DNA from: a virus
Length of the DNA: 64,000 nucleotides
Strand: one strand, 5' to 3'
Virus record (IMG/VR): IMGVR_UViG_3300047471_000162
Location: 32,001-96,000 of that record
The notes under the pieces are model-generated. The model worked only from the letters and a program-made list of their open reading frames with translations, searched no databases and was not told where the DNA came from. Shown here in pieces: positions 1-64,000 of the stretch. The stretch's first letter is position 1, and each line of letters begins with the position of its first letter. Position numbers and translations under genes: made by a program.

Positions 1-1
1 A

Positions 2-97
2 ATACCTAATGATCAAATACCTGCATCCAACACTATTGTAAAAATGATTTCTGCTACAGCTACCAACTACACTGTGGAAGGTAGAACACATGTCTAA
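2..97 (+). CDS. 3' end of a gene entering the window (probably a virion protein)
   Basis: Open frame IPNDQIPAS...EGRTHV* whose stop overlaps the start of the 90..2993 ORF. Confidence 0.55.
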   Translation: MPNDQIPASNTIVKMISATATNYTVEGRTHV

Positions 98-2993
98 TCG
101 CGGTGGTTTAAAGCAACTCGGTGCGGGAGTTCCACCCAACGGAACTGCTAGTGGAGACCTATCCGGAACCTATCCTGCACCTTCAGTAACTACCACACAC
201 TTAACAGCACCACTACCTGTTCTTCAAGGAGGGACAGGAAGTACTGTTACAAACTTTGTGGATCTTACAACTGATCAAACTATAGCTGGTACAAAAACTT
301 TTACTACAAGAGTTATAGTTCCAATTCCTTCTAATACAACTGATGCTGCAACTAAGGGATATGCTGATGGTATCTCCGCAGGTATTTCTGTAAAGGCATC
401 AGTAGCTGCGGGAACTACTACAGTACTACCAACTAATACCTACAATAATGGAACTATTGGGGTAGGTGCCACACTTACCGCCACTACTGCGGGTGTTCTA
501 GTTATAGACGGCTATACAGTATTACTAAACGACAGAGTAATAGTAAAGAACGAAGTAGCACCTGTTAATAATGGAATCTACACAGTAACCACTTTAGGTA
601 CTGTAAGCGTTCCTTACATATTAACTAGATCCACAGATATGAATACTCCAGCAAGTATCAATGGGGCAGCCACCTTTATAAATAATGGTTCAGTTAATAG
701 AGGCTCTGGTTGGGTGGTCATAGCGGGTGGAACTTATGTTATTGGTACCACCGATATTAATTGGACTCAATTTACATCTCCAGGATTAATAAATGTAGGG
801 ACAGGACTTACGCAAACGGGTAATACTATTAGCTTGGTCACTCCAGTTAATATTGGAAATCTACCAAACGCTACTACTTCTACCTCAGGGATAATAGAAC
901 TAGCCGGGGATCTTTCTGGTATTAGTACTTTACCAACAGTAGTGAGTACTCATCTAGCTTCACCACTACCCTTGGCCCAAGGGGGGTTAGGTGCTATTAC
1001 CTCAGCTGGAGGTAGAACTACTCTTGGCTTAGGTTCATCAGCTATAGAGGACGTAAATACTACTAATATAAATATCGCAGCATTAGGTACACAATCCGCT
1101 GGAGCTGTAGGTCAAGTAGCCGACGCAGGTCATATTCATGCAATGCCTTCACTCGATCAGGTAAATGTACCAACTACAAATGTGTCAATGAATAGCCATA
1201 AGCTAACAAATTTGGCTAATGGTACAGCTTCTACAGATGCCGTAGCCTTCGGTCAACTTCCTACAACACTTCCACCGAATGGTGCCGCTGGCGGTGATTT
1301 AACAGGAACTTATCCAAATCCCACGCTAAGTGGAACTGCTAATGTTGAATCCATAATTCGAGCCAATAGATTAGACCAGTTAGCAGTACCTACTGTATCT
1401 GTCAGTATGAATAGTCAGAAACTTACTAATGTGGCTAACGGTACTTTAAGTACTGACGTCGCCACCTTTGGTCAGGTACCTACAACCCTCCCACCATCCG
1501 GTAGTGCTGGTGGGGATCTAGCAGGCACTTATCCTAACCCCACGCTGGCCAATACCTCTAACGTTCAAACAGTGGTGAGAACTAACCGTCTTGACCAAAT
1601 GGCAACACCTACAGCCGCTGTAAGTATGGGAAGTCAGAAACTTACTAGTTTAGCTAATGGGACAATAGCTACTGATGCTGCAACCTTTGGCCAAGTTCCT
1701 ACCACTCTTCCACCGAATGGCACAGCTGGTGGAGATCTCTCTGGAACTTACCCAGGGCCTACATTAGCTAATACAGCTAATGTGCAGACTATAGTAAGAA
1801 CTAATAGACTAGACCAAATGGCTATACCAACAGCATCAGTGAATCTAAATAGTCAAAAAATTACTTCATTAGCTAATGGTTCAGCGAACACTGATGCTGC
1901 CGCGTTTGGGCAGATTCCTACTACATTACCGCCCAACGGCTCAGCGGGCGGGGACCTTTCTGGAACGTACCCTAATCCCACCGTATCCAAGGTAACTGGT
2001 GTTGCTGTAACGGGTACTCCTGCTTATGGTGGAACTATACGAGCCACTAGTAGTTCAGCCGCTTCATGGATGGTTCTTCCATTATTTGCTAGCACTGGAA
2101 CGTTAACTGGTGGAGTGATGACCGTTAATGGTGGTAATCCTGCTGCCTTTGATATCACAGCAACCACCGCATTTATAGTGGACTACGTAACTACTCCAGC
2201 CACTCCAACTATTACCCCAGTAACTATAAATGCTCAAACAGTAACTCTGGGGGGATCACAAACTACGCAGATAGTTAACTGGTGGGTAGCCAATAGCTCT
2301 GGAGTAATTAGCTCTCTTACTGCACCACCTACACCAGTACAGCAGAGAACAATGGTTCGCCTTGGTGTAACTTTCTCAGCTACAGGAACTGGAAATATAT
2401 TCAGTATTATGACCGCTCCAGTAGTTCTTAATCAACCAACAGATTCTGTACATGGGCTAGCTTATGCCATAGGGACTCTAACTCTGGCTGGGAATCTAGT
2501 AACAGCTAATGGTGCTAATCTTAATATTAATAAGAGTTCGGGAACACTTCATGCATTTGGCTTTGGCTATGCGGCTAACGGAGCAAATAACCCTAATCTA
2601 GTTACTTCCCCAGCAGAAACTGCTGCAACTTTCCGACAGCTTACCCAAATAACTAATTCAGAATCATCAGCTACAACAACTTTTGATGCAAGCCATTGGG
2701 ATAATGCTGGAGTACTTACAACGATCTCAGGAGGGACTGCTTCTATCCATAGAGTATTTCTTATGCCTTCGGGTATAGCAGGATCCCAGATCTATATTCA
2801 ATATGGTCAGGCAACTTATGGAAACTTGGCAAATGCACTATCTGGAATACAAACTGAGGTCTTTACAGTTAATCCAGATCTTGGAGTCTATGGATGTTTA
2901 ATTGGCTATATAATTTCCACAGCTAATGCCACCACATTAAATAATGCTGGGCAGGCTACATTCGTACCTGCTGGTAAGTTTGCATTCCCATAA
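90..2993 (+). CDS. Long repeat-built virion fibre protein (head/neck fibre)
   Basis: T/G/A/N-rich. About 73-aa repeats (LPPNGxAGGDLxGTYPNPT...ITNLANGTxxTDAAxFGQ). N-terminal DAATKGYAD and GYTVLLNDRVIVKNE...NNGIY fibre motifs. Confidence 0.7.
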   Translation: MSNRGGLKQLGAGVPPNGTASGDLSGTYPAPSVTTTHLTAPLPVLQGGTGSTVTNFVDLTTDQTIAGTKTFTTRVIVPIPSNTTDAATKGYADGISAGISVKASVAAGTTTVLPTNTYNNGTIGVGATLTATTAGVLVIDGYTVLLNDRVIVKNEVAPVNNGIYTVTTLGTVSVPYILTRSTDMNTPASINGAATFINNGSVNRGSGWVVIAGGTYVIGTTDINWTQFTSPGLINVGTGLTQTGNTISLVTPVNIGNLPNATTSTSGIIELAGDLSGISTLPTVVSTHLASPLPLAQGGLGAITSAGGRTTLGLGSSAIEDVNTTNINIAALGTQSAGAVGQVADAGHIHAMPSLDQVNVPTTNVSMNSHKLTNLANGTASTDAVAFGQLPTTLPPNGAAGGDLTGTYPNPTLSGTANVESIIRANRLDQLAVPTVSVSMNSQKLTNVANGTLSTDVATFGQVPTTLPPSGSAGGDLAGTYPNPTLANTSNVQTVVRTNRLDQMATPTAAVSMGSQKLTSLANGTIATDAATFGQVPTTLPPNGTAGGDLSGTYPGPTLANTANVQTIVRTNRLDQMAIPTASVNLNSQKITSLANGSANTDAAAFGQIPTTLPPNGSAGGDLSGTYPNPTVSKVTGVAVTGTPAYGGTIRATSSSAASWMVLPLFASTGTLTGGVMTVNGGNPAAFDITATTAFIVDYVTTPATPTITPVTINAQTVTLGGSQTTQIVNWWVANSSGVISSLTAPPTPVQQRTMVRLGVTFSATGTGNIFSIMTAPVVLNQPTDSVHGLAYAIGTLTLAGNLVTANGANLNINKSSGTLHAFGFGYAANGANNPNLVTSPAETAATFRQLTQITNSESSATTTFDASHWDNAGVLTTISGGTASIHRVFLMPSGIAGSQIYIQYGQATYGNLANALSGIQTEVFTVNPDLGVYGCLIGYIISTANATTLNNAGQATFVPAGKFAFP

Positions 2994-3007
2994 AAAGGAG
3001 ACACATC

Positions 3008-3340
3008 ATGGCTTTTGATTTTTTTGTAGAAGATGAATCTGGTAATCTAACAACCAATCCGATGTTAGTGCACACCACAGCCACTACAAACTCTAGTGGT
3101 ATTTTTAATGTGGATATTACTGGTGCCGGATTGACACATGTTTATAGTGTCCACGCTACGGTAGTAGCCTCTAATAGCTCTCTATCTAATGCAGTAGGTA
3201 CTTCGATCTATACCTTTAACACAACTACTATTACTGGAATTGCTTATTCACCTACAGCGGCAGTCCTGGGTCTACTTGGAATTACTGCTGTAGGTTCTGG
3301 TCATATTGTCTATATAACTATTATCGGAGACCAGGTTTAA
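3008..3340 (+). CDS. Small virion-associated protein, possibly a fibre partner
   Basis: AAGGAG RBS; beta-rich composition; directly follows the fibre gene. Confidence 0.5.
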   Translation: MAFDFFVEDESGNLTTNPMLVHTTATTNSSGIFNVDITGAGLTHVYSVHATVVASNSSLSNAVGTSIYTFNTTTITGIAYSPTAAVLGLLGITAVGSGHIVYITIIGDQV

Positions 3341-3400
3341 CTTATAATGTGGTAATCTTTATCCAGTGATATTAATTCGGCGAAATAGAAATGGACCAAT

Positions 3401-5122
3401 ATGTCAGCAATGACTTTCTACTCTCCATCAATGAGAGCCGCAGCATCAGACCTAGCAATTGCTATTAGCCCGCTAGGTCTAGTTGAGCTATCCGATGAAG
3501 AGTTTGAAATGCACGGTCCAAGATTAAATCGTTATGCCGAATACTGGGCTTGGTACTTAGGCCATCACTGGGGAACTCGTAGAGAGTTCGGAGACCCACA
3601 ACTTACCTTCAATTACATAAAGGCTTTTGCCGATTACATTAATAACTTCTGCTTCTCCAGAGGCATCGCTTTCGATACTGTCAAAGAATTCGACCACATC
3701 ATCCCTGCTCTCCTGAAGCGTATTTGGCAACAGGATAATAATATGAAGGCAGTAACGTGGGAGATGGGACAGCAAGGCGGTGTCTCTGGAGATTGTTTTA
3801 TTAAGGTTGCTTATGAACCCGCCTATCAAGATGAAGCAGAGAATTGGCACGCGGGAAGAGTAAGAATTCTTCCCCTTAATTCAGCCTTCTGTTTTCCTAC
3901 TTGGCATCCACACGACCGTGACAGACTATTAGAGTTCAAACTAAAGTATAGATTTTGGGGAACTAATACAGAAGGAACTAGATCTGTATATACCTATACA
4001 GAACTTATTCGATCTGATAGTATCCGCGAGTTTGTCAATGATGAACTAATTGATGAGCGACCTAATGTGTTAGGTGAAATTCCTATAGTACATATCGCTA
4101 ATCACCCAGCTTCTGGTTCCCCTTGGGGAATGTCAGATGTACAAGATCTTATTTCCCTGAATAGACAGTACAATGAAACTGCAACAGATATTGCAGATAT
4201 TGTTAATTACCACGCAGCTCCTATTACAGTTATTACTGGTGCCAAGCCAAGTCAGCTTGAAAAGGGAACCAACCGTGTATGGTCTATTGGAAATAAGGAT
4301 GTAGAAGTAAAGAACCTTGAGAACGGGGTGGATCTAGAAGGTCCACTCGAAGTTCTTAATACTCTCAAGGTCGCTATGCACGAGATGACTGGAGTTCCCG
4401 AGTCTGCACTTGGGCAGTCCCAGCCTATTTCTAATACCTCGGGTGTGGCCCTTTCTATTCAATTCTTCCCGCTTATGCAAAAGTTTGAGTTAAAGAAGAT
4501 ACAATATGGTAAGGGACTACAAAAAGTAAATGAGTTGGCTTTACGCACACTATTTATCTTTGAACCAGATGCAACACTTTATAATCCAGACACTGAAGGT
4601 ATTATCCAACCAGGTCAACCTTTCGCAATTAATGCAACAGATCCATTAGTTTACTTCAGCGATATAGACTGGCCTTCTCCACTACCCGTGGATAGACTAG
4701 TAAAGCTGAATGAAATTGCAGCAATGATGAATATGAATATGGAAAGTCGTAGAGGCGCGCTCAAGGACTTGGGAGAACAGTTCCCAGATGAGAAGCTTCA
4801 GGAAATCTATGATGAGCTACATGATGACGCCGTACGTGATGGTGCTCTACGTCTAACCAGAACTCAGATTGATTCAGTAATTCTCGCACTAACAGGTATG
4901 GTTCCAACTCCAGACGGTTCAGAACCTAATCCTAATGAGGTTCCACAGAGCGACGCAGAAGGTAATCCAAAGCCTACGCAAGCTGGTCCAGGAAATATGA
5001 GCATGGGTGATTTTAACCCTGAGCAGATGGATGGAGCAGGATCTATGCAGGCCCTACAGAACGCAGTCGTTCAGGCATACGGAACTAAGTTAGGTTCTCG
5101 CCAACTTCCTACGGATGACTAG
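3401..5122 (+). CDS. Portal protein (SPP1 gp6-like)
   Basis: GEIPIVHIAN, GSPWGMSD and NTSGVALSIQFFPL motifs; 573 aa; precedes scaffold and capsid. Confidence 0.85.
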   Translation: MSAMTFYSPSMRAAASDLAIAISPLGLVELSDEEFEMHGPRLNRYAEYWAWYLGHHWGTRREFGDPQLTFNYIKAFADYINNFCFSRGIAFDTVKEFDHIIPALLKRIWQQDNNMKAVTWEMGQQGGVSGDCFIKVAYEPAYQDEAENWHAGRVRILPLNSAFCFPTWHPHDRDRLLEFKLKYRFWGTNTEGTRSVYTYTELIRSDSIREFVNDELIDERPNVLGEIPIVHIANHPASGSPWGMSDVQDLISLNRQYNETATDIADIVNYHAAPITVITGAKPSQLEKGTNRVWSIGNKDVEVKNLENGVDLEGPLEVLNTLKVAMHEMTGVPESALGQSQPISNTSGVALSIQFFPLMQKFELKKIQYGKGLQKVNELALRTLFIFEPDATLYNPDTEGIIQPGQPFAINATDPLVYFSDIDWPSPLPVDRLVKLNEIAAMMNMNMESRRGALKDLGEQFPDEKLQEIYDELHDDAVRDGALRLTRTQIDSVILALTGMVPTPDGSEPNPNEVPQSDAEGNPKPTQAGPGNMSMGDFNPEQMDGAGSMQALQNAVVQAYGTKLGSRQLPTDD

Positions 5123-5199
5123 TAAAATAGTAAACACTTAAGTAAATCGTATTCGGGACATATTCGGAAAACAACGAGCGAAATTTCTAGGAGATATAA

Positions 5200-6009
5200 A
5201 TGTCAGTTCCAGCGCAGCCGGGTATTATGCATACAGCAGATACTAATGGCGCACAGAGTTCGGCTCCCTCTCCAGCATCTTTTACACATGGTGCTAACGG
5301 CGAGAGAACTTTCACAGAAGCAGATATTGCTAATGCCAGAAAGCAGGAGAAGGACAAACTGTACTCTGAGATCGACGGTCTGAAGACTCAATGGGCACAG
5401 GCTCAGAAGTCCTTGGACTTAATCCAGGAGCAGCGTGATCAGGAAGCAGCTGAAAAGGTACGTATTCAGCAGGAGAAGGATGAAGCTCTTCAGGCCAAGA
5501 AGGATGATGAGATGTCTGCAAAGCAATTGCTTGAGACAAAGTTACGCGAGACTAATGACACATGGGAAGAGCGTTTTAGTAAGTTACAGGCAGAGCGCGA
5601 TCAAGAGAGAGCATTGGCTGATAAGGAGCGCGCTTACAATGAACTTGTTGACTATCGCAATGGGCGACTAGCCGAGAGTTTTGAACTGAAGGAAATTGCT
5701 CCACAATTCCAGAACTTCATTACGGGCGATAGTAAGGAACAGATTGATGCGGCAATTGAGCAGGCAAAGATTGCTACAGCATCTATCGAAGCAGAACTTG
5801 CACAGGCAGCTCAGAATAGAGCCCAGCAGGTTCGTGGTGTATCTCCTACAGGTTACGCTGCACTTGGTCCATTAGAGGGTGCCATGGGGCAGAAGTCCTA
5901 TACACCTGAAGAGATCAATAACATGTCCATGAAGGAATATGCAGAATTCCGCCAGAAGACTGGACTGGCCTCTTCAGAGGCTCGTAGAAGTCAAGGGTTA
6001 TTTGGTTAA
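5200..6009 (+). CDS. Capsid scaffolding protein
   Basis: FTEADIANARKQEKDKLY coiled coil; C-terminal MSMKEYAEFR; lies between portal and capsid. Confidence 0.8.
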   Translation: MSVPAQPGIMHTADTNGAQSSAPSPASFTHGANGERTFTEADIANARKQEKDKLYSEIDGLKTQWAQAQKSLDLIQEQRDQEAAEKVRIQQEKDEALQAKKDDEMSAKQLLETKLRETNDTWEERFSKLQAERDQERALADKERAYNELVDYRNGRLAESFELKEIAPQFQNFITGDSKEQIDAAIEQAKIATASIEAELAQAAQNRAQQVRGVSPTGYAALGPLEGAMGQKSYTPEEINNMSMKEYAEFRQKTGLASSEARRSQGLFG

Positions 6010-6443
6010 TGGATACTTTACAATGTAGTAGTTGTAAAGAATATAAAGATCTAAAAGGCTTTCATAGTAGTTCTAATAACAGGGGCTATGACTATCGCTG
6101 TAAGGACTGCAAAGAGTCTAAAAGAAAACAAAGATTACTAGACGACCCCGAAAATATTCGAGAACGTCTAAAATTAAATACTAGAAGATGGCGCCTTGCC
6201 AATGAGTACGGTATTTCAGAGGTAGAGTGGTTCGCCATATTTACTCAGCAAGATGGTCAGTGTGCTATATGTTTTAAACAGTTTGATCATCCCGAACAAA
6301 TGCGAGTGGACCACAATCACGCCACAGGCGCTATACGTGAGCTACTTTGTAACAACTGTAATGCAGGTATCGGAATGCTTGCAGAGGATACGGATAGGCT
6401 ACTAAGCGCCGTACAATATCTTATAAAACACTCTATACATTGA
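6009..6443 (+). CDS. Free-standing endonuclease VII-family homing endonuclease
   Basis: QDGQCAIC...VDHNHATGAIRELLCNNCNAGIG signature plus N-terminal CxxC zinc finger. Confidence 0.85.
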   Translation: MDTLQCSSCKEYKDLKGFHSSSNNRGYDYRCKDCKESKRKQRLLDDPENIRERLKLNTRRWRLANEYGISEVEWFAIFTQQDGQCAICFKQFDHPEQMRVDHNHATGAIRELLCNNCNAGIGMLAEDTDRLLSAVQYLIKHSIH

Positions 6444-6452
6444 GAGGTTCAC

Positions 6453-7490
6453 ATGGCAGGTTCAGCCATTACTGGGACACCGAATATCACCGGTTCCCCA
6501 ACATCTTATCCAGGTGGAGCAACAGCTCTTTCCCCAGCAATTCAAACAATCTGGTCAAAAGAAATTTTGTTTCAGGCAATGCCGATTTTGCGTTTTGAAC
6601 AATTCGCTGTAAAGAAGACAGAGCTCGGAGTTACACCCGGTCTTACAATTAACTTCATGCGTTACAACAACTTGGGTCGCGCAACTCAGCTTGTTGAAGG
6701 TATCCGCATGCAGACTAACTCCCTAACAGCTTCTCAGTTCTCTATTACTGTAGCTGAGCAGGGATATGCTGTAGCTGTTTCTGAGCTACTTCTAAACGCA
6801 GCCTTCGATGATGTTATGGCCTCTGCTTCTCGTCTACTTGGACGTAACATGGCCACCTACCTGGACGAGTCTGCACGAAACACTCTACTTCAGGCATCTT
6901 CACAGATCTATGGTTACCAGAAGGATTCCGGTCCTCTTAATAACCAGATGTACTACAACATTGGTACACCAGGTACAAGCAATGCATCTATGACAGGTGA
7001 CTTCAATCTTACAAGTCAGACCGTATACGATGCCGTAGAAACTTTGGCCACCAAGAATGTACCCCGTTTGGGAGAGACATATGTATGTTTCGTACACCCA
7101 CACCAGTCAAGATGGTTGAGAAATGATCCTCAATTTATTGAGATGACAAAGTATGCTTCGCCTGGTAACTTTATGTTAGGTGAAATTGGCCGACTAAACG
7201 ATGTAGTATTTATAGAAACTACTCAAGTTAGAAATGTCCAGAATGGTGCTGGAGCTGGTTGGACAACAGATACTACAACCGGTGGAGTAACAACTGGTAA
7301 TGGTTCTGCTAGCCGTTATGATTCTATTTTCATTGGTGACAATGCATTCGGTCATGCTATTTCTCTACCCGTTGAATTACGCGATGGCGGAATCCTAGAC
7401 TTCGGACGCGAACATGCTTTGGCGTGGTACGCAATTTGGGGATTTGGTCTAATTACTGATATCTCTGTAGTAATTGCATCTACTAACTAA
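6453..7490 (+). CDS. Major capsid protein (N4-gp56 family)
   Basis: YVCFVHPHQ, GEIGRLNDVVFIET, DFGREHALAWY motifs; followed by a strong terminator. Confidence 0.9.
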   Translation: MAGSAITGTPNITGSPTSYPGGATALSPAIQTIWSKEILFQAMPILRFEQFAVKKTELGVTPGLTINFMRYNNLGRATQLVEGIRMQTNSLTASQFSITVAEQGYAVAVSELLLNAAFDDVMASASRLLGRNMATYLDESARNTLLQASSQIYGYQKDSGPLNNQMYYNIGTPGTSNASMTGDFNLTSQTVYDAVETLATKNVPRLGETYVCFVHPHQSRWLRNDPQFIEMTKYASPGNFMLGEIGRLNDVVFIETTQVRNVQNGAGAGWTTDTTTGGVTTGNGSASRYDSIFIGDNAFGHAISLPVELRDGGILDFGREHALAWYAIWGFGLITDISVVIASTN

Positions 7491-7504
7491 TTAGCTTTAT
7501 TAAT

Positions 7505-7545
7505 ACTCCCTCCTTGGTGCTCCCCTCACCGGGAGGGAGTTTTTA
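7505..7545 (+). terminator. Intrinsic terminator after the capsid gene
   Basis: ACTCCCTCCTTGGTG-ctcccct-CACCGGGAGGGAGT followed by a T run. Confidence 0.85.
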
Positions 7546-7581
7546 TTAATACATATACGAGACATAATTTTGGAGAATAGA

Positions 7582-7956
7582 ATGCCACCAGCACGTAAGA
7601 GAGCAGGAGACCTAACGGGTATTGAGCAGCAGCGTTTGCTCAAGGAGAATGCTGAAGAGCTTAAGAAGCGTCAGCATGAGATTGCCCTGATGGCTGAGCT
7701 TGAAGAGGAAATGAATGAAGTTCCGATTGACTATACTGAGGGTCCAACTCCAGTAGTTCAGAATGATGTAGAGGATACAGAGATTCTTCTTGAGTCTCCT
7801 ACTCGTGTAATCATTCCAAATACAACACTAGAGCAAATGACTTTCGGCGCGGGTAAGCACTACACCTTTGAAGAAGGAAAGAAGTACACTGTTCCTGTAG
7901 AACTTGCACGTCATCTATCATCGAAGGGCCTTCTTTGGGAAGGCGGATACCGCTAA
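7582..7956 (+). CDS. Hypothetical head-associated protein
   Basis: GGAG RBS; position just after the capsid gene. Confidence 0.6.
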   Translation: MPPARKRAGDLTGIEQQRLLKENAEELKKRQHEIALMAELEEEMNEVPIDYTEGPTPVVQNDVEDTEILLESPTRVIIPNTTLEQMTFGAGKHYTFEEGKKYTVPVELARHLSSKGLLWEGGYR

Positions 7957-7970
7957 GAAAGGCTTTATAA

Positions 7971-8423
7971 ATGTCTAGTAGCTTTACAGATACTACGGAT
8001 AGAGCCCTGTTGAACTACTTGACAGGAACTTCTCTAGGTGGTTGGACTCCACCAACGACTACATACGTTATGCTGCTGACTGCCAATCCAGCGCTTACTG
8101 CATCTATTCCTACTGATCCAACACTAGCTGAACTACCAGAGTTAAGCGCTGCGGGATACAGCAGACAGATTGCAACATGGTCTTCCTCCACTACACCTAC
8201 TGGTGGGATTAGCCAGATTAAGAATAATAACTTATTGACCTTCGGACCCTTTACAGCTCCTTCGGGTTCTGGTACCGCTACAACATATGGTGCTTTAGTA
8301 AATGTAGCCTCAGGAACTTCTGGTGAAGTATTTTCAATATGGTCTTGGGACAATCCAGTGCTAGCTCCACAGAACCAATCTATTACTATCCCGATTGGTA
8401 ATCTAGTCTTCACACAACAATAG
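7971..8423 (+). CDS. Virion structural protein
   Basis: LLTANP...ELSAAGYSRQ...TFGP motif typical of small phage structural proteins. Confidence 0.6.
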   Translation: MSSSFTDTTDRALLNYLTGTSLGGWTPPTTTYVMLLTANPALTASIPTDPTLAELPELSAAGYSRQIATWSSSTTPTGGISQIKNNNLLTFGPFTAPSGSGTATTYGALVNVASGTSGEVFSIWSWDNPVLAPQNQSITIPIGNLVFTQQ

Positions 8424-8425
8424 GA

Positions 8426-9256
8426 ATGCCAATGACACTAACTACTCAAGATGTTATTTCTCGTGTGCGAGTAGAGCTAGGAGATACTGGAGCACCTTTC
8501 TCTGATATGTTCTTGGGAACTGGGTTAGTGTCTCAGTACGACTTAACTGATTTCAATATCTGGAATGTGACAGTGACTTGGATTAAGAACCAAGTCCCTG
8601 TCCTTCTAGTAGAACACACAGATTATAATCTTAATAGACAGGAAGGTAGAATCTTCCTACAAGGAGCACCAGCGCCTCTTCCACAAGGAGATACCTTAAT
8701 AATCTCCGGTCAAGCTGGTGGAATGTTCTCTGATGATGAACTAACTATGTTTATTAATGACGCAGTTACTCAGCACACTTTGGGAAGAACAGCAAAGACT
8801 CGCTTCAAAGATTCATATGGTTTCGTTCGCTATATAGACGTTCCAATGGATCTAGCTAATCTTCCTCAAGTAGAGGGAGTACTTATAGCTATGCGTGCGT
8901 CAATAGAAGCGTTGTGGGCATTGGCTACAGATGCTAGCACTGATATCGATATCTCCAGCGCAGACGGAACTACCGTTCCTCGCTCTGAAAGATATAGACA
9001 GTTACGCCAACAGATCGATGGTATGACTGATAGATATAATCAGCTTTGTAATATGCTTAATGTGGGACTTAACCGCATTGAGATGTCTAAGATTCGTAGA
9101 GTATCTAGAACTACTAATCGTCTTGTTCCTATCTTCAAGGATAGAGAGTACGACGACTACGCACTACCGCAGCGTCAACTACCTCCAATTGACGCACAGA
9201 ATCCAGACACTTCCAATATTCCTTCACCGATTTTTGGTGGTATGTGGGGTCTATAA
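8426..9256 (+). CDS. Head-tail adaptor
   Basis: ISRVRVELGD N-terminus and FSDDEL motif; position in the head-tail block. Confidence 0.65.
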   Translation: MPMTLTTQDVISRVRVELGDTGAPFSDMFLGTGLVSQYDLTDFNIWNVTVTWIKNQVPVLLVEHTDYNLNRQEGRIFLQGAPAPLPQGDTLIISGQAGGMFSDDELTMFINDAVTQHTLGRTAKTRFKDSYGFVRYIDVPMDLANLPQVEGVLIAMRASIEALWALATDASTDIDISSADGTTVPRSERYRQLRQQIDGMTDRYNQLCNMLNVGLNRIEMSKIRRVSRTTNRLVPIFKDREYDDYALPQRQLPPIDAQNPDTSNIPSPIFGGMWGL

Positions 9257-9271
9257 ACCAAGGAGATTTAC

Positions 9272-9946
9272 ATGGGACGTATCGGTTGGAAGGGTGGCCG
9301 CTTCAATGTGGACTACGAAACCTCCGAAATCTACAGAGGACTACGCGATTGGCAGCGATGGACTGGCGACAAAGTCAACTACTATCGCTTTGCTTACGAG
9401 CAGTCCTCTGTAGATCCCACGTATAAAGAACCAATGGCTCCTAGTGGAAGAGTTTACTTCGGACCAAACTTGGTTCCAGCCTTACACGTTATTCATGTGG
9501 AAGGTGATAATCAGAATGGCACTCAGGGTTTCTATTACAATGATGAAGCCCATATCACAATGTCATTCGATCAGATTAATCGCCTAGGTATTGGTGCTCC
9601 CAATATAACTACACAGACTCAGAATTATCTTAAGGATAGATTTGAGTATCGTGGAAAAATTTATAGAGTCACCAATATTCAGATACTTGGGCAGATACAA
9701 AGAAAGCCCATCATCATTACGATTGACGGGTCTCAGGTGAAGCCAGAAGAAATGGTTAATGATATTCAGTTTGCGCAGTATGCTCAGGATGCGGTATTCC
9801 CACTGGGTTACGTGCCCAATAACACATTACCTGCCCCTATGTCTAAGGAAATTAAGCAGGTATTCCCGGTACTCCACGGACCACAGCCAAATATCCAGGA
9901 GCCTTATGGAGATGGTCCTTACAGTTCTGGTCCTTACGGTGGATAA
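9272..9946 (+). CDS. Head closure / neck protein
   Basis: KDRFEYRGKIYRVTNI beta motif; position after the adaptor. Confidence 0.55.
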   Translation: MGRIGWKGGRFNVDYETSEIYRGLRDWQRWTGDKVNYYRFAYEQSSVDPTYKEPMAPSGRVYFGPNLVPALHVIHVEGDNQNGTQGFYYNDEAHITMSFDQINRLGIGAPNITTQTQNYLKDRFEYRGKIYRVTNIQILGQIQRKPIIITIDGSQVKPEEMVNDIQFAQYAQDAVFPLGYVPNNTLPAPMSKEIKQVFPVLHGPQPNIQEPYGDGPYSSGPYGG

Positions 9947-9976
9947 CTACATCAAAGAATACGGTGGTGCTAAGTA

Positions 9977-12900
9977 ATGCCAATTACTCCTCCAACAATT
10001 GGACAGCTAAATTGGGGCCCTCCCCTTAATGCAGCTCTAGAAACTTTAGATACTGAAGCCACAGGGGCTGTAACAATTGCAAATGCCTATACAGATAGTT
10101 CTATTCTCACTGAGATAACCAGAGCTAACACAGCGTACTTGGCCAAGACATCTAATTTGTCAGATCTTAGTAACGTTGCTAGTGCTCGAAGTAACTTGGG
10201 GTTGGGAAATTCGGCCACTAGAAATGTAGGAACTACTGCGGGCACTGTAGCTGCTGGAGATGACTCACGTCTTACTGGAACTCTTCTAGCTGCTAATAAT
10301 TTAAGTGATTTAAATAACGCTACAACTGCCAGAACTAACTTGGGCTTAGGTAATGCTTCCACGCAAAATGTAGGCACTACATCTGGAACTGTTGCAGCCG
10401 GAGATGATTCCAGAATCACAGGAGCTGAGCAGGCAGCAAATAAGGGAGCGGCCAGTGGCTACGCTCCCTTGGACTCTGGATCTCTACTACCTACTGCTAA
10501 TCTTCCTTCAGTACCCTATGCGAAGCTTCCTGTCGGTACTGCGGTAAACACTGTGGCCGCTGGCAATGATTCTCGTATTACTGGCGCGCTACAATCAGGT
10601 GCAGCAGCAGGCGGAGACTTAACAGGAACTCTCCCTAATCCAACCTTGACTGCTTCTTCAAATGTAGAATCAATTATCAGAGCTAATCGACTTGATCAGT
10701 TTGCAGCACCCACTGCTAACATCTCTATGAATAGCAATAAGATTACTAGCCTAACTAACGGTAGTTCCTCTAGCGATGCTGCGGCGTTCGGTCAAATACC
10801 TACTACTCTACCACCCAACGGTTCTGCTGGCGGTGACCTTTCAGGTACTTACCCCAACCCCACCGTAGCGAAGCTTAACGGGGTCTCTGCGGCTGGAACT
10901 CCGACCAGTGGTCAGGTTCTTACTGCTACCTCCGGATCGGCCGCTACGTGGCAATCTCCGGCTTCTACGCTACCTCCTAGCGGAGCTGCAGGTGGAGATT
11001 TGACAGGTACTTACCCTAACCCAACATTATCCGCTACAACGAATGTAAATAATATCGTCAGAGCCAATAGGCTAGATCAAATGGCTGCCCCAACTGCTGC
11101 GGTATCTCTTAACAGTCAGAAGATTACAGGACTAGCCAACGGGACTGTATCTACAGACGCGGCAGCATTCGGCCAGATACCTACTACTCTTCCACCATCG
11201 GGTTCAGCAGGAGGGGACTTAATAGGTACGTATCCAAATCCTACATTAAGTGCTACATCTAATGTTGAAACAATAATTCGCGCTAATAGTCTAGATCAAT
11301 TTGCTGTACCAGCTGCGGATATCTCTTTGAACTCCCATAAGATAACTAATCTAACAGCGGGAGTTGCAGGAACTGATGCAGCTAATGTAGGTCAATTACC
11401 AACTACCCTGCCACCGAATGGTTCGGCAGGTGGAGATCTTACAGGAACTTATCCTAACCCTACACTTGCTGCCACCTCCAATGTTGAAACTATTATTCGC
11501 GCCAATAGATTAGATCAGTTTGCGGCACCTAATGTTGATGTACCATTTAATGCTAAGAAGATAACTAATCTAGCTAATGGTATTGCCGGAACTGATGCGG
11601 CAACAGTAGGACAGCTTCCTACTACTCTTCCACCGAATGGCACAGCTGGTGGAGATTTAATAGGTACATACCCAAATCCAACACTGAATGCTACGTCTAA
11701 CGTCAACACAATTATTCGTGCTAATAGACTTGATCAAATGGCAGTACCCACTGCGTCAGTTAGTGTGAATAGCCAGAAGATAACTAGCTTGGCCAATGGC
11801 ACAGTAAGTACAGACGCTGCTGCCTTTGGACAAATTCCAACCACACTTCCTCCTACAGGAACCGCTGGAGGAGATCTATCTGGGACATATCCTAATCCTA
11901 CTGTGGCAAAGATCAATGGTATTACCCCTTCTGGAACCCCTGCTGTAGGTCAGGTTCTTACTGCCACTGGTCCTGCTACCGCTTCCTGGCAAACACCACC
12001 TACAGCACAGTTCTATACGCCACACAAGTTAGCTATTTTCTATGGTGTTCCTCAGGGTGTTAACAGCATCTTTGATGATAATCAAGCGGCGCAGATATTC
12101 AGCAAGTATGACTATGTAGTATTTGGGGCTGGACTAGAAGACCCTGGTAATGCGTATCATGCCTCAACAATTAACATCATAAATATTATGAAGGGTCTCA
12201 ACCCTATTGTTAAGGTATTCGGTTATATAGATATTGGAGTAACCACAGGAAACTACACTATTCCACAAATGGAAACCTTTGTGGATCAATGGGTAGCTAC
12301 GGGTATCGATGGAATCTTCTTTGACGTTGCTGGCTATGACTTTCAAGTTCCACGTTCTCGTCTGAATACTATGGTTGACTATGTGCATACTAAGAATATG
12401 GGTGCCTTTGTTAATGCATTCAATCCCGATGATGTAATGAGTTCTGCTGTAGATCCAACCTATAATCCCTCAGGTACTCCCACAAAGATGGACTTTAGAG
12501 ATTTCTATCTTCTAGAATCCTGGGTATGTAATACTGACGCGTATACTGGTAATAATGGCTTCGCCATTATGTTTGATATCAAGACTAGAGCAGATAAGGC
12601 TAGAGCCTATAGAAATACTCTAGGTGTTCGTATTATGTCTACGAATATTGTTAATGTAACTTCTACATCCCGAGTTGATACTGAGCGATTCTTTAAGATG
12701 GTTGAAGGTATGGCTATTATATTCGGGATAGACGGATATGGAATAGCCCCTTCTAGCTATGGTTCTTTTGGGCCTGATGCACAGAAGTGGAATCTAACTC
12801 CACAGTACTCTACTAACTTTCCTAGACTATTCTCACCTTATGCACCCTATACAATAAATGGTTCATTCACTGAAGTAACTAGATGGGATACAGGAGTCAC

Positions 12901-13135
12901 TGTCCACCTGGATTATCTAACCTCAACATACTTCTATCTATTCCCGGAGAATGTGCACGGAGATATTTCGATAGATGGTCAGTTGGCGCATACTGGAAAT
13001 ACTGTAGGATTCTATAATGCAGCACCTGTAGTCAAGCCAACAATTACAGGGGCTAAGGGTGGTAATGCTGCTCTTGCTTCATTGCTTACTCAATTAGTAA
13101 CTCTTGGTCTAATCGTAGACACTACTACTGCCTAA
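9977..13135 (+). CDS. Repeat-built fibre with a C-terminal TIM-barrel glycoside hydrolase-like domain (GH114/GH135-like)
   Basis: NLSDL..ARTNLGLG and GTVAAGDDSR fibre repeats; the same 73-aa repeats as the ORF at 90; C-terminal YDYVVFG / KVFGYIDIG / GIDGIFFD motifs. Confidence 0.7.
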   Translation: MPITPPTIGQLNWGPPLNAALETLDTEATGAVTIANAYTDSSILTEITRANTAYLAKTSNLSDLSNVASARSNLGLGNSATRNVGTTAGTVAAGDDSRLTGTLLAANNLSDLNNATTARTNLGLGNASTQNVGTTSGTVAAGDDSRITGAEQAANKGAASGYAPLDSGSLLPTANLPSVPYAKLPVGTAVNTVAAGNDSRITGALQSGAAAGGDLTGTLPNPTLTASSNVESIIRANRLDQFAAPTANISMNSNKITSLTNGSSSSDAAAFGQIPTTLPPNGSAGGDLSGTYPNPTVAKLNGVSAAGTPTSGQVLTATSGSAATWQSPASTLPPSGAAGGDLTGTYPNPTLSATTNVNNIVRANRLDQMAAPTAAVSLNSQKITGLANGTVSTDAAAFGQIPTTLPPSGSAGGDLIGTYPNPTLSATSNVETIIRANSLDQFAVPAADISLNSHKITNLTAGVAGTDAANVGQLPTTLPPNGSAGGDLTGTYPNPTLAATSNVETIIRANRLDQFAAPNVDVPFNAKKITNLANGIAGTDAATVGQLPTTLPPNGTAGGDLIGTYPNPTLNATSNVNTIIRANRLDQMAVPTASVSVNSQKITSLANGTVSTDAAAFGQIPTTLPPTGTAGGDLSGTYPNPTVAKINGITPSGTPAVGQVLTATGPATASWQTPPTAQFYTPHKLAIFYGVPQGVNSIFDDNQAAQIFSKYDYVVFGAGLEDPGNAYHASTINIINIMKGLNPIVKVFGYIDIGVTTGNYTIPQMETFVDQWVATGIDGIFFDVAGYDFQVPRSRLNTMVDYVHTKNMGAFVNAFNPDDVMSSAVDPTYNPSGTPTKMDFRDFYLLESWVCNTDAYTGNNGFAIMFDIKTRADKARAYRNTLGVRIMSTNIVNVTSTSRVDTERFFKMVEGMAIIFGIDGYGIAPSSYGSFGPDAQKWNLTPQYSTNFPRLFSPYAPYTINGSFTEVTRWDTGVTVHLDYLTSTYFYLFPENVHGDISIDGQLAHTGNTVGFYNAAPVVKPTITGAKGGNAALASLLTQLVTLGLIVDTTTA

Positions 13136-13153
13136 TTTGAAAGGAGGCACCAT

Positions 13154-13771
13154 ATGTTTATCTTCAACGAAGATAGAGCCATGATGGATAAATTTCAGAA
13201 CCTGGTAGTACAAGATGTTAATGCACCTGATACTGGTAGACCAGTAGAAGTTTTATGGTTGGATGCAGATGTTGAATTGGCTAACCTTACTTTCCCCAGC
13301 ATAGTAATTTCTAATACTGGAATTACCTATGCCGGGGAAAGAGCACACGCAGGCTGGTTCCAATTACAGTATGCTCCTGAAGGATTTAATAGATGGGGTA
13401 CTGACATGACTGATGTTACACAGTCCCCATACTACGCACAAACACCTATCCCATATAATATTAATTATCAGATAGAAGTTTTAGCAAGAAATAATAAGCA
13501 CGCAACATTTCTCACTTCAGTATTATCAGGTCCAGATTTTCTACATGCACGTTATGGATATCTATCTATTCCAGAAGACGGAACTGTTAGACGAATGGAT
13601 CTAACGTCTGGTCCGGAACGCCAGAGTATTCATGATGGTGATGGTAAGAGATTGTTCCATTCGGTGTATTCTATAAACGTATCCACTGAGCTTCTACCTC
13701 CTGAGATAGAGTCTTACAGTAAGGTTCACACTGTTGTTAAAGATATATCTCTACTTCCTCCAACCATCTAA
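13154..13771 (+). CDS. Tail terminator / completion protein
   Basis: TFPSIVI and PIPYNINYQIEV motifs; immediately before the sheath. Confidence 0.6.
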   Translation: MFIFNEDRAMMDKFQNLVVQDVNAPDTGRPVEVLWLDADVELANLTFPSIVISNTGITYAGERAHAGWFQLQYAPEGFNRWGTDMTDVTQSPYYAQTPIPYNINYQIEVLARNNKHATFLTSVLSGPDFLHARYGYLSIPEDGTVRRMDLTSGPERQSIHDGDGKRLFHSVYSINVSTELLPPEIESYSKVHTVVKDISLLPPTI

Positions 13772-13793
13772 CTATTCATCCAGGAGATAATAA

Positions 13794-15698
13794 ATGGTTT
13801 ACCAGAGACCTGGCGTATATGTTAATACGTCATTGACTCCGCTGACTACTGGGACAACAAGTCCTGGTCAGTCCACAGCGGCATTTGTAGGTGTGCACAC
13901 ACAGGGACCTACTATTCCTACGCTAATCACTAGCTGGAATCAATTTAATACTTTATATGGTGGCTTCGGTAACGGCCAGAATCTATTACCGTTTGCTGTA
14001 TGGCAGTACTTTGCCAATAATGGTAATCAATGTTATGTAGTAAGAGCCACAGGCTCTGACGCTGTAGCCGCTGTAGAGACTGTCAACGACAGAGAAGTTG
14101 GTGCTGGAGGTATTCTTCCACCTACTAACGTAGCTGCCACTCCTGGTGGATCTACAACCCCTTCCCAGCTATATGGGTATACCGTTACAGCAGTTAACGT
14201 CAATGGTGAGACTAATGGTGGAATCGAAGCTACAGTTACTGCTAACTCCACACTTACTTCTGTAAATAACGTAGTAATTACATGGACTCCAGTAACGGGT
14301 GCAACTGGCTATCGCATCTACCGTAGAAATCTAACCCTCTCCGGTCCTCAGCCTACTCCTTTACTATTAACTTCTGTAGTGGGGCAGTCCACAGCTACAT
14401 TCACTGACACTGGTGCATTCACTCCTGTTGGCCCTATTCCTCTTTACAACAGCACAGGTGCTCCTGTTCCTATCCTTAAGCTGACAGCTTCTGCTGTAGG
14501 AGTTTGGGGTAATCAAATCTATGTGGACATCACTGATAGCACTCTAGGCGCCGGACGCGTATCACTAACCGTTCGTTACGGTGGTACCTCAGATTCAAAT
14601 ATCGTAGAACGCTTTGTCGATGTAACTATGAATAGAACAGATCCACGCTACTTAGTAGCTATGATTAACTCTTCTATACTAGGTTCGAAGTACATTCGTG
14701 CTACTGATCTAGGAACATATGTAACATGGACTACTGCGCAGACTCCACAGACCCAATCCGGCGTAGCACTAACCGGTGGTTCTGATGGTGTTGCAACTCC
14801 TAACCTTGTTAGTGCAGTGCAGACACTATCTACGGTCCAGGGAAATATAGACCTGAACCTTCCAGGTATTACTAGCTCTACAACTCTGAATCAAATAATT
14901 ACATTTGTTACAGCTAATCCAAGTCTATTCTTAGTAGTCGACACACCGCCTGCCATCATAGGTTCTGATGGTGTAACACCTAATGAATCCGCAACCGTTA
15001 ATAGTTACCTATCCATGGTTATCGGAAATACTCAGTTGACACCGAATGCTCAGACTGCAATCTATGGCCCATGGCTACAGGTGGCTGATCCTATTTCGAC
15101 AGTGCCAGGAGCTACTAGAACTCTTCCCCCTGGTGGAGCAGTACTAGGTCTTTACTCTCAGACAGACGCTAGAGTTGGAGTACAGAAGGCCCCTGCTGGG
15201 GTTAATATTCCTCTACAGCGTGTAGTTAATGTTGAGCTTCCATTCCAGAATAGTAACTTGGATGTACTAAACACTAACTCTATTAATGTCAATAGATCTG
15301 TTCCAGGTTATGGTTTCTGTGTTATGGGGACTAGAACTCTTCTAACAAGCCTGCCAAGTCGTTATGTAAATATTCAGAGAACACTGAGAAGCATTCAGTT
15401 CAATCTAACAGGACTTACTCAGTTCGCAGTATTCGAGAACAACAATGAGAATCTTTGGTCCCGCTTGACCGCAGTAGTTAAGCAGTATCTACAAGGTATC
15501 TGGCAGCAGGGTGTTCTACAGGGCGACACAGCAGATCAGGCTTTCTTTGTGCAGTGTGACGGTCAGAATAATACCGCTACAACTATTGCTGCTGGTGAAG
15601 TACATGTCAAGGTTGGTCTTGCCTTAAATACTCCTGCCGAATTTGTTGTTATCGACATTAATCAAATGTCCAGCAACTCTACAACAGTAACCGCGTAA
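13794..15698 (+). CDS. Contractile tail sheath protein with an Ig/FN3-like insert
   Basis: RPGVYV start, YFANNGNQCYVVR, QKAPAG, FENN, AFFVQCD, PAEFVVI. Confidence 0.92.
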   Translation: MVYQRPGVYVNTSLTPLTTGTTSPGQSTAAFVGVHTQGPTIPTLITSWNQFNTLYGGFGNGQNLLPFAVWQYFANNGNQCYVVRATGSDAVAAVETVNDREVGAGGILPPTNVAATPGGSTTPSQLYGYTVTAVNVNGETNGGIEATVTANSTLTSVNNVVITWTPVTGATGYRIYRRNLTLSGPQPTPLLLTSVVGQSTATFTDTGAFTPVGPIPLYNSTGAPVPILKLTASAVGVWGNQIYVDITDSTLGAGRVSLTVRYGGTSDSNIVERFVDVTMNRTDPRYLVAMINSSILGSKYIRATDLGTYVTWTTAQTPQTQSGVALTGGSDGVATPNLVSAVQTLSTVQGNIDLNLPGITSSTTLNQIITFVTANPSLFLVVDTPPAIIGSDGVTPNESATVNSYLSMVIGNTQLTPNAQTAIYGPWLQVADPISTVPGATRTLPPGGAVLGLYSQTDARVGVQKAPAGVNIPLQRVVNVELPFQNSNLDVLNTNSINVNRSVPGYGFCVMGTRTLLTSLPSRYVNIQRTLRSIQFNLTGLTQFAVFENNNENLWSRLTAVVKQYLQGIWQQGVLQGDTADQAFFVQCDGQNNTATTIAAGEVHVKVGLALNTPAEFVVIDINQMSSNSTTVTA

Positions 15699-15711
15699 GG
15701 GGTAAGAAAAC

Positions 15712-16290
15712 ATGGCGACTACTATTGCAGCTCCAATCGCTAAGGCGAGTCCATCTATTGCCCACTTGGCAACAGATCCTCTACGAAATTTTAAATTCAA
15801 TGTAAATATTGTTCATCCACATATCCAGGGCTTTGCTACTATGGGCTTTATGACAGTCTCTGGATTAAACATCACTACGGAAGTTATTCCATACCGTGAA
15901 GGTGGAATGAACACGACAACTCAGAAGATGCCTGGGCAGAGTGACTTCGCACCCATCACCCTATCACAAGGAGTGGCTGTAGGAGAAGGACCAATGTGGG
16001 CATGGGTACAGGAACTCTTCACCGTTCAGCAGGGAACAGGAACAGGAAGTCCTGGTCAGGACTTCCGAGCAACTGTTGACATCATGGTTTTGGATCACCC
16101 AGTCACTACTTCACAGGTTCCAGTCAAGGCTATCTACCGTGTGTACAACGCATGGATTACTTCCATGGCTTTCTCTGACCTAGATGCCGGAGCTAATGCA
16201 GTTCTTATGCAGCAGATTTCTCTAGCTCATGAGGGCTTTGATTATAAGCTAGCAACGTCTACAGGTCTTAGTGGTGTAAACTTTAGCTAA
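15712..16290 (+). CDS. Tail tube protein (T4 gp19 family)
   Basis: DPLRNFKF, EVIPYREGG, KMPG, ITLSQG, YNAW, LAHEG. Confidence 0.9.
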   Translation: MATTIAAPIAKASPSIAHLATDPLRNFKFNVNIVHPHIQGFATMGFMTVSGLNITTEVIPYREGGMNTTTQKMPGQSDFAPITLSQGVAVGEGPMWAWVQELFTVQQGTGTGSPGQDFRATVDIMVLDHPVTTSQVPVKAIYRVYNAWITSMAFSDLDAGANAVLMQQISLAHEGFDYKLATSTGLSGVNFS

Positions 16291-16321
16291 TAGTCCGCAA
16301 TAATAAACTGGAGAATTAATC

Positions 16322-17188
16322 GTGCAATATGAGAAGCCTCAATACACCATGAGCTTTGACGATGACGAAACGGGTAATGTAGTAAAGGGCACGGAGGATC
16401 AGCTTAATGAACTGACTAAGCAAGTCCTCCGTGCTATGAACCCTGCCCCAGTCATTGATGAAATGCCGGATACATATATAAAGCTACCTGCTGGATTAAT
16501 TGTAAATGGTGAAGTCGTACAAGAAGCTGAGGTACAGGAATTAACCGGTGAACATGAAGAGCGCTTGGCTAAGGCCAAGGCTTCTAATAACGCAGCCAAG
16601 TATGTCAATACCCTTCTCCAGTGTGGAGTAGTTTCTATCGGTGAGACAAAGGTTACCCAAAAGATTCTTGACTCCCTTATCCAAGGGGATCTAGATACTC
16701 TTCTCATGGGAATTCGTAGAGCCACCTTTGGTGAAGACTTTCAGGTTGATGGAGTTCCCTGCCCACAGTGTGGGGAATTCAATGACCTTGTTCTGAATCT
16801 ATCTGATATTCCTATAAAGGAACTAGAAGATCCGGAAGAGAGAGAATTCTTTGTTCCCCTGCGTAGAAACCGTAAGGCTAAGGTTCAATTCCCTACCGGT
16901 GATGTGCAGAATGAAATCTTTAAGAAGCAGTTAAGTGTTCCAGAGATGAACTCTGTTACTCTAGCCTATTGTGTTATCTCCTTCATTGACTCCAATGGTA
17001 AGGAGAAGATGAGCTCAGGATTAGCAGATGTAAAGAAGTTAGGTCTCGCGGATAGAAAAACTATCCAAGATTTTATATATGAGAACCAACCTGGACCAAG
17101 ATATGACCAGGTAACCGCAGGATGTTATTCCTGCGAAGGTGAGGTTCCTGTCCCATTAAGCGTGGGCATCCTGTTTCGAGAACTGTAA
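16322..17188 (+). CDS. Tail assembly chaperone
   Basis: Lies between tube and tape measure; two CxxC pairs; IRRATFG motif. Confidence 0.7.
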   Translation: MQYEKPQYTMSFDDDETGNVVKGTEDQLNELTKQVLRAMNPAPVIDEMPDTYIKLPAGLIVNGEVVQEAEVQELTGEHEERLAKAKASNNAAKYVNTLLQCGVVSIGETKVTQKILDSLIQGDLDTLLMGIRRATFGEDFQVDGVPCPQCGEFNDLVLNLSDIPIKELEDPEEREFFVPLRRNRKAKVQFPTGDVQNEIFKKQLSVPEMNSVTLAYCVISFIDSNGKEKMSSGLADVKKLGLADRKTIQDFIYENQPGPRYDQVTAGCYSCEGEVPVPLSVGILFREL

Positions 17189-17414
17189 TTACTATAATCT
17201 TTATAATGAGTATGAACAGCTAGTAGATTCATTCGGTTGGAGTCTTAATGAATGTCGTAAGTTATCCCATAGAGAACGTAAACACTGGATAAAGCGAATT
17301 CTATTTAAGCTCGAACTAGAATATGAAAGAATGCATATAGCTAATAATTCAAATCAAGTCATCAATAGATCTGTCGGTCAGGGTGTTACTTTCAACGGAG
17401 TTCCGTATAGGTAA
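17175..17414 (+). CDS. Start-less second chaperone ORF, reached by a +1 frameshift
   Basis: +1 frame FENCNYYNLYNEYEQLVDSFGWSLNECRKLSHRERKHWIKR...PYR*; no usable start codon; overlaps the end of the chaperone gene. Confidence 0.7.
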   Translation, partial: FENCNYYNLYNEYEQLVDSFGWSLNECRKLSHRERKHWIKRILFKLELEYERMHIANNSNQVINRSVGQGVTFNGVPYR

Positions 17415-17450
17415 TATAATGAAGAGTAACGATCTAATCTAGGAGAGCTG

Positions 17451-20432
17451 ATGGCTGAGGAAAGCAATATCGGAGCCAGCCGCTTGCTAGGGACCAACGG
17501 TCTACAGCAGGCGGTTGATTCTTTAAGTACGCAAGTTACTAAACTCACAGAAACTGTTGGTAAAGCTGCCAACAGTTTTTCAAACATGTCCGGAGCTTCT
17601 GGTAGATCTTCCGGTGGAAGCACTACAGGTAATAATTGGAATACTACTTCCAATAGAAATAACTATTCTTCCAACGGTGGTGGGGGTTCTTTCAGCAGTA
17701 AGGTTATGAGTCTTGCTAGTACCAACGGCGGAGGAGGTAATGGTGGTGGTGGACGTTTCTCTATGTCAGGTGGTAGTGCTGCTGGGGGATCTAAGTTTGC
17801 TGGGGCTGTAGCTGTTGGTGCTGGTGTAGCTGCTGGCTTGACTAATTATGGTAATCAGAATATGTCTACCAATATGCAGATGGATATGTTTAATGCATAC
17901 TCCAATGTGGCTGGTGGTGGTAATAGTATGACCGCCAGACATATGGTATTCGATAACAATAATCTAGCCCTTGATGTCAATGATGCGGCACAGGCGGCAT
18001 ATACAAATGCCTTCACTTTTGGTAATGCGCAATTCGGTGGACAAGCTAATCCTGCTTTTCAAAGAGGTATGGCACAGACACAAGGATTTGGATACGCTAG
18101 TCCTACCTTAGGTGCCAATGCTGCTGCTCAAGCTGCACAGCAAACTTATTCCCCGCGCTCTCAGGTGATGTCTCAGGTTCTAGGACTTCGTGCACCTATC
18201 GGTCCTGGAGGAGTAAAGAACTCTATGAGCAGTATTGCTCAGTCTATTTATACTCAGACGTTTGGAAATAAGGCAGTAAGTCAAAAGGGCTTTAATGCTT
18301 CTATTTCTCAGGGTGGCTCCCTAGCTGTAAATCTACAGTATATGGGACAGCAGATGGGATGGAATCAGACAACCATTCAGGAGTATCAAAACTACCTCCA
18401 AGGGATGAACGCTGCTCAGAATAATGGTATGTCAGTTAGTCAGTATGACACTCTTAGTCAGCAGGCTTCTCAAGGAAATAAGAATGCTATCAATAAGCTA
18501 TCTCAGACTACTAGTCTTGGATCTTCTATGTTTGAGAATCAAAGAAATCTTAGTGCCTCTCGTGTAACTAGACAGAGCGATATCTTGGATACCTTAGCTC
18601 CAGCATTTGATAATGCTACGCAGAAAGTTAATGACTTCAGTAATGCACTTACCAACTTTCTAAAGACTACACATTTGGATAGCGCCGTAGGATCCGGGGG
18701 TGGTTGGGGTAGTGCCCTCTCTGGGGGCATGGGAGGGCTCTCTAGCGGCTTCGGAATGGGCTCAGGTCTCCTAACTGCTGCGCGCTTATTTAAGGGTGGT
18801 GGGGGTGGCGTTATGGGTCTTCTAGGCCGTGGCGGTGGCGGGGGTGCACTGAGTGCCGCACGCGGTATATCAGGTTTAGGCGCTGCTGGTGGGGGTGGCT
18901 TATTAGGTGGCAGCGCTATTGGTTTAGGTGCCGTGGGTACAGCCTTAGCTGGATACTTTGGATGGCAAAGCGCTACACAAAGCGGTGGAGTTGCTGATTT
19001 TATGGCCAAGCATGCTTCTGCCTTTGGAGTTTTTGGGCAAGCAGCTGGTCTAGGTCAAGGTGCACACAGATGGTATGACAAGCTAATAACTGGTAAGGAT
19101 AAGGAAAGTTTCTGGGATCTATTTGCTCCTGGCCAAGAAAAAAGAACTACAACCACTGATGGTAGAAATGGTGGAGGATCTAATGCCACCCCTGGTGGCG
19201 GAGGAGTAGGAACTTCTTCAAGTGGTGGTTCAGCTAATACAGGTACCAATGCCGCACAGATTATTAAATTTGCTGAGTCACAATTAGGTGTTCCCTATCT
19301 ATGGGGTGGAGAATCCCCCGGCAAGGGAATGGACTGTTCTGGATTAGTGCAGTGGGCTTTCGGTAAGGCTGGAGTAAAGTTACCTAGAACTTCTGAAGAG
19401 CAGCAAAAGGTAGGATCATCTGTAGCGATTAATAATACTCAGCCAGGAGATCTACTATTCGCGGGTAATCCTGCTCACCACGTAGCTATTGCTCTTGGTA
19501 ATGGGCAGCTTATTGAGGCTCCGCATTCTGGTGCTAATGTTCGTATTAGATCTTATGGTGCTTCTGAGTTTACTTCTGCATCTCGTGTGGTAAACACTAT
19601 AGGTAACACTGGTGATCTACTCAATAACAATAGCTCAGGTAATACAAATACTTTGAATAATCAGCAGAGAACATCTGGCGGTAATATTGGTGCCTATGCT
19701 GGAACTAGTGAAGCCGCTGCTATTGCTTCTGCTCTTGCGGGATCTATTGCAAGTATGCCTATCTCTTCAGGATCTAAGTCAGCTGGTGGAACTAGTGGAA
19801 CAACTCCAGTAGGCTCTAATCCACAGGGTAATGGTCAGAATGATCAAGCATCATTGCAAGCATATGCCAAGCAGTTACTATCACAGTATGGCTGGGGAGA
19901 TCAGTGGAATTCTTTTAATGCTCTTGTTATGTCTGAGTCCAGCTGGGATGTTCATGCAAAGAATTCTTCGTCTGGAGCTTATGGTTTAGCTCAAGCACTT
20001 CCTGCAAGTAAGTATGGTTCTGCTGGCAGTGACTGGCAGTCCAATGGAGATACACAGCTTCAATGGATGATGGGATATATCAAGGAACGTTATACCAATC
20101 CTAATAACGCCTGGTCATTCCACCAGAAGAATAACTGGTATGACACAGGCGCTTGGAGTATTGATAAGGATCAGAAGGCTGTAGTCCACCAGGGAGAAAT
20201 GATTATTCCGGCGCAGCAGGCAGAGACTATCCGTCAAGTGCTTTTGAATAATTCATTCAACCCAAATAATAATAAGAGTAATTCTGGGCATGGACTTGTT
20301 ATTAGTAATATATCTGTACAGATGCCTAATGGATATTCTGGCTCCGCACAAGAAGCGAAGATGACTGGTAAGATGGTCGTTGACGCTATTGTTAGTGATA
20401 CTCGAATCAAGAATTTGCAGAAGGGACAGTAA
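17451..20432 (+). CDS. Tape measure protein with NlpC/P60 and lytic transglycosylase domains
   Basis: G/A-rich body; LGVPYLWGG..DCSGL..HHVAI (NlpC/P60); MSESSW..NSSSGAYGLAQ (SLT-like). Confidence 0.88.
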   Translation: MAEESNIGASRLLGTNGLQQAVDSLSTQVTKLTETVGKAANSFSNMSGASGRSSGGSTTGNNWNTTSNRNNYSSNGGGGSFSSKVMSLASTNGGGGNGGGGRFSMSGGSAAGGSKFAGAVAVGAGVAAGLTNYGNQNMSTNMQMDMFNAYSNVAGGGNSMTARHMVFDNNNLALDVNDAAQAAYTNAFTFGNAQFGGQANPAFQRGMAQTQGFGYASPTLGANAAAQAAQQTYSPRSQVMSQVLGLRAPIGPGGVKNSMSSIAQSIYTQTFGNKAVSQKGFNASISQGGSLAVNLQYMGQQMGWNQTTIQEYQNYLQGMNAAQNNGMSVSQYDTLSQQASQGNKNAINKLSQTTSLGSSMFENQRNLSASRVTRQSDILDTLAPAFDNATQKVNDFSNALTNFLKTTHLDSAVGSGGGWGSALSGGMGGLSSGFGMGSGLLTAARLFKGGGGGVMGLLGRGGGGGALSAARGISGLGAAGGGGLLGGSAIGLGAVGTALAGYFGWQSATQSGGVADFMAKHASAFGVFGQAAGLGQGAHRWYDKLITGKDKESFWDLFAPGQEKRTTTTDGRNGGGSNATPGGGGVGTSSSGGSANTGTNAAQIIKFAESQLGVPYLWGGESPGKGMDCSGLVQWAFGKAGVKLPRTSEEQQKVGSSVAINNTQPGDLLFAGNPAHHVAIALGNGQLIEAPHSGANVRIRSYGASEFTSASRVVNTIGNTGDLLNNNSSGNTNTLNNQQRTSGGNIGAYAGTSEAAAIASALAGSIASMPISSGSKSAGGTSGTTPVGSNPQGNGQNDQASLQAYAKQLLSQYGWGDQWNSFNALVMSESSWDVHAKNSSSGAYGLAQALPASKYGSAGSDWQSNGDTQLQWMMGYIKERYTNPNNAWSFHQKNNWYDTGAWSIDKDQKAVVHQGEMIIPAQQAETIRQVLLNNSFNPNNNKSNSGHGLVISNISVQMPNGYSGSAQEAKMTGKMVVDAIVSDTRIKNLQKGQ

Positions 20433-21172
20433 TGGGAACTACCGAACCAATCTCTGGTACATACCAGACAATCTCTGGACAGCCAGGATATGGTATTGTG
20501 CAGAACCCCCCGTTCCATCCTAATATTCTTAATATTCCACTACGACAGTTATCTACGAATTCCCCAGGTAGTTATGACTATTCCCTGTACAGAGGCTTAA
20601 TGTCCACAAGAGCTATACAGGGACCGGGTCTTCCAGCTAATCAGTACAAGGTTAATTTTCTCTATAATCCTTCTACTATTGCAGAGTCTAGATCTTTAGA
20701 TCTTAATAATCAGATCTATCCTTCCTACGCTAGAAATCCAGATGATCCTGGTCAACACAAGACAGGACTAAATGCAACAGTTTCATTTAGTCTACTGTTC
20801 GATAGAACGTATGAGCTTTGGGATAGTTCTTATGTAGGAACTGATGCAGGAACATATGGAGTCATGGTAGATGTTAATGCTTTCTATAATCTATTAAATA
20901 TTAATCAGGTTAATGTAAATTCTCCAGTCTCTTTGGCAACTAGTGAGTTTGCTGCGCAGAATAAATTCGCCTTAATAGTACAAGGAACTATGTCCGCCAT
21001 TCCTATAGATCTTTATTTTGGTTATCAGTCTGCTGGTGCTCTTAAGTACTTTGGCTACGTAACTGAATTCGATATCACATATACTCACTTCACTCAGAAG
21101 ATGGTGCCACAGAGATGTGCTATTAACGTAGGCTTCCAGGTAATGTCTGAGACATTTAACAACGTAAGTTAA
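20432..21172 (+). CDS. Baseplate tube-initiator-like protein
   Basis: FLYNPSTI, FSLLFDRT, YTHFTQKMVPQRC motifs; follows the tape measure. Confidence 0.65.
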   Translation: MGTTEPISGTYQTISGQPGYGIVQNPPFHPNILNIPLRQLSTNSPGSYDYSLYRGLMSTRAIQGPGLPANQYKVNFLYNPSTIAESRSLDLNNQIYPSYARNPDDPGQHKTGLNATVSFSLLFDRTYELWDSSYVGTDAGTYGVMVDVNAFYNLLNINQVNVNSPVSLATSEFAAQNKFALIVQGTMSAIPIDLYFGYQSAGALKYFGYVTEFDITYTHFTQKMVPQRCAINVGFQVMSETFNNVS

Positions 21173-21181
21173 GGAGGAATA

Positions 21182-21460
21182 ATGCCAATAAGTCCATACA
21201 GTAGATATGCTGATAACACTGTGGTCTCTCTTGTAGACCACAACGGAATAACTCGTCCAACTATTATTATCGAAACCCCTAACGAACGTAAGGTAAGTTT
21301 TAGTACCTACACTTGGAAGCTGGGGGATCAGATAGAATACTTGGCCTTCTCCGCTTATGGTGATGAATTAGCCTGGTGGATTATAGCGAATGCTAATCCA
21401 GAGATTCTATTTTGGGATAGCTTAACTCCCGGAGTTACCGTGAGGGTGCCTAATGCTTAG
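21182..21460 (+). CDS. LysM-like baseplate protein
   Basis: GDQIEYLAFSAYGDELAWWIIANANP. Confidence 0.8.
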   Translation: MPISPYSRYADNTVVSLVDHNGITRPTIIIETPNERKVSFSTYTWKLGDQIEYLAFSAYGDELAWWIIANANPEILFWDSLTPGVTVRVPNA

Positions 21461-22700
21461 TACTATTCCTGCCTTACCGTATTTTGAGGTGATAGTGGAT
21501 GGAATATATCTAAAGCAATACGCTTCCAAGGTACAGATTATTCAGGAGACTAACTCTCACCCCGTAGCCTTACTAGACGTACAGTATATTGGAAAGAAGT
21601 CTGTACAGGGTGCACCCGGAGTTAGAGGATCTTGGGCATATATAAAGGAACAGACTCCAATAACAATTAACTATGGTTTTAAGCCAGGACGTATTGCTCA
21701 GTTCCTTGGCTATGTGGCATCGTACACGTTGATCAAGTCTGGTTCAGATCTGGCGCAGAATGGACTAATCACTACCACTGTTCAGTACACATTGGTAGGT
21801 GCCTCTCAAATTATGCAGACTACAAAGAATAGAGCATGGAAGCACATCAGTCCTTCTGCTATTGCTGCTTCCATAGCTACTGAGAATGGTTTTAGATCTG
21901 TTATTCATCCATACCAAGCGGCTGTAGACTATCGCTTACAAAATGTAAGTGACTTCCAGTTTCTAAACCAGTTGGCTAATGAAATAGGTTATCGCTTCTA
22001 TGTGGATAATACTGATCTATACTTTATTAATCCTAAGTTAATTCTGGATAGATCTAATATAAGAAATATTCCACAGTTCTGGTTCTACAATAATCCTGGA
22101 CTCTACGACACTCTTAGAAATTTTCAACCTATCGTAGGAACTATTACTCCTGATGGTGGTATTGTTGCCAATAGAACTATCACAGGTATTAATCCTCAGA
22201 CTAAGAATTTAGTTAATGCTTCGGATCAACTGAAGCTTACTACTTCTGCTACCTCATTAATGTCTCCACCGGCTACGCCAACTATTACTAAATATTACAA
22301 TGCATTTCCTGCTGATTCTTTCTTTGAAGCTCAGCAAAAAATTGTGGCTGATACTAATAGAAATCTTTACTGGATTACAGCAGATTGTGAACTGCGTGGA
22401 GACTTCAGAGTTAAGCCAAATGTTCTAGTAGAGCTTGTAGGTTCGGCACTTCCATTATCCGAAGCGGGTTTTTGGTTAGTACAGTGTTCAACACATTGTC
22501 TAACGATGCCAGCACCCACGGGTAATAAGGTAGATGCTACATACAATATCTATTCTCAGTTGGTAAGAGATCAAGTCTATGCGGCTACAACTGTAGTTTC
22601 TCCTTCGGATACTTCTTCAGTTGTACAGAAAGTACCAGCGGCTTTAGTCGGTGGCGTATGGAGATCATCTAATATAGGGGCGCAGATTCATGCAAGCTAG
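21453..22700 (+). CDS. Baseplate hub (gpD/gp27-like)
   Basis: SDFQFLNQLANEIGYRFYV motif. Confidence 0.8.
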   Translation: MLSTIPALPYFEVIVDGIYLKQYASKVQIIQETNSHPVALLDVQYIGKKSVQGAPGVRGSWAYIKEQTPITINYGFKPGRIAQFLGYVASYTLIKSGSDLAQNGLITTTVQYTLVGASQIMQTTKNRAWKHISPSAIAASIATENGFRSVIHPYQAAVDYRLQNVSDFQFLNQLANEIGYRFYVDNTDLYFINPKLILDRSNIRNIPQFWFYNNPGLYDTLRNFQPIVGTITPDGGIVANRTITGINPQTKNLVNASDQLKLTTSATSLMSPPATPTITKYYNAFPADSFFEAQQKIVADTNRNLYWITADCELRGDFRVKPNVLVELVGSALPLSEAGFWLVQCSTHCLTMPAPTGNKVDATYNIYSQLVRDQVYAATTVVSPSDTSSVVQKVPAALVGGVWRSSNIGAQIHAS

Positions 22701-23265
22701 TTTCTTAGGAACGTATAGAGCTATCGTCACTGCTATCTCTGATCCGCTAGGTACTAGAAGAGTACGTGTTCAGTGCCCACAGATATCTGGTTTGGCTGAA
22801 CTAAACTGGGCAGAACCTGCTAGAGTCTATGATCCTATTCCTAATATAGGAGATATCGTATGGATCTACTTCAATGGCGGAGAAACTAATAAGCCTATCT
22901 ATGCCATCTCTTCTAATCCATATTTTTGGCACACGCCTTCTCTTTCCTCTGGTTGGGCTTTAGGGCCTGGCGGTGGATCAGCTCAACCCCTGGAGTTTAG
23001 AAAAGATACACAAGATAATATTTTTATTACTGGGGTAATTCATACCACTTCGATTACTCCGTCTAATCCTATCTTTACTTTGCCCCCTGGTTTTACTCCG
23101 AAGATAGAGCAGAGATTCCCAGCGATATATAATAATGGTGGCTCTATATCTGCGCTGCTGATGTCAGTAACTATTGGCGGGGCTGTAACAGTATCTCCTT
23201 TTCCATCAGCTTCTGGGGCAGATGTACAGACCAGCATATTCTTTCCTCTAGGCAATATAGCCTAA
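22690..23265 (+). CDS. Baseplate spike (gp5/gpV OB-fold)
   Basis: GTYRAIVT..DPLGTRRVRVQCP..PNIGDIVWIYFNGG..KPIY. Confidence 0.8.
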   Translation: MQASFLGTYRAIVTAISDPLGTRRVRVQCPQISGLAELNWAEPARVYDPIPNIGDIVWIYFNGGETNKPIYAISSNPYFWHTPSLSSGWALGPGGGSAQPLEFRKDTQDNIFITGVIHTTSITPSNPIFTLPPGFTPKIEQRFPAIYNNGGSISALLMSVTIGGAVTVSPFPSASGADVQTSIFFPLGNIA

Positions 23266-23289
23266 CTACTATTATGGGATAATGACTTT

Positions 23290-23709
23290 ATGGGTATTCA
23301 AATGACTATCCCATTTACAGTTCTCTCCAATGGAGCTGTATCTGTGGAAACAAATAATGATATACAGGTAGGCCAAAGAGTCCACGCATTAGTCTCTACT
23401 GAAATAGGTCAGAGACCAATGCGCGCTGCCTTAGGACTGCCGCTATCCAGATTACTATTTGGTGTCGCAGATAATTTAGTAACAGCAGAACTAAGAGATC
23501 AAGTCACACAGCAGTTAAATAGTTATGAACCTGGTATTAATGTACTATCAGTTGTTCCTATTACAAAGCATTCAAAGGATGGTCAAGCAGAAATCAAGGT
23601 TAACTATCAGCCTGTTCTTCAAGGTTCTTCTGCTAAGGCAATTTCAGACACTGTAGTTATCGAAGTTGGCGGAACAGTAAAGGAAGTAACACTTAATGGC
23701 AACGGTTAA
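23290..23709 (+). CDS. Baseplate wedge, gp25/gpW-like
   Basis: TEIGQRPMR...YEP motifs. Confidence 0.8.
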   Translation: MGIQMTIPFTVLSNGAVSVETNNDIQVGQRVHALVSTEIGQRPMRAALGLPLSRLLFGVADNLVTAELRDQVTQQLNSYEPGINVLSVVPITKHSKDGQAEIKVNYQPVLQGSSAKAISDTVVIEVGGTVKEVTLNGNG

Positions 23710-25231
23710 TGCTGGAGTACCAGCGATTGATTATACTTCTAAGGATTATGCGGGATTCATATCCTCCATGTTTGCGTACGCTACTACAGCGTTCCCTGAA
23801 TGGACTAATCAGAATCCGGGCAGTTTGGAAGTTATGCTCTTGGAGTCTTTTGCCAGAGAGCTAGATGTTCTTTCCTACTATGGAGATCGTATTGTTGCTG
23901 AGTCGTATATCGGTACAGCCACGCAACTATCCTCTGTTATTCAATTGGCTGCGCTACTTGGGTATACTCCTGGGCAGTCTGTAGCAGCGGTTGGTAACGT
24001 TACTTTTCAAACACCACCAAGCGGTGGAGCTGTAGTTATTCCGACAGGAACTCAGGTAACAACTAACTATGTAGCATCTCTTAATGCGCCAATTATCTTT
24101 GAGACACAAGCTGCTACAACTGTTCCGGCTAATGGTGGAAACTCTACAGTTAATATTGCTCAGGGTCGAACACAAGGCACAGCAGTATTTACTATAGGTA
24201 ATAACACAGTTGCACCTTTTAATGTCACCGTAGAATTACTAGGTACTTCAGATGGTAGTATTCTTCAGCAATTCAACTTGGCTAATAACCCAGTTATCAG
24301 TCAATCAGTAACTGTATATCTTCAGAACCCGTTGTATAACCCCAGTGCTCCAAGTGGTATAGATCCTATAGTTCCTTGGACTCAGGTAGCTTCTCTACAG
24401 CTAGCCAACTCAGCTAATACTGCTTGGTCAGAAACTGTAGCCGCTAATGGTGTGGTGACCGTTAATTTTGGAGACAATGTTAATGGGGCAGTTCCAGCAG
24501 CTGGTTTGAATATCTATGCCAACTATCGTGTTGGTGGAGGAATAGTTGGTAATCTTTCAGCTAACCAAGTAGTAGATATTGCTGCACCCATTACCGGAGT
24601 ATCCATTGTAGGCTCGTCAGCTACCACTGGAGGCATGGACGCAGAGACTATAGACCAGATACGTGTCAACGCTCCTAGAGCCTTTACAACGCAGCAGAGA
24701 GCCGTGACGCTGGCTGACTACGGAAGTTTGGCCATGACGCTACCAGCAGTATCCCAAGCATCAGCAGTAGCTAATAGCTATAACAACGTGACAGTCTATA
24801 TTGCCGCTTCTGGTAATACTGTCCCAACACAGGCAGTACTTGATCAGGTTATTACTTATCTTCAGCCATTGGTAATGGCGGGCACAACTGTTAGTGCTTT
24901 ACCTGCAAATTTTATTCCAGTCAATATCGGAGCTATTAGCACTCCTGTAATTGTAGGGGTTAGTGCTAGATATAGCCCCACTTCTGTGCAGATAATTGCA
25001 ATTCAGACTGTACAGAATCTATTCGCCCCGGCCAATGCAGCGTTGGGACAGAGAGTAACAGTCAGCTCAGTGTATTCTGCTTTAGCTGCTATTCCAGGTG
25101 TTACCTATGTAAGCATTCCCCTTATGGCTAGAAACGATGCGACACAATCTGGTGCCAATGATATTTTATTGCGCCCATTTGAACTCCCAGTTGCTGGTAA
25201 CATAACTATTATCGCTAACCCATCAAGCTAA
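23696..25231 (+). CDS. Baseplate J-like protein
   Basis: IDYTSKDY, FPEWT, FGDNVNG, YRVGGG, RAVTLADY. Confidence 0.88.
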   Translation: MATVNAGVPAIDYTSKDYAGFISSMFAYATTAFPEWTNQNPGSLEVMLLESFARELDVLSYYGDRIVAESYIGTATQLSSVIQLAALLGYTPGQSVAAVGNVTFQTPPSGGAVVIPTGTQVTTNYVASLNAPIIFETQAATTVPANGGNSTVNIAQGRTQGTAVFTIGNNTVAPFNVTVELLGTSDGSILQQFNLANNPVISQSVTVYLQNPLYNPSAPSGIDPIVPWTQVASLQLANSANTAWSETVAANGVVTVNFGDNVNGAVPAAGLNIYANYRVGGGIVGNLSANQVVDIAAPITGVSIVGSSATTGGMDAETIDQIRVNAPRAFTTQQRAVTLADYGSLAMTLPAVSQASAVANSYNNVTVYIAASGNTVPTQAVLDQVITYLQPLVMAGTTVSALPANFIPVNIGAISTPVIVGVSARYSPTSVQIIAIQTVQNLFAPANAALGQRVTVSSVYSALAAIPGVTYVSIPLMARNDATQSGANDILLRPFELPVAGNITIIANPSS

Positions 25232-25240
25232 GGAGAACAC

Positions 25241-25933
25241 ATGGTTGCGATTTATCCCACTGCATTAAAGTCTTTTGCATACCGTCAAGACTTTACCGAA
25301 TTAGTAGAAGCGGCAGATATTAATGTCGCGTATGATGAAATAGGTGCGGTAGAAAGTACACTTGGTGTTCTTCCTAATTCAGATACATTAGATGGTTCAA
25401 CAGTTACTTGGCCAACAGTTAAGGCTAATATATCTGCTGCCAGAAACGGTGTTACAAAGCCTATATGTAAGCTACGTACTGTAGACACACTAGTTCCTTA
25501 TGGTGGACCTAGTGGAACAGGTATCTATGCAGCTTTTAATAGTGCAATATGGGATACTCATGGTATGTGGCAGGGAGGTTCTACTATTATCTGCCCACGC
25601 ACAGGATGGTATAACTTCCAATTCTATGCAGAGTGGCAGTATGCCGCTTTTCCATTTGATAATAGCGTTCCACAGTATGAGCATTCTGGGTACGCTTCAG
25701 TAGGTTTACAGCAACTACCTAATAGCTTGTATATTACTGGCTCTAATCACTTTGTTTCCCAGGGGGCTCAGTTTGCTATTAGAAGCTCAGGATCTATATC
25801 TGCTCCGTGGTTCAAGGGCACTTCCCTATCTGCTCAACTGGCACAAACAGTAAGAAGCAGTAGCTCTCAACCATGCAATCTATATCTATCGATAACTTAT
25901 GAACGTGATGCTCCAACAACGAATAATATGTAA
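25241..25933 (+). CDS. Minor tail protein
   Basis: EIGAVESTLG N-terminus; WDTHGMW..CPRTGWY domain seen in actinophage tail proteins. Confidence 0.6.
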   Translation: MVAIYPTALKSFAYRQDFTELVEAADINVAYDEIGAVESTLGVLPNSDTLDGSTVTWPTVKANISAARNGVTKPICKLRTVDTLVPYGGPSGTGIYAAFNSAIWDTHGMWQGGSTIICPRTGWYNFQFYAEWQYAAFPFDNSVPQYEHSGYASVGLQQLPNSLYITGSNHFVSQGAQFAIRSSGSISAPWFKGTSLSAQLAQTVRSSSSQPCNLYLSITYERDAPTTNNM

Positions 25934-25945
25934 GAGAGGCTAAGT

Positions 25946-28336
25946 ATGAGTAACGGCTACGGTGTTGATTTCTTTGGAGTAGCTACCTATGGCTATTCCC
26001 AGCCATCTGATTACAGCGTAGCTCCATTCAATGCATATCAAACAGACTATTTAAAAATTACACTGAAGTGGCTATCTCCTAATAAGACATTATGGAAGTC
26101 TCTTCAATTAGTACGAAGTGTATATGGCTATCCTTCTTCACCTGCTGATGGTGTGCAGCTACTAACAGTAGTACCATCTGCTATGACAAATACATATGAT
26201 GATACTAATCTAACCGCTGGAAAAATTTACTATTACACCATGTTCTTGAGCCTGGAAGCCCCTACATGGTCCAATGCAAATACCTATGGTGTTGGTCAAG
26301 TAGTTCTTTACAATAATCAGTATTGGTCCAGTCTTACTGTTGGAAATATTAATAACACTCCAGTAGTCGGATCCTCATTTTGGCAGAGCACTGTATACCA
26401 GCCTATTTGGTATCCCGCTGGCTATACTGCTAGCTTAGCCCTGAAGAACTATGGATATACCTCTCTTCTATACAACAGAACTCCTCAGCCCTATAAGGTT
26501 TCTAATTCTGATCTATTTGCTAACACTGTTGTAGATAATCCAGCGCTGTTCCACTACCTATCTTTGTTCGGTTTCCACCTGGATATGACCAAGACGGAAT
26601 ATGATCTCTATCTTCAGGGAAATAATCCAGATATTATCTCGGCAGTATCCTTGGATGTATTAGGACAGCAACTTGGTTTTACTACTGACTATATTTCTTC
26701 TCCCCAGTTACGTCGTCAACGAGTTAAGAATACGACTGTCAACTATCGTTTAAAGGGAACTGCTCAGAGTATTCATAACGCTATAGCTGCTATAACTGGT
26801 TGGGATAGCGTTGTTACCGATAGCATTAATATGCTACAAGACGGAGATCAAGCAGCTTTTGCACACCCTAGATACGATTTATGGAATCCGGCTACTACTT
26901 ATTTTGTTAATCAACTAGTGCAATTCAACGGGTTTAATTACAAGAATCTACTTCAGTCATATGGCCAAGCTCAGGCTCCTTCAGGTACCAGCTCAGCCAA
27001 TACTTGGTGGCAAGCTCAGATCTCAGGAACTTCTTCTCAGCTGACGGATACAACAGTTCTAAAGAACCCCACCAACTATGTCTCTGGCGGACCAGACGGT
27101 ACTGGTGGATTCTCTACATGGTATCCAACTCCTACAGGTGGGTACTCCGGAACTATTCAACAGAATGGTATTGTCACTGGGCTACCACATCCTACAGATA
27201 ACACTATTAATAACTGGAATGCTCTAGCTTATGTAGATACACAGACTGCTTTATCTGTATCTCTTGCCAATTCTAGTGCTGGTATTCCTGTAGCACCTAA
27301 CTGGAGTAATTCTACTAACTATGTAATTAATAACTGGGTCACTTCTAACTCGGTTACCTATATAGCTAAAAGACCCTCCGGCCCTGGAACTCCCTATGGT
27401 TTCATAACACCTGGAACTAACGATACTTTTTGGTACGCTACATTCATTCCTATTTCTCCATCTCCAAATAGAGTGCAGTATCTGACGGATGGTGTTCCCC
27501 TAATTCAGTACCGTCAGTGGGATTCATCTATTACCTATCAAATAGGGACACAGATTCTATACTTCGGTATTGTGTACCAGGCGATTAATATTAATAAGAA
27601 TAGTAAGCCTTCTGGGTACTACTATTCAAATAAGGACTGGATTTATATACAACCTGCCGAGAATATTTATACAGCCTCCGCTTATCAGACTCGATTGACA
27701 ACGAATACAACTGCTAAGCCATCTTTTATGGATGTAGAAATTTATGACAGTCTAAATAATTCTCAAGACTTCTTTAATAATGCTACTAACTCTTTCTTAG
27801 CCAGATTCGACGGAGACTATTCAGATCTCAATGGAATTAATGACAATACTTTGGCTAGTCTAGGTCGTCCATGGACAGCCACACCGTCTACAGCCAAGCT
27901 ATGGAGATCCAATTATGGAATGGCTACTGTAGACCAGTCACTATTCGGGACTACTACATATGTATATCTAACAATCGCTTCAGGTATCTCTGATATTCTT
28001 TCTGGAATAACCTTTGTTACCGACTATACTGACGCTGCTCATATTGGTCATGGAATAATCTTTAGATTCCAAGATGCCAATAATTTCTGGTACACAACTA
28101 GAAAGACTTTGTATAAGGTTGTTGGTGGAGTAGAAACATCTATGGCTACATGGACTCGTCTATTGGATGGGGATAGAATGCTAGTGGTGACCAACGGATC
28201 AGCTATTTTGGTATACAAATATGTTCGCGATGGTACTAATACCAATGTATCGCTAGCAAATATCACTGATGCAGCGCTACAGACTGCCACCGTTCACGGA
28301 TTAATACAGAAATACTCACCATCAGGAGCTGTGTAA
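25946..28336 (+). CDS. Baseplate wedge (gpI-like) with CBM5/12-like repeats
   Basis: YRLKGT..ITGW gpI motif; four W..x..Y..V.YNG..Y..W repeats. Confidence 0.7.
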   Translation: MSNGYGVDFFGVATYGYSQPSDYSVAPFNAYQTDYLKITLKWLSPNKTLWKSLQLVRSVYGYPSSPADGVQLLTVVPSAMTNTYDDTNLTAGKIYYYTMFLSLEAPTWSNANTYGVGQVVLYNNQYWSSLTVGNINNTPVVGSSFWQSTVYQPIWYPAGYTASLALKNYGYTSLLYNRTPQPYKVSNSDLFANTVVDNPALFHYLSLFGFHLDMTKTEYDLYLQGNNPDIISAVSLDVLGQQLGFTTDYISSPQLRRQRVKNTTVNYRLKGTAQSIHNAIAAITGWDSVVTDSINMLQDGDQAAFAHPRYDLWNPATTYFVNQLVQFNGFNYKNLLQSYGQAQAPSGTSSANTWWQAQISGTSSQLTDTTVLKNPTNYVSGGPDGTGGFSTWYPTPTGGYSGTIQQNGIVTGLPHPTDNTINNWNALAYVDTQTALSVSLANSSAGIPVAPNWSNSTNYVINNWVTSNSVTYIAKRPSGPGTPYGFITPGTNDTFWYATFIPISPSPNRVQYLTDGVPLIQYRQWDSSITYQIGTQILYFGIVYQAININKNSKPSGYYYSNKDWIYIQPAENIYTASAYQTRLTTNTTAKPSFMDVEIYDSLNNSQDFFNNATNSFLARFDGDYSDLNGINDNTLASLGRPWTATPSTAKLWRSNYGMATVDQSLFGTTTYVYLTIASGISDILSGITFVTDYTDAAHIGHGIIFRFQDANNFWYTTRKTLYKVVGGVETSMATWTRLLDGDRMLVVTNGSAILVYKYVRDGTNTNVSLANITDAALQTATVHGLIQKYSPSGAV

Positions 28337-30756
28337 TGCCATTGCCAAAAATAAGCACACTTAATAATGTCTACATCAATGGTGTACTTAATAAACAATG
28401 GAACGCCAATGGTGGAACTTTTGGGTTAGTAAATCCTGTCGACTTTATCACCTCAACATATGGTGCTAATGGCTATGGGCAGAATTACTATGGTGGAGTT
28501 ATTCCTAACTCTGCTACACCGTATGTTCAAGCTACATCTGTACCTAGCTTTTTCGGTGCGTCACTATATGACGCATCTAATAGTAGTTTCTCAGCACAGA
28601 TCACAGCAGCGCCTAATGGTAGTGGCTCGGTACAAACTTCTATTGTAATGAAGCAGGATGAGCATAACTATGTAGAAATGTATGTAGGTCCTGATGGTAA
28701 GTTTGGTGGGTATTCTTCTAATGGGGGAATACCTGCTATCCCTACTCAGCTATTTCCTGCGTATAACCCTATAGCTCACGCTTACTGGAGAATAAGAAAT
28801 GATACTTTCTTATTCTTCTTCGAAGCTTCTCCTGATGGAGCCACTTGGACTACTCTAGCTAGTATTAATTACAGTTGGGATATTACTTCTGTAACTCTCA
28901 TGTTCTTTGCCGGATATTCTGGTAAAGAGGATCAAGGTTTACGCGCGTTTATAAACCATGTAAATCAAAACACTGTTTCTACAGTCCTATCTGCTAAAGT
29001 ACAGAATTCTTCGTTTATTCATGGTGCTGTAGTAGTAACAAATCCCAACGCACTATCCGGAACGGCTTCGGGCTTCAGTGGAAGAAATTCCACCTTCCAT
29101 GCGGTCAGTGGAATAGGTCAGGGTGGTCTTACCGACTTTGGTGTTGTACAAATTGGTCATGATGATCCGGCTACCGCCAGAATAATCTCTTATATACCAG
29201 TAAATATCAGTGGTGGAGCCTCTGTTGCTTGGGCTCGCAGCTATAACACTATGGTTCCTGCGGCACCTTATCGTGATGGAAGTTATTGGCAACCAGGAAA
29301 GACAGCTATTCTTAACGTTGGTGCACAGTCAGTAAACGATACATTCCAGCAAGCTATGACTAGCGTTCAATTCGAGAAGACTCCAGGATCATTCAATAGA
29401 CTGAATCCTAATGTAGCTTTTTACACCGACACCTGCGAATTCGCGGCTCAAAAGTCTCTATCAGGTAATGGTGTAGGTTCTCAGAATGTCACCCGCAGCA
29501 AAGACATAGCCTATGCTGGAAACTTCTCCGGGAAGATGGTGTTTGGTGGCTCTCCAGCTACTGATGGATCCGGACATACAGCTTACTGGCCTTATCCAAC
29601 GCGCAAAGCGTTAACACCAATCATTAACAATACTTTAGGGCAGGAAACAGTAAGAGGATCAGTAGCCTTAAATACAACAAGAGCTGGAACCCAATGGTAT
29701 CCAGCCCTGGCTATCTATGATGCTAACTTCAACCTGCTTTCGCAAAGCACATTCCTTTCTGCATCAGTACCCACGTTAGTTACACACCCTGGTGGAGGAA
29801 ACTGGCAAGTGGCTTCTGTTCTTCTACCAACAGGTATAACTGCGGCTCGATGGATAAGTGTAGTACCTGTAGTTATCGTCCCTGGAACTACACCAGAGAC
29901 TGTCTATATGAGTGATCATACGATTGTGGGTATTACTCCTACAATCTCGTCATATCCGTCTACTTATGTAGATCCTCAGCAATATACTATTTCACTGAAA
30001 CCAGATCGTCTGAACTATGCAGCTAATTCTGGATTCCCCGCCAATATAGACGGATGGAACATAGCATCTGATGGAACCTCTGGTAGCCCCGATTCTTTGT
30101 CTCTGAGTTGGGACAGCACTATTGGATTTAATTCATTAGGATCTTTGAAAGCGCACTTAGCAGCACCTTCTGGTACCTACACAGGTACTGCTAATGCAAG
30201 AACTGGACCAGCTAGTTATCTAGTAAGTACTACATCTTCTATGTTCCCAATAATCCAAGGTTTGAAGGTAGGTCACACATATACCTTCTCTGCTTGGATC
30301 AAGCAAGGTGTTGGTTGTCCAGATATCCAGATGCATATTCTTGATCCTAACTACACTGGTCTTTATAACACTAGTTTGAGTCATATTCAGAATACTGATC
30401 CCAGTGCTAGCCAAGGAGGATGGCATAGAATGTATGCCACCTTTACTATTCCACCCGACGGGGGTTCTGATTACCGACTATGGTTTACCGTGCAGTATAC
30501 CGACATAGTAGCTTTGGCTCCCTTCGATTTCTGGATTGATTCTATTCTGGTAGAAGAGACTTCACTGGTAGGTACTTATTTTGATGGTGGTTTTGCTTCT
30601 CCTGAATACCAGTATGAAATGCAAGGTGGACCTGACAATAGATCTTATTACTACAAGGACTACACCAATAAGCTGGCTAGAATTAATGCAATAATTCCTC
30701 AGTATGCTCCTATAGCCTCTTCATATAAGTTATTAACTGCACAACCTCCTACATAA
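28336..30756 (+). CDS. Tail protein with carbohydrate-binding-like domains
   Basis: GHTYTFSAWIK, GWHRMYATF, IDSILVEE..YFDG motifs. Confidence 0.65.
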   Translation: MPLPKISTLNNVYINGVLNKQWNANGGTFGLVNPVDFITSTYGANGYGQNYYGGVIPNSATPYVQATSVPSFFGASLYDASNSSFSAQITAAPNGSGSVQTSIVMKQDEHNYVEMYVGPDGKFGGYSSNGGIPAIPTQLFPAYNPIAHAYWRIRNDTFLFFFEASPDGATWTTLASINYSWDITSVTLMFFAGYSGKEDQGLRAFINHVNQNTVSTVLSAKVQNSSFIHGAVVVTNPNALSGTASGFSGRNSTFHAVSGIGQGGLTDFGVVQIGHDDPATARIISYIPVNISGGASVAWARSYNTMVPAAPYRDGSYWQPGKTAILNVGAQSVNDTFQQAMTSVQFEKTPGSFNRLNPNVAFYTDTCEFAAQKSLSGNGVGSQNVTRSKDIAYAGNFSGKMVFGGSPATDGSGHTAYWPYPTRKALTPIINNTLGQETVRGSVALNTTRAGTQWYPALAIYDANFNLLSQSTFLSASVPTLVTHPGGGNWQVASVLLPTGITAARWISVVPVVIVPGTTPETVYMSDHTIVGITPTISSYPSTYVDPQQYTISLKPDRLNYAANSGFPANIDGWNIASDGTSGSPDSLSLSWDSTIGFNSLGSLKAHLAAPSGTYTGTANARTGPASYLVSTTSSMFPIIQGLKVGHTYTFSAWIKQGVGCPDIQMHILDPNYTGLYNTSLSHIQNTDPSASQGGWHRMYATFTIPPDGGSDYRLWFTVQYTDIVALAPFDFWIDSILVEETSLVGTYFDGGFASPEYQYEMQGGPDNRSYYYKDYTNKLARINAIIPQYAPIASSYKLLTAQPPT

Positions 30757-30776
30757 TTAAATAGTAAATACATATT

Positions 30777-30823
30777 TAAAGGGTATATCTAGTAGTAATT
30801 ATTACTATTAGATATACCCTTTA
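30777..30823. repeat. 23-bp inverted repeat (1 mismatch, 1-nt spacer) in AT-rich DNA
   Basis: TAAAGGGTATATCTAGTAGTAAT-T-ATTACTATTAGATATACCCTTTA. Confidence 0.9.
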
Positions 30824-30839
30824 GTTGTGTATAAAGACA

Positions 30840-30868
30840 AGTGTAGTACCGTCTGGGGTGTCTGTCAA
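30840..30868 (-). promoter_or_regulatory. Leftward sigma70/HrdB-type promoter
   Basis: Minus strand TTGACA-17 nt-TACACT. Confidence 0.7.
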
Positions 30869-30913
30869 GGTGTGCTAGGCTGTAGCCATCACACACTTCA
30901 AGAGGAGATATAC

Positions 30914-31180
30914 ATGATCATCGCAGCAGTAGCTCTAGCAACCTTCTGGGCATGGCAATTTATCTTTGCCTATGTCCCTTGGTTACCTGATTATGTTGCG
31001 CATTTCTTAGTACCTCTTATGGCATTCGGATTCTTCTTTTTACCTCAGATATTCTTATTACCCTTAGCAGTAGCTGCCATTGTTGGGTTGCTTCATAGAC
31101 TAGCTAACTCTATGCTGAGAACAAATACTCAGGTGACTCTGCCTAAGCGTAGATCAAATATTCCGCCTCCACCACGTTGA
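30914..31180 (+). CDS. Membrane protein, holin-like
   Basis: GAGGAG RBS; 2-3 hydrophobic segments and a basic C-terminus; extended -10 TGcTAGGCT at 30873-30881. Confidence 0.5.
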   Translation: MIIAAVALATFWAWQFIFAYVPWLPDYVAHFLVPLMAFGFFFLPQIFLLPLAVAAIVGLLHRLANSMLRTNTQVTLPKRRSNIPPPPR

Positions 31181-31205
31181 CATCCCCGCCCTTCTGGACT
31201 AGAGT
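31177..31205 (+). promoter_or_regulatory. Host-type promoter opening the replication region
   Basis: TTGACA-17 nt-TAGAGT. Confidence 0.75.
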
Positions 31206-31247
31206 TCTTCTCATCAGCCCAGCAGGGCAAACTTTTTGAGAGGAGCT

Positions 31248-32240
31248 ATGATGCAGGACTACACCAAGGATCTGACTATTCTTGTGGCGGGTACTGGCAG
31301 GACCAGTGTCAAGAATCTTGAAGCGAACATGCTTGATTTTATCTTTGGTCCTGCACCCTCTGAGGGTGAGGAGGAGCTTGAGCGTGATGTTGTAATTATT
31401 GTGCCTGAGTCATCTGATATTCCTGCTGGTATTTCTACACTCCTTCAGTGGGGTGAGGAGCATGGTATGGAGTTCTCCCTTATTCAGGGAGAGGACGATC
31501 GAGAAGCTATGGAAAAGGCATTCGAAGAGATTGCCATTGCTCATGGTTCTGGTCGTGAGACTGCTATGGTTATGCTCTATGATCCCAGTAGCAAGTATGA
31601 GAAGGGTAGCAATGATCTTTCTGACCGAGAGATCATTGGGGATGCTAAAAACCATGCTTGGCTCAAGACGTATAATCTCTGCGAAGGACTCATTGATTCC
31701 TTTGATGGTTTCGAGACCACTGATGAGCGGCTGAAGCGTGAGCGCCTTCAGAAAGAGTACGATGCTGAGTTGAAGCGCAAGGAAGCAGAGGACAAGCCTG
31801 TCAAGAAGGCAGTAGCTAAGAAGGCTACAGTGCCCCGTAAGCAGGCTGCCAGCAAGGCAGTGGCAGCAGTAGACAAGCCTCTCACGGAAGAGGCTCAGAA
31901 GCCCCTTGTAGCCCCTCTAGAGACTGCTTGTGTTCATTACTTCTTGCGGGGAGATGAGCAGAAGGATACTGATCCGCTAATCTGTAAGAACTGTGGAGAA
32001 CTTGATCCGGAGAAGCCTCTAGAGCTGTCTGGTACTATCGCTATCAAGCCCACTCTACCTACTGATCTTTCTCCTGTACCTGACGAGGTTTGGAAGGATG
32101 TTGCTAAGGCAGTACCCTCTACCAGCACTGTCACTGTTAAGAAGGAAGACCTGGCCTTGCTGGGTAACTCCATCAAGGATATGGCAGTAGCATTCAGCGA
32201 CGCCATGAAGGTATTTACGCAGATTCTGGAGGATAACTAA
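31248..32240 (+). CDS. Hypothetical protein (acidic domain plus K/A-rich linker)
   Basis: GAGGAG RBS behind the promoter. Confidence 0.6.
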   Translation: MMQDYTKDLTILVAGTGRTSVKNLEANMLDFIFGPAPSEGEEELERDVVIIVPESSDIPAGISTLLQWGEEHGMEFSLIQGEDDREAMEKAFEEIAIAHGSGRETAMVMLYDPSSKYEKGSNDLSDREIIGDAKNHAWLKTYNLCEGLIDSFDGFETTDERLKRERLQKEYDAELKRKEAEDKPVKKAVAKKATVPRKQAASKAVAAVDKPLTEEAQKPLVAPLETACVHYFLRGDEQKDTDPLICKNCGELDPEKPLELSGTIAIKPTLPTDLSPVPDEVWKDVAKAVPSTSTVTVKKEDLALLGNSIKDMAVAFSDAMKVFTQILEDN

Positions 32241-32475
32241 TAGCCTATCCAGTGATAAACACTGTGCACATTGTCCCTATTGACCCGATCAGTATTCTAA
32301 TTCTTGCTTTGATAGAGTTGTTCATTATACTCCTAGCATTAGGAGTACTTCTGTATACCTATACCACTAAGGACGCATGAGTATATGACAAGCCAGGATT
32401 TCCTGGACGACCTATAATAGGACTTCCCTTTTGATGTTACACTAGAAGAAATTCTATCAAAAGGGAAGTCTTATT

Positions 32476-33066
32476 ATGTTTACTAGAAAATGCGGTACTT
32501 GCGCCCAGGATAAGCCACTAATATCCTTCGGCTTAAAATCTAAAGACCCCGTGAAATATCACTACACATGTCTAGAATGTGTAGCTGTATATTTAAAAAA
32601 TCGCAAGTCCGAATTAAAAGCCTCATCAGGGGGTTGTATAGTTTCTCGTTGCAGATTCTCAGCAGAAGATACTATGTGTGCTCGCCACACTTTACGTTGG
32701 TCATATATATCTACCTTTACCAAGGTAGTACAAACAGGTGACGAATGGTATCACCTATTAGGTAGCGCGGGCACTAAGGGTCCTGATGGGTATATAAAGA
32801 TCAAGTTTTCTAGCCATCCAAATAGTAAATTACATGGGGCTTTGCCAGAACACACCTTAGTTATGACATACATGGTGGGTAGAGCCCTATTCCCTGGGGA
32901 AAATGTTCATCATAAAAATGGTGTACGAGATGATAATCGTCCAGAAAATCTGGAACTTTGGTCAAAATCGCAACCTGCTGGTCAACGAATAGACGATAAA
33001 GTAAACTGGGCAATTGAATTACTTAGTGTATATAAGCCGGAGGTATTAATTAATGGTGTCCGATGA
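32476..33066 (+). CDS. HNH homing endonuclease
   Basis: ENVHHKNGVRDDNRPENLELW. Confidence 0.88.
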   Translation: MFTRKCGTCAQDKPLISFGLKSKDPVKYHYTCLECVAVYLKNRKSELKASSGGCIVSRCRFSAEDTMCARHTLRWSYISTFTKVVQTGDEWYHLLGSAGTKGPDGYIKIKFSSHPNSKLHGALPEHTLVMTYMVGRALFPGENVHHKNGVRDDNRPENLELWSKSQPAGQRIDDKVNWAIELLSVYKPEVLINGVR

Positions 33067-33475
33067 ATTTTTAATAGATCTATGGGGATCTCCAGAACCG
33101 GAGGTTCCCATTAAGTCGTCTGTATTTAATTCAATTACACTTACCAAATACTTTCAGGATAGGCTATTGTCTTCATCCTGGTATAAAGGTTTTGGTATTG
33201 TCAATCAGCGCGCTATGGCTGGTCAGTTGTCACAGTGGAAGCGCCTAGGAGTACCAGCTGATACAGTCTATGCCATGATAGATCTCTACATGGAGGACTA
33301 CACTATGAGAGGTAAGTCCCCTAGTTGGCAGGACTTCATCTATCAACGTGATAAGCTTGCGTCTTCTCTTCCGAACACAGGAGATAAGTCGCAGCTTGAC
33401 ACAGACCCCCTGCTTGAGGCAGACTACAACCCAGAAGAAGCCATGCGCCAGTATCTTGCAGAGAGGAATAACTAG
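33053..33475 (+). CDS. Hypothetical protein, possible replication initiator
   Basis: GGAGG RBS; coupled to the DnaC-like gene. Confidence 0.45.
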   Translation: MVSDEFLIDLWGSPEPEVPIKSSVFNSITLTKYFQDRLLSSSWYKGFGIVNQRAMAGQLSQWKRLGVPADTVYAMIDLYMEDYTMRGKSPSWQDFIYQRDKLASSLPNTGDKSQLDTDPLLEADYNPEEAMRQYLAERNN

Positions 33476-34149
33476 TGGCATTCTCTAAGGAGTTCTATGA
33501 TGGTCGATGGGAGCAGGCCAATATTCCCATCAAGATGCGAGGATTTCGTATAAAAGACTATAAGCCGGTGAGTAACAGTGGTGGAGTAGCTGCCCTTAAG
33601 GCTCAAGATTTTATTGATGACTTCTCCAATCGTTTTATCTCAGACAATCGAGCCGCTGCCGGTGATCTTCCTGAGGATAGGTCCCGAATCGGACAGGGTA
33701 TGATGCTGCTCGGCCCCAATGGCACGCGTAAGACTACTCTTGGGATTGCTGTACTGACTGAGCTACAGTATATTTCTCTTAGCTACCGTGGTTTCTATAT
33801 TCGTTTCTCCGAGTGGCAGCGCTGCCTTACTGATACTTATAGTAAAGATAACAGTGCACGTATTACAACTGCCAAGAAGATGCTAGCCCTGGCAGAATTT
33901 ATGCCAATCGTACTTCTTGATGACCTTGGGCAGGAGTACCGCACAGCTTCTGGTTTTACTCGTGATAAGTTTAATGAGTTTCTACGTGTACGCTATGATG
34001 CGGCACGTCCTACTATCGTAACTACTAATGAAGATCCTGACAGCATTCGAGAGATCTATGGTAAGAGCCTTGACAGCTTCCGCCATGATGCTTTTGGTGA
34101 GCCTATCCAGCTGCTTGGTCGGGATTCTCGTAAGCCTGGAAGGAATTAA
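33475..34149 (+). CDS. DnaC/IstB-like helicase loader
   Basis: GPNGTRKT, LLDDLGQE, RYDAARPTIVTTN. Confidence 0.85.
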   Translation: MAFSKEFYDGRWEQANIPIKMRGFRIKDYKPVSNSGGVAALKAQDFIDDFSNRFISDNRAAAGDLPEDRSRIGQGMMLLGPNGTRKTTLGIAVLTELQYISLSYRGFYIRFSEWQRCLTDTYSKDNSARITTAKKMLALAEFMPIVLLDDLGQEYRTASGFTRDKFNEFLRVRYDAARPTIVTTNEDPDSIREIYGKSLDSFRHDAFGEPIQLLGRDSRKPGRN

Positions 34150-34151
34150 CT

Positions 34152-34397
34152 ATGGAAGAATCCCGAAATATCTATGATATCCTCTCGAAAATTGAGTGGG
34201 AGGGTGGTATAGATGCAGTTTTGGATTATGGAATGCGTAATATTGATGAGTATGATGTCCCTGGTGAGTTGAAGGAGCAATGGGCAGAGATGTGCGATGC
34301 CTATGCGGAGTTCGAGACTTTGCGCGATGAAATGGACAGAGCTCTATCACGTTTTGAGATTGAGTATGGAGAGAAGAATCCTACAGAGGAGTACTAA
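34152..34397 (+). CDS. Small acidic hypothetical protein
   Basis: Tightly packed in the operon with an RBS. Confidence 0.6.
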   Translation: MEESRNIYDILSKIEWEGGIDAVLDYGMRNIDEYDVPGELKEQWAEMCDAYAEFETLRDEMDRALSRFEIEYGEKNPTEEY

Positions 34398-34582
34398 TGT
34401 CATATGAGTACGAGATTGATAAGATTATCACTGTGTTTGACGCGCAGAATATGGAGGAGAGTGAGCTTCAGAGATTCCGCGAGTATCTTCGAGATATCCT
34501 TGATGACTTTGAGGACGCAGCTTATTATCGCGGCATGGATTCTGTTCATGCGTGTTGTGATGATGGGTGTGGTTACTACTAA
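34397..34582 (+). CDS. Small hypothetical protein
   Basis: TAATG coupling; GAGGAG RBS. Confidence 0.55.
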   Translation: MSYEYEIDKIITVFDAQNMEESELQRFREYLRDILDDFEDAAYYRGMDSVHACCDDGCGYY

Positions 34583-34740
34583 TGATGGATACTTTCGCTG
34601 AGATTTATCAGGCTAAGTTCTACTGTGTGGAGTGTGACTCAGTAGTTATTCTTGTCTCTTGGAAGGATATCCTCAATAGTGGTGGAGTTCAGCGCTGTGA
34701 TTGTTCCGACTTCGAAGATGAAGAGGAGGATGACGAGTGA
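34582..34740 (+). CDS. Zinc-ribbon micro-protein (not in ORF track)
   Basis: MMDTFAEIYQAKFYCVEC...RCDC...DDE*; coupled to both neighbours. Confidence 0.6.
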   Translation: MMDTFAEIYQAKFYCVECDSVVILVSWKDILNSGGVQRCDCSDFEDEEEDDE

Positions 34741-35429
34741 ATATCGTACTTGAGGGCATCGTAGGCAGTACTGCCTACGGCCTTGCAACGCCTCTCTCAG
34801 ACGTTGACAAGCTAGGTATCATGCAACTCCCCACTACTCACTTCCTAGGGCTTTCTAGCCCCTCTGAGAGCTCTCTGAGCTATGTTTCTACAGAGCCTGA
34901 CGTGACCTATCATGACATCGGCAAGTTCAGCCGCTTGGCACTGAGTTGCAACCCAACGGTGACTGAGCTACTGTGGCTCCCTGATGACCTGTACACCGTG
35001 CGCACAGAGCTAGGTGATCTTCTTATCCAGTTCCGTATGGCGTTCCTTTCCGCACAGCGTGTGCAGGATGCCTACATGGGGTATGCTGTCTCTCAGTTCA
35101 AGCGATTGAGTGAGCGAGGAGACTTTGGATCGGATACACGTAACCGTATCCAGAAGCATGCACGTCACCTCTTGCGCCTGATGCATCAGGGGTATACTCT
35201 CTACTCAACAGGAGAGCTCCCGATCCGTCTGGAAGATCCCGAGCAGTACCACGCTTTCGGTAGACTGGTGGCTAAGAAGGCTAAATATGCTGAAGAGGCG
35301 GTTAGTAACTATCGTTTTATGTTCTCTAAGGCTGATACCGTACTTCCTGAGAAGCCAAATACTGAACTGATAGAAACAATTATTCTCAATACTCGTATAA
35401 ATTCTTTGAGGAGTAGCAGTGGAGATTGA
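34737..35429 (+). CDS. Pol-beta superfamily nucleotidyltransferase (RlaP-like)
   Basis: GSTAYGLATPLSDVD, NPTVTELLW, KHARHLLRL. Confidence 0.85.
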   Translation: MNIVLEGIVGSTAYGLATPLSDVDKLGIMQLPTTHFLGLSSPSESSLSYVSTEPDVTYHDIGKFSRLALSCNPTVTELLWLPDDLYTVRTELGDLLIQFRMAFLSAQRVQDAYMGYAVSQFKRLSERGDFGSDTRNRIQKHARHLLRLMHQGYTLYSTGELPIRLEDPEQYHAFGRLVAKKAKYAEEAVSNYRFMFSKADTVLPEKPNTELIETIILNTRINSLRSSSGD

Positions 35430-35595
35430 CTGGGACGACTATGTGATTGGTAACGACTGGGTAGATACGGGTAAGCGATTCGTTTACCATGATGTAAAGG
35501 GATGCCCCGATACTTCCGAGGAAGGTCTTTTCTCTCTTCAAGAGTTCATTGACTGGGCTCTAGAGCATCACGAGATTTGCAAGAAGGAGAATTAA
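35419..35595 (+). CDS. Small hypothetical protein (not in ORF track)
   Basis: GAGGAG plus GTG start; 58 aa filling the gap. Confidence 0.55.
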   Translation: MEIDWDDYVIGNDWVDTGKRFVYHDVKGCPDTSEEGLFSLQEFIDWALEHHEICKKEN

Positions 35596-35596
35596 A

Positions 35597-36517
35597 TTGA
35601 CCATCATCACACTTTGTTACGGATTGCCCAGTTCAGGAAAGAGTACTTGGGCTAAGGAAGAGGTTGCCAATAGCAATGGACAGATTGTTCGTGTGAATAT
35701 GGATGATATCCGTGCCATGCTAGGCTATGGTCCTACCACTACCAGGGAAGAAGCGGCTGTAGTTCATAAGGTTCAGGATCAGGCTATTCTTGCAGCTGTA
35801 AAGCTTGGAAAGAATGTCATTGTAGATAATACTCACCTGAACAAGTCTGGACCCAATCGAATTAAGAAGCTATTCGATGGTGAGATTGAGTTTAAGGTTC
35901 AAGATTTTACCCACATCTCTGTAGATGACTGTATCGCTGGGGATGATTTTCGCCGACAGTATGGTGAGCGTTATGTAGGCGAAAAGGTTATTCGTGATAT
36001 GGCTAAGCAGCTGAATAAGCCTTGGAGGCTTACAGCTGAAGCAATGAATCTTGTAGAGTATCCTCTTGACCCCTATATCCCAGATCTTGATTCACCGCTC
36101 GCTGTGGTACTTGACATTGACGGAACTCTTGCTAGGCATCACCGTAGTCCTTACGATTATGCTAGGCTTCACACTGATTCAGTTTTCGAAGAGATCAAGT
36201 TTCTTGCACAGCTCTATTTCGACGCCAATTACAATGTCTTTATTGTGTCTGGTCGTCCTGAAATGGATAATAAGGGAAATGATTATCGTGCAGAGACTCT
36301 AGCTTGGCTCTATAAGAATAAGATTCCTTTTGATGATCTATTCATGCGCCGTGCAACTGACAAGCGCGATGATCGTGACGTTAAACATGAGATCTTCAAC
36401 AATGAGTTCCGTGATAAGTACAATGTGGAGCTGTGGATTGACGATCGCAATCGTGTAGTTCAGCGTATGCGTAAGCTTGGTATCAAGGTTGCCCAAATTG
36501 CGGATGGAGATTTCTGA
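35597..36517 (+). CDS. pseT: Polynucleotide kinase / 3'-phosphatase (T4 PseT-like)
   Basis: GLPSSGKST P-loop, VDNTH, DIDGTL HAD motif, SGR, IDDR. Confidence 0.92.
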   Translation: MTIITLCYGLPSSGKSTWAKEEVANSNGQIVRVNMDDIRAMLGYGPTTTREEAAVVHKVQDQAILAAVKLGKNVIVDNTHLNKSGPNRIKKLFDGEIEFKVQDFTHISVDDCIAGDDFRRQYGERYVGEKVIRDMAKQLNKPWRLTAEAMNLVEYPLDPYIPDLDSPLAVVLDIDGTLARHHRSPYDYARLHTDSVFEEIKFLAQLYFDANYNVFIVSGRPEMDNKGNDYRAETLAWLYKNKIPFDDLFMRRATDKRDDRDVKHEIFNNEFRDKYNVELWIDDRNRVVQRMRKLGIKVAQIADGDF

Positions 36518-36520
36518 CCC

Positions 36521-36901
36521 ATGACTGATGATGAGATTGCCGAGCTTTTTAATTTCGTTAGTCCTTTTGATAGAAAGCCTAAGCGTCCAAAGCCAAAGGC
36601 TGAAGAGGCAACTCACGATAGCTGGACTGACTGTTCTGGTGTGAAGTACTGGGTGCACCGCTGGCGTATGAGCTGTCGCAACGGTTGTGCTATCCATGCG
36701 CCTAGTTTTCACAGCATGCGAGACTGGCCGCAGTTTATGCGAGAGACATGGTTGGTAGAGCGCATGTGCCCACATGGTATTGGACACCCGGACCCAGATA
36801 GTGTAGCCTTCTTCGAGAAGAATGGCGATACAGGCTTTGGTGTCCATGGTTGTGACGGATGTTGTTCTAAGGGAACCGGTAAGCACCGTAAGGAGAAGTA
36901 A
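36521..36901 (+). CDS. Cys/His-rich hypothetical protein
   Basis: ERMCPHGIGHPDPD..HGCDGCC. Confidence 0.65.
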   Translation: MTDDEIAELFNFVSPFDRKPKRPKPKAEEATHDSWTDCSGVKYWVHRWRMSCRNGCAIHAPSFHSMRDWPQFMRETWLVERMCPHGIGHPDPDSVAFFEKNGDTGFGVHGCDGCCSKGTGKHRKEK

Positions 36902-37071
36902 TGACTACTGCATTTGGCGCAGAGGATTGGTACCCTGAGTTAGCTGCGGAGATTGATGAGGCTATGACTCTGGATGATCTAATGTCCATGGATGAGATTG
37001 ACGCCATGGTAGAGAAGTTTTCAGAGCTGCTTGCTGGTCTAACAGCAGCACCAGAGGTAGAGTATCCATAA
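36901..37071 (+). CDS. Small acidic protein (not in ORF track)
   Basis: AAGGAG RBS; TAATG coupling at both ends. Confidence 0.6.
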   Translation: MTTAFGAEDWYPELAAEIDEAMTLDDLMSMDEIDAMVEKFSELLAGLTAAPEVEYP

Positions 37072-37526
37072 TGCAAAAGGGAGAACTCAGCAATGAGATT
37101 CTTCCCCGAGTTTATATAGTTTTTGAGGGACTTATAGGCATCCTCCCGGATGCCAAAACTAAAGCCCTCGAAGCACTGGCGCGTAAAAGAAAGAAATGGG
37201 AACAAGCTACTTCCTATTACCAACTGAATGTGTCAACTTCGGGTGGAATGCGGGATCTGTATTGGCGGCATCGCTTTCGAGTGGATGTCATTACCTTTAT
37301 GGATCCCGCATTTGTCTCTCCTATACGCGATAGGCTCGATGGTAGGAATCTATTATTTGGTGACGTGCATTACTACACATCCGCCACGGAGTTGAGTAGA
37401 GATATGGTTTACGACCAATCAATTCTAGGCGTGCTTGATCCAGACCCGTCCCATACGCTAGTGTACGGATCACGTGGAAGACACTGTCCTCCCGAACGAC
37501 TCAATCTACTACAGCTTTTGGTTTAA
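37071..37526 (+). CDS. Hypothetical protein, degenerate HAD-like fold
   Basis: YIVFEGLIG resembles HAD motif I; precedes DnaB. Confidence 0.5.
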   Translation: MQKGELSNEILPRVYIVFEGLIGILPDAKTKALEALARKRKKWEQATSYYQLNVSTSGGMRDLYWRHRFRVDVITFMDPAFVSPIRDRLDGRNLLFGDVHYYTSATELSRDMVYDQSILGVLDPDPSHTLVYGSRGRHCPPERLNLLQLLV

Positions 37527-37544
37527 CAATATGAAAGGAGACGA

Positions 37545-38813
37545 ATGGCTGCCACTCTTGATGTAGATAAGCTCTTTGTATCTAAGATTGTGCAGGAGAA
37601 GGACATCACGCCTGTGGCAGATGTGCCCCCGTACTTTATCTTTGATCCTGAATACCGTGAGGCTTTCGAGTATATTCGAAAGTATTATGCTGAGCATGGA
37701 GAGGTTCCTACTCTCCGAGTGATGCTAGCGGATTGTCCGCAGGTAAAGCTTGTCCAAGTAGACGAGCCATGGAAGGATATTATTGACCGAGTACAAACCA
37801 AGTACATTGCGGGCATTCTGGAACAAGGGCTATCCAATGTAGTGGACAAGTATGAGGAAGGTGATATTGAATCTGCTGTCAATTTTCTAGGTGTTATCGT
37901 ATCCAAAGTGCACACGGCGGTACCCAATAGCCGAGACACCGACATCACACAAACAGGTAGTGACCGCCTTGCACGGTACCAGGAACGGCGTGACAACCCT
38001 GGAACCATGGTGGGTGTCCCAACAGGCTTTCCAACGCTGGACAGGGCCACTCAGGGGCTTCAGAAGGGTCAGCTGGTAACAGTCACTGGTCTGACTAAGG
38101 CCAGTAAGTCTACCTTGGCGCTACTGGTGGGTATGACTGTACAAAAGTCGGGAAAGCGTGTAGCGTACTTCACGTACGAGCAAACCTGTGAAGAGCAGGA
38201 GCGTAGATACGATGCATACAACGCGGGTATCAATGATAACCTGCTGAACAGTGGTAATGTATCCTCTGAGGATTGGAAGAAGGTAGTTGATGGTATTAAG
38301 GATACCGAGGAGCTACCGCCACTGATCTTCTGTGAAGATGCTATGACGGTTACAGCTGTGGGTGCCAAGTGTGATATCTATGATCCCGATGTAGTTATCA
38401 TCGATGGTACTTATATGCTTGAAGATGAGAACGGCGAGAACAAGGGATCTCCTCAGGCTCTGGCTAATATCGTGGCAGGCTTTAAGTTCATGGCCATGCG
38501 GCGTAAGATCTGTGTCATCCTTGTCACTCAGTCCACTCCCGCGCGAACCAAGGGTGAGACGTTGAACAACGACTCCATCATGGGCAGCCGTGCCTTCGTG
38601 CAGTACTCCAATGTGGTTATTGGTATTGAGCGTACTGAAGATACTAAGATGCGCAAGCTTAAGATCATCATGTCAAGGTCTTGTGCACCCTGCGACGTGA
38701 TGCTAGAGTGGGACTACGATACAGGAACCTTCGAAGAGATAGAAGGTTACGACATGGACGATGCACTGGAGAAGATGCTGGAGGATGACAACAAGTTCGA
38801 AGAAATTTACTAG
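37545..38813 (+). CDS. dnaB: DnaB-like replicative helicase
   Basis: GVPTGFPTLDRATQGLQKGQLV, YFTYE, VVIIDG, ILVTQ. Confidence 0.88.
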   Translation: MAATLDVDKLFVSKIVQEKDITPVADVPPYFIFDPEYREAFEYIRKYYAEHGEVPTLRVMLADCPQVKLVQVDEPWKDIIDRVQTKYIAGILEQGLSNVVDKYEEGDIESAVNFLGVIVSKVHTAVPNSRDTDITQTGSDRLARYQERRDNPGTMVGVPTGFPTLDRATQGLQKGQLVTVTGLTKASKSTLALLVGMTVQKSGKRVAYFTYEQTCEEQERRYDAYNAGINDNLLNSGNVSSEDWKKVVDGIKDTEELPPLIFCEDAMTVTAVGAKCDIYDPDVVIIDGTYMLEDENGENKGSPQALANIVAGFKFMAMRRKICVILVTQSTPARTKGETLNNDSIMGSRAFVQYSNVVIGIERTEDTKMRKLKIIMSRSCAPCDVMLEWDYDTGTFEEIEGYDMDDALEKMLEDDNKFEEIY

Positions 38814-39765
38814 CGGTTGGGGTACTCCAGTACCTGGGGATGTGCTAAGATGCTTAGAAGAACTGAGCATCACAGTATATAAACTCTCATACAATGAGGC
38901 TTGGTCCTTTTGTCCAGGGCATGAAAGAATCCTGGGCAAAAGAAACAATAAACCAGATAAGTGGTCCGTAAATATTGAAACCGGAATCCATAGTTGTTTC
39001 TCTTGTGGATTCTCCGGCTCCTTTGTCACTCTAGTTCAGGAGGTTAAGGGATATGGTCGAGCTGATGCAGAATCGTGGGTCCGTAGTCGTGGTGGAATCC
39101 AGCGAGTGCGACGAATACTGGCAGCTGCCTCTGGTAGTTTCGAGCCAGACACGAGGGTACGTACGTGGAATGAGTCGCGATTGGCGCTCTTCCAAGATCC
39201 TCCAGCTTCCGCACGCGATGGAAGAGGAGTTTCTGCGGGAAGTGTAGATCACTACGGTATACGTTGGTCGGATGGGGAGGATCCTTTCTGGGTTCTCCCC
39301 ATACGGGATCCTGAAGATGGGTCATTCTGGGGATACCAAGAGAAATCCGAAACTGGTTGGGTATCCAATAAGCCCTATGGTATTCAGAAGTCTCTGACTC
39401 TGTTTGGTATAGAGTGTTTTAATAGTCCGTTTGTCCTAGTACTTGAATCTCCATTGGATTGTGCCGTAGCATATACCAATGGAATTTTCGGAGCTGTATC
39501 TACTTTCGGTGCCAAGGTCAGCGATGCGCAGTTAACGCTGTTGCTTGATTTTGGCGTACCGATTATCTTTGGCCTGGATAATGACGGCGCTGGTATAGAA
39601 TCCTCTAGAAAGATTCGACAGAAGTTTATGGGGAGTGGCCATAGGATTAAGTTTCTCAACTACTCACACATTCCTACCAAGAAAGATATTGGTAGTGACT
39701 TAACTAAAAAGGAAATACAAAGGGCTGTACTTGAAGCCGTGCCTATGATAATGTATAGGCCATGA
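38785..39765 (+). CDS. DNA primase (zinc finger plus TOPRIM)
   Basis: CPGH..HSCFSC; LESPLD; GLDNDGAG; KKDIG. Confidence 0.88.
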   Translation: MTTSSKKFTSGWGTPVPGDVLRCLEELSITVYKLSYNEAWSFCPGHERILGKRNNKPDKWSVNIETGIHSCFSCGFSGSFVTLVQEVKGYGRADAESWVRSRGGIQRVRRILAAASGSFEPDTRVRTWNESRLALFQDPPASARDGRGVSAGSVDHYGIRWSDGEDPFWVLPIRDPEDGSFWGYQEKSETGWVSNKPYGIQKSLTLFGIECFNSPFVLVLESPLDCAVAYTNGIFGAVSTFGAKVSDAQLTLLLDFGVPIIFGLDNDGAGIESSRKIRQKFMGSGHRIKFLNYSHIPTKKDIGSDLTKKEIQRAVLEAVPMIMYRP

Positions 39766-41345
39766 CTTTCATTAAAACATTACGCCCCTACCAAGAAGCA
39801 GCTAGCGCTCTCATTGTCAATAGACAGAGGGCGCTACTTGCATTGGACCTGGGAACAGGTAAGACTATTGTTTCTATTCATGCTATTGAAGAGCTTAGAG
39901 ACGGAGGAATTTTAGATTGTGCGTTATTAATAATGTCTTCTTCACTGACATATCAATGGGCTGATCGTATAAAAGAATTTACTGATATTCCCCATGAGAA
40001 GATCGTTGTCATAGATGGGTCGTTAACACCAACCAAACGCAAGAAGGCGTATGAGGAAGCCTTGCGGGATCGCCCTGCCTATGTCATCATGGGCATCAGA
40101 CAGGTGGTCACAGACATTGACTTTGTAAAAAAGCTCAAGCCTGATCTGGCCCTGGTTGATGAAGTGACATCCATAAAAAACTTTAAGCCGCAGCAATCAA
40201 AGGTGATTAAGAAATATGTAACTGCGCCTTATCGTGTTGGTCTTACTGCTGAGCCTATTGAAAACGGCAAGGCAGAGGAACTGTATTCCATAATGCAATG
40301 GATTGATCCTAGCCTTTATGGTAGTTGGCAGGACTTCGAAGACACCTACATCATTCGTAATTCCTACAACATCATTACAGGGTATAGAAATGTAGACGAG
40401 ATGAATAAGATTCTCATGACCGCTTGTGTGAACAAGAGACGTGATGACAAAGATGTTGCTACGTTTATGCCAACTGTAGAAGAATACGATATCTATGTGG
40501 AGATGGATAATGCTACCAGGGACATCTATGAACAAATCGCGCAAGACCTCTTGCGAGAACTCAGAAATAGCGGACAGCGGGCTGTTCTCGATCTCGCCGG
40601 ATACTACTCTGGTGGAGGAGAAGCAGGAGAAGACCCTTCAGCAGGACGGGCGGCATCGCGGCTTACGGTACTCCATCTTCTCACGGACTCACCGTGCCTC
40701 TTAGAAGCCTCTGCACGGGCCTACAACGACCCAACAGACCCTAGAGGTAGCGCGTATGCTGCACAGCTCTTAGAGGCTGGGAGACTGCCCTCTGAGCCCC
40801 TCCTGGGTGCCAAGATAGAAGCGTGTGTGGAACTGGTGGATGAGTACCTGTCTTCCAATCCAGCTCACAAGGTGATAGTCTTCGCTCGGTTCAAGGGGGT
40901 ACTTCCCATCCTGGCCAAGCAACTTGACAAGTATGGCTCAGTACTATTTACTGGAGATCTTAATGGAAAGCAGCGAGCTGAAGCCATACAGTCGTTTGGA
41001 TCAGATCCTTCTACCAGAATTTTTCTTTCGTCTGATGCTGGAGGATACGGCGTCGACTTATACATGGCTTCTCACCTTATTAACTTCGATTTACCCCTAT
41101 CCTCAGGTGCCTTCAAGCAGCGTAATGGTAGGCACGTTCGGGCAAGTTCTACATTCAGAAACGTCTTCATTGACAACCTGATCGTAGCTGGTAGTGTTGA
41201 GGAATATCAGAAGCAACGACTTGCCTACAAAGCTCGTGTTGCAAATGCTGCGCTGACTGGACGGATGTCAGAGCAGGGTGGTAGAGTAACTAATGATGTA
41301 CAGAGCTTGACTAAGTTCCTAGAAAAGCAGTTGGAGAATAGATGA
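39762..41345 (+). CDS. SNF2-family helicase
   Basis: LRPYQ, DLGTGKT, VDEV, GLTAEPIEN, AGGYGVDL, QRNGRHVR. Confidence 0.88.
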   Translation: MTFIKTLRPYQEAASALIVNRQRALLALDLGTGKTIVSIHAIEELRDGGILDCALLIMSSSLTYQWADRIKEFTDIPHEKIVVIDGSLTPTKRKKAYEEALRDRPAYVIMGIRQVVTDIDFVKKLKPDLALVDEVTSIKNFKPQQSKVIKKYVTAPYRVGLTAEPIENGKAEELYSIMQWIDPSLYGSWQDFEDTYIIRNSYNIITGYRNVDEMNKILMTACVNKRRDDKDVATFMPTVEEYDIYVEMDNATRDIYEQIAQDLLRELRNSGQRAVLDLAGYYSGGGEAGEDPSAGRAASRLTVLHLLTDSPCLLEASARAYNDPTDPRGSAYAAQLLEAGRLPSEPLLGAKIEACVELVDEYLSSNPAHKVIVFARFKGVLPILAKQLDKYGSVLFTGDLNGKQRAEAIQSFGSDPSTRIFLSSDAGGYGVDLYMASHLINFDLPLSSGAFKQRNGRHVRASSTFRNVFIDNLIVAGSVEEYQKQRLAYKARVANAALTGRMSEQGGRVTNDVQSLTKFLEKQLENR

Positions 41346-41758
41346 GTGAATTAGTAATAAAGAATAAGGTGGCTCAGTATTTATTAATAAATACTGAGAT
41401 CAAGGAGTTACAGTCGTTACAGAAGCAGTTGAAAGAGCACTTAGAACCTGCTTTACTAGAGGCTGAGACGAACGCCAGGGGATCACGGGTGATAACCTTC
41501 ACAGACCCTCTGGAGATCGATGGGATCCGGTACAAGAGCTTGCAGAAGGTGCGCAAGGAGAGTAAGGTACTCAATGAGGAACGAGCACTGAAGTTCCTCA
41601 AGTCCGATCAAGCGTTCGAGTCTGCTGTCATTACAGTAGATCATGTTGATCAGGATGCCTTGTGGGATCTCTTCGTTCAGGATATGATCTCCCAAGAAGA
41701 ACTAGACAGTTTCTTCGATGTAACTGAATCATTCGCCTTCATGCCGACTAAGGAGTAG
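41342..41758 (+). CDS. Coiled-coil hypothetical protein
   Basis: GGAG RBS; overlaps the helicase stop. Confidence 0.6.
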   Translation: MSELVIKNKVAQYLLINTEIKELQSLQKQLKEHLEPALLEAETNARGSRVITFTDPLEIDGIRYKSLQKVRKESKVLNEERALKFLKSDQAFESAVITVDHVDQDALWDLFVQDMISQEELDSFFDVTESFAFMPTKE

Positions 41759-41765
41759 TTAACTA

Positions 41766-42068
41766 ATGAAGCGTTCTCTCAGGGTTATGGCCGCTGGTAT
41801 TATCACTGCGGGTATTATTCTTGGTGGTACTGCGTGCGCTGCTAGTGATGGTTCTGATGTCCTTCAGTACGGAGATTACGACTCTATGCACGTCTATCAC
41901 ACGTATCCGCAGCCGATTATCGTACATGTTACTCGAAAGGTTTATATGTCCAACACTACGATGTACAGTAACCCTACTGTTGAGCGTACTTATGTGAGTC
42001 ACCACACTTGCCGCACTACTACGACCCGTACCAACGGGCGTACTACCTCTGTTAGGCAGTGTTCCTAA
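41766..42068 (+). CDS. Putative lipoprotein
   Basis: Basic and hydrophobic signal with LGGTAC lipobox-like Cys. Confidence 0.55.
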   Translation: MKRSLRVMAAGIITAGIILGGTACAASDGSDVLQYGDYDSMHVYHTYPQPIIVHVTRKVYMSNTTMYSNPTVERTYVSHHTCRTTTTRTNGRTTSVRQCS

Positions 42069-42355
42069 TGGGTCGACATTCCGCAAATGGTACTGAGTAT
42101 TTTCGAGCAATAGTAATTACTTCTGAGGGATCTGAGTATTCTATTCATGGTCCTTATTCCACCAGGGCCGCAGCCAAGACGGAGGGAAAGAGAAACATTA
42201 CTTCTCATTCTTGGGGCGATCGATCTACTTGGACAATAAAGATTCAGGAACTTAAGCCCATTATAAAATGGGTAGATATTCCAGGCGTTCTATCTACTGA
42301 CCCTTGGAACTTGGAGCCTACAGCTCATCTTGAATGGATTGATGTAGATGGCTGA
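42068..42355 (+). CDS. Hypothetical protein
   Basis: TAATG coupling; GPYSTRAAAK motif. Confidence 0.6.
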   Translation: MGRHSANGTEYFRAIVITSEGSEYSIHGPYSTRAAAKTEGKRNITSHSWGDRSTWTIKIQELKPIIKWVDIPGVLSTDPWNLEPTAHLEWIDVDG

Positions 42356-42647
42356 AACACTTACTCTCTCAGCAGAGGAAATTGAGGAAGAGGATCTTAT
42401 TGAGGTTCTACTTTGGGAGAATCTAATTTGGGAGAAGTTTCCCACTGATCAGCACCGGTGGGAAGAGTGGCACACAGGTGTCACCAAATACAAGGATAAG
42501 TACTGGTGGGTTAACTGGGTCACTGGTCTCACGGAGACCCAAGACAATCAGTACTTTGAGTATGAATTGGCTGGAGATGGATCATTGACTCTTCATGAGG
42601 CAGAATCCTATGAGATTATCGAAACTAAGTGGAGGCGAAAGAAGTAA
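42348..42647 (+). CDS. Hypothetical protein
   Basis: HRW..GLTETQD motif; operon packing. Confidence 0.6.
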   Translation: MAETLTLSAEEIEEEDLIEVLLWENLIWEKFPTDQHRWEEWHTGVTKYKDKYWWVNWVTGLTETQDNQYFEYELAGDGSLTLHEAESYEIIETKWRRKK

Positions 42648-42868
42648 TGAGTGATGTAACTATTTCGGTGATGTCGGAGCTTGAGCTTGATGAGCTTATC
42701 TCTTCTCTAACAGAGAACCTGTGTCAGGAGCATCTGATTGATTTCATTGCACGTATCGATCAGTATGTCTGCGACTGGGATTTTACTGAGGCGCTGTACA
42801 AGCACTTCAAGGCAGAGCATAAGGTATACAAGTCAGAGGTAAAGCTAGACCCCTTTGTCGGTATCTAG
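42647..42868 (+). CDS. Hypothetical protein
   Basis: GGAGG RBS; TAATG coupling. Confidence 0.55.
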   Translation: MSDVTISVMSELELDELISSLTENLCQEHLIDFIARIDQYVCDWDFTEALYKHFKAEHKVYKSEVKLDPFVGI

Positions 42869-43026
42869 TACCCCGTGGCCCTATTACATCAAAGATAGGG
42901 CCACGGCTATTCACTTTGTATTAGATCCTGATTGTGGTTGTAGAAACTTGATGAATTGTTTATCAGTCAATCATAGAACTCTTCTTATAATTTTAGAAGC
43001 CTTGGATAAATGGGAGGAATACCACA

Positions 43027-43218
43027 ATGAAGGTACACGTTGAGTACAGTGTCCCGAACAGTCTCGTTCTAGAGCTAAATGAGAATGAGGTAGCAGCTTT
43101 TAATGCGGGCATGTCTACCGATGATTTCAACTGGTTTGCGGATGAGATCAGTGATAAGGTAGCTCAGCATGCTATGGCGTGGTTTGTTATCGATGAGGTT
43201 CGGGAGATTCTAGAGTGA
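43027..43218 (+). CDS. Small hypothetical protein
   Basis: GGAGG RBS. Confidence 0.55.
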   Translation: MKVHVEYSVPNSLVLELNENEVAAFNAGMSTDDFNWFADEISDKVAQHAMAWFVIDEVREILE

Positions 43219-43580
43219 ACAGTTGGCAGCATGCTGTATCTTCTGCCCATGAATGGGGTGGAAAACCTGAGGACTATCATCCTATTCATAAGAAGGTAGA
43301 CAGCTCTAAAGCGGGTATGGGAGACATTCGCCACCGTGCTCTATTTCATCACACTGAAGGTACCTTTCTCATGGAGGATATCTTTGGTCCATATCTACAG
43401 GTAGGCAAGCGCCAAGTTCCTGTCCGAGATATCGTTGAGCGTCATATCGTAGAGGACTTGGGATTTCTTCCTACCTTTCAATGGTGGGCAGAGCGAATGA
43501 ATATCGATCCTGCAATGAGTGGTACTAAGCGTAGGAAAATCAGAAACACACGAGATATTTTTGGGAGTAAGAGTGAGTGA
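43215..43580 (+). CDS. DUF6915-like protein
   Basis: HAVSSA..WGG..EDY..IH..DSSK..RHRALFHH..HIVEDLG. Confidence 0.7.
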   Translation: MNSWQHAVSSAHEWGGKPEDYHPIHKKVDSSKAGMGDIRHRALFHHTEGTFLMEDIFGPYLQVGKRQVPVRDIVERHIVEDLGFLPTFQWWAERMNIDPAMSGTKRRKIRNTRDIFGSKSE

Positions 43581-44064
43581 CGAGAGTGTTGACTTCCGTG
43601 GTAAGCTCCTGGTTGACAAGAGCTATAGTTATAGGTCACAGTTTGTAGAGCAACTGCCTATTACTGACTTGGCGCCCTATCTTGAGGCATCTTTTGCTAA
43701 GGGCGTGAAGGCAATCAAGTGGCAGCAGTATGTTCCTGGCTTTAATGATGGCGATCCTTGTGAGTTTACTATTAATGAGGTTTACTTCACAGGTAACGAT
43801 GAGGTGGCAAAGCTCTGGGCTGGAGGTCAGAGTGTTGATTATCTTGAGGACGAGAATACTTATCATGATCTAGATTATCTAGAGGATTATGTCTTTGCAT
43901 TGTTCAGTTACAGTGATCATCCTGATGGTCTTACTATTGATGCAGATGTTCCAATTGGTTCTGCTGCATTCGAATATGCTGTTCGTGCTGAGTTCGGGGA
44001 TAATACGGAGATTGTTATCACTCCAGAAGCCACGTACACTTTCGACTATGAGTGTGGCCACTAA
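43573..44064 (+). CDS. Acidic hypothetical protein
   Basis: WQQYVPGFNDGDPCEF motif; coupled to the DUF6915-like gene. Confidence 0.6.
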   Translation: MSDESVDFRGKLLVDKSYSYRSQFVEQLPITDLAPYLEASFAKGVKAIKWQQYVPGFNDGDPCEFTINEVYFTGNDEVAKLWAGGQSVDYLEDENTYHDLDYLEDYVFALFSYSDHPDGLTIDADVPIGSAAFEYAVRAEFGDNTEIVITPEATYTFDYECGH

Positions 44065-44072
44065 GGAGAACA

Positions 44073-44519
44073 TTGCAATCTAATTGGATGAATCAATTGG
44101 ATCAGTTCTTTCCGGGTTCTACAACTCCTCTGAACTTTGAAGAGATTATTGTAGACAAGGTTAAGGAACTTGACAGCTGGGATTATAAGCCTTATACATT
44201 TCTGGTCGGTGGAGTTGAGACTGAGTTCTTCTCCATCGGCCAACTCGGAAAGGCCCTAGGAGGACGTAGCCCTAACACCTTGCGTGCTTGGGAAAGAGAA
44301 GGTATAATAGGAAAATCACCATATGTTAAACCCTCCAGTACACCTAACGGACGAAGAAGAATGTACACCCGAGAAATGGTAGAAGGCTTAGTAGCAATTG
44401 CCAGAGAGGAGGGCATTCTCTGGCCGCATAAGGGCAGTCGTATTAGTAACACTAAATTTTCTGAGAGGGCTATCGAACTATTCAGGAGGTTAAGGCTTGA
44501 ACAAAAACAAATGCGATGA
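44073..44519 (+). CDS. MerR/BldC-type HTH DNA-binding protein
   Basis: [25 protein letters not shown]...RRMYT. Confidence 0.8.
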
Positions 44520-45066
44520 TACCTCATGTGATAGAGAGTCGCTGACTAAAGGTTTTTGTGATAAACATTACCGTCGTTGGAAGAAACACGGCGACTCTAG
44601 TATTGTGTTGACACCAACACGAAGTATCTGCACTATTGGCGAGTGCGCCAGATTAACTGATGCCCTTGGCTACTGCAAACTGCACTACACTAGATTTATA
44701 AAACATGGTGACCCATTAAAAACATTGCGTGTTACCTCACCCGCAGGGCAAGCCCGAACCATCACAAATAAATACGGCTATGTGTGGGTACCCTACAACC
44801 ACCAACATCCAAATTCTCGACCAGATGGCTACATAGCCGAACATACATTTGTGATGTCAGAGCACCTAGGAAGACCCCTTCTTCCACATGAAAATGTGCA
44901 TCATATCAATGGGCAACGCGATGATAACCGAATCGAAAATCTAGAACTATGGTCCAAGTCTCAACCTGCTGGACAACGTGTCCTGGATAAGGTAGCTTGG
45001 GCACGTGAGCTTCTAGGAATATACGGAACTAGCGAAGAGAAGGAAGTATATGGCAACCCGCAGTAA
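44497..45066 (+). CDS. HNH homing endonuclease
   Basis: Two C..C..C..HY repeats; [21 protein letters not shown]. Confidence 0.88.
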
Positions 45067-45376
45067 TGTCAACGAACTTCACACAGAGAGCGAAGGAACT
45101 ATTCTTAAGCCTGAGACGACAGTGACAGTAGCTCCTGATAGTATGAACGCTATGAAGGTATCTATTTCTCGTACTTTCAAGATTAATATGGGCAATTACG
45201 AGTCAATGGATTCTTTTGTATCCGTGACTTTGGATGTAACTGAGGGTAGTGATCTAGAGGAGCTGGCTACTAAGTTCGGCGAGACTCTTGACACCCTACA
45301 GGCTCCTGATCTAGAATTGGCCCATCACTTGACCAAGGAACGTAACTCCCTTGTCAAGATTCTAATTGAGAAGTAA
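45050..45376 (+). CDS. Conserved phage protein
   Basis: KINMGNYES motif; upstream of SSB. Confidence 0.6.
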
Positions 45377-45422
45377 TCAACTCCACTTACGCTCTATAGC
45401 GACCATATAAGGAGAATAATTT

Positions 45423-46193
45423 ATGGCAAAGATGACTCGTACTCGTGTTGCTCCGGCTGAGGACTATGACGAGACCAGTCCTGCGGGATCCGATTCGGAA
45501 ACTCAGGATGAGAGTGACTCCAATCCTCATGCTGCTCCAGAGATGAAGCGAAGCGGTATTCGTCGCCCCTCTGGTCCTGTATCCTCTGGCTGGGGAGCAC
45601 CACAGCAGAAGCGAGAGACAGTAAAGGCACCTTATCTCAAGGTTGATCGCACTAAGAAGATCATCAAGCTTCTGGATGCTGAGCCTTCTGTTCGTTTTAA
45701 GCAGCATTATCTGAAGACTCTTAATAAGTTCTATACCTGCATTGAGGTTTATGAGGGTAAGGACCATCCGGATAATGTTGACTGCCCTCTGTGTGACGCC
45801 GGGCACAAGGCATCCGTGAAGTTCATCATGAATGTTATCGAGATGGATCCGGATGCTACTGCTTACGAGGTAAAGACTTGGACTTTTGGTCCTGAGGTTG
45901 CTGGTCATCTTCAGGATATTGGGGAGGATCTCCAGGACAATGACCGTATTCCTGATAACGCCAAGACTATTGACGCAGAGCGTTGGTACTTCAAGGTTTA
46001 TCAGGTAAAGGCAGACAACAACCGAATCTCCAATAAGGTTGAGAAGATTTCTGCTTCTCTGCTTCCTGATGAGTTTGGTATGGAACCTCTGAATACCGAT
46101 GAGATTCTTGAACTGGGTAAGGTTCGCTATGGTGATGAGACTGTTTGGATCACCTCTGAGGACAAGCTCCGTGAGGCTGCCAAGTCCCTCTAG
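45423..46193 (+). CDS. Single-stranded DNA-binding protein (T4 gp32-like)
   Basis: QHY..YTC..DCPLC zinc site, FIMNVI; acidic disordered N-terminus. Confidence 0.7.
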   Translation: MAKMTRTRVAPAEDYDETSPAGSDSETQDESDSNPHAAPEMKRSGIRRPSGPVSSGWGAPQQKRETVKAPYLKVDRTKKIIKLLDAEPSVRFKQHYLKTLNKFYTCIEVYEGKDHPDNVDCPLCDAGHKASVKFIMNVIEMDPDATAYEVKTWTFGPEVAGHLQDIGEDLQDNDRIPDNAKTIDAERWYFKVYQVKADNNRISNKVEKISASLLPDEFGMEPLNTDEILELGKVRYGDETVWITSEDKLREAAKSL

Positions 46194-46197
46194 GCAC

Positions 46198-46258
46198 TAG
46201 ACACCGAAGCTCCGTACCTGATAAGCTAGCGCTTGTTAGGTACGGAGCTTCTTACTTT
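46198..46258 (+). terminator. Terminator hairpin with embedded promoter
   Basis: 21-bp stem 46206-46251; TAGACA-18-TAAGCT overlaps the left arm. Confidence 0.7.
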
Positions 46259-46269
46259 GGAGGATTAAA

Positions 46270-46515
46270 ATGCTTGAAGCAGACGGTAAGTTCTACATGG
46301 TCTACCGCTATTCCTACGATGGACAGAACAGATACACGGATGCCATCTATCCCGCGAGTGAGTATATTTTTGCTATGGATTATCTTCGTAAGCTTGCTGC
46401 CGAGGATGCTGCGTACAAGTGGAACACTGATGAAGAGCTAAAGAAGATTAATCCGGGTCAATATTGTTATGAGGTTGTGTACTTTGAAGAATTGACTATG
46501 AATGAGGAGCTGTAA
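46270..46515 (+). CDS. Hypothetical protein
   Basis: GGAGG RBS. Confidence 0.6.
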   Translation: MLEADGKFYMVYRYSYDGQNRYTDAIYPASEYIFAMDYLRKLAAEDAAYKWNTDEELKKINPGQYCYEVVYFEELTMNEEL

Positions 46516-46757
46516 TGGCTTACTGCTATGTGATTATGTATAGCATGTACCAGGAAGATTATAGTCATGATCAGGTGGCGCTTGTGCATTCCACTCTCGA
46601 TCAAGCAATTGAATGGTTACATAACGGAATGGCCGGAGAAAAGTGGGCCCGACTGGCTCATATAGACGGGACAGGAATTCGAACTCGTCTCATTACAAAT
46701 TTTGGCCAACATAATTGGACTGAATACCGTATCGAGAAACATATACTGGGGGATTAA
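46515..46757 (+). CDS. Hypothetical protein
   Basis: GAGGAG RBS; TAATG coupling. Confidence 0.6.
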   Translation: MAYCYVIMYSMYQEDYSHDQVALVHSTLDQAIEWLHNGMAGEKWARLAHIDGTGIRTRLITNFGQHNWTEYRIEKHILGD

Positions 46758-48796
46758 TGGATGGTGTGATCTTTACTGCTGAGGAATTGCGGAAGGAGGT
46801 AGCTTACTTCCTGAAGCAGGATGCATTTGCATGGGACACAGAGACAATGGATGGTCCTATTCCAGGTACTCGTGGTATTCCCACGCAGAATAGAGTAGTG
46901 TGGATTTCCCTTGCCACGTATGGCAGAACTATTGTTGTTCCAATGGGACACCCAAACGGGGATGTTCTTCTTCACCGAGCTCATCGTAAGAAGAATCAGG
47001 AAACCAAGAAGTTTGAAAGTTTTTCGGCTGTATATGATCCACCGCCAAAGCAGCTTAAGCCTAGTGAAGTATTTGAAATTCTACGTCCGCTATTCTTTGA
47101 TCCCTCTATTATCAAGGTAGCGCATAATGCCACCTTCGACTGTATTTCTGTATATAAATATTACGATGCTTTTCCTGTCGGTCCTATTCATTGCTCTCTT
47201 ACTCAACAGTGGGTTGGCGATGAGAATATCGGTCAGTTTGCTGGTGGACCACGTCGTGCGAAGAGTAAGGGTCTCAAGGATCTGGTTGATTGGATCTTTG
47301 GGGTGGACTACGATAAGGAAGATGTTGGTAAGTGTGTCGAAGCTCATCCTTTCCACAAGGTAGCTCGCTATGGTCTACTAGACGCACGCTATGACTTCCT
47401 TCTCTGGTTGGAGGGCAACAAGAAGCTCCAGAGAGAGGCTGTAGAGGCCATCTGGGCGCTTGAAAACCAGGTGACTGAGGTTTGCTGCCAGATGGGTCTG
47501 ATCGGCGCTCCTGTGGACGTTGTAGCCCTTCAAGCACTGGAGAAGGATCTAGTAGCGAGACTGGAAATTCTGGAGGCCAATGTATATAAGGCTGCTGGTA
47601 GGATTTTCAATATTGCATCACCAGATCAGAAGCAACTAATTCTTTATGGTCCTATTTCCAGTGGTGGTCAAGGTCTAGAGCCGAAACGTTTCTCAAAGAA
47701 AACAAAGAAACCTTCTACAGATAAGGATGCTCTTGCTCTTTATGAAGGAAATCCTGTTGTAGATGCTCTGGCTGCTTACTCAGAAGTTTCTAAGCTTCTT
47801 AGTACTTATGTGCATGGCTATCTTGGGGATCCTGATAATCCTGACAAGCCTTGTTTGATCTTCAATGGGCGTATCCATACTGATCTAGTGCAGTATGGTA
47901 CAGTTACTGGTCGTTTCTCTTCTCGTGCTCCGAACCTACAGAATATTCCTGCTCCGAGAACTGAGTTGGGTAAGGCTGTTCGTGGCTTGTTCAAGGCACC
48001 AGAAGGATATAAGCTACTCGTAGCTGACTACGGACAGATGGAACTTCGAATCCTTGCAAGCATGATTGGATTCGGTGGTCTCTTTGATGGTTTCCACGCA
48101 GGAATTGATGCTCATACACAGACTGCTGCGCTAGTTTATGGCGTAGATACTGACAAGGTGGAGAAATGGCAGCGAGATGCTGCTAAGACTCTTAACTTTG
48201 CTATTGTCTATGGTGCTCAAAATAAGAAGGTTGCCGCTACTCTCGGTATTTCTGTTGAAGAAGCAGATCAGCTCCTGGATAACCATCGAAAGGCATTCCC
48301 TGAGATTTATGTATTCAGGGATAAGATCATGGCACTCGCTCGCAGCCGTGATAAGTCTCCGTATATTCGTACGCTTATGGGACGTAAGCGTAGGGTTTGG
48401 GAAGTTCTTAAGAGTGTGGCCAATGTGGAGGCTAAGAAGCTTAACTGGTGGACCCCACGTAACCACGCCAAGTGTGTGAGCTATGTCCTAGCAGCGGGAG
48501 AGCGTCAGGTTTTCAATAGCTTGGTTCAGGGTTCCCTGGGGGATATCATCAAGCTTGCAATGGTACGGATGCATAAGCTACTATCAGAAGATGCACTGAA
48601 GAATCCGGGTCGAGAGATTCAGATGATTCTGTCAGTTCACGATGAGCTTGTAATCCTGTGCCCCGAAGACCGCGTGGAAGAGGGAAGTGCTATGCTTCTC
48701 GATGCCATGATTGGTACTGAGGTTCAGGAATTGATTCATGTACCTCTTGACATAGGTACGATCAAGGTAGTTGATAGATGGAGTGAGGCCAAGTGA
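46757..48796 (+). CDS. polA: Family A DNA polymerase with 3'-5' exonuclease
   Basis: WDTET, HNATFD, TGRFSS..PNLQNIP, ADYGQMELR, KTLNFAIVYG, VHDEL. Confidence 0.95.
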   Translation: MDGVIFTAEELRKEVAYFLKQDAFAWDTETMDGPIPGTRGIPTQNRVVWISLATYGRTIVVPMGHPNGDVLLHRAHRKKNQETKKFESFSAVYDPPPKQLKPSEVFEILRPLFFDPSIIKVAHNATFDCISVYKYYDAFPVGPIHCSLTQQWVGDENIGQFAGGPRRAKSKGLKDLVDWIFGVDYDKEDVGKCVEAHPFHKVARYGLLDARYDFLLWLEGNKKLQREAVEAIWALENQVTEVCCQMGLIGAPVDVVALQALEKDLVARLEILEANVYKAAGRIFNIASPDQKQLILYGPISSGGQGLEPKRFSKKTKKPSTDKDALALYEGNPVVDALAAYSEVSKLLSTYVHGYLGDPDNPDKPCLIFNGRIHTDLVQYGTVTGRFSSRAPNLQNIPAPRTELGKAVRGLFKAPEGYKLLVADYGQMELRILASMIGFGGLFDGFHAGIDAHTQTAALVYGVDTDKVEKWQRDAAKTLNFAIVYGAQNKKVAATLGISVEEADQLLDNHRKAFPEIYVFRDKIMALARSRDKSPYIRTLMGRKRRVWEVLKSVANVEAKKLNWWTPRNHAKCVSYVLAAGERQVFNSLVQGSLGDIIKLAMVRMHKLLSEDALKNPGREIQMILSVHDELVILCPEDRVEEGSAMLLDAMIGTEVQELIHVPLDIGTIKVVDRWSEAK

Positions 48797-48913
48797 CTAA
48801 TGAGTATGCGGAAGACCAGAAGTTCAAGTACCATGTCCTTAACCATAGGGAAGCTAAATGGCCCGGCACTTGTACATGGTGCCGCAAAGAAGTAGATAAG
48901 AGAAAGTAAACAT

Positions 48914-49336
48914 GTGATTCGTGATCCTTTCGAAGAGGTGGAACCTCTGGAGCCCTTGGGTATCCATGAGGTTCTTACCTCCCGTGCCAAGCGTTCAATT
49001 ATGTGGGATCTTATCGGTCCCCATAAAATGTGGAATTATTCAGAGAAATATGGTCAGAATCCTGCCAGTCCCGATGTGCTACACCGGGAGTATCTTGATA
49101 TGGTTGAGAGAAAGAATCTTCTCTTGCCGTTGAGTAATGCTCTCCCTTTGTTATGTTATATCGCTGCTGAATCTGCTACGGAAGCGATCATTGCCTCTGA
49201 TGAGTCCTTCGCAGGAATATCGGATGAGGATCGAATGAAGTTCAGGATGCAGAATGTACAATTAGGTTCTGTTATCACTGAGTCTGTTGTTAGCCACCTA
49301 ATTCAGAATGGCTTAATTAAATATGGAGGATATTAA
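48914..49336 (+). CDS. Hypothetical protein
   Basis: ORF in the operon after polA. Confidence 0.6.
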   Translation: MIRDPFEEVEPLEPLGIHEVLTSRAKRSIMWDLIGPHKMWNYSEKYGQNPASPDVLHREYLDMVERKNLLLPLSNALPLLCYIAAESATEAIIASDESFAGISDEDRMKFRMQNVQLGSVITESVVSHLIQNGLIKYGGY

Positions 49337-49725
49337 TGAGCTTTTGGGCTGAGAAGTTAAATGGTATTACTAATACAACACCGACTCCTCTACCTGTTTC
49401 CCGAGAACTATACGGGATATATACCAACCCTGTCGCACAGCCACAGACAGTATCCACACAGCAGGAATATATCCCAACTGTTAGAATGACTCAGGGCAGT
49501 ACCTGCCCGGGTTGTGGAAGTGATAAGTATCTTGGGCGTATAGGTGAGAGAGCAGTATCTTGCGCAGAATGCGGGTATCATCCCCGCTTTGAACAGACAG
49601 GTTATGGCACTCCCAGTCTCCGTGCGGAATCAGGAGCAGTAACACCAGCACGTCAGTACCATGGTGGCCAAACTATGCAGAAGTCTATCGCTATCCTCAA
49701 TCTGGGTGGCGGAGAACATATCTAG
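49336..49725 (+). CDS. Zinc-ribbon protein
   Basis: CPGCGS..CAECGY. Confidence 0.65.
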   Translation: MSFWAEKLNGITNTTPTPLPVSRELYGIYTNPVAQPQTVSTQQEYIPTVRMTQGSTCPGCGSDKYLGRIGERAVSCAECGYHPRFEQTGYGTPSLRAESGAVTPARQYHGGQTMQKSIAILNLGGGEHI

Positions 49726-49774
49726 TAATAATTGAATAGTAAAATTTCCAACTACTATCTCCTGGAGTAAAGTC

Positions 49775-51385
49775 TTGCCTACAGTTATGTCTACATTTGC
49801 CTCAACGGTTTATAAGAATAAGTACGCACATCCCGGAGAGGAGTGGGAGGATACTGCAAGACGCGTAGTGGAAACTGTGGTTAGTCCTCATTTCCCTGAG
49901 GATGTCGCGGAGTTAACCCAAATTGTTATTGATCGTAAGTTTATTCCAGGAGGAAGATACTTATACGCTACTGGAAAGTCTTTCCATCAGACTCAGAACT
50001 GTCTTCTTCTTACAGTGGAAGATAGTAGAGAGTCTATTTCGCACCTATTCGAACGAGTAAGTTCTGGTCTTATGACTGGAGCAGGTGTGGGTATTGTATG
50101 GTCCAAGTTGCGTGAAAATGGCGCAGCAGTTAATGGAATGGGTGGAAAGTCTACAGGACCCGTAGCCTTTATGAAGGCTGTCAATGAGATTGGCCGCAAT
50201 ATTATGCAGGGTGGTTCTCGCCGCTCTGCAATTTGGGCCGGTCTCCATTGGAATCATCCGGATGTCTTTGAGTTTATGTCTGTAAAGGATTGGCCAGAAG
50301 AGATTGTAGCTATGAAGGCAAAGGACTTCAATGCTATAGCTCCCATGGATATGACCAATATATCTATTATTCTTGATGACTTATTCTTTGCAGCATTTAA
50401 TGATCCTACATATGATTCCCATGATTGGGCGCAGAAGGTATATTGGACAGCTGTGGAGAAGATGCTTTCTACGGGTGAGCCAGGGTTTTCTGTGGATGTT
50501 GGTAAGCATGCTGGTGAACACTTACGTAACGCCTGTACAGAGATCACGTCTGCTGATGACAACGACATCTGTAATCTTGGGTCCATTAATATGGCTCGCG
50601 TTGAATCTCTCGAAGATATGCAGAGGATTGTAGAGTTAGCTACTCGTTTCCTTCTCTGTGGAACTCTGTATTCCAAGGTTCCTTATGCAGAGGTAGCTAT
50701 TACGCGTACTAAGAATCGTCGCTTGGGCTTGGGTCTTATGGGTGTACACGAGTGGCTAGCCGTACGTGGGAAGTCCTACGCGCCCGATACAGAGCTTCAA
50801 AAGTACCTGGAGGTATACCAGCAGTCCCTGTTCATCGCAGAGCGAGCAGCAGACCTTCTAGGCGTTTCTAGACCCATCGCAGCGACTGGCGTAGCTCCCG
50901 CTGGGACGATTGCTATCGTGGCGGAGACCACCAGTGGTGGAGAGCCCGCATATGCACTAGCATTCAAGCGTCGTTATCTTAAGGGCAAGATCTGGAAGTT
51001 CCAGTATGTCATTGAGAATTTTGCCAAGAGACTGGCAGAGCTGGGTGTTGATCCTGACACTATCGATACCGCCTTTTCTCTTGCCAAGGACCCCTCTCGT
51101 AGGCTAGAATTTCAGGCATGGCTACAGCAGTTTGTTGATCAGGGTATCTCTTCTACTGTCAATCTCCCCGCGAAAGACAAGCAGGAGTTTACAACCGAGG
51201 AATTTGGCACTACACTGATGCAGTACTTGCCCAAGCTACGTGGAGTTACTGTCTATCCTGATGGTGCGCGCGGCGGTCAACCACTTACTGTGGTACCTTA
51301 CAGTGAAGCAATCGACTGGGAAGGTTATGAGTATGAAGAGTGGAGTAACGAGAATGCCTGTGCAGGTGGCTCCTGCGGTGTGTAA
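49775..51385 (+). CDS. nrdJ: Compact class II (B12-type) ribonucleotide reductase
   Basis: FIPGGR, QNC, GGSRRSA, NACTE, CNLGSIN, APAGT, C-terminal CAGGSC; no nrdB nearby. Confidence 0.85.
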   Translation: MPTVMSTFASTVYKNKYAHPGEEWEDTARRVVETVVSPHFPEDVAELTQIVIDRKFIPGGRYLYATGKSFHQTQNCLLLTVEDSRESISHLFERVSSGLMTGAGVGIVWSKLRENGAAVNGMGGKSTGPVAFMKAVNEIGRNIMQGGSRRSAIWAGLHWNHPDVFEFMSVKDWPEEIVAMKAKDFNAIAPMDMTNISIILDDLFFAAFNDPTYDSHDWAQKVYWTAVEKMLSTGEPGFSVDVGKHAGEHLRNACTEITSADDNDICNLGSINMARVESLEDMQRIVELATRFLLCGTLYSKVPYAEVAITRTKNRRLGLGLMGVHEWLAVRGKSYAPDTELQKYLEVYQQSLFIAERAADLLGVSRPIAATGVAPAGTIAIVAETTSGGEPAYALAFKRRYLKGKIWKFQYVIENFAKRLAELGVDPDTIDTAFSLAKDPSRRLEFQAWLQQFVDQGISSTVNLPAKDKQEFTTEEFGTTLMQYLPKLRGVTVYPDGARGGQPLTVVPYSEAIDWEGYEYEEWSNENACAGGSCGV

Positions 51386-51522
51386 TGTTTGAGCTATTCT
51401 GGGATATCTTTTGGATAATTATGGGTTTTGTAGCCCTAGCGCTGCACTGGCCAGTTCTATTGGCTGTATTCTTCTTTATCCTTGCTGGAGTAGTCTGGTT
51501 AGATATTGATGATCTTTTTTAA
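51385..51522 (+). CDS. Small membrane protein (not in ORF track)
   Basis: 45-aa hydrophobic ORF with TAATG coupling. Confidence 0.5.
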   Translation: MFELFWDIFWIIMGFVALALHWPVLLAVFFFILAGVVWLDIDDLF

Positions 51523-51538
51523 AAGTGCTAGTTATCAC

Positions 51539-51587
51539 TAGGCAAATGTCAGCAGTCCCTGCTAAGGTTGAGGTCTTAGCAGGGACT
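51539..51587 (+). promoter_or_regulatory. Hairpin with embedded promoter upstream of recA
   Basis: Perfect 13-bp stem AGTCCCTGCTAAG/CTTAGCAGGGACT; TAGGCA-18-TAAGGT. Confidence 0.65.
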
Positions 51588-51611
51588 ATGTCTTTAAGAG
51601 GAGATAAAAGT

Positions 51612-52661
51612 ATGGCGTTAAATGATGGCGTGTCTACCCTTATTGCTCGACTAAATAAGCAGTTGGAGAAGGATGGCAACCCACTTCTCACAACTGCTTC
51701 CGATATGTTTGTCCCCAAGAAGTTTACATCTGGTCTATTGTCGTTAGATGTAGCGCTTGGTGGTGGGTGGCCGGGAAATCAGTGGGTTGAAGTATACGGT
51801 AAGGAATCCAACGGTAAGACATCTATTATTCTTCGTACGATTGCAGCTAATCAGGCTATTGATCCACATTTCATGACTTTTTGGGTAGCTTCTGAATACT
51901 ATGACAAAGAGTGGGCTATCCAGAACGGTGTAGACACTGATAGGGTCGTAGTTATGCCTACCTCTAATATGGAATTGGGCTACGAAATGTTAATGGAGGC
52001 TGCAAAGTCCCATGAGTTTGACTGCTTAGTTCTAGATAGTTATCCTGCTCTTTCAGCTTCCGAGGAGGAGAAGAAGGGCATGGATGAAAACACCATGACT
52101 CTGGGAGCTAGACGAACTGGTCAATTCTTCCGTAAGGTAGGGGGTACGTTCACTAGTGATCGTCCATATATTGGGTTTTTTGTTAACCAGTTACGTGACG
52201 CCGTGGGTTCTTTTTCCCCTTATGGTACTCCTACCACTACTCCTGGTGGAAAGGCGAAGAACTATGCTTTTTATCAGAGAGTTTTGGTCTCTCGTGACGA
52301 TTGGATTAAGGAAAAGGTAGACAATAAGGGAACCATTGAAGTAGGCCAGACCAATAAGTACAAGATGGAAAAGAATAAGGCTGCCGCTCCTAGAGCTGTG
52401 GCTGAGGCTGATTATTACTTCTTGCCTTCTGCTGATAAGGGCTTTGGTCCAGGCCAATTTGACACAGTCAAGGACATCATTACAATGGCTGTACTCTTCA
52501 AGGTAGTTCGCAGAGGTGGTGCATGGTTCTACTACACCCCAGCAGACAGTGAAGCTGAGTTGAAGTGGAACGGCCGCGATGCTATGGTGGAGGCAATTCG
52601 TAGTAACCTTGAGTTGCAAGCAGAGATTACTAAGTTAACTCTGGAAATCGCTACTCAATGA
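51612..52661 (+). CDS. recA: RecA/UvsX-like recombinase
   Basis: SLDVALGGG.P, EVYGKESNGKT, VLDS, NQLR, TPGG, KNK, GAWF. Confidence 0.92.
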   Translation: MALNDGVSTLIARLNKQLEKDGNPLLTTASDMFVPKKFTSGLLSLDVALGGGWPGNQWVEVYGKESNGKTSIILRTIAANQAIDPHFMTFWVASEYYDKEWAIQNGVDTDRVVVMPTSNMELGYEMLMEAAKSHEFDCLVLDSYPALSASEEEKKGMDENTMTLGARRTGQFFRKVGGTFTSDRPYIGFFVNQLRDAVGSFSPYGTPTTTPGGKAKNYAFYQRVLVSRDDWIKEKVDNKGTIEVGQTNKYKMEKNKAAAPRAVAEADYYFLPSADKGFGPGQFDTVKDIITMAVLFKVVRRGGAWFYYTPADSEAELKWNGRDAMVEAIRSNLELQAEITKLTLEIATQ

Positions 52662-52668
52662 GGCTATT

Positions 52669-53061
52669 ATGGCTCCTATCGCAACACCTGGTCTTAAGAC
52701 CATAATTGTTACTGGTACTTACCAGAATGCTGTATCCGGGGCGGGTGAGACAGGGTTTGTTAACTTTATCCCATCCGTCCCTTCCCTCACGGATATAACT
52801 GATCATGTTGAGCTAACAATTCAGCCATTCAGTGCCCCATTACCAGGGACTATTGGTGGAGGAAATAATCAGGGTGGTAATGGACACTTTGCTATTACTA
52901 TTCCTACAACAGACAATACGTCTATGTATCCACAGCAATTCACGTACACAATTGAAGAGCTAGTGTCCAACATGGCTAGTAGAACTACTAGAAATGTACA
53001 GATTTCATCTACTCTTGGTTCTACTGTGGATATCACCACAATTTTGCAACCTTATTTGTAA
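52669..53061 (+). CDS. Beta-rich virion-type protein
   Basis: VTGTY..G.V.F.P..F.ITIPTTD..FTYTIEE resembles N-terminal anchors of actinophage tail proteins. Confidence 0.5.
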   Translation: MAPIATPGLKTIIVTGTYQNAVSGAGETGFVNFIPSVPSLTDITDHVELTIQPFSAPLPGTIGGGNNQGGNGHFAITIPTTDNTSMYPQQFTYTIEELVSNMASRTTRNVQISSTLGSTVDITTILQPYL

Positions 53062-53079
53062 CACTAATTGGAGGCACTA

Positions 53080-53703
53080 ATGCAGTTCGCGAAGTGGAAG
53101 TCCATTCCCCGCCTTTCCAAGGAGGCTATGGTGATCACAGAGAAGATTGATGGTAGTAATGGCTGCATCATCATTGAGCCCTGGCGTGAGGATGCTAATT
53201 ACGATAGTAACTATGTACTTACTATCACCCTCAATGGTGAGAAGTATTTCTTTGCTGTTCAGTCCCGTAATCGCTTTATCACTCCCGTGGATGACAACGC
53301 TGGCTTTGCTCGCTGGGCAGTGAAGAATGCTGAGGGTCTTATCGAGACGCTTGGCTATGGTAAGCACTATGGCGAGTGGTGGGGCAGTGGTATCCAGAGG
53401 AACTATGGTCTCTCTGAGAAGCGCTTTAGTCTCTTCAACGCTCCCCGCTGGCATGAGGCTATCAGTTACCTGTTTGCTACCACCCCAGTGGCTGAGCTTC
53501 GTACCGTTCCGCTGCTCTATACTGGTCGCTTCGACCTTGACAAGTTGACTGCGGCAAGGGAGACTGTATCTAAGGGTTCAGTCGCTTCTCCCACCTTCAA
53601 GGGTAGTGCCGAGGGTGTGGTAGTGTACCTGCGTGAGGCTGATGTCAGCTATAAGATCCTGCTTGAGAACGATGACATCCACAAGTGGCAGGTTACAGAG
53701 TGA
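53080..53703 (+). CDS. RNA ligase (Rnl2/Rnl5-like)
   Basis: TEKIDGSN, SRNR, YGEW, FSLFN, EGVVV, YKI. Confidence 0.82.
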   Translation: MQFAKWKSIPRLSKEAMVITEKIDGSNGCIIIEPWREDANYDSNYVLTITLNGEKYFFAVQSRNRFITPVDDNAGFARWAVKNAEGLIETLGYGKHYGEWWGSGIQRNYGLSEKRFSLFNAPRWHEAISYLFATTPVAELRTVPLLYTGRFDLDKLTAARETVSKGSVASPTFKGSAEGVVVYLREADVSYKILLENDDIHKWQVTE

Positions 53704-53954
53704 TCAACGAGCCCGACTATGGCTGGACACCGCACAAAAACACTGATAAGGTAGACCTTGCTGCGGCGCTAGAGTATGTACGACGTACAATCTGCTGCTA
53801 CTCCCTAGACATTGAGCGAGATGTTCGCTGCGATTGTAAGTACGGTCTGTCTATTGAAGATGGAGAGCGACGGGGTGTAGGATCTGAGCAGACAGGTTGT
53901 CCTGAACTTCGAGAAGTTATCTATTTACTACTGCATGGAAATACTGATAATTAA
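53700..53954 (+). CDS. Cys-rich hypothetical protein
   Basis: CDCKYG..EQTGCPELR. Confidence 0.6.
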   Translation: MINEPDYGWTPHKNTDKVDLAAALEYVRRTICCYSLDIERDVRCDCKYGLSIEDGERRGVGSEQTGCPELREVIYLLLHGNTDN

Positions 53955-53972
53955 TAACCAGGAGGTTCAATA

Positions 53973-54149
53973 ATGAGTGTTCCAACTCCCTTGTCTTGTC
54001 CGGGATCGTCAATGGCAGACCCTCACAAGTACAATCTCGTTCCAGGCAAGGGTGATGAGTTTGTATGTGACCGTTGTAAGCGTACTGTTAAATACGATAG
54101 CGTGTCACGAAGCTTTAAGGTTATCTATTCTGGAATGACGCCAAAGTAG
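53973..54149 (+). CDS. Micro-protein with CxxC (not in ORF track)
   Basis: GGAGG RBS; CDRC. Confidence 0.55.
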   Translation: MSVPTPLSCPGSSMADPHKYNLVPGKGDEFVCDRCKRTVKYDSVSRSFKVIYSGMTPK

Positions 54150-54186
54150 TTGCTTGTATCACCATCCTCTAGTAGGATGCTGGTAC
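54150..54186 (+). promoter_or_regulatory. Promoter overlapped by an imperfect inverted repeat
   Basis: TTGCTT-17-TAGGAT; GTATCACCATCCT/AGGATGCTGGTAC. Confidence 0.5.
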
Positions 54187-54213
54187 TGGTCACTACTACC
54201 AAGGAGGCTATAA

Positions 54214-54381
54214 ATGTACGAAACGATGTACAACACTCTAGTTCTTGTTGATACTGGCATCATGTCTTATCTAACTGGTAAGGTGTTTCTTGACCAGCTG
54301 TGGGAGAACTTCGGAGAGATGTTCCTTCGTTTTAATGCTTATGCCCTGGAGCTGGACGAGAGTCGTAAGGAGAACAAGTAA
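54214..54381 (+). CDS. Small hypothetical protein (not in ORF track)
   Basis: AAGGAGG RBS; 55 aa. Confidence 0.6.
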   Translation: MYETMYNTLVLVDTGIMSYLTGKVFLDQLWENFGEMFLRFNAYALELDESRKENK

Positions 54382-54554
54382 TGTTGGCACACGAGTTGAT
54401 GACTCTCCTTGAGAATGAAGACCCGAACAAGGAGGTCCGTATCAAGCTAGAGCGTTTCTGTGGTGCGGGTGGTTGTGACTGTACTTCGGGTACATATGAC
54501 TATGAAACCATTGATGTGGATACTGAAGGTCACGATTTTATTGTGATCTCCTAA
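54381..54554 (+). CDS. Small hypothetical protein (not in ORF track)
   Basis: AAGGAG RBS; TAATG coupling; 57 aa. Confidence 0.6.
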   Translation: MLAHELMTLLENEDPNKEVRIKLERFCGAGGCDCTSGTYDYETIDVDTEGHDFIVIS

Positions 54555-54569
54555 TTAAAGGAAAATTAA

Positions 54570-54920
54570 ATGGCTACATTAAAAGATAGCCAAAAGCAGG
54601 AAAAAGCCCTCGCCCGAAAGGTCGGGGGCTCTGTCAATTCTGGCTCAGGAAATGGTTGGATTAGAAAGGGAGATGTACGTTCTGAAGATGAACTATGGGA
54701 ACTAAAGATTACTTCAGCTAAATCTTATAGTCTAAAAGATGCTGAGCTTATAAAATTGAATGAGCAAGCACTAAGGGATAGACGAATCCCGATCTTTCTG
54801 GTAGAGTTCATGTCTACGAACAACTCATACGTTATTCTCACAAAGGATGACTACATGACTCTGAGGGAAAGAGCAGATATTGGTAATGAAATTACGAAGC
54901 GGGGCTCCCCGTTGGTTTAA
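54570..54920 (+). CDS. PD-(D/E)XK nuclease, Holliday-junction-resolvase-like
   Basis: E..GSGNG..KGDV..ELK pattern. Confidence 0.7.
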   Translation: MATLKDSQKQEKALARKVGGSVNSGSGNGWIRKGDVRSEDELWELKITSAKSYSLKDAELIKLNEQALRDRRIPIFLVEFMSTNNSYVILTKDDYMTLRERADIGNEITKRGSPLV

Positions 54921-55215
54921 TGAGGATAATCCAGATAGGGAAGCAAAGTGTGTACGGTTTCCAGCCACCCGAGATTATGACCCATGGTATGGAGATTCTG
55001 ATGATCCCGATGTAGTGGACGAGACAAATGAGGCTAAGCATATCTGCTTAGGTACATATGATTCCCGCCCGTGCCCTTTGCTTTCTTTATGTTTAGAATT
55101 CGCCATGAATAATAATGAGCGCTATGGAGTTTGGGGTGGATTATCTCCAGATGAAAGAGCACAGTTACGAAAGGACCGAAGAAATCGCAACGTTCAAGAC
55201 AGGCTGGGGACCTAG
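54880..55215 (+). CDS. whiB: WhiB-family transcription factor
   Basis: Four Cys (C..AKHIC..CP..CL) plus GVWGGLS..ER and a basic tail. Confidence 0.9.
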   Translation: MVMKLRSGAPRWFNEDNPDREAKCVRFPATRDYDPWYGDSDDPDVVDETNEAKHICLGTYDSRPCPLLSLCLEFAMNNNERYGVWGGLSPDERAQLRKDRRNRNVQDRLGT

Positions 55216-56206
55216 GCTCAGCGGACGACTAGCAGATTATGCTAATGCTTCTAAGGGAACTCTACTTCTAGGAGATATCCAAGCACATATGATCAAGGAA
55301 GCTTCTAGACCTAGCACACGTAGACAAGACGTTATACACCCCTCTGAGATGGCCAAGACCGGTTGGTGTCCCAGAAGTACCTACGAGCGGATTAAGGCGT
55401 GTAGAGACGCCTCTGACGCCTTCCTGAAGCCTACTGAGCGTGTAGGCGTGCAGCTCCTGAACATCTTCGATGAGGGGCACTACATCCATGACAAGTGGCA
55501 GAAGCGTCTTCGAGACATGGGAGACCTTTGGGGCGACTGGCTCTGTGAGTCCTGTGGAGTAAAGACAAGGAGAGCACTATACCCCCAGAAGTGTTGGGAT
55601 TGTGACAGTACCCTAATGAGCTATGCAGAAGTTCCTATGCGTTATCCGAAATTGACTATTAGTGGTCATGCTGATGGTGCTATTCCACGTTTGAATGCCC
55701 TGATTGAGATAAAGTCTGTAGGCGTTGGCACAGCTAGAATAGAAGCACCTGATATTTATAAGGCAAACTCTGAGGGACAGAAGATTGATCTTCAGGGCTT
55801 GTGGAAGAGTATCAAGGAACCTTTTCCTGCTCACGTTAAGCAGGGCCAATTGTATTTGGCCATTTGTAAGCAGATGGAACTTGATTTCACTAAGATTATC
55901 TTTCTTTATGAGTCCAAGTTCAATCAGGGTGCCAAGGAATTCGTGGTTGACTACGATCCCTCTTTGTCGTATCCTCTACTCCAAGCCGCTGAGTCCATCG
56001 TCTCAGCTCTGGAGGGCTTGACAGACCCACCTAAGTGTCCCTACGATATCTGTAAAGAGTGTGAAATTTATGGCACAAAGAAGTCAGACGTTACAACAGG
56101 GTTGGGGAACTCCTCAGAACAAAGTGAAGTTGAAGGGGCTCAGAGCTCCGGAACGACCATCAGACGAAGCGCCAGACCTACCAGCAGGGTTATCCGACCT
56201 TCCTGA
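55151..56206 (+). CDS. Cas4-like PD-(D/E)XK exonuclease
   Basis: HPS..WCPR, GHYIH, GHADG, EIKS, QGQLY, C-terminal C..CKEC; inserted zinc ribbon. Confidence 0.8.
   Translation: MKEHSYERTEEIATFKTGWGPRLSGRLADYANASKGTLLLGDIQAHMIKEASRPSTRRQDVIHPSEMAKTGWCPRSTYERIKACRDASDAFLKPTERVGVQLLNIFDEGHYIHDKWQKRLRDMGDLWGDWLCESCGVKTRRALYPQKCWDCDSTLMSYAEVPMRYPKLTISGHADGAIPRLNALIEIKSVGVGTARIEAPDIYKANSEGQKIDLQGLWKSIKEPFPAHVKQGQLYLAICKQMELDFTKIIFLYESKFNQGAKEFVVDYDPSLSYPLLQAAESIVSALEGLTDPPKCPYDICKECEIYGTKKSDVTTGLGNSSEQSEVEGAQSSGTTIRRSARPTSRVIRPS
56018..56047 (+). promoter_or_regulatory. Internal promoter inside the nuclease gene
   Basis: TTGACA-18-TACGAT just upstream of the 56070 ORF. Confidence 0.6.
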
Positions 56207-56564
56207 TACCGATTTGATGGAACTTTACACTGAGTTTATTAATTGGACTGGCTATGCCGGATATTTGGCAGCCGAAGCAGATATTGCAGAACGTAAGACT
56301 CAAAGAGTCTTACAACGTGTATCTGATCGATATACCATCGTTCATAAGTCTCAGAAGACAGTAGCCGCAATTAAAGCTTTGGTTCAGCAAGAAGAAGAAT
56401 ATCAAGAAGCTGAAGATCTTGTTGATGAAGCTTATGCTTATGGAAAACTGATTGGATCGCTATATATCCACTATGAAAAGTGCGGAAATACAGTATCCAG
56501 AGAACTTTCTCGCAGACTTTCCAGAAATGACTCAGAACGACGTAATAGCAAGTACACCACCTAA
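56070..56564 (+). CDS. Helical protein, possibly a UvsY-like recombination mediator
   Basis: Long helical pattern (KTVAAIKALV..EYQ..SRELSRR); sits with recombination genes. Confidence 0.5.
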   Translation: MAQRSQTLQQGWGTPQNKVKLKGLRAPERPSDEAPDLPAGLSDLPDTDLMELYTEFINWTGYAGYLAAEADIAERKTQRVLQRVSDRYTIVHKSQKTVAAIKALVQQEEEYQEAEDLVDEAYAYGKLIGSLYIHYEKCGNTVSRELSRRLSRNDSERRNSKYTT

Positions 56565-56572
56565 GGAGATTC

Positions 56573-56749
56573 GTGGGTAAGCACAGTAATAAGCGTTATG
56601 CGGTCCGAATTACTCGTGATGATGATAACGTAGTTTACGAGATTGTTGGTTGGGGAGTCAGTGTAGTGCTCTTTGACGGAAAGACTAAGCGAGAAATTGT
56701 AGTATCCAATGACGACTTCGCAAGGAACTACAAGGAGGTAGTTCGATGA
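56573..56749 (+). CDS. Small hypothetical protein (not in ORF track)
   Basis: AAGGAG plus GTG start; ATGA overlap with thyX. Confidence 0.6.
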   Translation: MGKHSNKRYAVRITRDDDNVVYEIVGWGVSVVLFDGKTKREIVVSNDDFARNYKEVVR

Positions 56750-57462
56750 TTGTCACGTTGGTAGCCGCTACAGAATTGGTTGATCTACCTCGCTCTGTAG
56801 CGGGTACGCCGTTTGTAGATGATATTTCACCCAAGTGGCATAATGCTGGTTTTAATGAGAATGCCGATCGACTTGCACATTTTGCAGGTCGCTCCTGTTA
56901 TCAGGCTTGGAATATGCCAAATCCAGCTACTGCTGACGATATGGGCTATCTGGCCAATATTCTCAAGCAAGGACACTTCTCTGTGCTTGAACATGGTTCT
57001 GCTACCTTCTATATTGAGGGTGTAAGTCGTAATCTGACTCATGAGTTGATTCGACACAGGCACTTGAGTTATAGTGAGCTCTCACAACGTTATGTCAATA
57101 TGGAAGATGCAGAATTTGTGCTTCCTCCGGCTATGCGAGATACTGAGTATCCTGATATGTTCGGACATGAACGCTTGACGAATGTGTCCAAGGATGAATA
57201 CGCTGATGCTGTGCACGATTTGGAGCAACTGGGAATCAAGGGTAAGAAGGCGCGTGAAGCTGCTAGATACTTGCTTCCTAGCGGCATGGAAACGAAGATC
57301 GTAGTCTCGGGTAATCACCGGGCTTGGCGTGATATGCTCCAGAAGCGTTATAGTGTTCATGCAGATGCTGAGATCCGAGAGCTTGCCACAGAGCTACTGA
57401 AGCAGCTGCGATTGCTTGCACCGGGCACTTACCAAGACTTTCCAGAGGAGCCTTTCGCATGA
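56746..57462 (+). CDS. thyX: Flavin-dependent thymidylate synthase
   Basis: GHFSVLEH, THELIRHRHLSYSELSQRY, AREAAR, NHRAW, EIR. Confidence 0.95.
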   Translation: MIVTLVAATELVDLPRSVAGTPFVDDISPKWHNAGFNENADRLAHFAGRSCYQAWNMPNPATADDMGYLANILKQGHFSVLEHGSATFYIEGVSRNLTHELIRHRHLSYSELSQRYVNMEDAEFVLPPAMRDTEYPDMFGHERLTNVSKDEYADAVHDLEQLGIKGKKAREAARYLLPSGMETKIVVSGNHRAWRDMLQKRYSVHADAEIRELATELLKQLRLLAPGTYQDFPEEPFA

Positions 57463-57671
57463 TGGTTGATACCGCTAAGTATGAGTCTCGTTACTATGTT
57501 CACGAGGCTGATGATGATCCGTTTGGATATGATTACTGCGATACTCTTGAGGGTGCAACTTCCGAAGCTGTAGATAAGGCAGAGGATTATAGTAAGCAGT
57601 ACGCTGTAACTGAGGTACTGTTTAGGGAAGTTGGTACCACTCAGGCAAGCGTTACTTTCGAAATGAACTAG
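57459..57671 (+). CDS. Small acidic protein
   Basis: GAGGAG RBS; ATGA coupling. Confidence 0.6.
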   Translation: MMVDTAKYESRYYVHEADDDPFGYDYCDTLEGATSEAVDKAEDYSKQYAVTEVLFREVGTTQASVTFEMN

Positions 57672-57734
57672 TAAAAACTTTTGGGGCTGTGGAGATAATA
57701 TCAAAGCAGCCCCTTCTACTATTTGGAGTATAAA

Positions 57735-58085
57735 ATGGATCTTCCTGACGGATTTAAGCGCAAGGAATATATTGAGGTATGGTATGCCGATCTGGGAAAG
57801 ATTGCCAGTAAGCATTTTGGTTGCTCTATTGAGATGCACGACGTACTAGACCATCCGAGTCAGGATAGCTATCATAAGCTAGAAGTTCCTTCAGATCGTG
57901 ACTGGGAATATATCTGGGATGAAGAGACGCTGGAATATGTAGCAGACCCTAATCGAGGCACGAATTTCCGTGCAGAGCTTGCAGATGGTGTTACGTCATC
58001 TTTGACGCTTGATCTCATGCTGGATTTGCTGTATGATGACGGAATTATCCCGGCTGGAGACTACTTGATTACGATTTGGTGGTAA
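57735..58085 (+). CDS. Hypothetical protein
   Basis: GGAG RBS; C-terminal IPAGDYLITIWW. Confidence 0.65.
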   Translation: MDLPDGFKRKEYIEVWYADLGKIASKHFGCSIEMHDVLDHPSQDSYHKLEVPSDRDWEYIWDEETLEYVADPNRGTNFRAELADGVTSSLTLDLMLDLLYDDGIIPAGDYLITIWW

Positions 58086-58087
58086 TA

Positions 58088-58458
58088 ATGTTTCCTAGCA
58101 AGTGTACGAAGTGCGGAAAGCTTACTCAGAATAAGAGTAAGATCTGCGCCTTCTGTAAGTTGGTGGCTGATGAGTGATTATGCGGCTTGCGATAGATGTG
58201 GAGAGCGAGCAACTCGTTGGCTAAGTAGTAGTGACAACCCTGAGGGTTCATGGTATTGTAATCCTCACGCCAACGAAGAGACGGAGAAGAAGAATGGCTA
58301 AGCATACAGAGGATGTATGTACTGAGTGCGGCCGTAGAGAAAAAGATATGACTTGGGTCACCTGGTACAGGAACAAGGATAATACCAAGGGCGCATTACT
58401 CTGTAGGAAGCACGAACTTATCGCAGTTAACAACAAAGTTAGGGAATCACATGGGTAA
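58088..58458 (+). CDS. Three coupled zinc-finger micro-ORFs (58088-58177, 58170-58301, 58294-58458)
   Basis: CTKC/CAFC; CDRC/CNPH; CTEC/CRKH; 8-nt overlaps between them. Confidence 0.55.
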
Positions 58459-58979
58459 GCATGATAAGAAGGACGAGAATTTTACGTATATCACACCCAT
58501 TCCTGATCTATATGTATCAAATGCTAATCGTCATCCTGCAAAGGAAAACGTCGATATTATCGATGCCTCTATTCGCAAGTATCCTATTCCAACACCGGAG
58601 GTTACCGAGTAATGGATTACAAGGAAATTGAGCGACGTATAGAAGTTATTAATGCTAAGTTAAATACATACACAGATGTACCGTCTACTTCAATAGAAGA
58701 AACGAGAAATCGGCTACAAAAGATTAAATTTATGCGAGAAGAGCTTAGTTTTCTAAGAGAACAACTTAAAATAGGGAGTAATTAATGTTTGTCGTGTATG
58801 AGCAGCAATGGCAAAATGATGATAGAACTTCTTATCATCGTTCCCCTAGCGATATTCTAGAGTTTGCTGCTAATCAAGACCCCAAGCTAGTACGCTGGGG
58901 ATCACATAAGGAATCCAGAGTGGCAGATAATAGACGTATTAAGAACTTGGATGGTAAGTTAGGTGTTTGGAGAGAGTGA
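58451..58979 (+). CDS. Three coupled small ORFs (58451-58612, 58612-58785, 58785-58979)
   Basis: TAATG couplings with GGAG-type RBSs. Confidence 0.55.
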
Positions 58980-59463
58980 GCTACTAAAGCCCAAGGCTTG
59001 GATAGGAATAGATCAATCCTATTCAGGCTTTGGGCTTATTAGGATTACAGAAGACGATGTAGTCTGCAATATCTGGGACTTTACCAAGAAGAAGCCCGGG
59101 GATAGTGAGCGGCTAAGAATAATTATGGATATGGTTTCCCATGAATTATGGTGCTATGAACATAAATATGATTGCTCTTTAGCCATCGAAGGTTATGCTC
59201 ATGGTGCTAAGTTCAACAGGGAGAAACTGGGAGAACTTGGCGGCATTGTAAAGTTAGCTATTTATGATGTATTTAAGTTGGAGCCGATCATAGTTCCACC
59301 TACAGTATTAAAGAAGTACGTCACTGGTAAGGGTAATGCTTCCAAAGCTCAAATGATGGAAGGGGTAGCTAAAAAGTGGGGACCACAATTTGATAATGAT
59401 AACCTTGCAGATGCGTACGCGCTTGCTCAATACTGTAAAGAAAGTATGATAAACTCATCTTAA
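58963..59463 (+). CDS. ruvC: RuvC-like Holliday junction resolvase
   Basis: IGIDQS, AIEGY, LKKYVTGKGNASK, DNLADAYALA. Confidence 0.88.
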   Translation: MFGESELLKPKAWIGIDQSYSGFGLIRITEDDVVCNIWDFTKKKPGDSERLRIIMDMVSHELWCYEHKYDCSLAIEGYAHGAKFNREKLGELGGIVKLAIYDVFKLEPIIVPPTVLKKYVTGKGNASKAQMMEGVAKKWGPQFDNDNLADAYALAQYCKESMINSS

Positions 59464-59497
59464 CAACATGCCGCGCCTCCTCGGACGCCTCCTCTCC

Positions 59498-59543
59498 GGA
59501 AAACCTCTATTCGCCTATGCGGTGAGTAGGGGTTTTCTGTTTT
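59498..59543 (+). terminator. Intrinsic terminator
   Basis: GGAAAACCTCTATTCGCC-tatgc-GGTGAGTAGGGGTTTTCT followed by GTTTT. Confidence 0.8.
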
Positions 59544-59595
59544 AACGGTACAATCAAATGTAGAATACTTTGGTAATATCAACATGGAGAAATCA

Positions 59596-59880
59596 ATGGT
59601 AAATAACATGAATCATAATGAGGTACTTCTAAAAGTGAAGTCCTCATCCGCCGCTGCAAACTTAGCAGCAGCAATTGCCAACAATATCTATGCTGGACAC
59701 GTAGTAACTCTTAGAGCTATCGGTGCCGCAGCTGTTAATCAATCCATGAAGGCTATAGCTATTGCTCAGTCTTATGTGGGTCCACGTGGTATGGTACTTT
59801 CCTGCCGACCTGGATTTACTACTGTTACTATGGGCGATGGAGATATTTCGGCAATGATATTTCTTATCCTCGTTAGCTAA
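59596..59880 (+). CDS. spoVS: SpoVS-family protein
   Basis: LKVKS..AAAIA..AIGAAAVNQSMKAIAIA..PGF. Confidence 0.88.
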   Translation: MVNNMNHNEVLLKVKSSSAAANLAAAIANNIYAGHVVTLRAIGAAAVNQSMKAIAIAQSYVGPRGMVLSCRPGFTTVTMGDGDISAMIFLILVS

Positions 59881-59895
59881 TATTGGAGATGCCAC

Positions 59896-60141
59896 ATGGC
59901 TGGACAATATAATAGTGGGATGTCTGTAGGTGTAAAGCCTTTCCAGCAGTCCAGCACAAGAACCGGGGAATTTTTCTCTGGTTCTATGCCGACTAGTAAC
60001 GGAACTGCTACTTCTCTACAACAAACTAATCCGGGCGGTTATCGACCTGCATCTGTAATAGGTCAATTTACTTCCAGCCCGAATGGTATGAGCCCCACAA
60101 CATATGAAGCAAACCGTACTCTTAGTTACTATCGCCAGTAG
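59896..60141 (+). CDS. Low-complexity hypothetical protein
   Basis: GGAG RBS; S/T/G-rich. Confidence 0.6.
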   Translation: MAGQYNSGMSVGVKPFQQSSTRTGEFFSGSMPTSNGTATSLQQTNPGGYRPASVIGQFTSSPNGMSPTTYEANRTLSYYRQ

Positions 60142-60151
60142 GAGAAAACAC

Positions 60152-60487
60152 ATGGCAAATATGAATGAACCAGGAACAGGATCTTTCCCTACAATGGGTA
60201 CCTCTGCCGCTCAACTATCCCACGTTGCCAAGCCTGAGAAGGGGCGTAGCCGTACACGCGGCACAGGGGGCAAGGGAGGATCCGATGCGGGTATGGGAAC
60301 CAAGGCCAACCGTCGCCAGGCATACGGGCACATGGGGGCTTCCCTGCACCCTACAACGACCCTGTATGAGGCCAACGCTGCCTGTGCCTCAGACACTGGT
60401 CGCAACGTTGTACAGATGCCCTCCAGAGCTTCCTGGACAGACAATTGGAGAGGCGCAGCAAAGAAGCTACAGAATGGAGCTTACTAA
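60152..60487 (+). CDS. Basic, Gly-rich hypothetical protein
   Basis: AGGAG RBS; shares PTT(L)YEAN with the preceding ORF. Confidence 0.6.
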   Translation: MANMNEPGTGSFPTMGTSAAQLSHVAKPEKGRSRTRGTGGKGGSDAGMGTKANRRQAYGHMGASLHPTTTLYEANAACASDTGRNVVQMPSRASWTDNWRGAAKKLQNGAY

Positions 60488-60489
60488 TA

Positions 60490-60831
60490 ATGGATATAGA
60501 AGAGTCTAAAGTAGTTTCTTACTTTGACAAATTCGCCGCAATTTTTGGCTCCATAAAATTCATCGTAGGAATGACGATATTTATCATCGCGTGGTTTTTA
60601 TGGAATATATTCGCACCAGCAGGTCTGGGCTTCGACACATATCCATTTATCTTTCTTACTTTACTATTATCTTTACAGGCTTCTTATGCAGCTCCTATTA
60701 TTCTTTTCTCTCAGAATAGACAAGCAGAAAAGGATCGAGAGAAATTTGAGATGGATCTTGAATCTGATCTGAAGTCCGAGAAAATGCTTGAGAAGATTAT
60801 GAATAAGTTGGAAATCCCAATAGAGGAGTAG
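60490..60831 (+). CDS. DUF1003 membrane protein
   Basis: FGS..FDTYPFIFLTLLLSLQASYAAPIILFSQNRQ..DR. Confidence 0.88.
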   Translation: MDIEESKVVSYFDKFAAIFGSIKFIVGMTIFIIAWFLWNIFAPAGLGFDTYPFIFLTLLLSLQASYAAPIILFSQNRQAEKDREKFEMDLESDLKSEKMLEKIMNKLEIPIEE

Positions 60832-60833
60832 TT

Positions 60834-61346
60834 ATGAGTAATTGGTCGTACAATTCTCCTGTAGGACAACCAGGATCCACTACTGTAGGCGGTGGCGGTG
60901 GATTACCTCTCTCAGGGTTCCGCAGCATTCTTGATGCACGTATTGCTATGGGTACGGCCAAGACTCCAGAGGCTCAATATCCTGATGGATATCTTGGATC
61001 TGTTATTGACAGAAGACAGGACAAGCTTCTTCAGACTGTCCGTAATAACGCCAGAAGCTATACAAGAGGAGTACACAAGGGCTCCAAGATTGCACCAGTG
61101 GATTATTTTTGGCCTGATGATTTTAATCCGATGATTACCCTAAATAATAGGATAGCAGGAAATAACGAAAGATTTTCCGCACCGGGTAATCCTATTGAAC
61201 GTTTAGCCCACGGCGGCAAATTTATGAGTCAAGCCGAAGCTAACCAAATCAGACAAGAAATGAACCTACCCCCCGACCCTCAAATGCGATCGGTAGATCC
61301 CGTTATTCGTAGAGAACAATTTAAAAATTTACCTGGTTGGCGCTAG
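60834..61346 (+). CDS. Conserved phage protein
   Basis: GAGGAG RBS; [24 protein letters not shown]. Confidence 0.65.
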
Positions 61347-61366
61347 GACTTACTATCTGCTATACT
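61337..61366 (+). promoter_or_regulatory. Promoter giving a leaderless HNH mRNA
   Basis: TTGGCG-18-TATACT with TG extension; ATG 6 nt downstream; no RBS. Confidence 0.6.
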
Positions 61367-61372
61367 GGCCAC

Positions 61373-61891
61373 ATGAAACTATGTATTTTAGAAGATTGTG
61401 AGAAGGCTAGATGGGCTAAGGGATACTGTAATGGTCACTATAAAAAGTGGAGAAAATACGGAGATCCCTTAGTTCAGAAAAAGATTAGTATTCCCGTTTC
61501 TCAATGTTTGGAAGAAGCTTGTGAGGAGCCTTCTAGATATAATCCGGGATATTGCGCAAAACATGGCCAGCGACAGAATAAAAACGGTATAACTGACGAT
61601 CCCAAAAAAGGCTGGCATACAAACGCTCAAGGCTATATTCAGATGAATAATAGCTCCAGTCCTTACGCTAACAAGAGCGGAATAGTTTTACAGCACCGTC
61701 AAGTTATGGCGGAAAAGTTAGGAAGAACCCTACTCAAGGGAGAAAATATTCATCATAAGAACGGCAAGCGCGATGACAATAGAGTTGAAAACCTTGAGCT
61801 TTGGGTAACTATACAACCCACAGGACAACGGGCAGAAGATTTAGTAGCCTACGCCCTGGAAATCCTAGAAAGATATGGAACCTATGGGTGA
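61373..61891 (+). CDS. HNH homing endonuclease
   Basis: Two C..C..C..H repeats; [21 protein letters not shown]. Confidence 0.88.
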
Positions 61892-62183
61892 GATTCAGAA
61901 TGCTAACTCAGTGTATGACTACACAAAACCCACTCAAACCTTTGCAGAAGAACTAGTATCTGCTAAGTTACTAGCGAATTCTCAGGCAGAGGCTCAAAAT
62001 AGACGACCACCCGTTCCTAATATAGGAAGAATTACTCCTAGATATGGTTATCGAGTGGATCCGGCTACTATTGAAGATATCCTCAATGTAGATGAGAACT
62101 TCCCAGCTAAGTTCGGTGACTGGTCTGGTACTGTATCTGGATACGAGGGTACCTCTTATCCGAATGTCACATCACAACTGTAG
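61875..62183 (+). CDS. Hypothetical protein
   Basis: SVYDYTKP motif; operon packing. Confidence 0.6.
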
Positions 62184-62191
62184 AGGTAACG

Positions 62192-62371
62192 ATGCCAAAG
62201 AGAGCAGTAAGCAAGACAGTGAGATCCGATGACAAGAGAGCTACTGGTACCGCCAAGAACAAGCGTGTGGTAAAGTCCCCAGAAGCTAAGAAGACTAGCG
62301 TACCTAAGGTAGCTGCATTCAAGAAGCAGACACCTGGTGGTGGCGCAGGAAGACCAAAGAAGGTAAAGTAA
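62192..62371 (+). CDS. 59-aa highly basic protein (not in ORF track)
   Basis: GAGG RBS; MPKRAVSK...GGGAGRPKKVK*; TAATG coupling. Confidence 0.65.
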   Translation: MPKRAVSKTVRSDDKRATGTAKNKRVVKSPEAKKTSVPKVAAFKKQTPGGGAGRPKKVK

Positions 62372-62619
62372 TGGCTTATCCAAGGTTAAGAAGCATGAAT
62401 GCAGACCTAGACAAGGGTGCAACTGACGGTACTTACAAGCAGGTTGCGCCTGACCGTGGTGGTGTAGTAGAGTCAAGCTTCATGGAGATGCGCAGACACC
62501 TAGATGACGTCTGGCATGGACAGCGTGAAGCGCCTGACAAGTACATCATGGGTCGCTGTAAGGTAGCCAATACGCCTGGCTACTTCCCTACACCTGCACC
62601 AGATATGGATCGTTGGTAA
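62371..62619 (+). CDS. Hypothetical protein
   Basis: RSMNADLDKGATDGTYK; coupled start. Confidence 0.6.
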   Translation: MAYPRLRSMNADLDKGATDGTYKQVAPDRGGVVESSFMEMRRHLDDVWHGQREAPDKYIMGRCKVANTPGYFPTPAPDMDRW

Positions 62620-62621
62620 GG

Positions 62622-63400
<779 letters not shown>

Positions 63401-63405
63401 GCACT

Positions 63406-63441
63406 AAGGGGTCAGTCCTTTCCAGGCTGACCCCTTTCTGT
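63406..63441 (+). terminator. Intrinsic terminator after rpf
   Basis: AAGGGGTCAGTC-loop-GGCTGACCCCTT followed by TCTGT. Confidence 0.8.
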
Positions 63442-63483
63442 TATGATGTACTAGAAACTAAACGTAACTGATAAGGATTATTA

Positions 63484-64000
63484 ATGGCGAACAAGAACTT
63501 GACAGGCATTTTTATCTGCTTTATCTGTAAGACATTGGAAGATCTTACAAATTATGATCCGGATGAAGCTGATAGGGATACTCGCATCGGTCTATTAGTA
63601 GAGAATCACATGCGTAGACATCCTTCTGTTGAGGATAAGAATGTAACGGATTGGGCTTCTCTAGGATCTGTTCCCACAGAGCATTGGGATAGCAAAGAAA
63701 CACGTAAGGAAATTACCAAGAAGATTCTTGAGGGTAATGGGCTTACTGGTTTTGACGCGGAGTTCTATGCGACATTGGATACGTTCAAGGCAGATGCTCT
63801 AGCTTGTTTCCAAGCGCATGGCAGACCAGCATATAAGGCTCCAGGATGTCAGGATTACCTTTCCAATTCTAAGGAATTGAAGCCTAATACTGCTATTGAG
63901 CGCAAGGCAGCTGGATTGCCTTCCTATGACGATGTCAAGGTAAAGCGATCCTTTTTATGCCAACATTGTCCATACCATTCTGATGCCATTTCCAAGATCC
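63484..64000 (+). CDS. Cys-containing phage protein, runs off the window
   Basis: AAGGA RBS; open frame with CFIC..CQDY..LCQHCPYH. Confidence 0.65.
   Translation, partial: MANKNLTGIFICFICKTLEDLTNYDPDEADRDTRIGLLVENHMRRHPSVEDKNVTDWASLGSVPTEHWDSKETRKEITKKILEGNGLTGFDAEFYATLDTFKADALACFQAHGRPAYKAPGCQDYLSNSKELKPNTAIERKAAGLPSYDDVKVKRSFLCQHCPYHSDAISKI

Follow-up and report, generated by a model that had tools for sequence, protein, structure and literature searches.

An N-terminal Gly-Trp peptide conserved on unrelated ssDNA-handling proteins of an actinophage lineage is a candidate docking tag

Introduction

Replisome and recombination proteins are usually connected through a small set of short docking peptides. 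The SSB C-tail, the clamp-binding motifs and the PIP box are examples, and recognition of each one accounted for many interactions at once. The phage DNA analysed here, a stretch of 64,000 nucleotides that we call the window, raises the question of whether a further peptide of this kind exists: four of its proteins, which belong to unrelated folds, carry a similar Gly-Trp sequence near the N-terminus. An earlier note on this DNA had described the core as W-G-x-P and suggested that it recruits replication and recombination proteins to a common hub. We asked whether the peptide is translated, how far it is conserved and what it might bind.

Results

Four proteins carry the motif in their coding frame

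The motif reads SGWGTP in a primase (38812-38829), SGWGAP in a gp32-like SSB (45585-45602), TGWGPR in a Cas4-type exonuclease (55199-55216) and QGWGTP in a UvsY-like protein (56097-56114). All four copies are on the + strand and translate exactly as first reported, with Phe, Val, Phe and Leu, respectively, at position -4 from the Trp. Each carrier has a single copy. Counts within this one genome are modest. GWG.P occurs three times in the six frames of the window, always inside carrier ORFs, and the DNA word GGYTGGGGWNCNCC is found 3 times where 0.46 would be expected. Within the first 65 residues of the approximately 201 ORF-called proteins of the genome, GWG is found 4 times against 1.2 expected; the enrichment is modest for GWG and absent for plain GW (14 against 15.8 expected). 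Such weak counts would not carry the claim alone. Conservation across 47 genomes does, and it rules out a chance origin. Recent duplication within Cas4, which has both KTGWGPR and KTGWCPR, is unlikely because the codons differ.

The primase gene (38785..39765, + strand) encodes 334 residues and begins at ATG 38785, in a 29-nt overlap with the 3' end of DnaB; the N-terminus is MTTSSKKFTSGWGTP. Pfam Toprim_2 matches residues 227-312 above cut-off, Zn_ribbon_DnaG scores below cut-off, and PHROG 47 (DNA primase) matches with E 2e-30. By these profiles the protein is classed as a DnaG-type primase with a CHC2 zinc ribbon and a Toprim domain. Orthologue alignments begin at the Met at 38785, and we rejected a start downstream of the motif as orthologue starts agree. 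Among distinct primase N-termini the Trp is present in 32 of 32 and the preceding Gly in 30.

The gene for the gp32-like zinc SSB (45423..46193, + strand) has a strong Shine-Dalgarno sequence before ATG 45423, a start that matches the orthologues, so a start beyond the motif was again rejected. The protein consists of a basic, LAST-like tip (MAKMTRTR), an acidic disordered stretch, a basic stretch containing GWG, and a core from about residue 65. AlphaFold2 (AF2) models the core with pLDDT above 90, and Foldseek pairs this model with the RB69 and T4 gp32 cores at a probability of 1.0 (2a1k, 1gpc, 8gme). An hhalign comparison with T4 gp32 gives E 1.2e-5 and pairs the CPLC block with T4 CPVC, while an SSB profile search against PDB sequences gave no matches. 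The model thus assigns the protein to the gp32 core fold, an OB fold with a zinc subdomain. The His/Cys3 zinc ligands are present: all 35 homologues have H95, C106 and C124, and at least 90% of them keep C121. M1, A2 and R6 of the tip are also at least 90% conserved; the T4 tip, read from NC_000866, is MFKRKST. The acidic C-terminal A domain is absent. The C-terminus is instead a folded helix (residues 246-255), and the acidic stretch is N-terminal (residues about 10-40). Residues 1-61 are predicted to be disordered (pLDDT below 50), and within them G56, W57 and G58 are the only invariant residues of the 35 homologues; G-[WF] is found at 55 of the 56 SSB loci examined. The AF2 monomer leaves the motif undocked on its own core, although docking in trans could not show up in a monomer. 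We also considered whether G56-W57 is homologous to T4 gp32 G22-F23; hhalign does not align these positions, and the likeness is therefore a lead only.

The Cas4-type PD-(D/E)xK exonuclease gene (55151..56206, + strand) matches PHROG 2506 (exonuclease, E 1e-43) and PHROG 1706 (CRISPR/Cas-associated). Its cysteines are conserved as an N-terminal CP and a C-terminal C-x4-C-x2-C, and profile match and cysteine cluster together indicate membership of the Cas4 / PD-(D/E)xK family. Its start is probably ATG 55151. Relatives have TTG or ATG 3-7 codons ahead of GWG, where the window has ATC. A start after the motif was rejected, given the Shine-Dalgarno sequence and TTG/ATG just before GWG in these relatives and in-frame stops a few codons further upstream. 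The 5' end of the gene, including the GWG codons, overlaps in a different frame the 3' end of a WhiB-family regulator gene (54880..55215, + strand; Pfam Whib E 3e-12), whose stop positions relative to GWG we compared in 14 phages. GWG is kept in every Cas4 N-terminus of the BRock-like clade and is absent from more distant Cas4 homologues, which have RKPLKPSG instead.

Adjacent to Cas4, and in the same window as a RecA-like gene (51525-52661), lies the gene for the 164-residue UvsY-like helical-hairpin protein (56070..56564, + strand), which starts at ATG 56070 (MAQRS). Its first 137 nt (56070-56206) overlap an unselected tail of the Cas4 ORF. The protein has no match in Pfam or PHROG. AF2 predicts it with pLDDT 90.8, falling to about 51-72 at residues 1-20, and the closest PDB matches of the model are T4 UvsY chains (4zwt_A: TMt 0.74, rmsd 2.7, 109 columns), although with a Foldseek E of 0.15-0.3 and for a helical hairpin, which is a common fold. 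A start downstream of the motif was rejected: MAQRS is conserved, AF2 is confident at residues 21-45, and the family is about 160-170 residues long in all clades (about 165 in each). G-W is invariant, as GWG, GWL or GWE, in 24 distinct N-termini from the BRock-like clade and a sister clade (clade 2). GenBank starts for this gene in the relatives look about 49 codons too short, and BRock's Cas4 also appears too short in public records, which would have hidden the motif.

Probable or possible variants occur in two further proteins. The protein upstream of the DnaC-like loader (33053..33475, + strand) has the LWG variant already proposed, LWGSP at 33080-33094, conserved in an acidic N-terminus as D-L-W-G-[SD]; it is probably a variant carrier. 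Its clade-2 orthologue consists of an HTH_36 domain and a linker bearing GGKGWDAVRAPR, with a canonical copy, GKGWDAV, that makes it a fifth carrier. An ORF at 32476-33066 was considered as the missing HTH half of the window protein and rejected, as it encodes an HNH endonuclease. A zinc-ribbon protein (gene 49336-49725) has TGYGTP (49597..49614, + strand) in its C-terminal half, with G-Y-G conserved.

The Gly-Trp core is conserved as protein sequence

We compared 47 related phage genomes. The source phage is of Streptomyces type, and its relatives BRock, GiJojo and Alone3 can be cultivated on Streptomyces. Neither a megablast search of the phage collection with 10 kb of window sequence nor a scan of viral contigs with the single SSB protein gave any matches. 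Across the 47 genomes and four unrelated folds G-W is invariant while the flanks drift, with SSB identity down to about 22-25%. In the 15 BRock-like genomes the Trp is likewise invariant in the N-termini of primase, Cas4 and UvsY-like protein, and the flanks diverge. These alignments redraw the core: W-G-x-P gives way to G-W with a hydrophobic residue at -4, and the trailing Gly and Pro belong to part of the clade. The consensus derived from them is hydrophobic-x-x-G-W-(G/D/E)-(A/S/P). Beyond G-W, the four proteins share the hydrophobic -4 residue and Ser, Lys, Arg or Gln at -2/-3, as in VSSGW, VSNGW, IQSGW and ISSGW from one group of genomes (G006-G010). Asp or Glu directly follows the Trp in many lineages (GWDAF, GWEAV), and variants are alike within clade 2 (GWDAVGTP in the primase, GWEAVQTP in the UvsY-like protein). 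In each carrier the leader, basic and Ser/Thr-rich, runs up to the first conserved block; the motif is usually preceded by Lys/Arg and Ser/Thr, with no basic context in the Cas4 copy.

Since the Cas4 and UvsY-like copies lie within gene overlaps, frame tests were needed to show translation. All four Gly codons (GGC, GGT, GGA and GGG) occur before the Trp, and the residue after it varies. In both overlaps, variability peaks at the third codon position when the sequence is read in the motif frame: the values for the three positions are 0.25/0.24/0.53 in the WhiB/Cas4 overlap and 0.24/0.24/0.53 in the Cas4/UvsY-like overlap, against 0.24/0.19/0.48 further downstream in the UvsY-like gene. These comparisons show that selection acts on the motif at the protein level, with the motif-bearing frame the selected one in both overlaps. 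The view that the motif is specific to this lineage, is translated, and serves as a short linear motif stands, as does its placement in the disordered N-terminal leaders of proteins that differ in fold and belong to one replication and recombination network. The outcomes that the earlier note had named as fatal to it did not materialise: the motif is retained in orthologues, the start codons precede it, and Gly codon usage is at odds with conservation of DNA alone.

Carriage of the motif is nested

The motif is distributed among the genomes in a perfectly nested order: on SSB in nearly all, then on primase, then on the UvsY-like protein, and then on Cas4 in the BRock-like clade only. SSB is the sole carrier in 14 genomes, SSB and primase carry it in 7, the UvsY-like protein joins them in 9, and all four carry it in 11, with 3 further fully carrying genomes showing an RWG or insert variant. 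Three genomes have the motif on none of the four proteins. No genome of the 47 has it on a client and lacks it on SSB. The pattern amounts to about three gains along one lineage and is therefore suggestive rather than statistical. Related Cas4, primase and UvsY-like proteins without the motif exist and function.

Discussion

A candidate docking peptide centred on SSB

The element found here is real and translated, lies in a predicted disordered leader, is selected as protein and is nested in its distribution. Its carriers are a gp32-like SSB, a DnaG-type primase, a UvsY-like protein and a Cas4-type exonuclease, probably joined by the protein encoded upstream of the DnaC-like loader. Because the same conserved N-terminal peptide, of which a literature search found no description, stands on four to five unrelated proteins, it is probably a shared docking tag. 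We infer that the motif binds protein and that the protein bound is SSB: the G-W peptide would dock ssDNA-handling proteins onto a common hub, most likely SSB itself, a reading to which we give slightly less than even odds (about 0.45). The nesting, with SSB as the oldest and near-universal carrier, points to SSB as the centre rather than the DnaB, RecA or PolA named earlier. The acidic residues after the Trp fit a protein pocket better than stacking on DNA, and the motif is predicted to be disordered and unpacked on its own SSB or UvsY-like fold. The gp32 fold and LAST-like tip of the SSB also favour this reading. In model systems UvsY and loader proteins bind their SSB. Primases (PMC3632105) and exonucleases (PMC3159472) bind theirs as well. 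Counted against SSB as hub are the AF2 monomer, in which the motif is not docked on the core, and the acidic context of D-L-W-G in the pre-DnaC protein, unlike the other copies. By analogy with T4, the LAST-like tip could also be the real cooperativity element, leaving G-W without that role.

The acceptor would be a site on the SSB core or filament, or the long acidic disordered stretch of SSB. The motif may originally have been an SSB self-interaction element, N-terminal to the core like the T4 gp32 cooperativity (B) domain, and may later have been copied in turn to primase, mediator and nuclease, which would let clients bearing it bind to, or compete for, ssDNA coated with SSB. A more specific version, possible but doubtful, is recruitment by mimicry of SSB cooperativity. 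Primase, mediator, nuclease and loader-associated protein would each have gained a copy of the SSB self-association peptide, in steps from SSB to primase to UvsY-like protein to Cas4, and would either occupy the acceptor site that a cooperative SSB filament leaves open at just one of its ends, or force their way into the filament. Model systems instead recruit through an acidic SSB tail that pockets on the partners recognise.

Other explanations

If the hub were a protein other than SSB (the DnaB-like helicase, the SNF2-type helicase, Pol I, the RecA-like recombinase, or the host beta clamp or RNA polymerase), every carrier including SSB would be its client, as all carriers of the clamp-binding motif and PIP box are clients of a separate hub. 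We consider this unlikely, although it draws on the same evidence of conservation and disorder, and although the 334-residue primase, which ends soon after Toprim, can hardly accommodate the C-terminal helicase-binding domain of bacterial DnaG and would need another tether. The motif is still kept in the 14 genomes where SSB alone carries it, so the partner must matter for SSB alone, and it does not resemble the clamp-binding consensus QL[SD]LF. Less likely again is a flexible nucleic-acid anchor, in which stacking of the Trp on bases, together with phosphate contacts by the basic, Ser/Thr-rich leader, would add a sequence-independent grip on ssDNA. Lys-Trp-Lys-type peptides do stack on ssDNA, every carrier acts on ssDNA, and the usual Lys/Arg and Ser/Thr context is like the LAST motif of T4 gp32. 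However, the residue right after the Trp is Asp or Glu in about a third of the lineages for SSB and primase, and also in the clade-2 UvsY-like protein; basic residues are missing around the Cas4 copy, and the pre-DnaC variant has acidic surroundings; and the invariant Gly and hydrophobic -4 residue suggest a shaped pocket over simple stacking. The ssDNA-stacking alternative raised at the outset is weakened.

It is improbable that the copies share no function, each protein retaining a Trp at its fold's edge to meet separate structural needs, and the likeness arising by coincidence and post-hoc choice of motif. The weak single-genome enrichment (GWG 4 against 1.2 expected, GW not enriched) and the position of the motif beside the first conserved block of every carrier would suit such an account. 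Yet G-W, the hydrophobic -4 and similar -2/-3 residues are common to four or five unrelated folds, the clade-2 primase and UvsY-like variants resemble each other, AF2 leaves the motif unpacked on the SSB and UvsY-like folds, and related proteins of three of these families function without it. A signal in DNA or RNA (GGYTGGGG) at gene junctions, such as a ribosome-binding or regulatory element, is very improbable and already largely refuted. Three of the four copies do lie at or near gene junctions or overlaps, and the DNA word is over-represented, but the use of every Gly codon, the variable residue after the Trp and the coding-type variability in both overlaps all speak for protein. Every copy is also in frame with a conserved upstream start, and that of SSB lies 160 nt inside an unambiguous gene.

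Comparison with known systems

If the docking reading is true, the peptide would be an undescribed one of the SSB C-tail, clamp-motif or PIP-box type. It would be unusual in standing on SSB and its likely clients alike, in being N-terminal, and in having a stepwise spread that can be read across living phage lineages. A single Trp per protein offers a testable handle on how replication and recombination are organised in a large actinophage group.

GW/WG Argonaute hooks are also disordered protein-docking elements built on a Gly-Trp core, but they come as multiple repeats that bind Argonaute PIWI domains, whereas each phage protein has one copy. The bacterial SSB-Ct (DDDIPF), the clamp-binding QL[SD]LF and the PIP box are likewise short, disordered and aromatic-anchored, and link genome-maintenance proteins around SSB or the clamp. 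The phage motif has no Gln or Leu-Phe to satisfy the beta-clamp consensus (QL[SD]LF or QxxLxxFF) and lacks the acidic-hydrophobic tip of SSB-Ct. SSB-Ct is carried by the hub and read by client pockets, while the peptide here is on SSB and clients both, is N-terminal or internal (residues 55-60 of 256 in SSB) and is unrelated in sequence. In eukaryotes, unrelated DNA-damage proteins (ATRIP, RAD9, MRE11 and p53) dock similar short Trp/Phe peptides, the RPA70N-binding motifs, on one SSB site. Unlike the phage motif these are acidic and helical, and the analogy is one of mechanism with no homology implied.

The B (cooperativity) domain of T4 gp32 is, like the phage motif, a short element N-terminal to a gp32-fold core, with a basic, Ser/Thr-rich leader. 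To our knowledge, no copy of the B-domain peptide has been reported on T4 partner proteins. Through its N-terminal region, a T4 gp32 molecule binds to the core of the gp32 next to it (PMC11551737). The phage SSB differs in that its invariant G-W lies about 14 residues before the core, matching no T4 residue in the alignment, and in that an acidic stretch of about 40 residues separates the LAST-like tip from G-W. It shares with T4 gp32 the fold, the zinc ligands and the LAST-like tip itself (MAKMTRTR against MFKRKST in T4).

Four replication proteins share a GW peptide

The window spans positions 32001–96000 of a phage genome that consists of one contig of 112.9 kb with 44.5% G+C. Its nearest named relatives by tblastn are the Streptomyces phages BRock, GiJojo, Alone3, LuckySocke, and pSt2308, which have genomes of 112–116 kb and a replication module syntenic with that of the window, at 31–55% protein identity. 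Four proteins carry the GW motif in the window, as SGWGTP, SGWGAP, TGWGPR, and QGWGTP. The primase is of DnaG type, with Toprim and zinc ribbon domains, and the Cas4-type exonuclease is assigned from PHROG 2506 (E 1e-43); a WhiB gene lies immediately 5' of Cas4. The SSB has no Pfam match and is identified as gp32-like from an AlphaFold2 model (core pLDDT >90) that matches RB69 and T4 gp32 in Foldseek with probability 1.0. The UvsY-like protein is a helical hairpin of 164 residues whose top PDB matches are T4 UvsY chains (4zwt_A, TMt 0.74), with a weak E-value.

On re-translation, the motif coordinates and translations of the earlier note were all correct. A six-frame search of the window gives three GWG.P matches, all of them inside carrier ORFs. 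Within the first 65 residues of the approximately 201 ORF-called proteins of the genome, GWG is found 4 times where 1.2 would be expected; GW by itself shows no enrichment among the N-termini. Since the enrichment within one genome is modest, the case for the motif rests on comparison across genomes.

Three similar segments were also seen. In Cas4, the leader KTGWGPR (55196–55216) and KTGWCPR at the conserved N-terminal cysteine motif (55355–55375), 53 residues on, share six of seven residues with different codons. A zinc-ribbon protein (49336–49725) has E-Q-[ST]-[GA]-Y-G after the ribbon in all five phages compared (window copy 49597–49614), which may be a Tyr variant of the motif. Finally, a cysteine-rich protein encoded two genes 5' of DnaB has a conserved C-terminal G-G-W-G-[PE]-H in all four named relatives examined (BRock, GiJojo, Alone3, and pSt2308, at locus positions L001 17981, L002 17966, L003 17960, and L004 17963); its window homologue (36521–36901) is shorter and lacks this segment.

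Conservation of the motif

We gathered 14 primase-centred and 80 Cas4-centred loci from IMG/VR, the SSB and primase of 35 additional genomes, and 38 SSB homologues from a protein collection. The conservation among orthologues that the earlier note proposed to check is evident in 35 aligned SSBs, where G56, W57, and G58 are the sole invariant residues before position 70. With N-termini anchored by profile alignments, G-[W/F] lies 10–15 residues ahead of the core in 55 of 56 SSB loci, which read GWG, GWD, GWE, or GWS; the next residue is usually A/G/S and the one after it Y/F/V/L. Position profiles over distinct sequences show Trp throughout at position 0, Gly at -1 (106/110), S/Q/K/R/T at -3 and -2, a hydrophobic residue at -4 (V/I/A; F/L in the window), G/D/E at +1, and A/S/P at +2. 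All four Gly codons are in use at -1, in line with the codon variety noted previously. Copies resemble one another within a genome group: the clade 2 primase reads K-G-W-D-A-V-G-T-P and its UvsY-like protein K-G-W-E-A-V-Q-T-P, and the window phage copies are likewise alike (GWGTP, GWGTP, GWGAP).

The motif-bearing leaders are translated

The motif is a translated, disordered peptide under protein-level selection. Start codons lie upstream of it in all four carriers, as the earlier note required; for the primase and SSB this follows from orthologue alignment. In the primase, the alignment with orthologues starts at the Met of 38785, which gives the N-terminus as MTTSSKKFTSGWGTP. A 29-nt overlap of the gene with the stop end of DnaB is found here and in BRock alike. 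The SSB has a strong SD sequence ahead of ATG 45423, and MAK(I/M)(S/T)R is the N-terminus in 34 homologues.

The GWG codons of Cas4 sit within the 3' end of WhiB in a different frame, and this overlap (window 55151–55215) is present in all BRock-like phages, the window phage's own group. In relatives, a TTG or ATG lies 3–7 codons 5' of the Cas4 GWG, together with a purine-rich SD sequence, and in seven loci an in-frame stop a few codons further 5' makes an alternative start impossible. Sorted by Cas4-frame codon position, pairwise differences in the overlap come to 0.25/0.24/0.53, a pattern characteristic of a frame that is coding. At the codon corresponding to the relatives' start, the window reads ATC, so window Cas4 likely begins at ATG 55151; it may instead use a rare ATC start.

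The UvsY-like product is annotated in the GenBank records of BRock, GiJojo, Alone3, and pSt2308 as 115 residues starting past the Cas4 stop, and is labelled there as hypothetical, 'DNA binding protein', or 'SSB protein'. Its true start seems to be the ATG at 56070, which encodes MAQRS and lies 46–49 codons before the annotated starts, within the tail of the Cas4 ORF. Four observations support this assignment. The 49 upstream codons (window 56070–56216; L001 39030–39167; L002 38940–39077; L003 38434–38571; L004 38454–38591) are open with MAQRS conserved at their head in all five phages; their codon-position variability of 0.24/0.24/0.53 matches the 0.24/0.19/0.48 found further downstream, and the variable position is not the third one of the Cas4 frame; family members are 150–180 residues long in every clade; and AlphaFold2 models residues 21–45 with pLDDT 89–96. 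The final ~45 codons of the Cas4 ORF would therefore be unselected run-on, and coding-type selection was not found there in Cas4's own frame.

Nested distribution and a fifth carrier

Among 47 genomes scored, the motif is carried by SSB alone in 14, by SSB and primase in 7, by these and the UvsY-like protein in 9, and by all four in 11, with 3 more that have an RWG variant or a copy shifted by an insert. It is absent from 3, two of which have Phe or Tyr instead of Trp. In none of the 47 does a client (a carrier other than SSB) have the motif unless the SSB has it too; likewise, the UvsY-like protein carries it only together with the primase, and Cas4 only together with the UvsY-like protein. 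SSB is the oldest and nearly universal carrier, and the nested pattern is the product of only a few evolutionary events. More distant Cas4 homologues retain the next helix, K-P-[ST]-G-R-[IL]-A, and distant UvsY-like proteins retain the basic tip; both lack the Trp. A third UvsY-like clade (L057, L059, L069, L040) has a conserved leader, R-N-x-T-L-[EQ]-M-G-L, at the place of G-W in other clades.

In the sister clade, clade 2, a search at the DNA level for G-W-[DE]-A-x gives only 2–3 matches per genome, on the gene strand every time. The extra match is a fifth carrier with an HTH_36 domain, a disordered linker containing GGKGWDAVRAPR, and a C-terminal domain that shares homology with the window protein encoded just ahead of the DnaC-like loader (33053–33475). 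In clade 2 this protein (genome G003, L176 712–1701) has ~329 residues in these three parts; BRock-like counterparts have 140–160 residues and the C-terminal domain only. The LWGSP variant described earlier is borne out, as BRock-like orthologues begin with a conserved, acidic D-L-W-G-[SD]. Directly 5' of the window gene for this protein, overlapping it by 14 nt, lies an HNH endonuclease gene (Pfam HNH_3, 32476–33066) that is probably a mobile insert.

A candidate docking peptide for the SSB

The motif is common to four to five unrelated ssDNA-handling proteins, and we infer that it is a candidate docking peptide. Trp could also serve in base stacking; a shaped protein pocket is the better fit, given that Asp/Glu often follows Trp, that the Gly is invariant, and that position -4 is hydrophobic. 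The most economical candidate for the hub would be the SSB, because it is the sole carrier in 14 genomes and combines a gp32 fold with a LAST-like tip. Binding to the cognate SSB is established in model systems for primases, UvsY, exonucleases, and loader proteins alike. On this reading, the client peptides would be mimics of the one at the N-terminus of the SSB itself. Several clients also have, immediately ahead of G-W, a tip that is LAST-like and rich in Arg/Ser/Thr, for example MMRSTRRTTSGWG in the Alone3 primase.

Cis docking of the motif on SSB is not seen in the AlphaFold2 monomer model, and cooperativity may depend on the LAST-like tip instead of G-W. T4 G22-F23, considered as a counterpart of G56-W57, does not align with it. 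The window tip reads MAKMTRTR (45423–45449); that of T4 reads MFKRKST. In the window SSB, ~40 acidic, disordered residues come after the tip, and the acidic C-terminal tail usual for gp32 is absent.

No account of the motif turned up in full-text searches of the literature. Short hub-docking peptides are a known kind of element in replisomes, and this one differs from them in its sequence, its N-terminal position, and its presence on the SSB and its likely clients alike.
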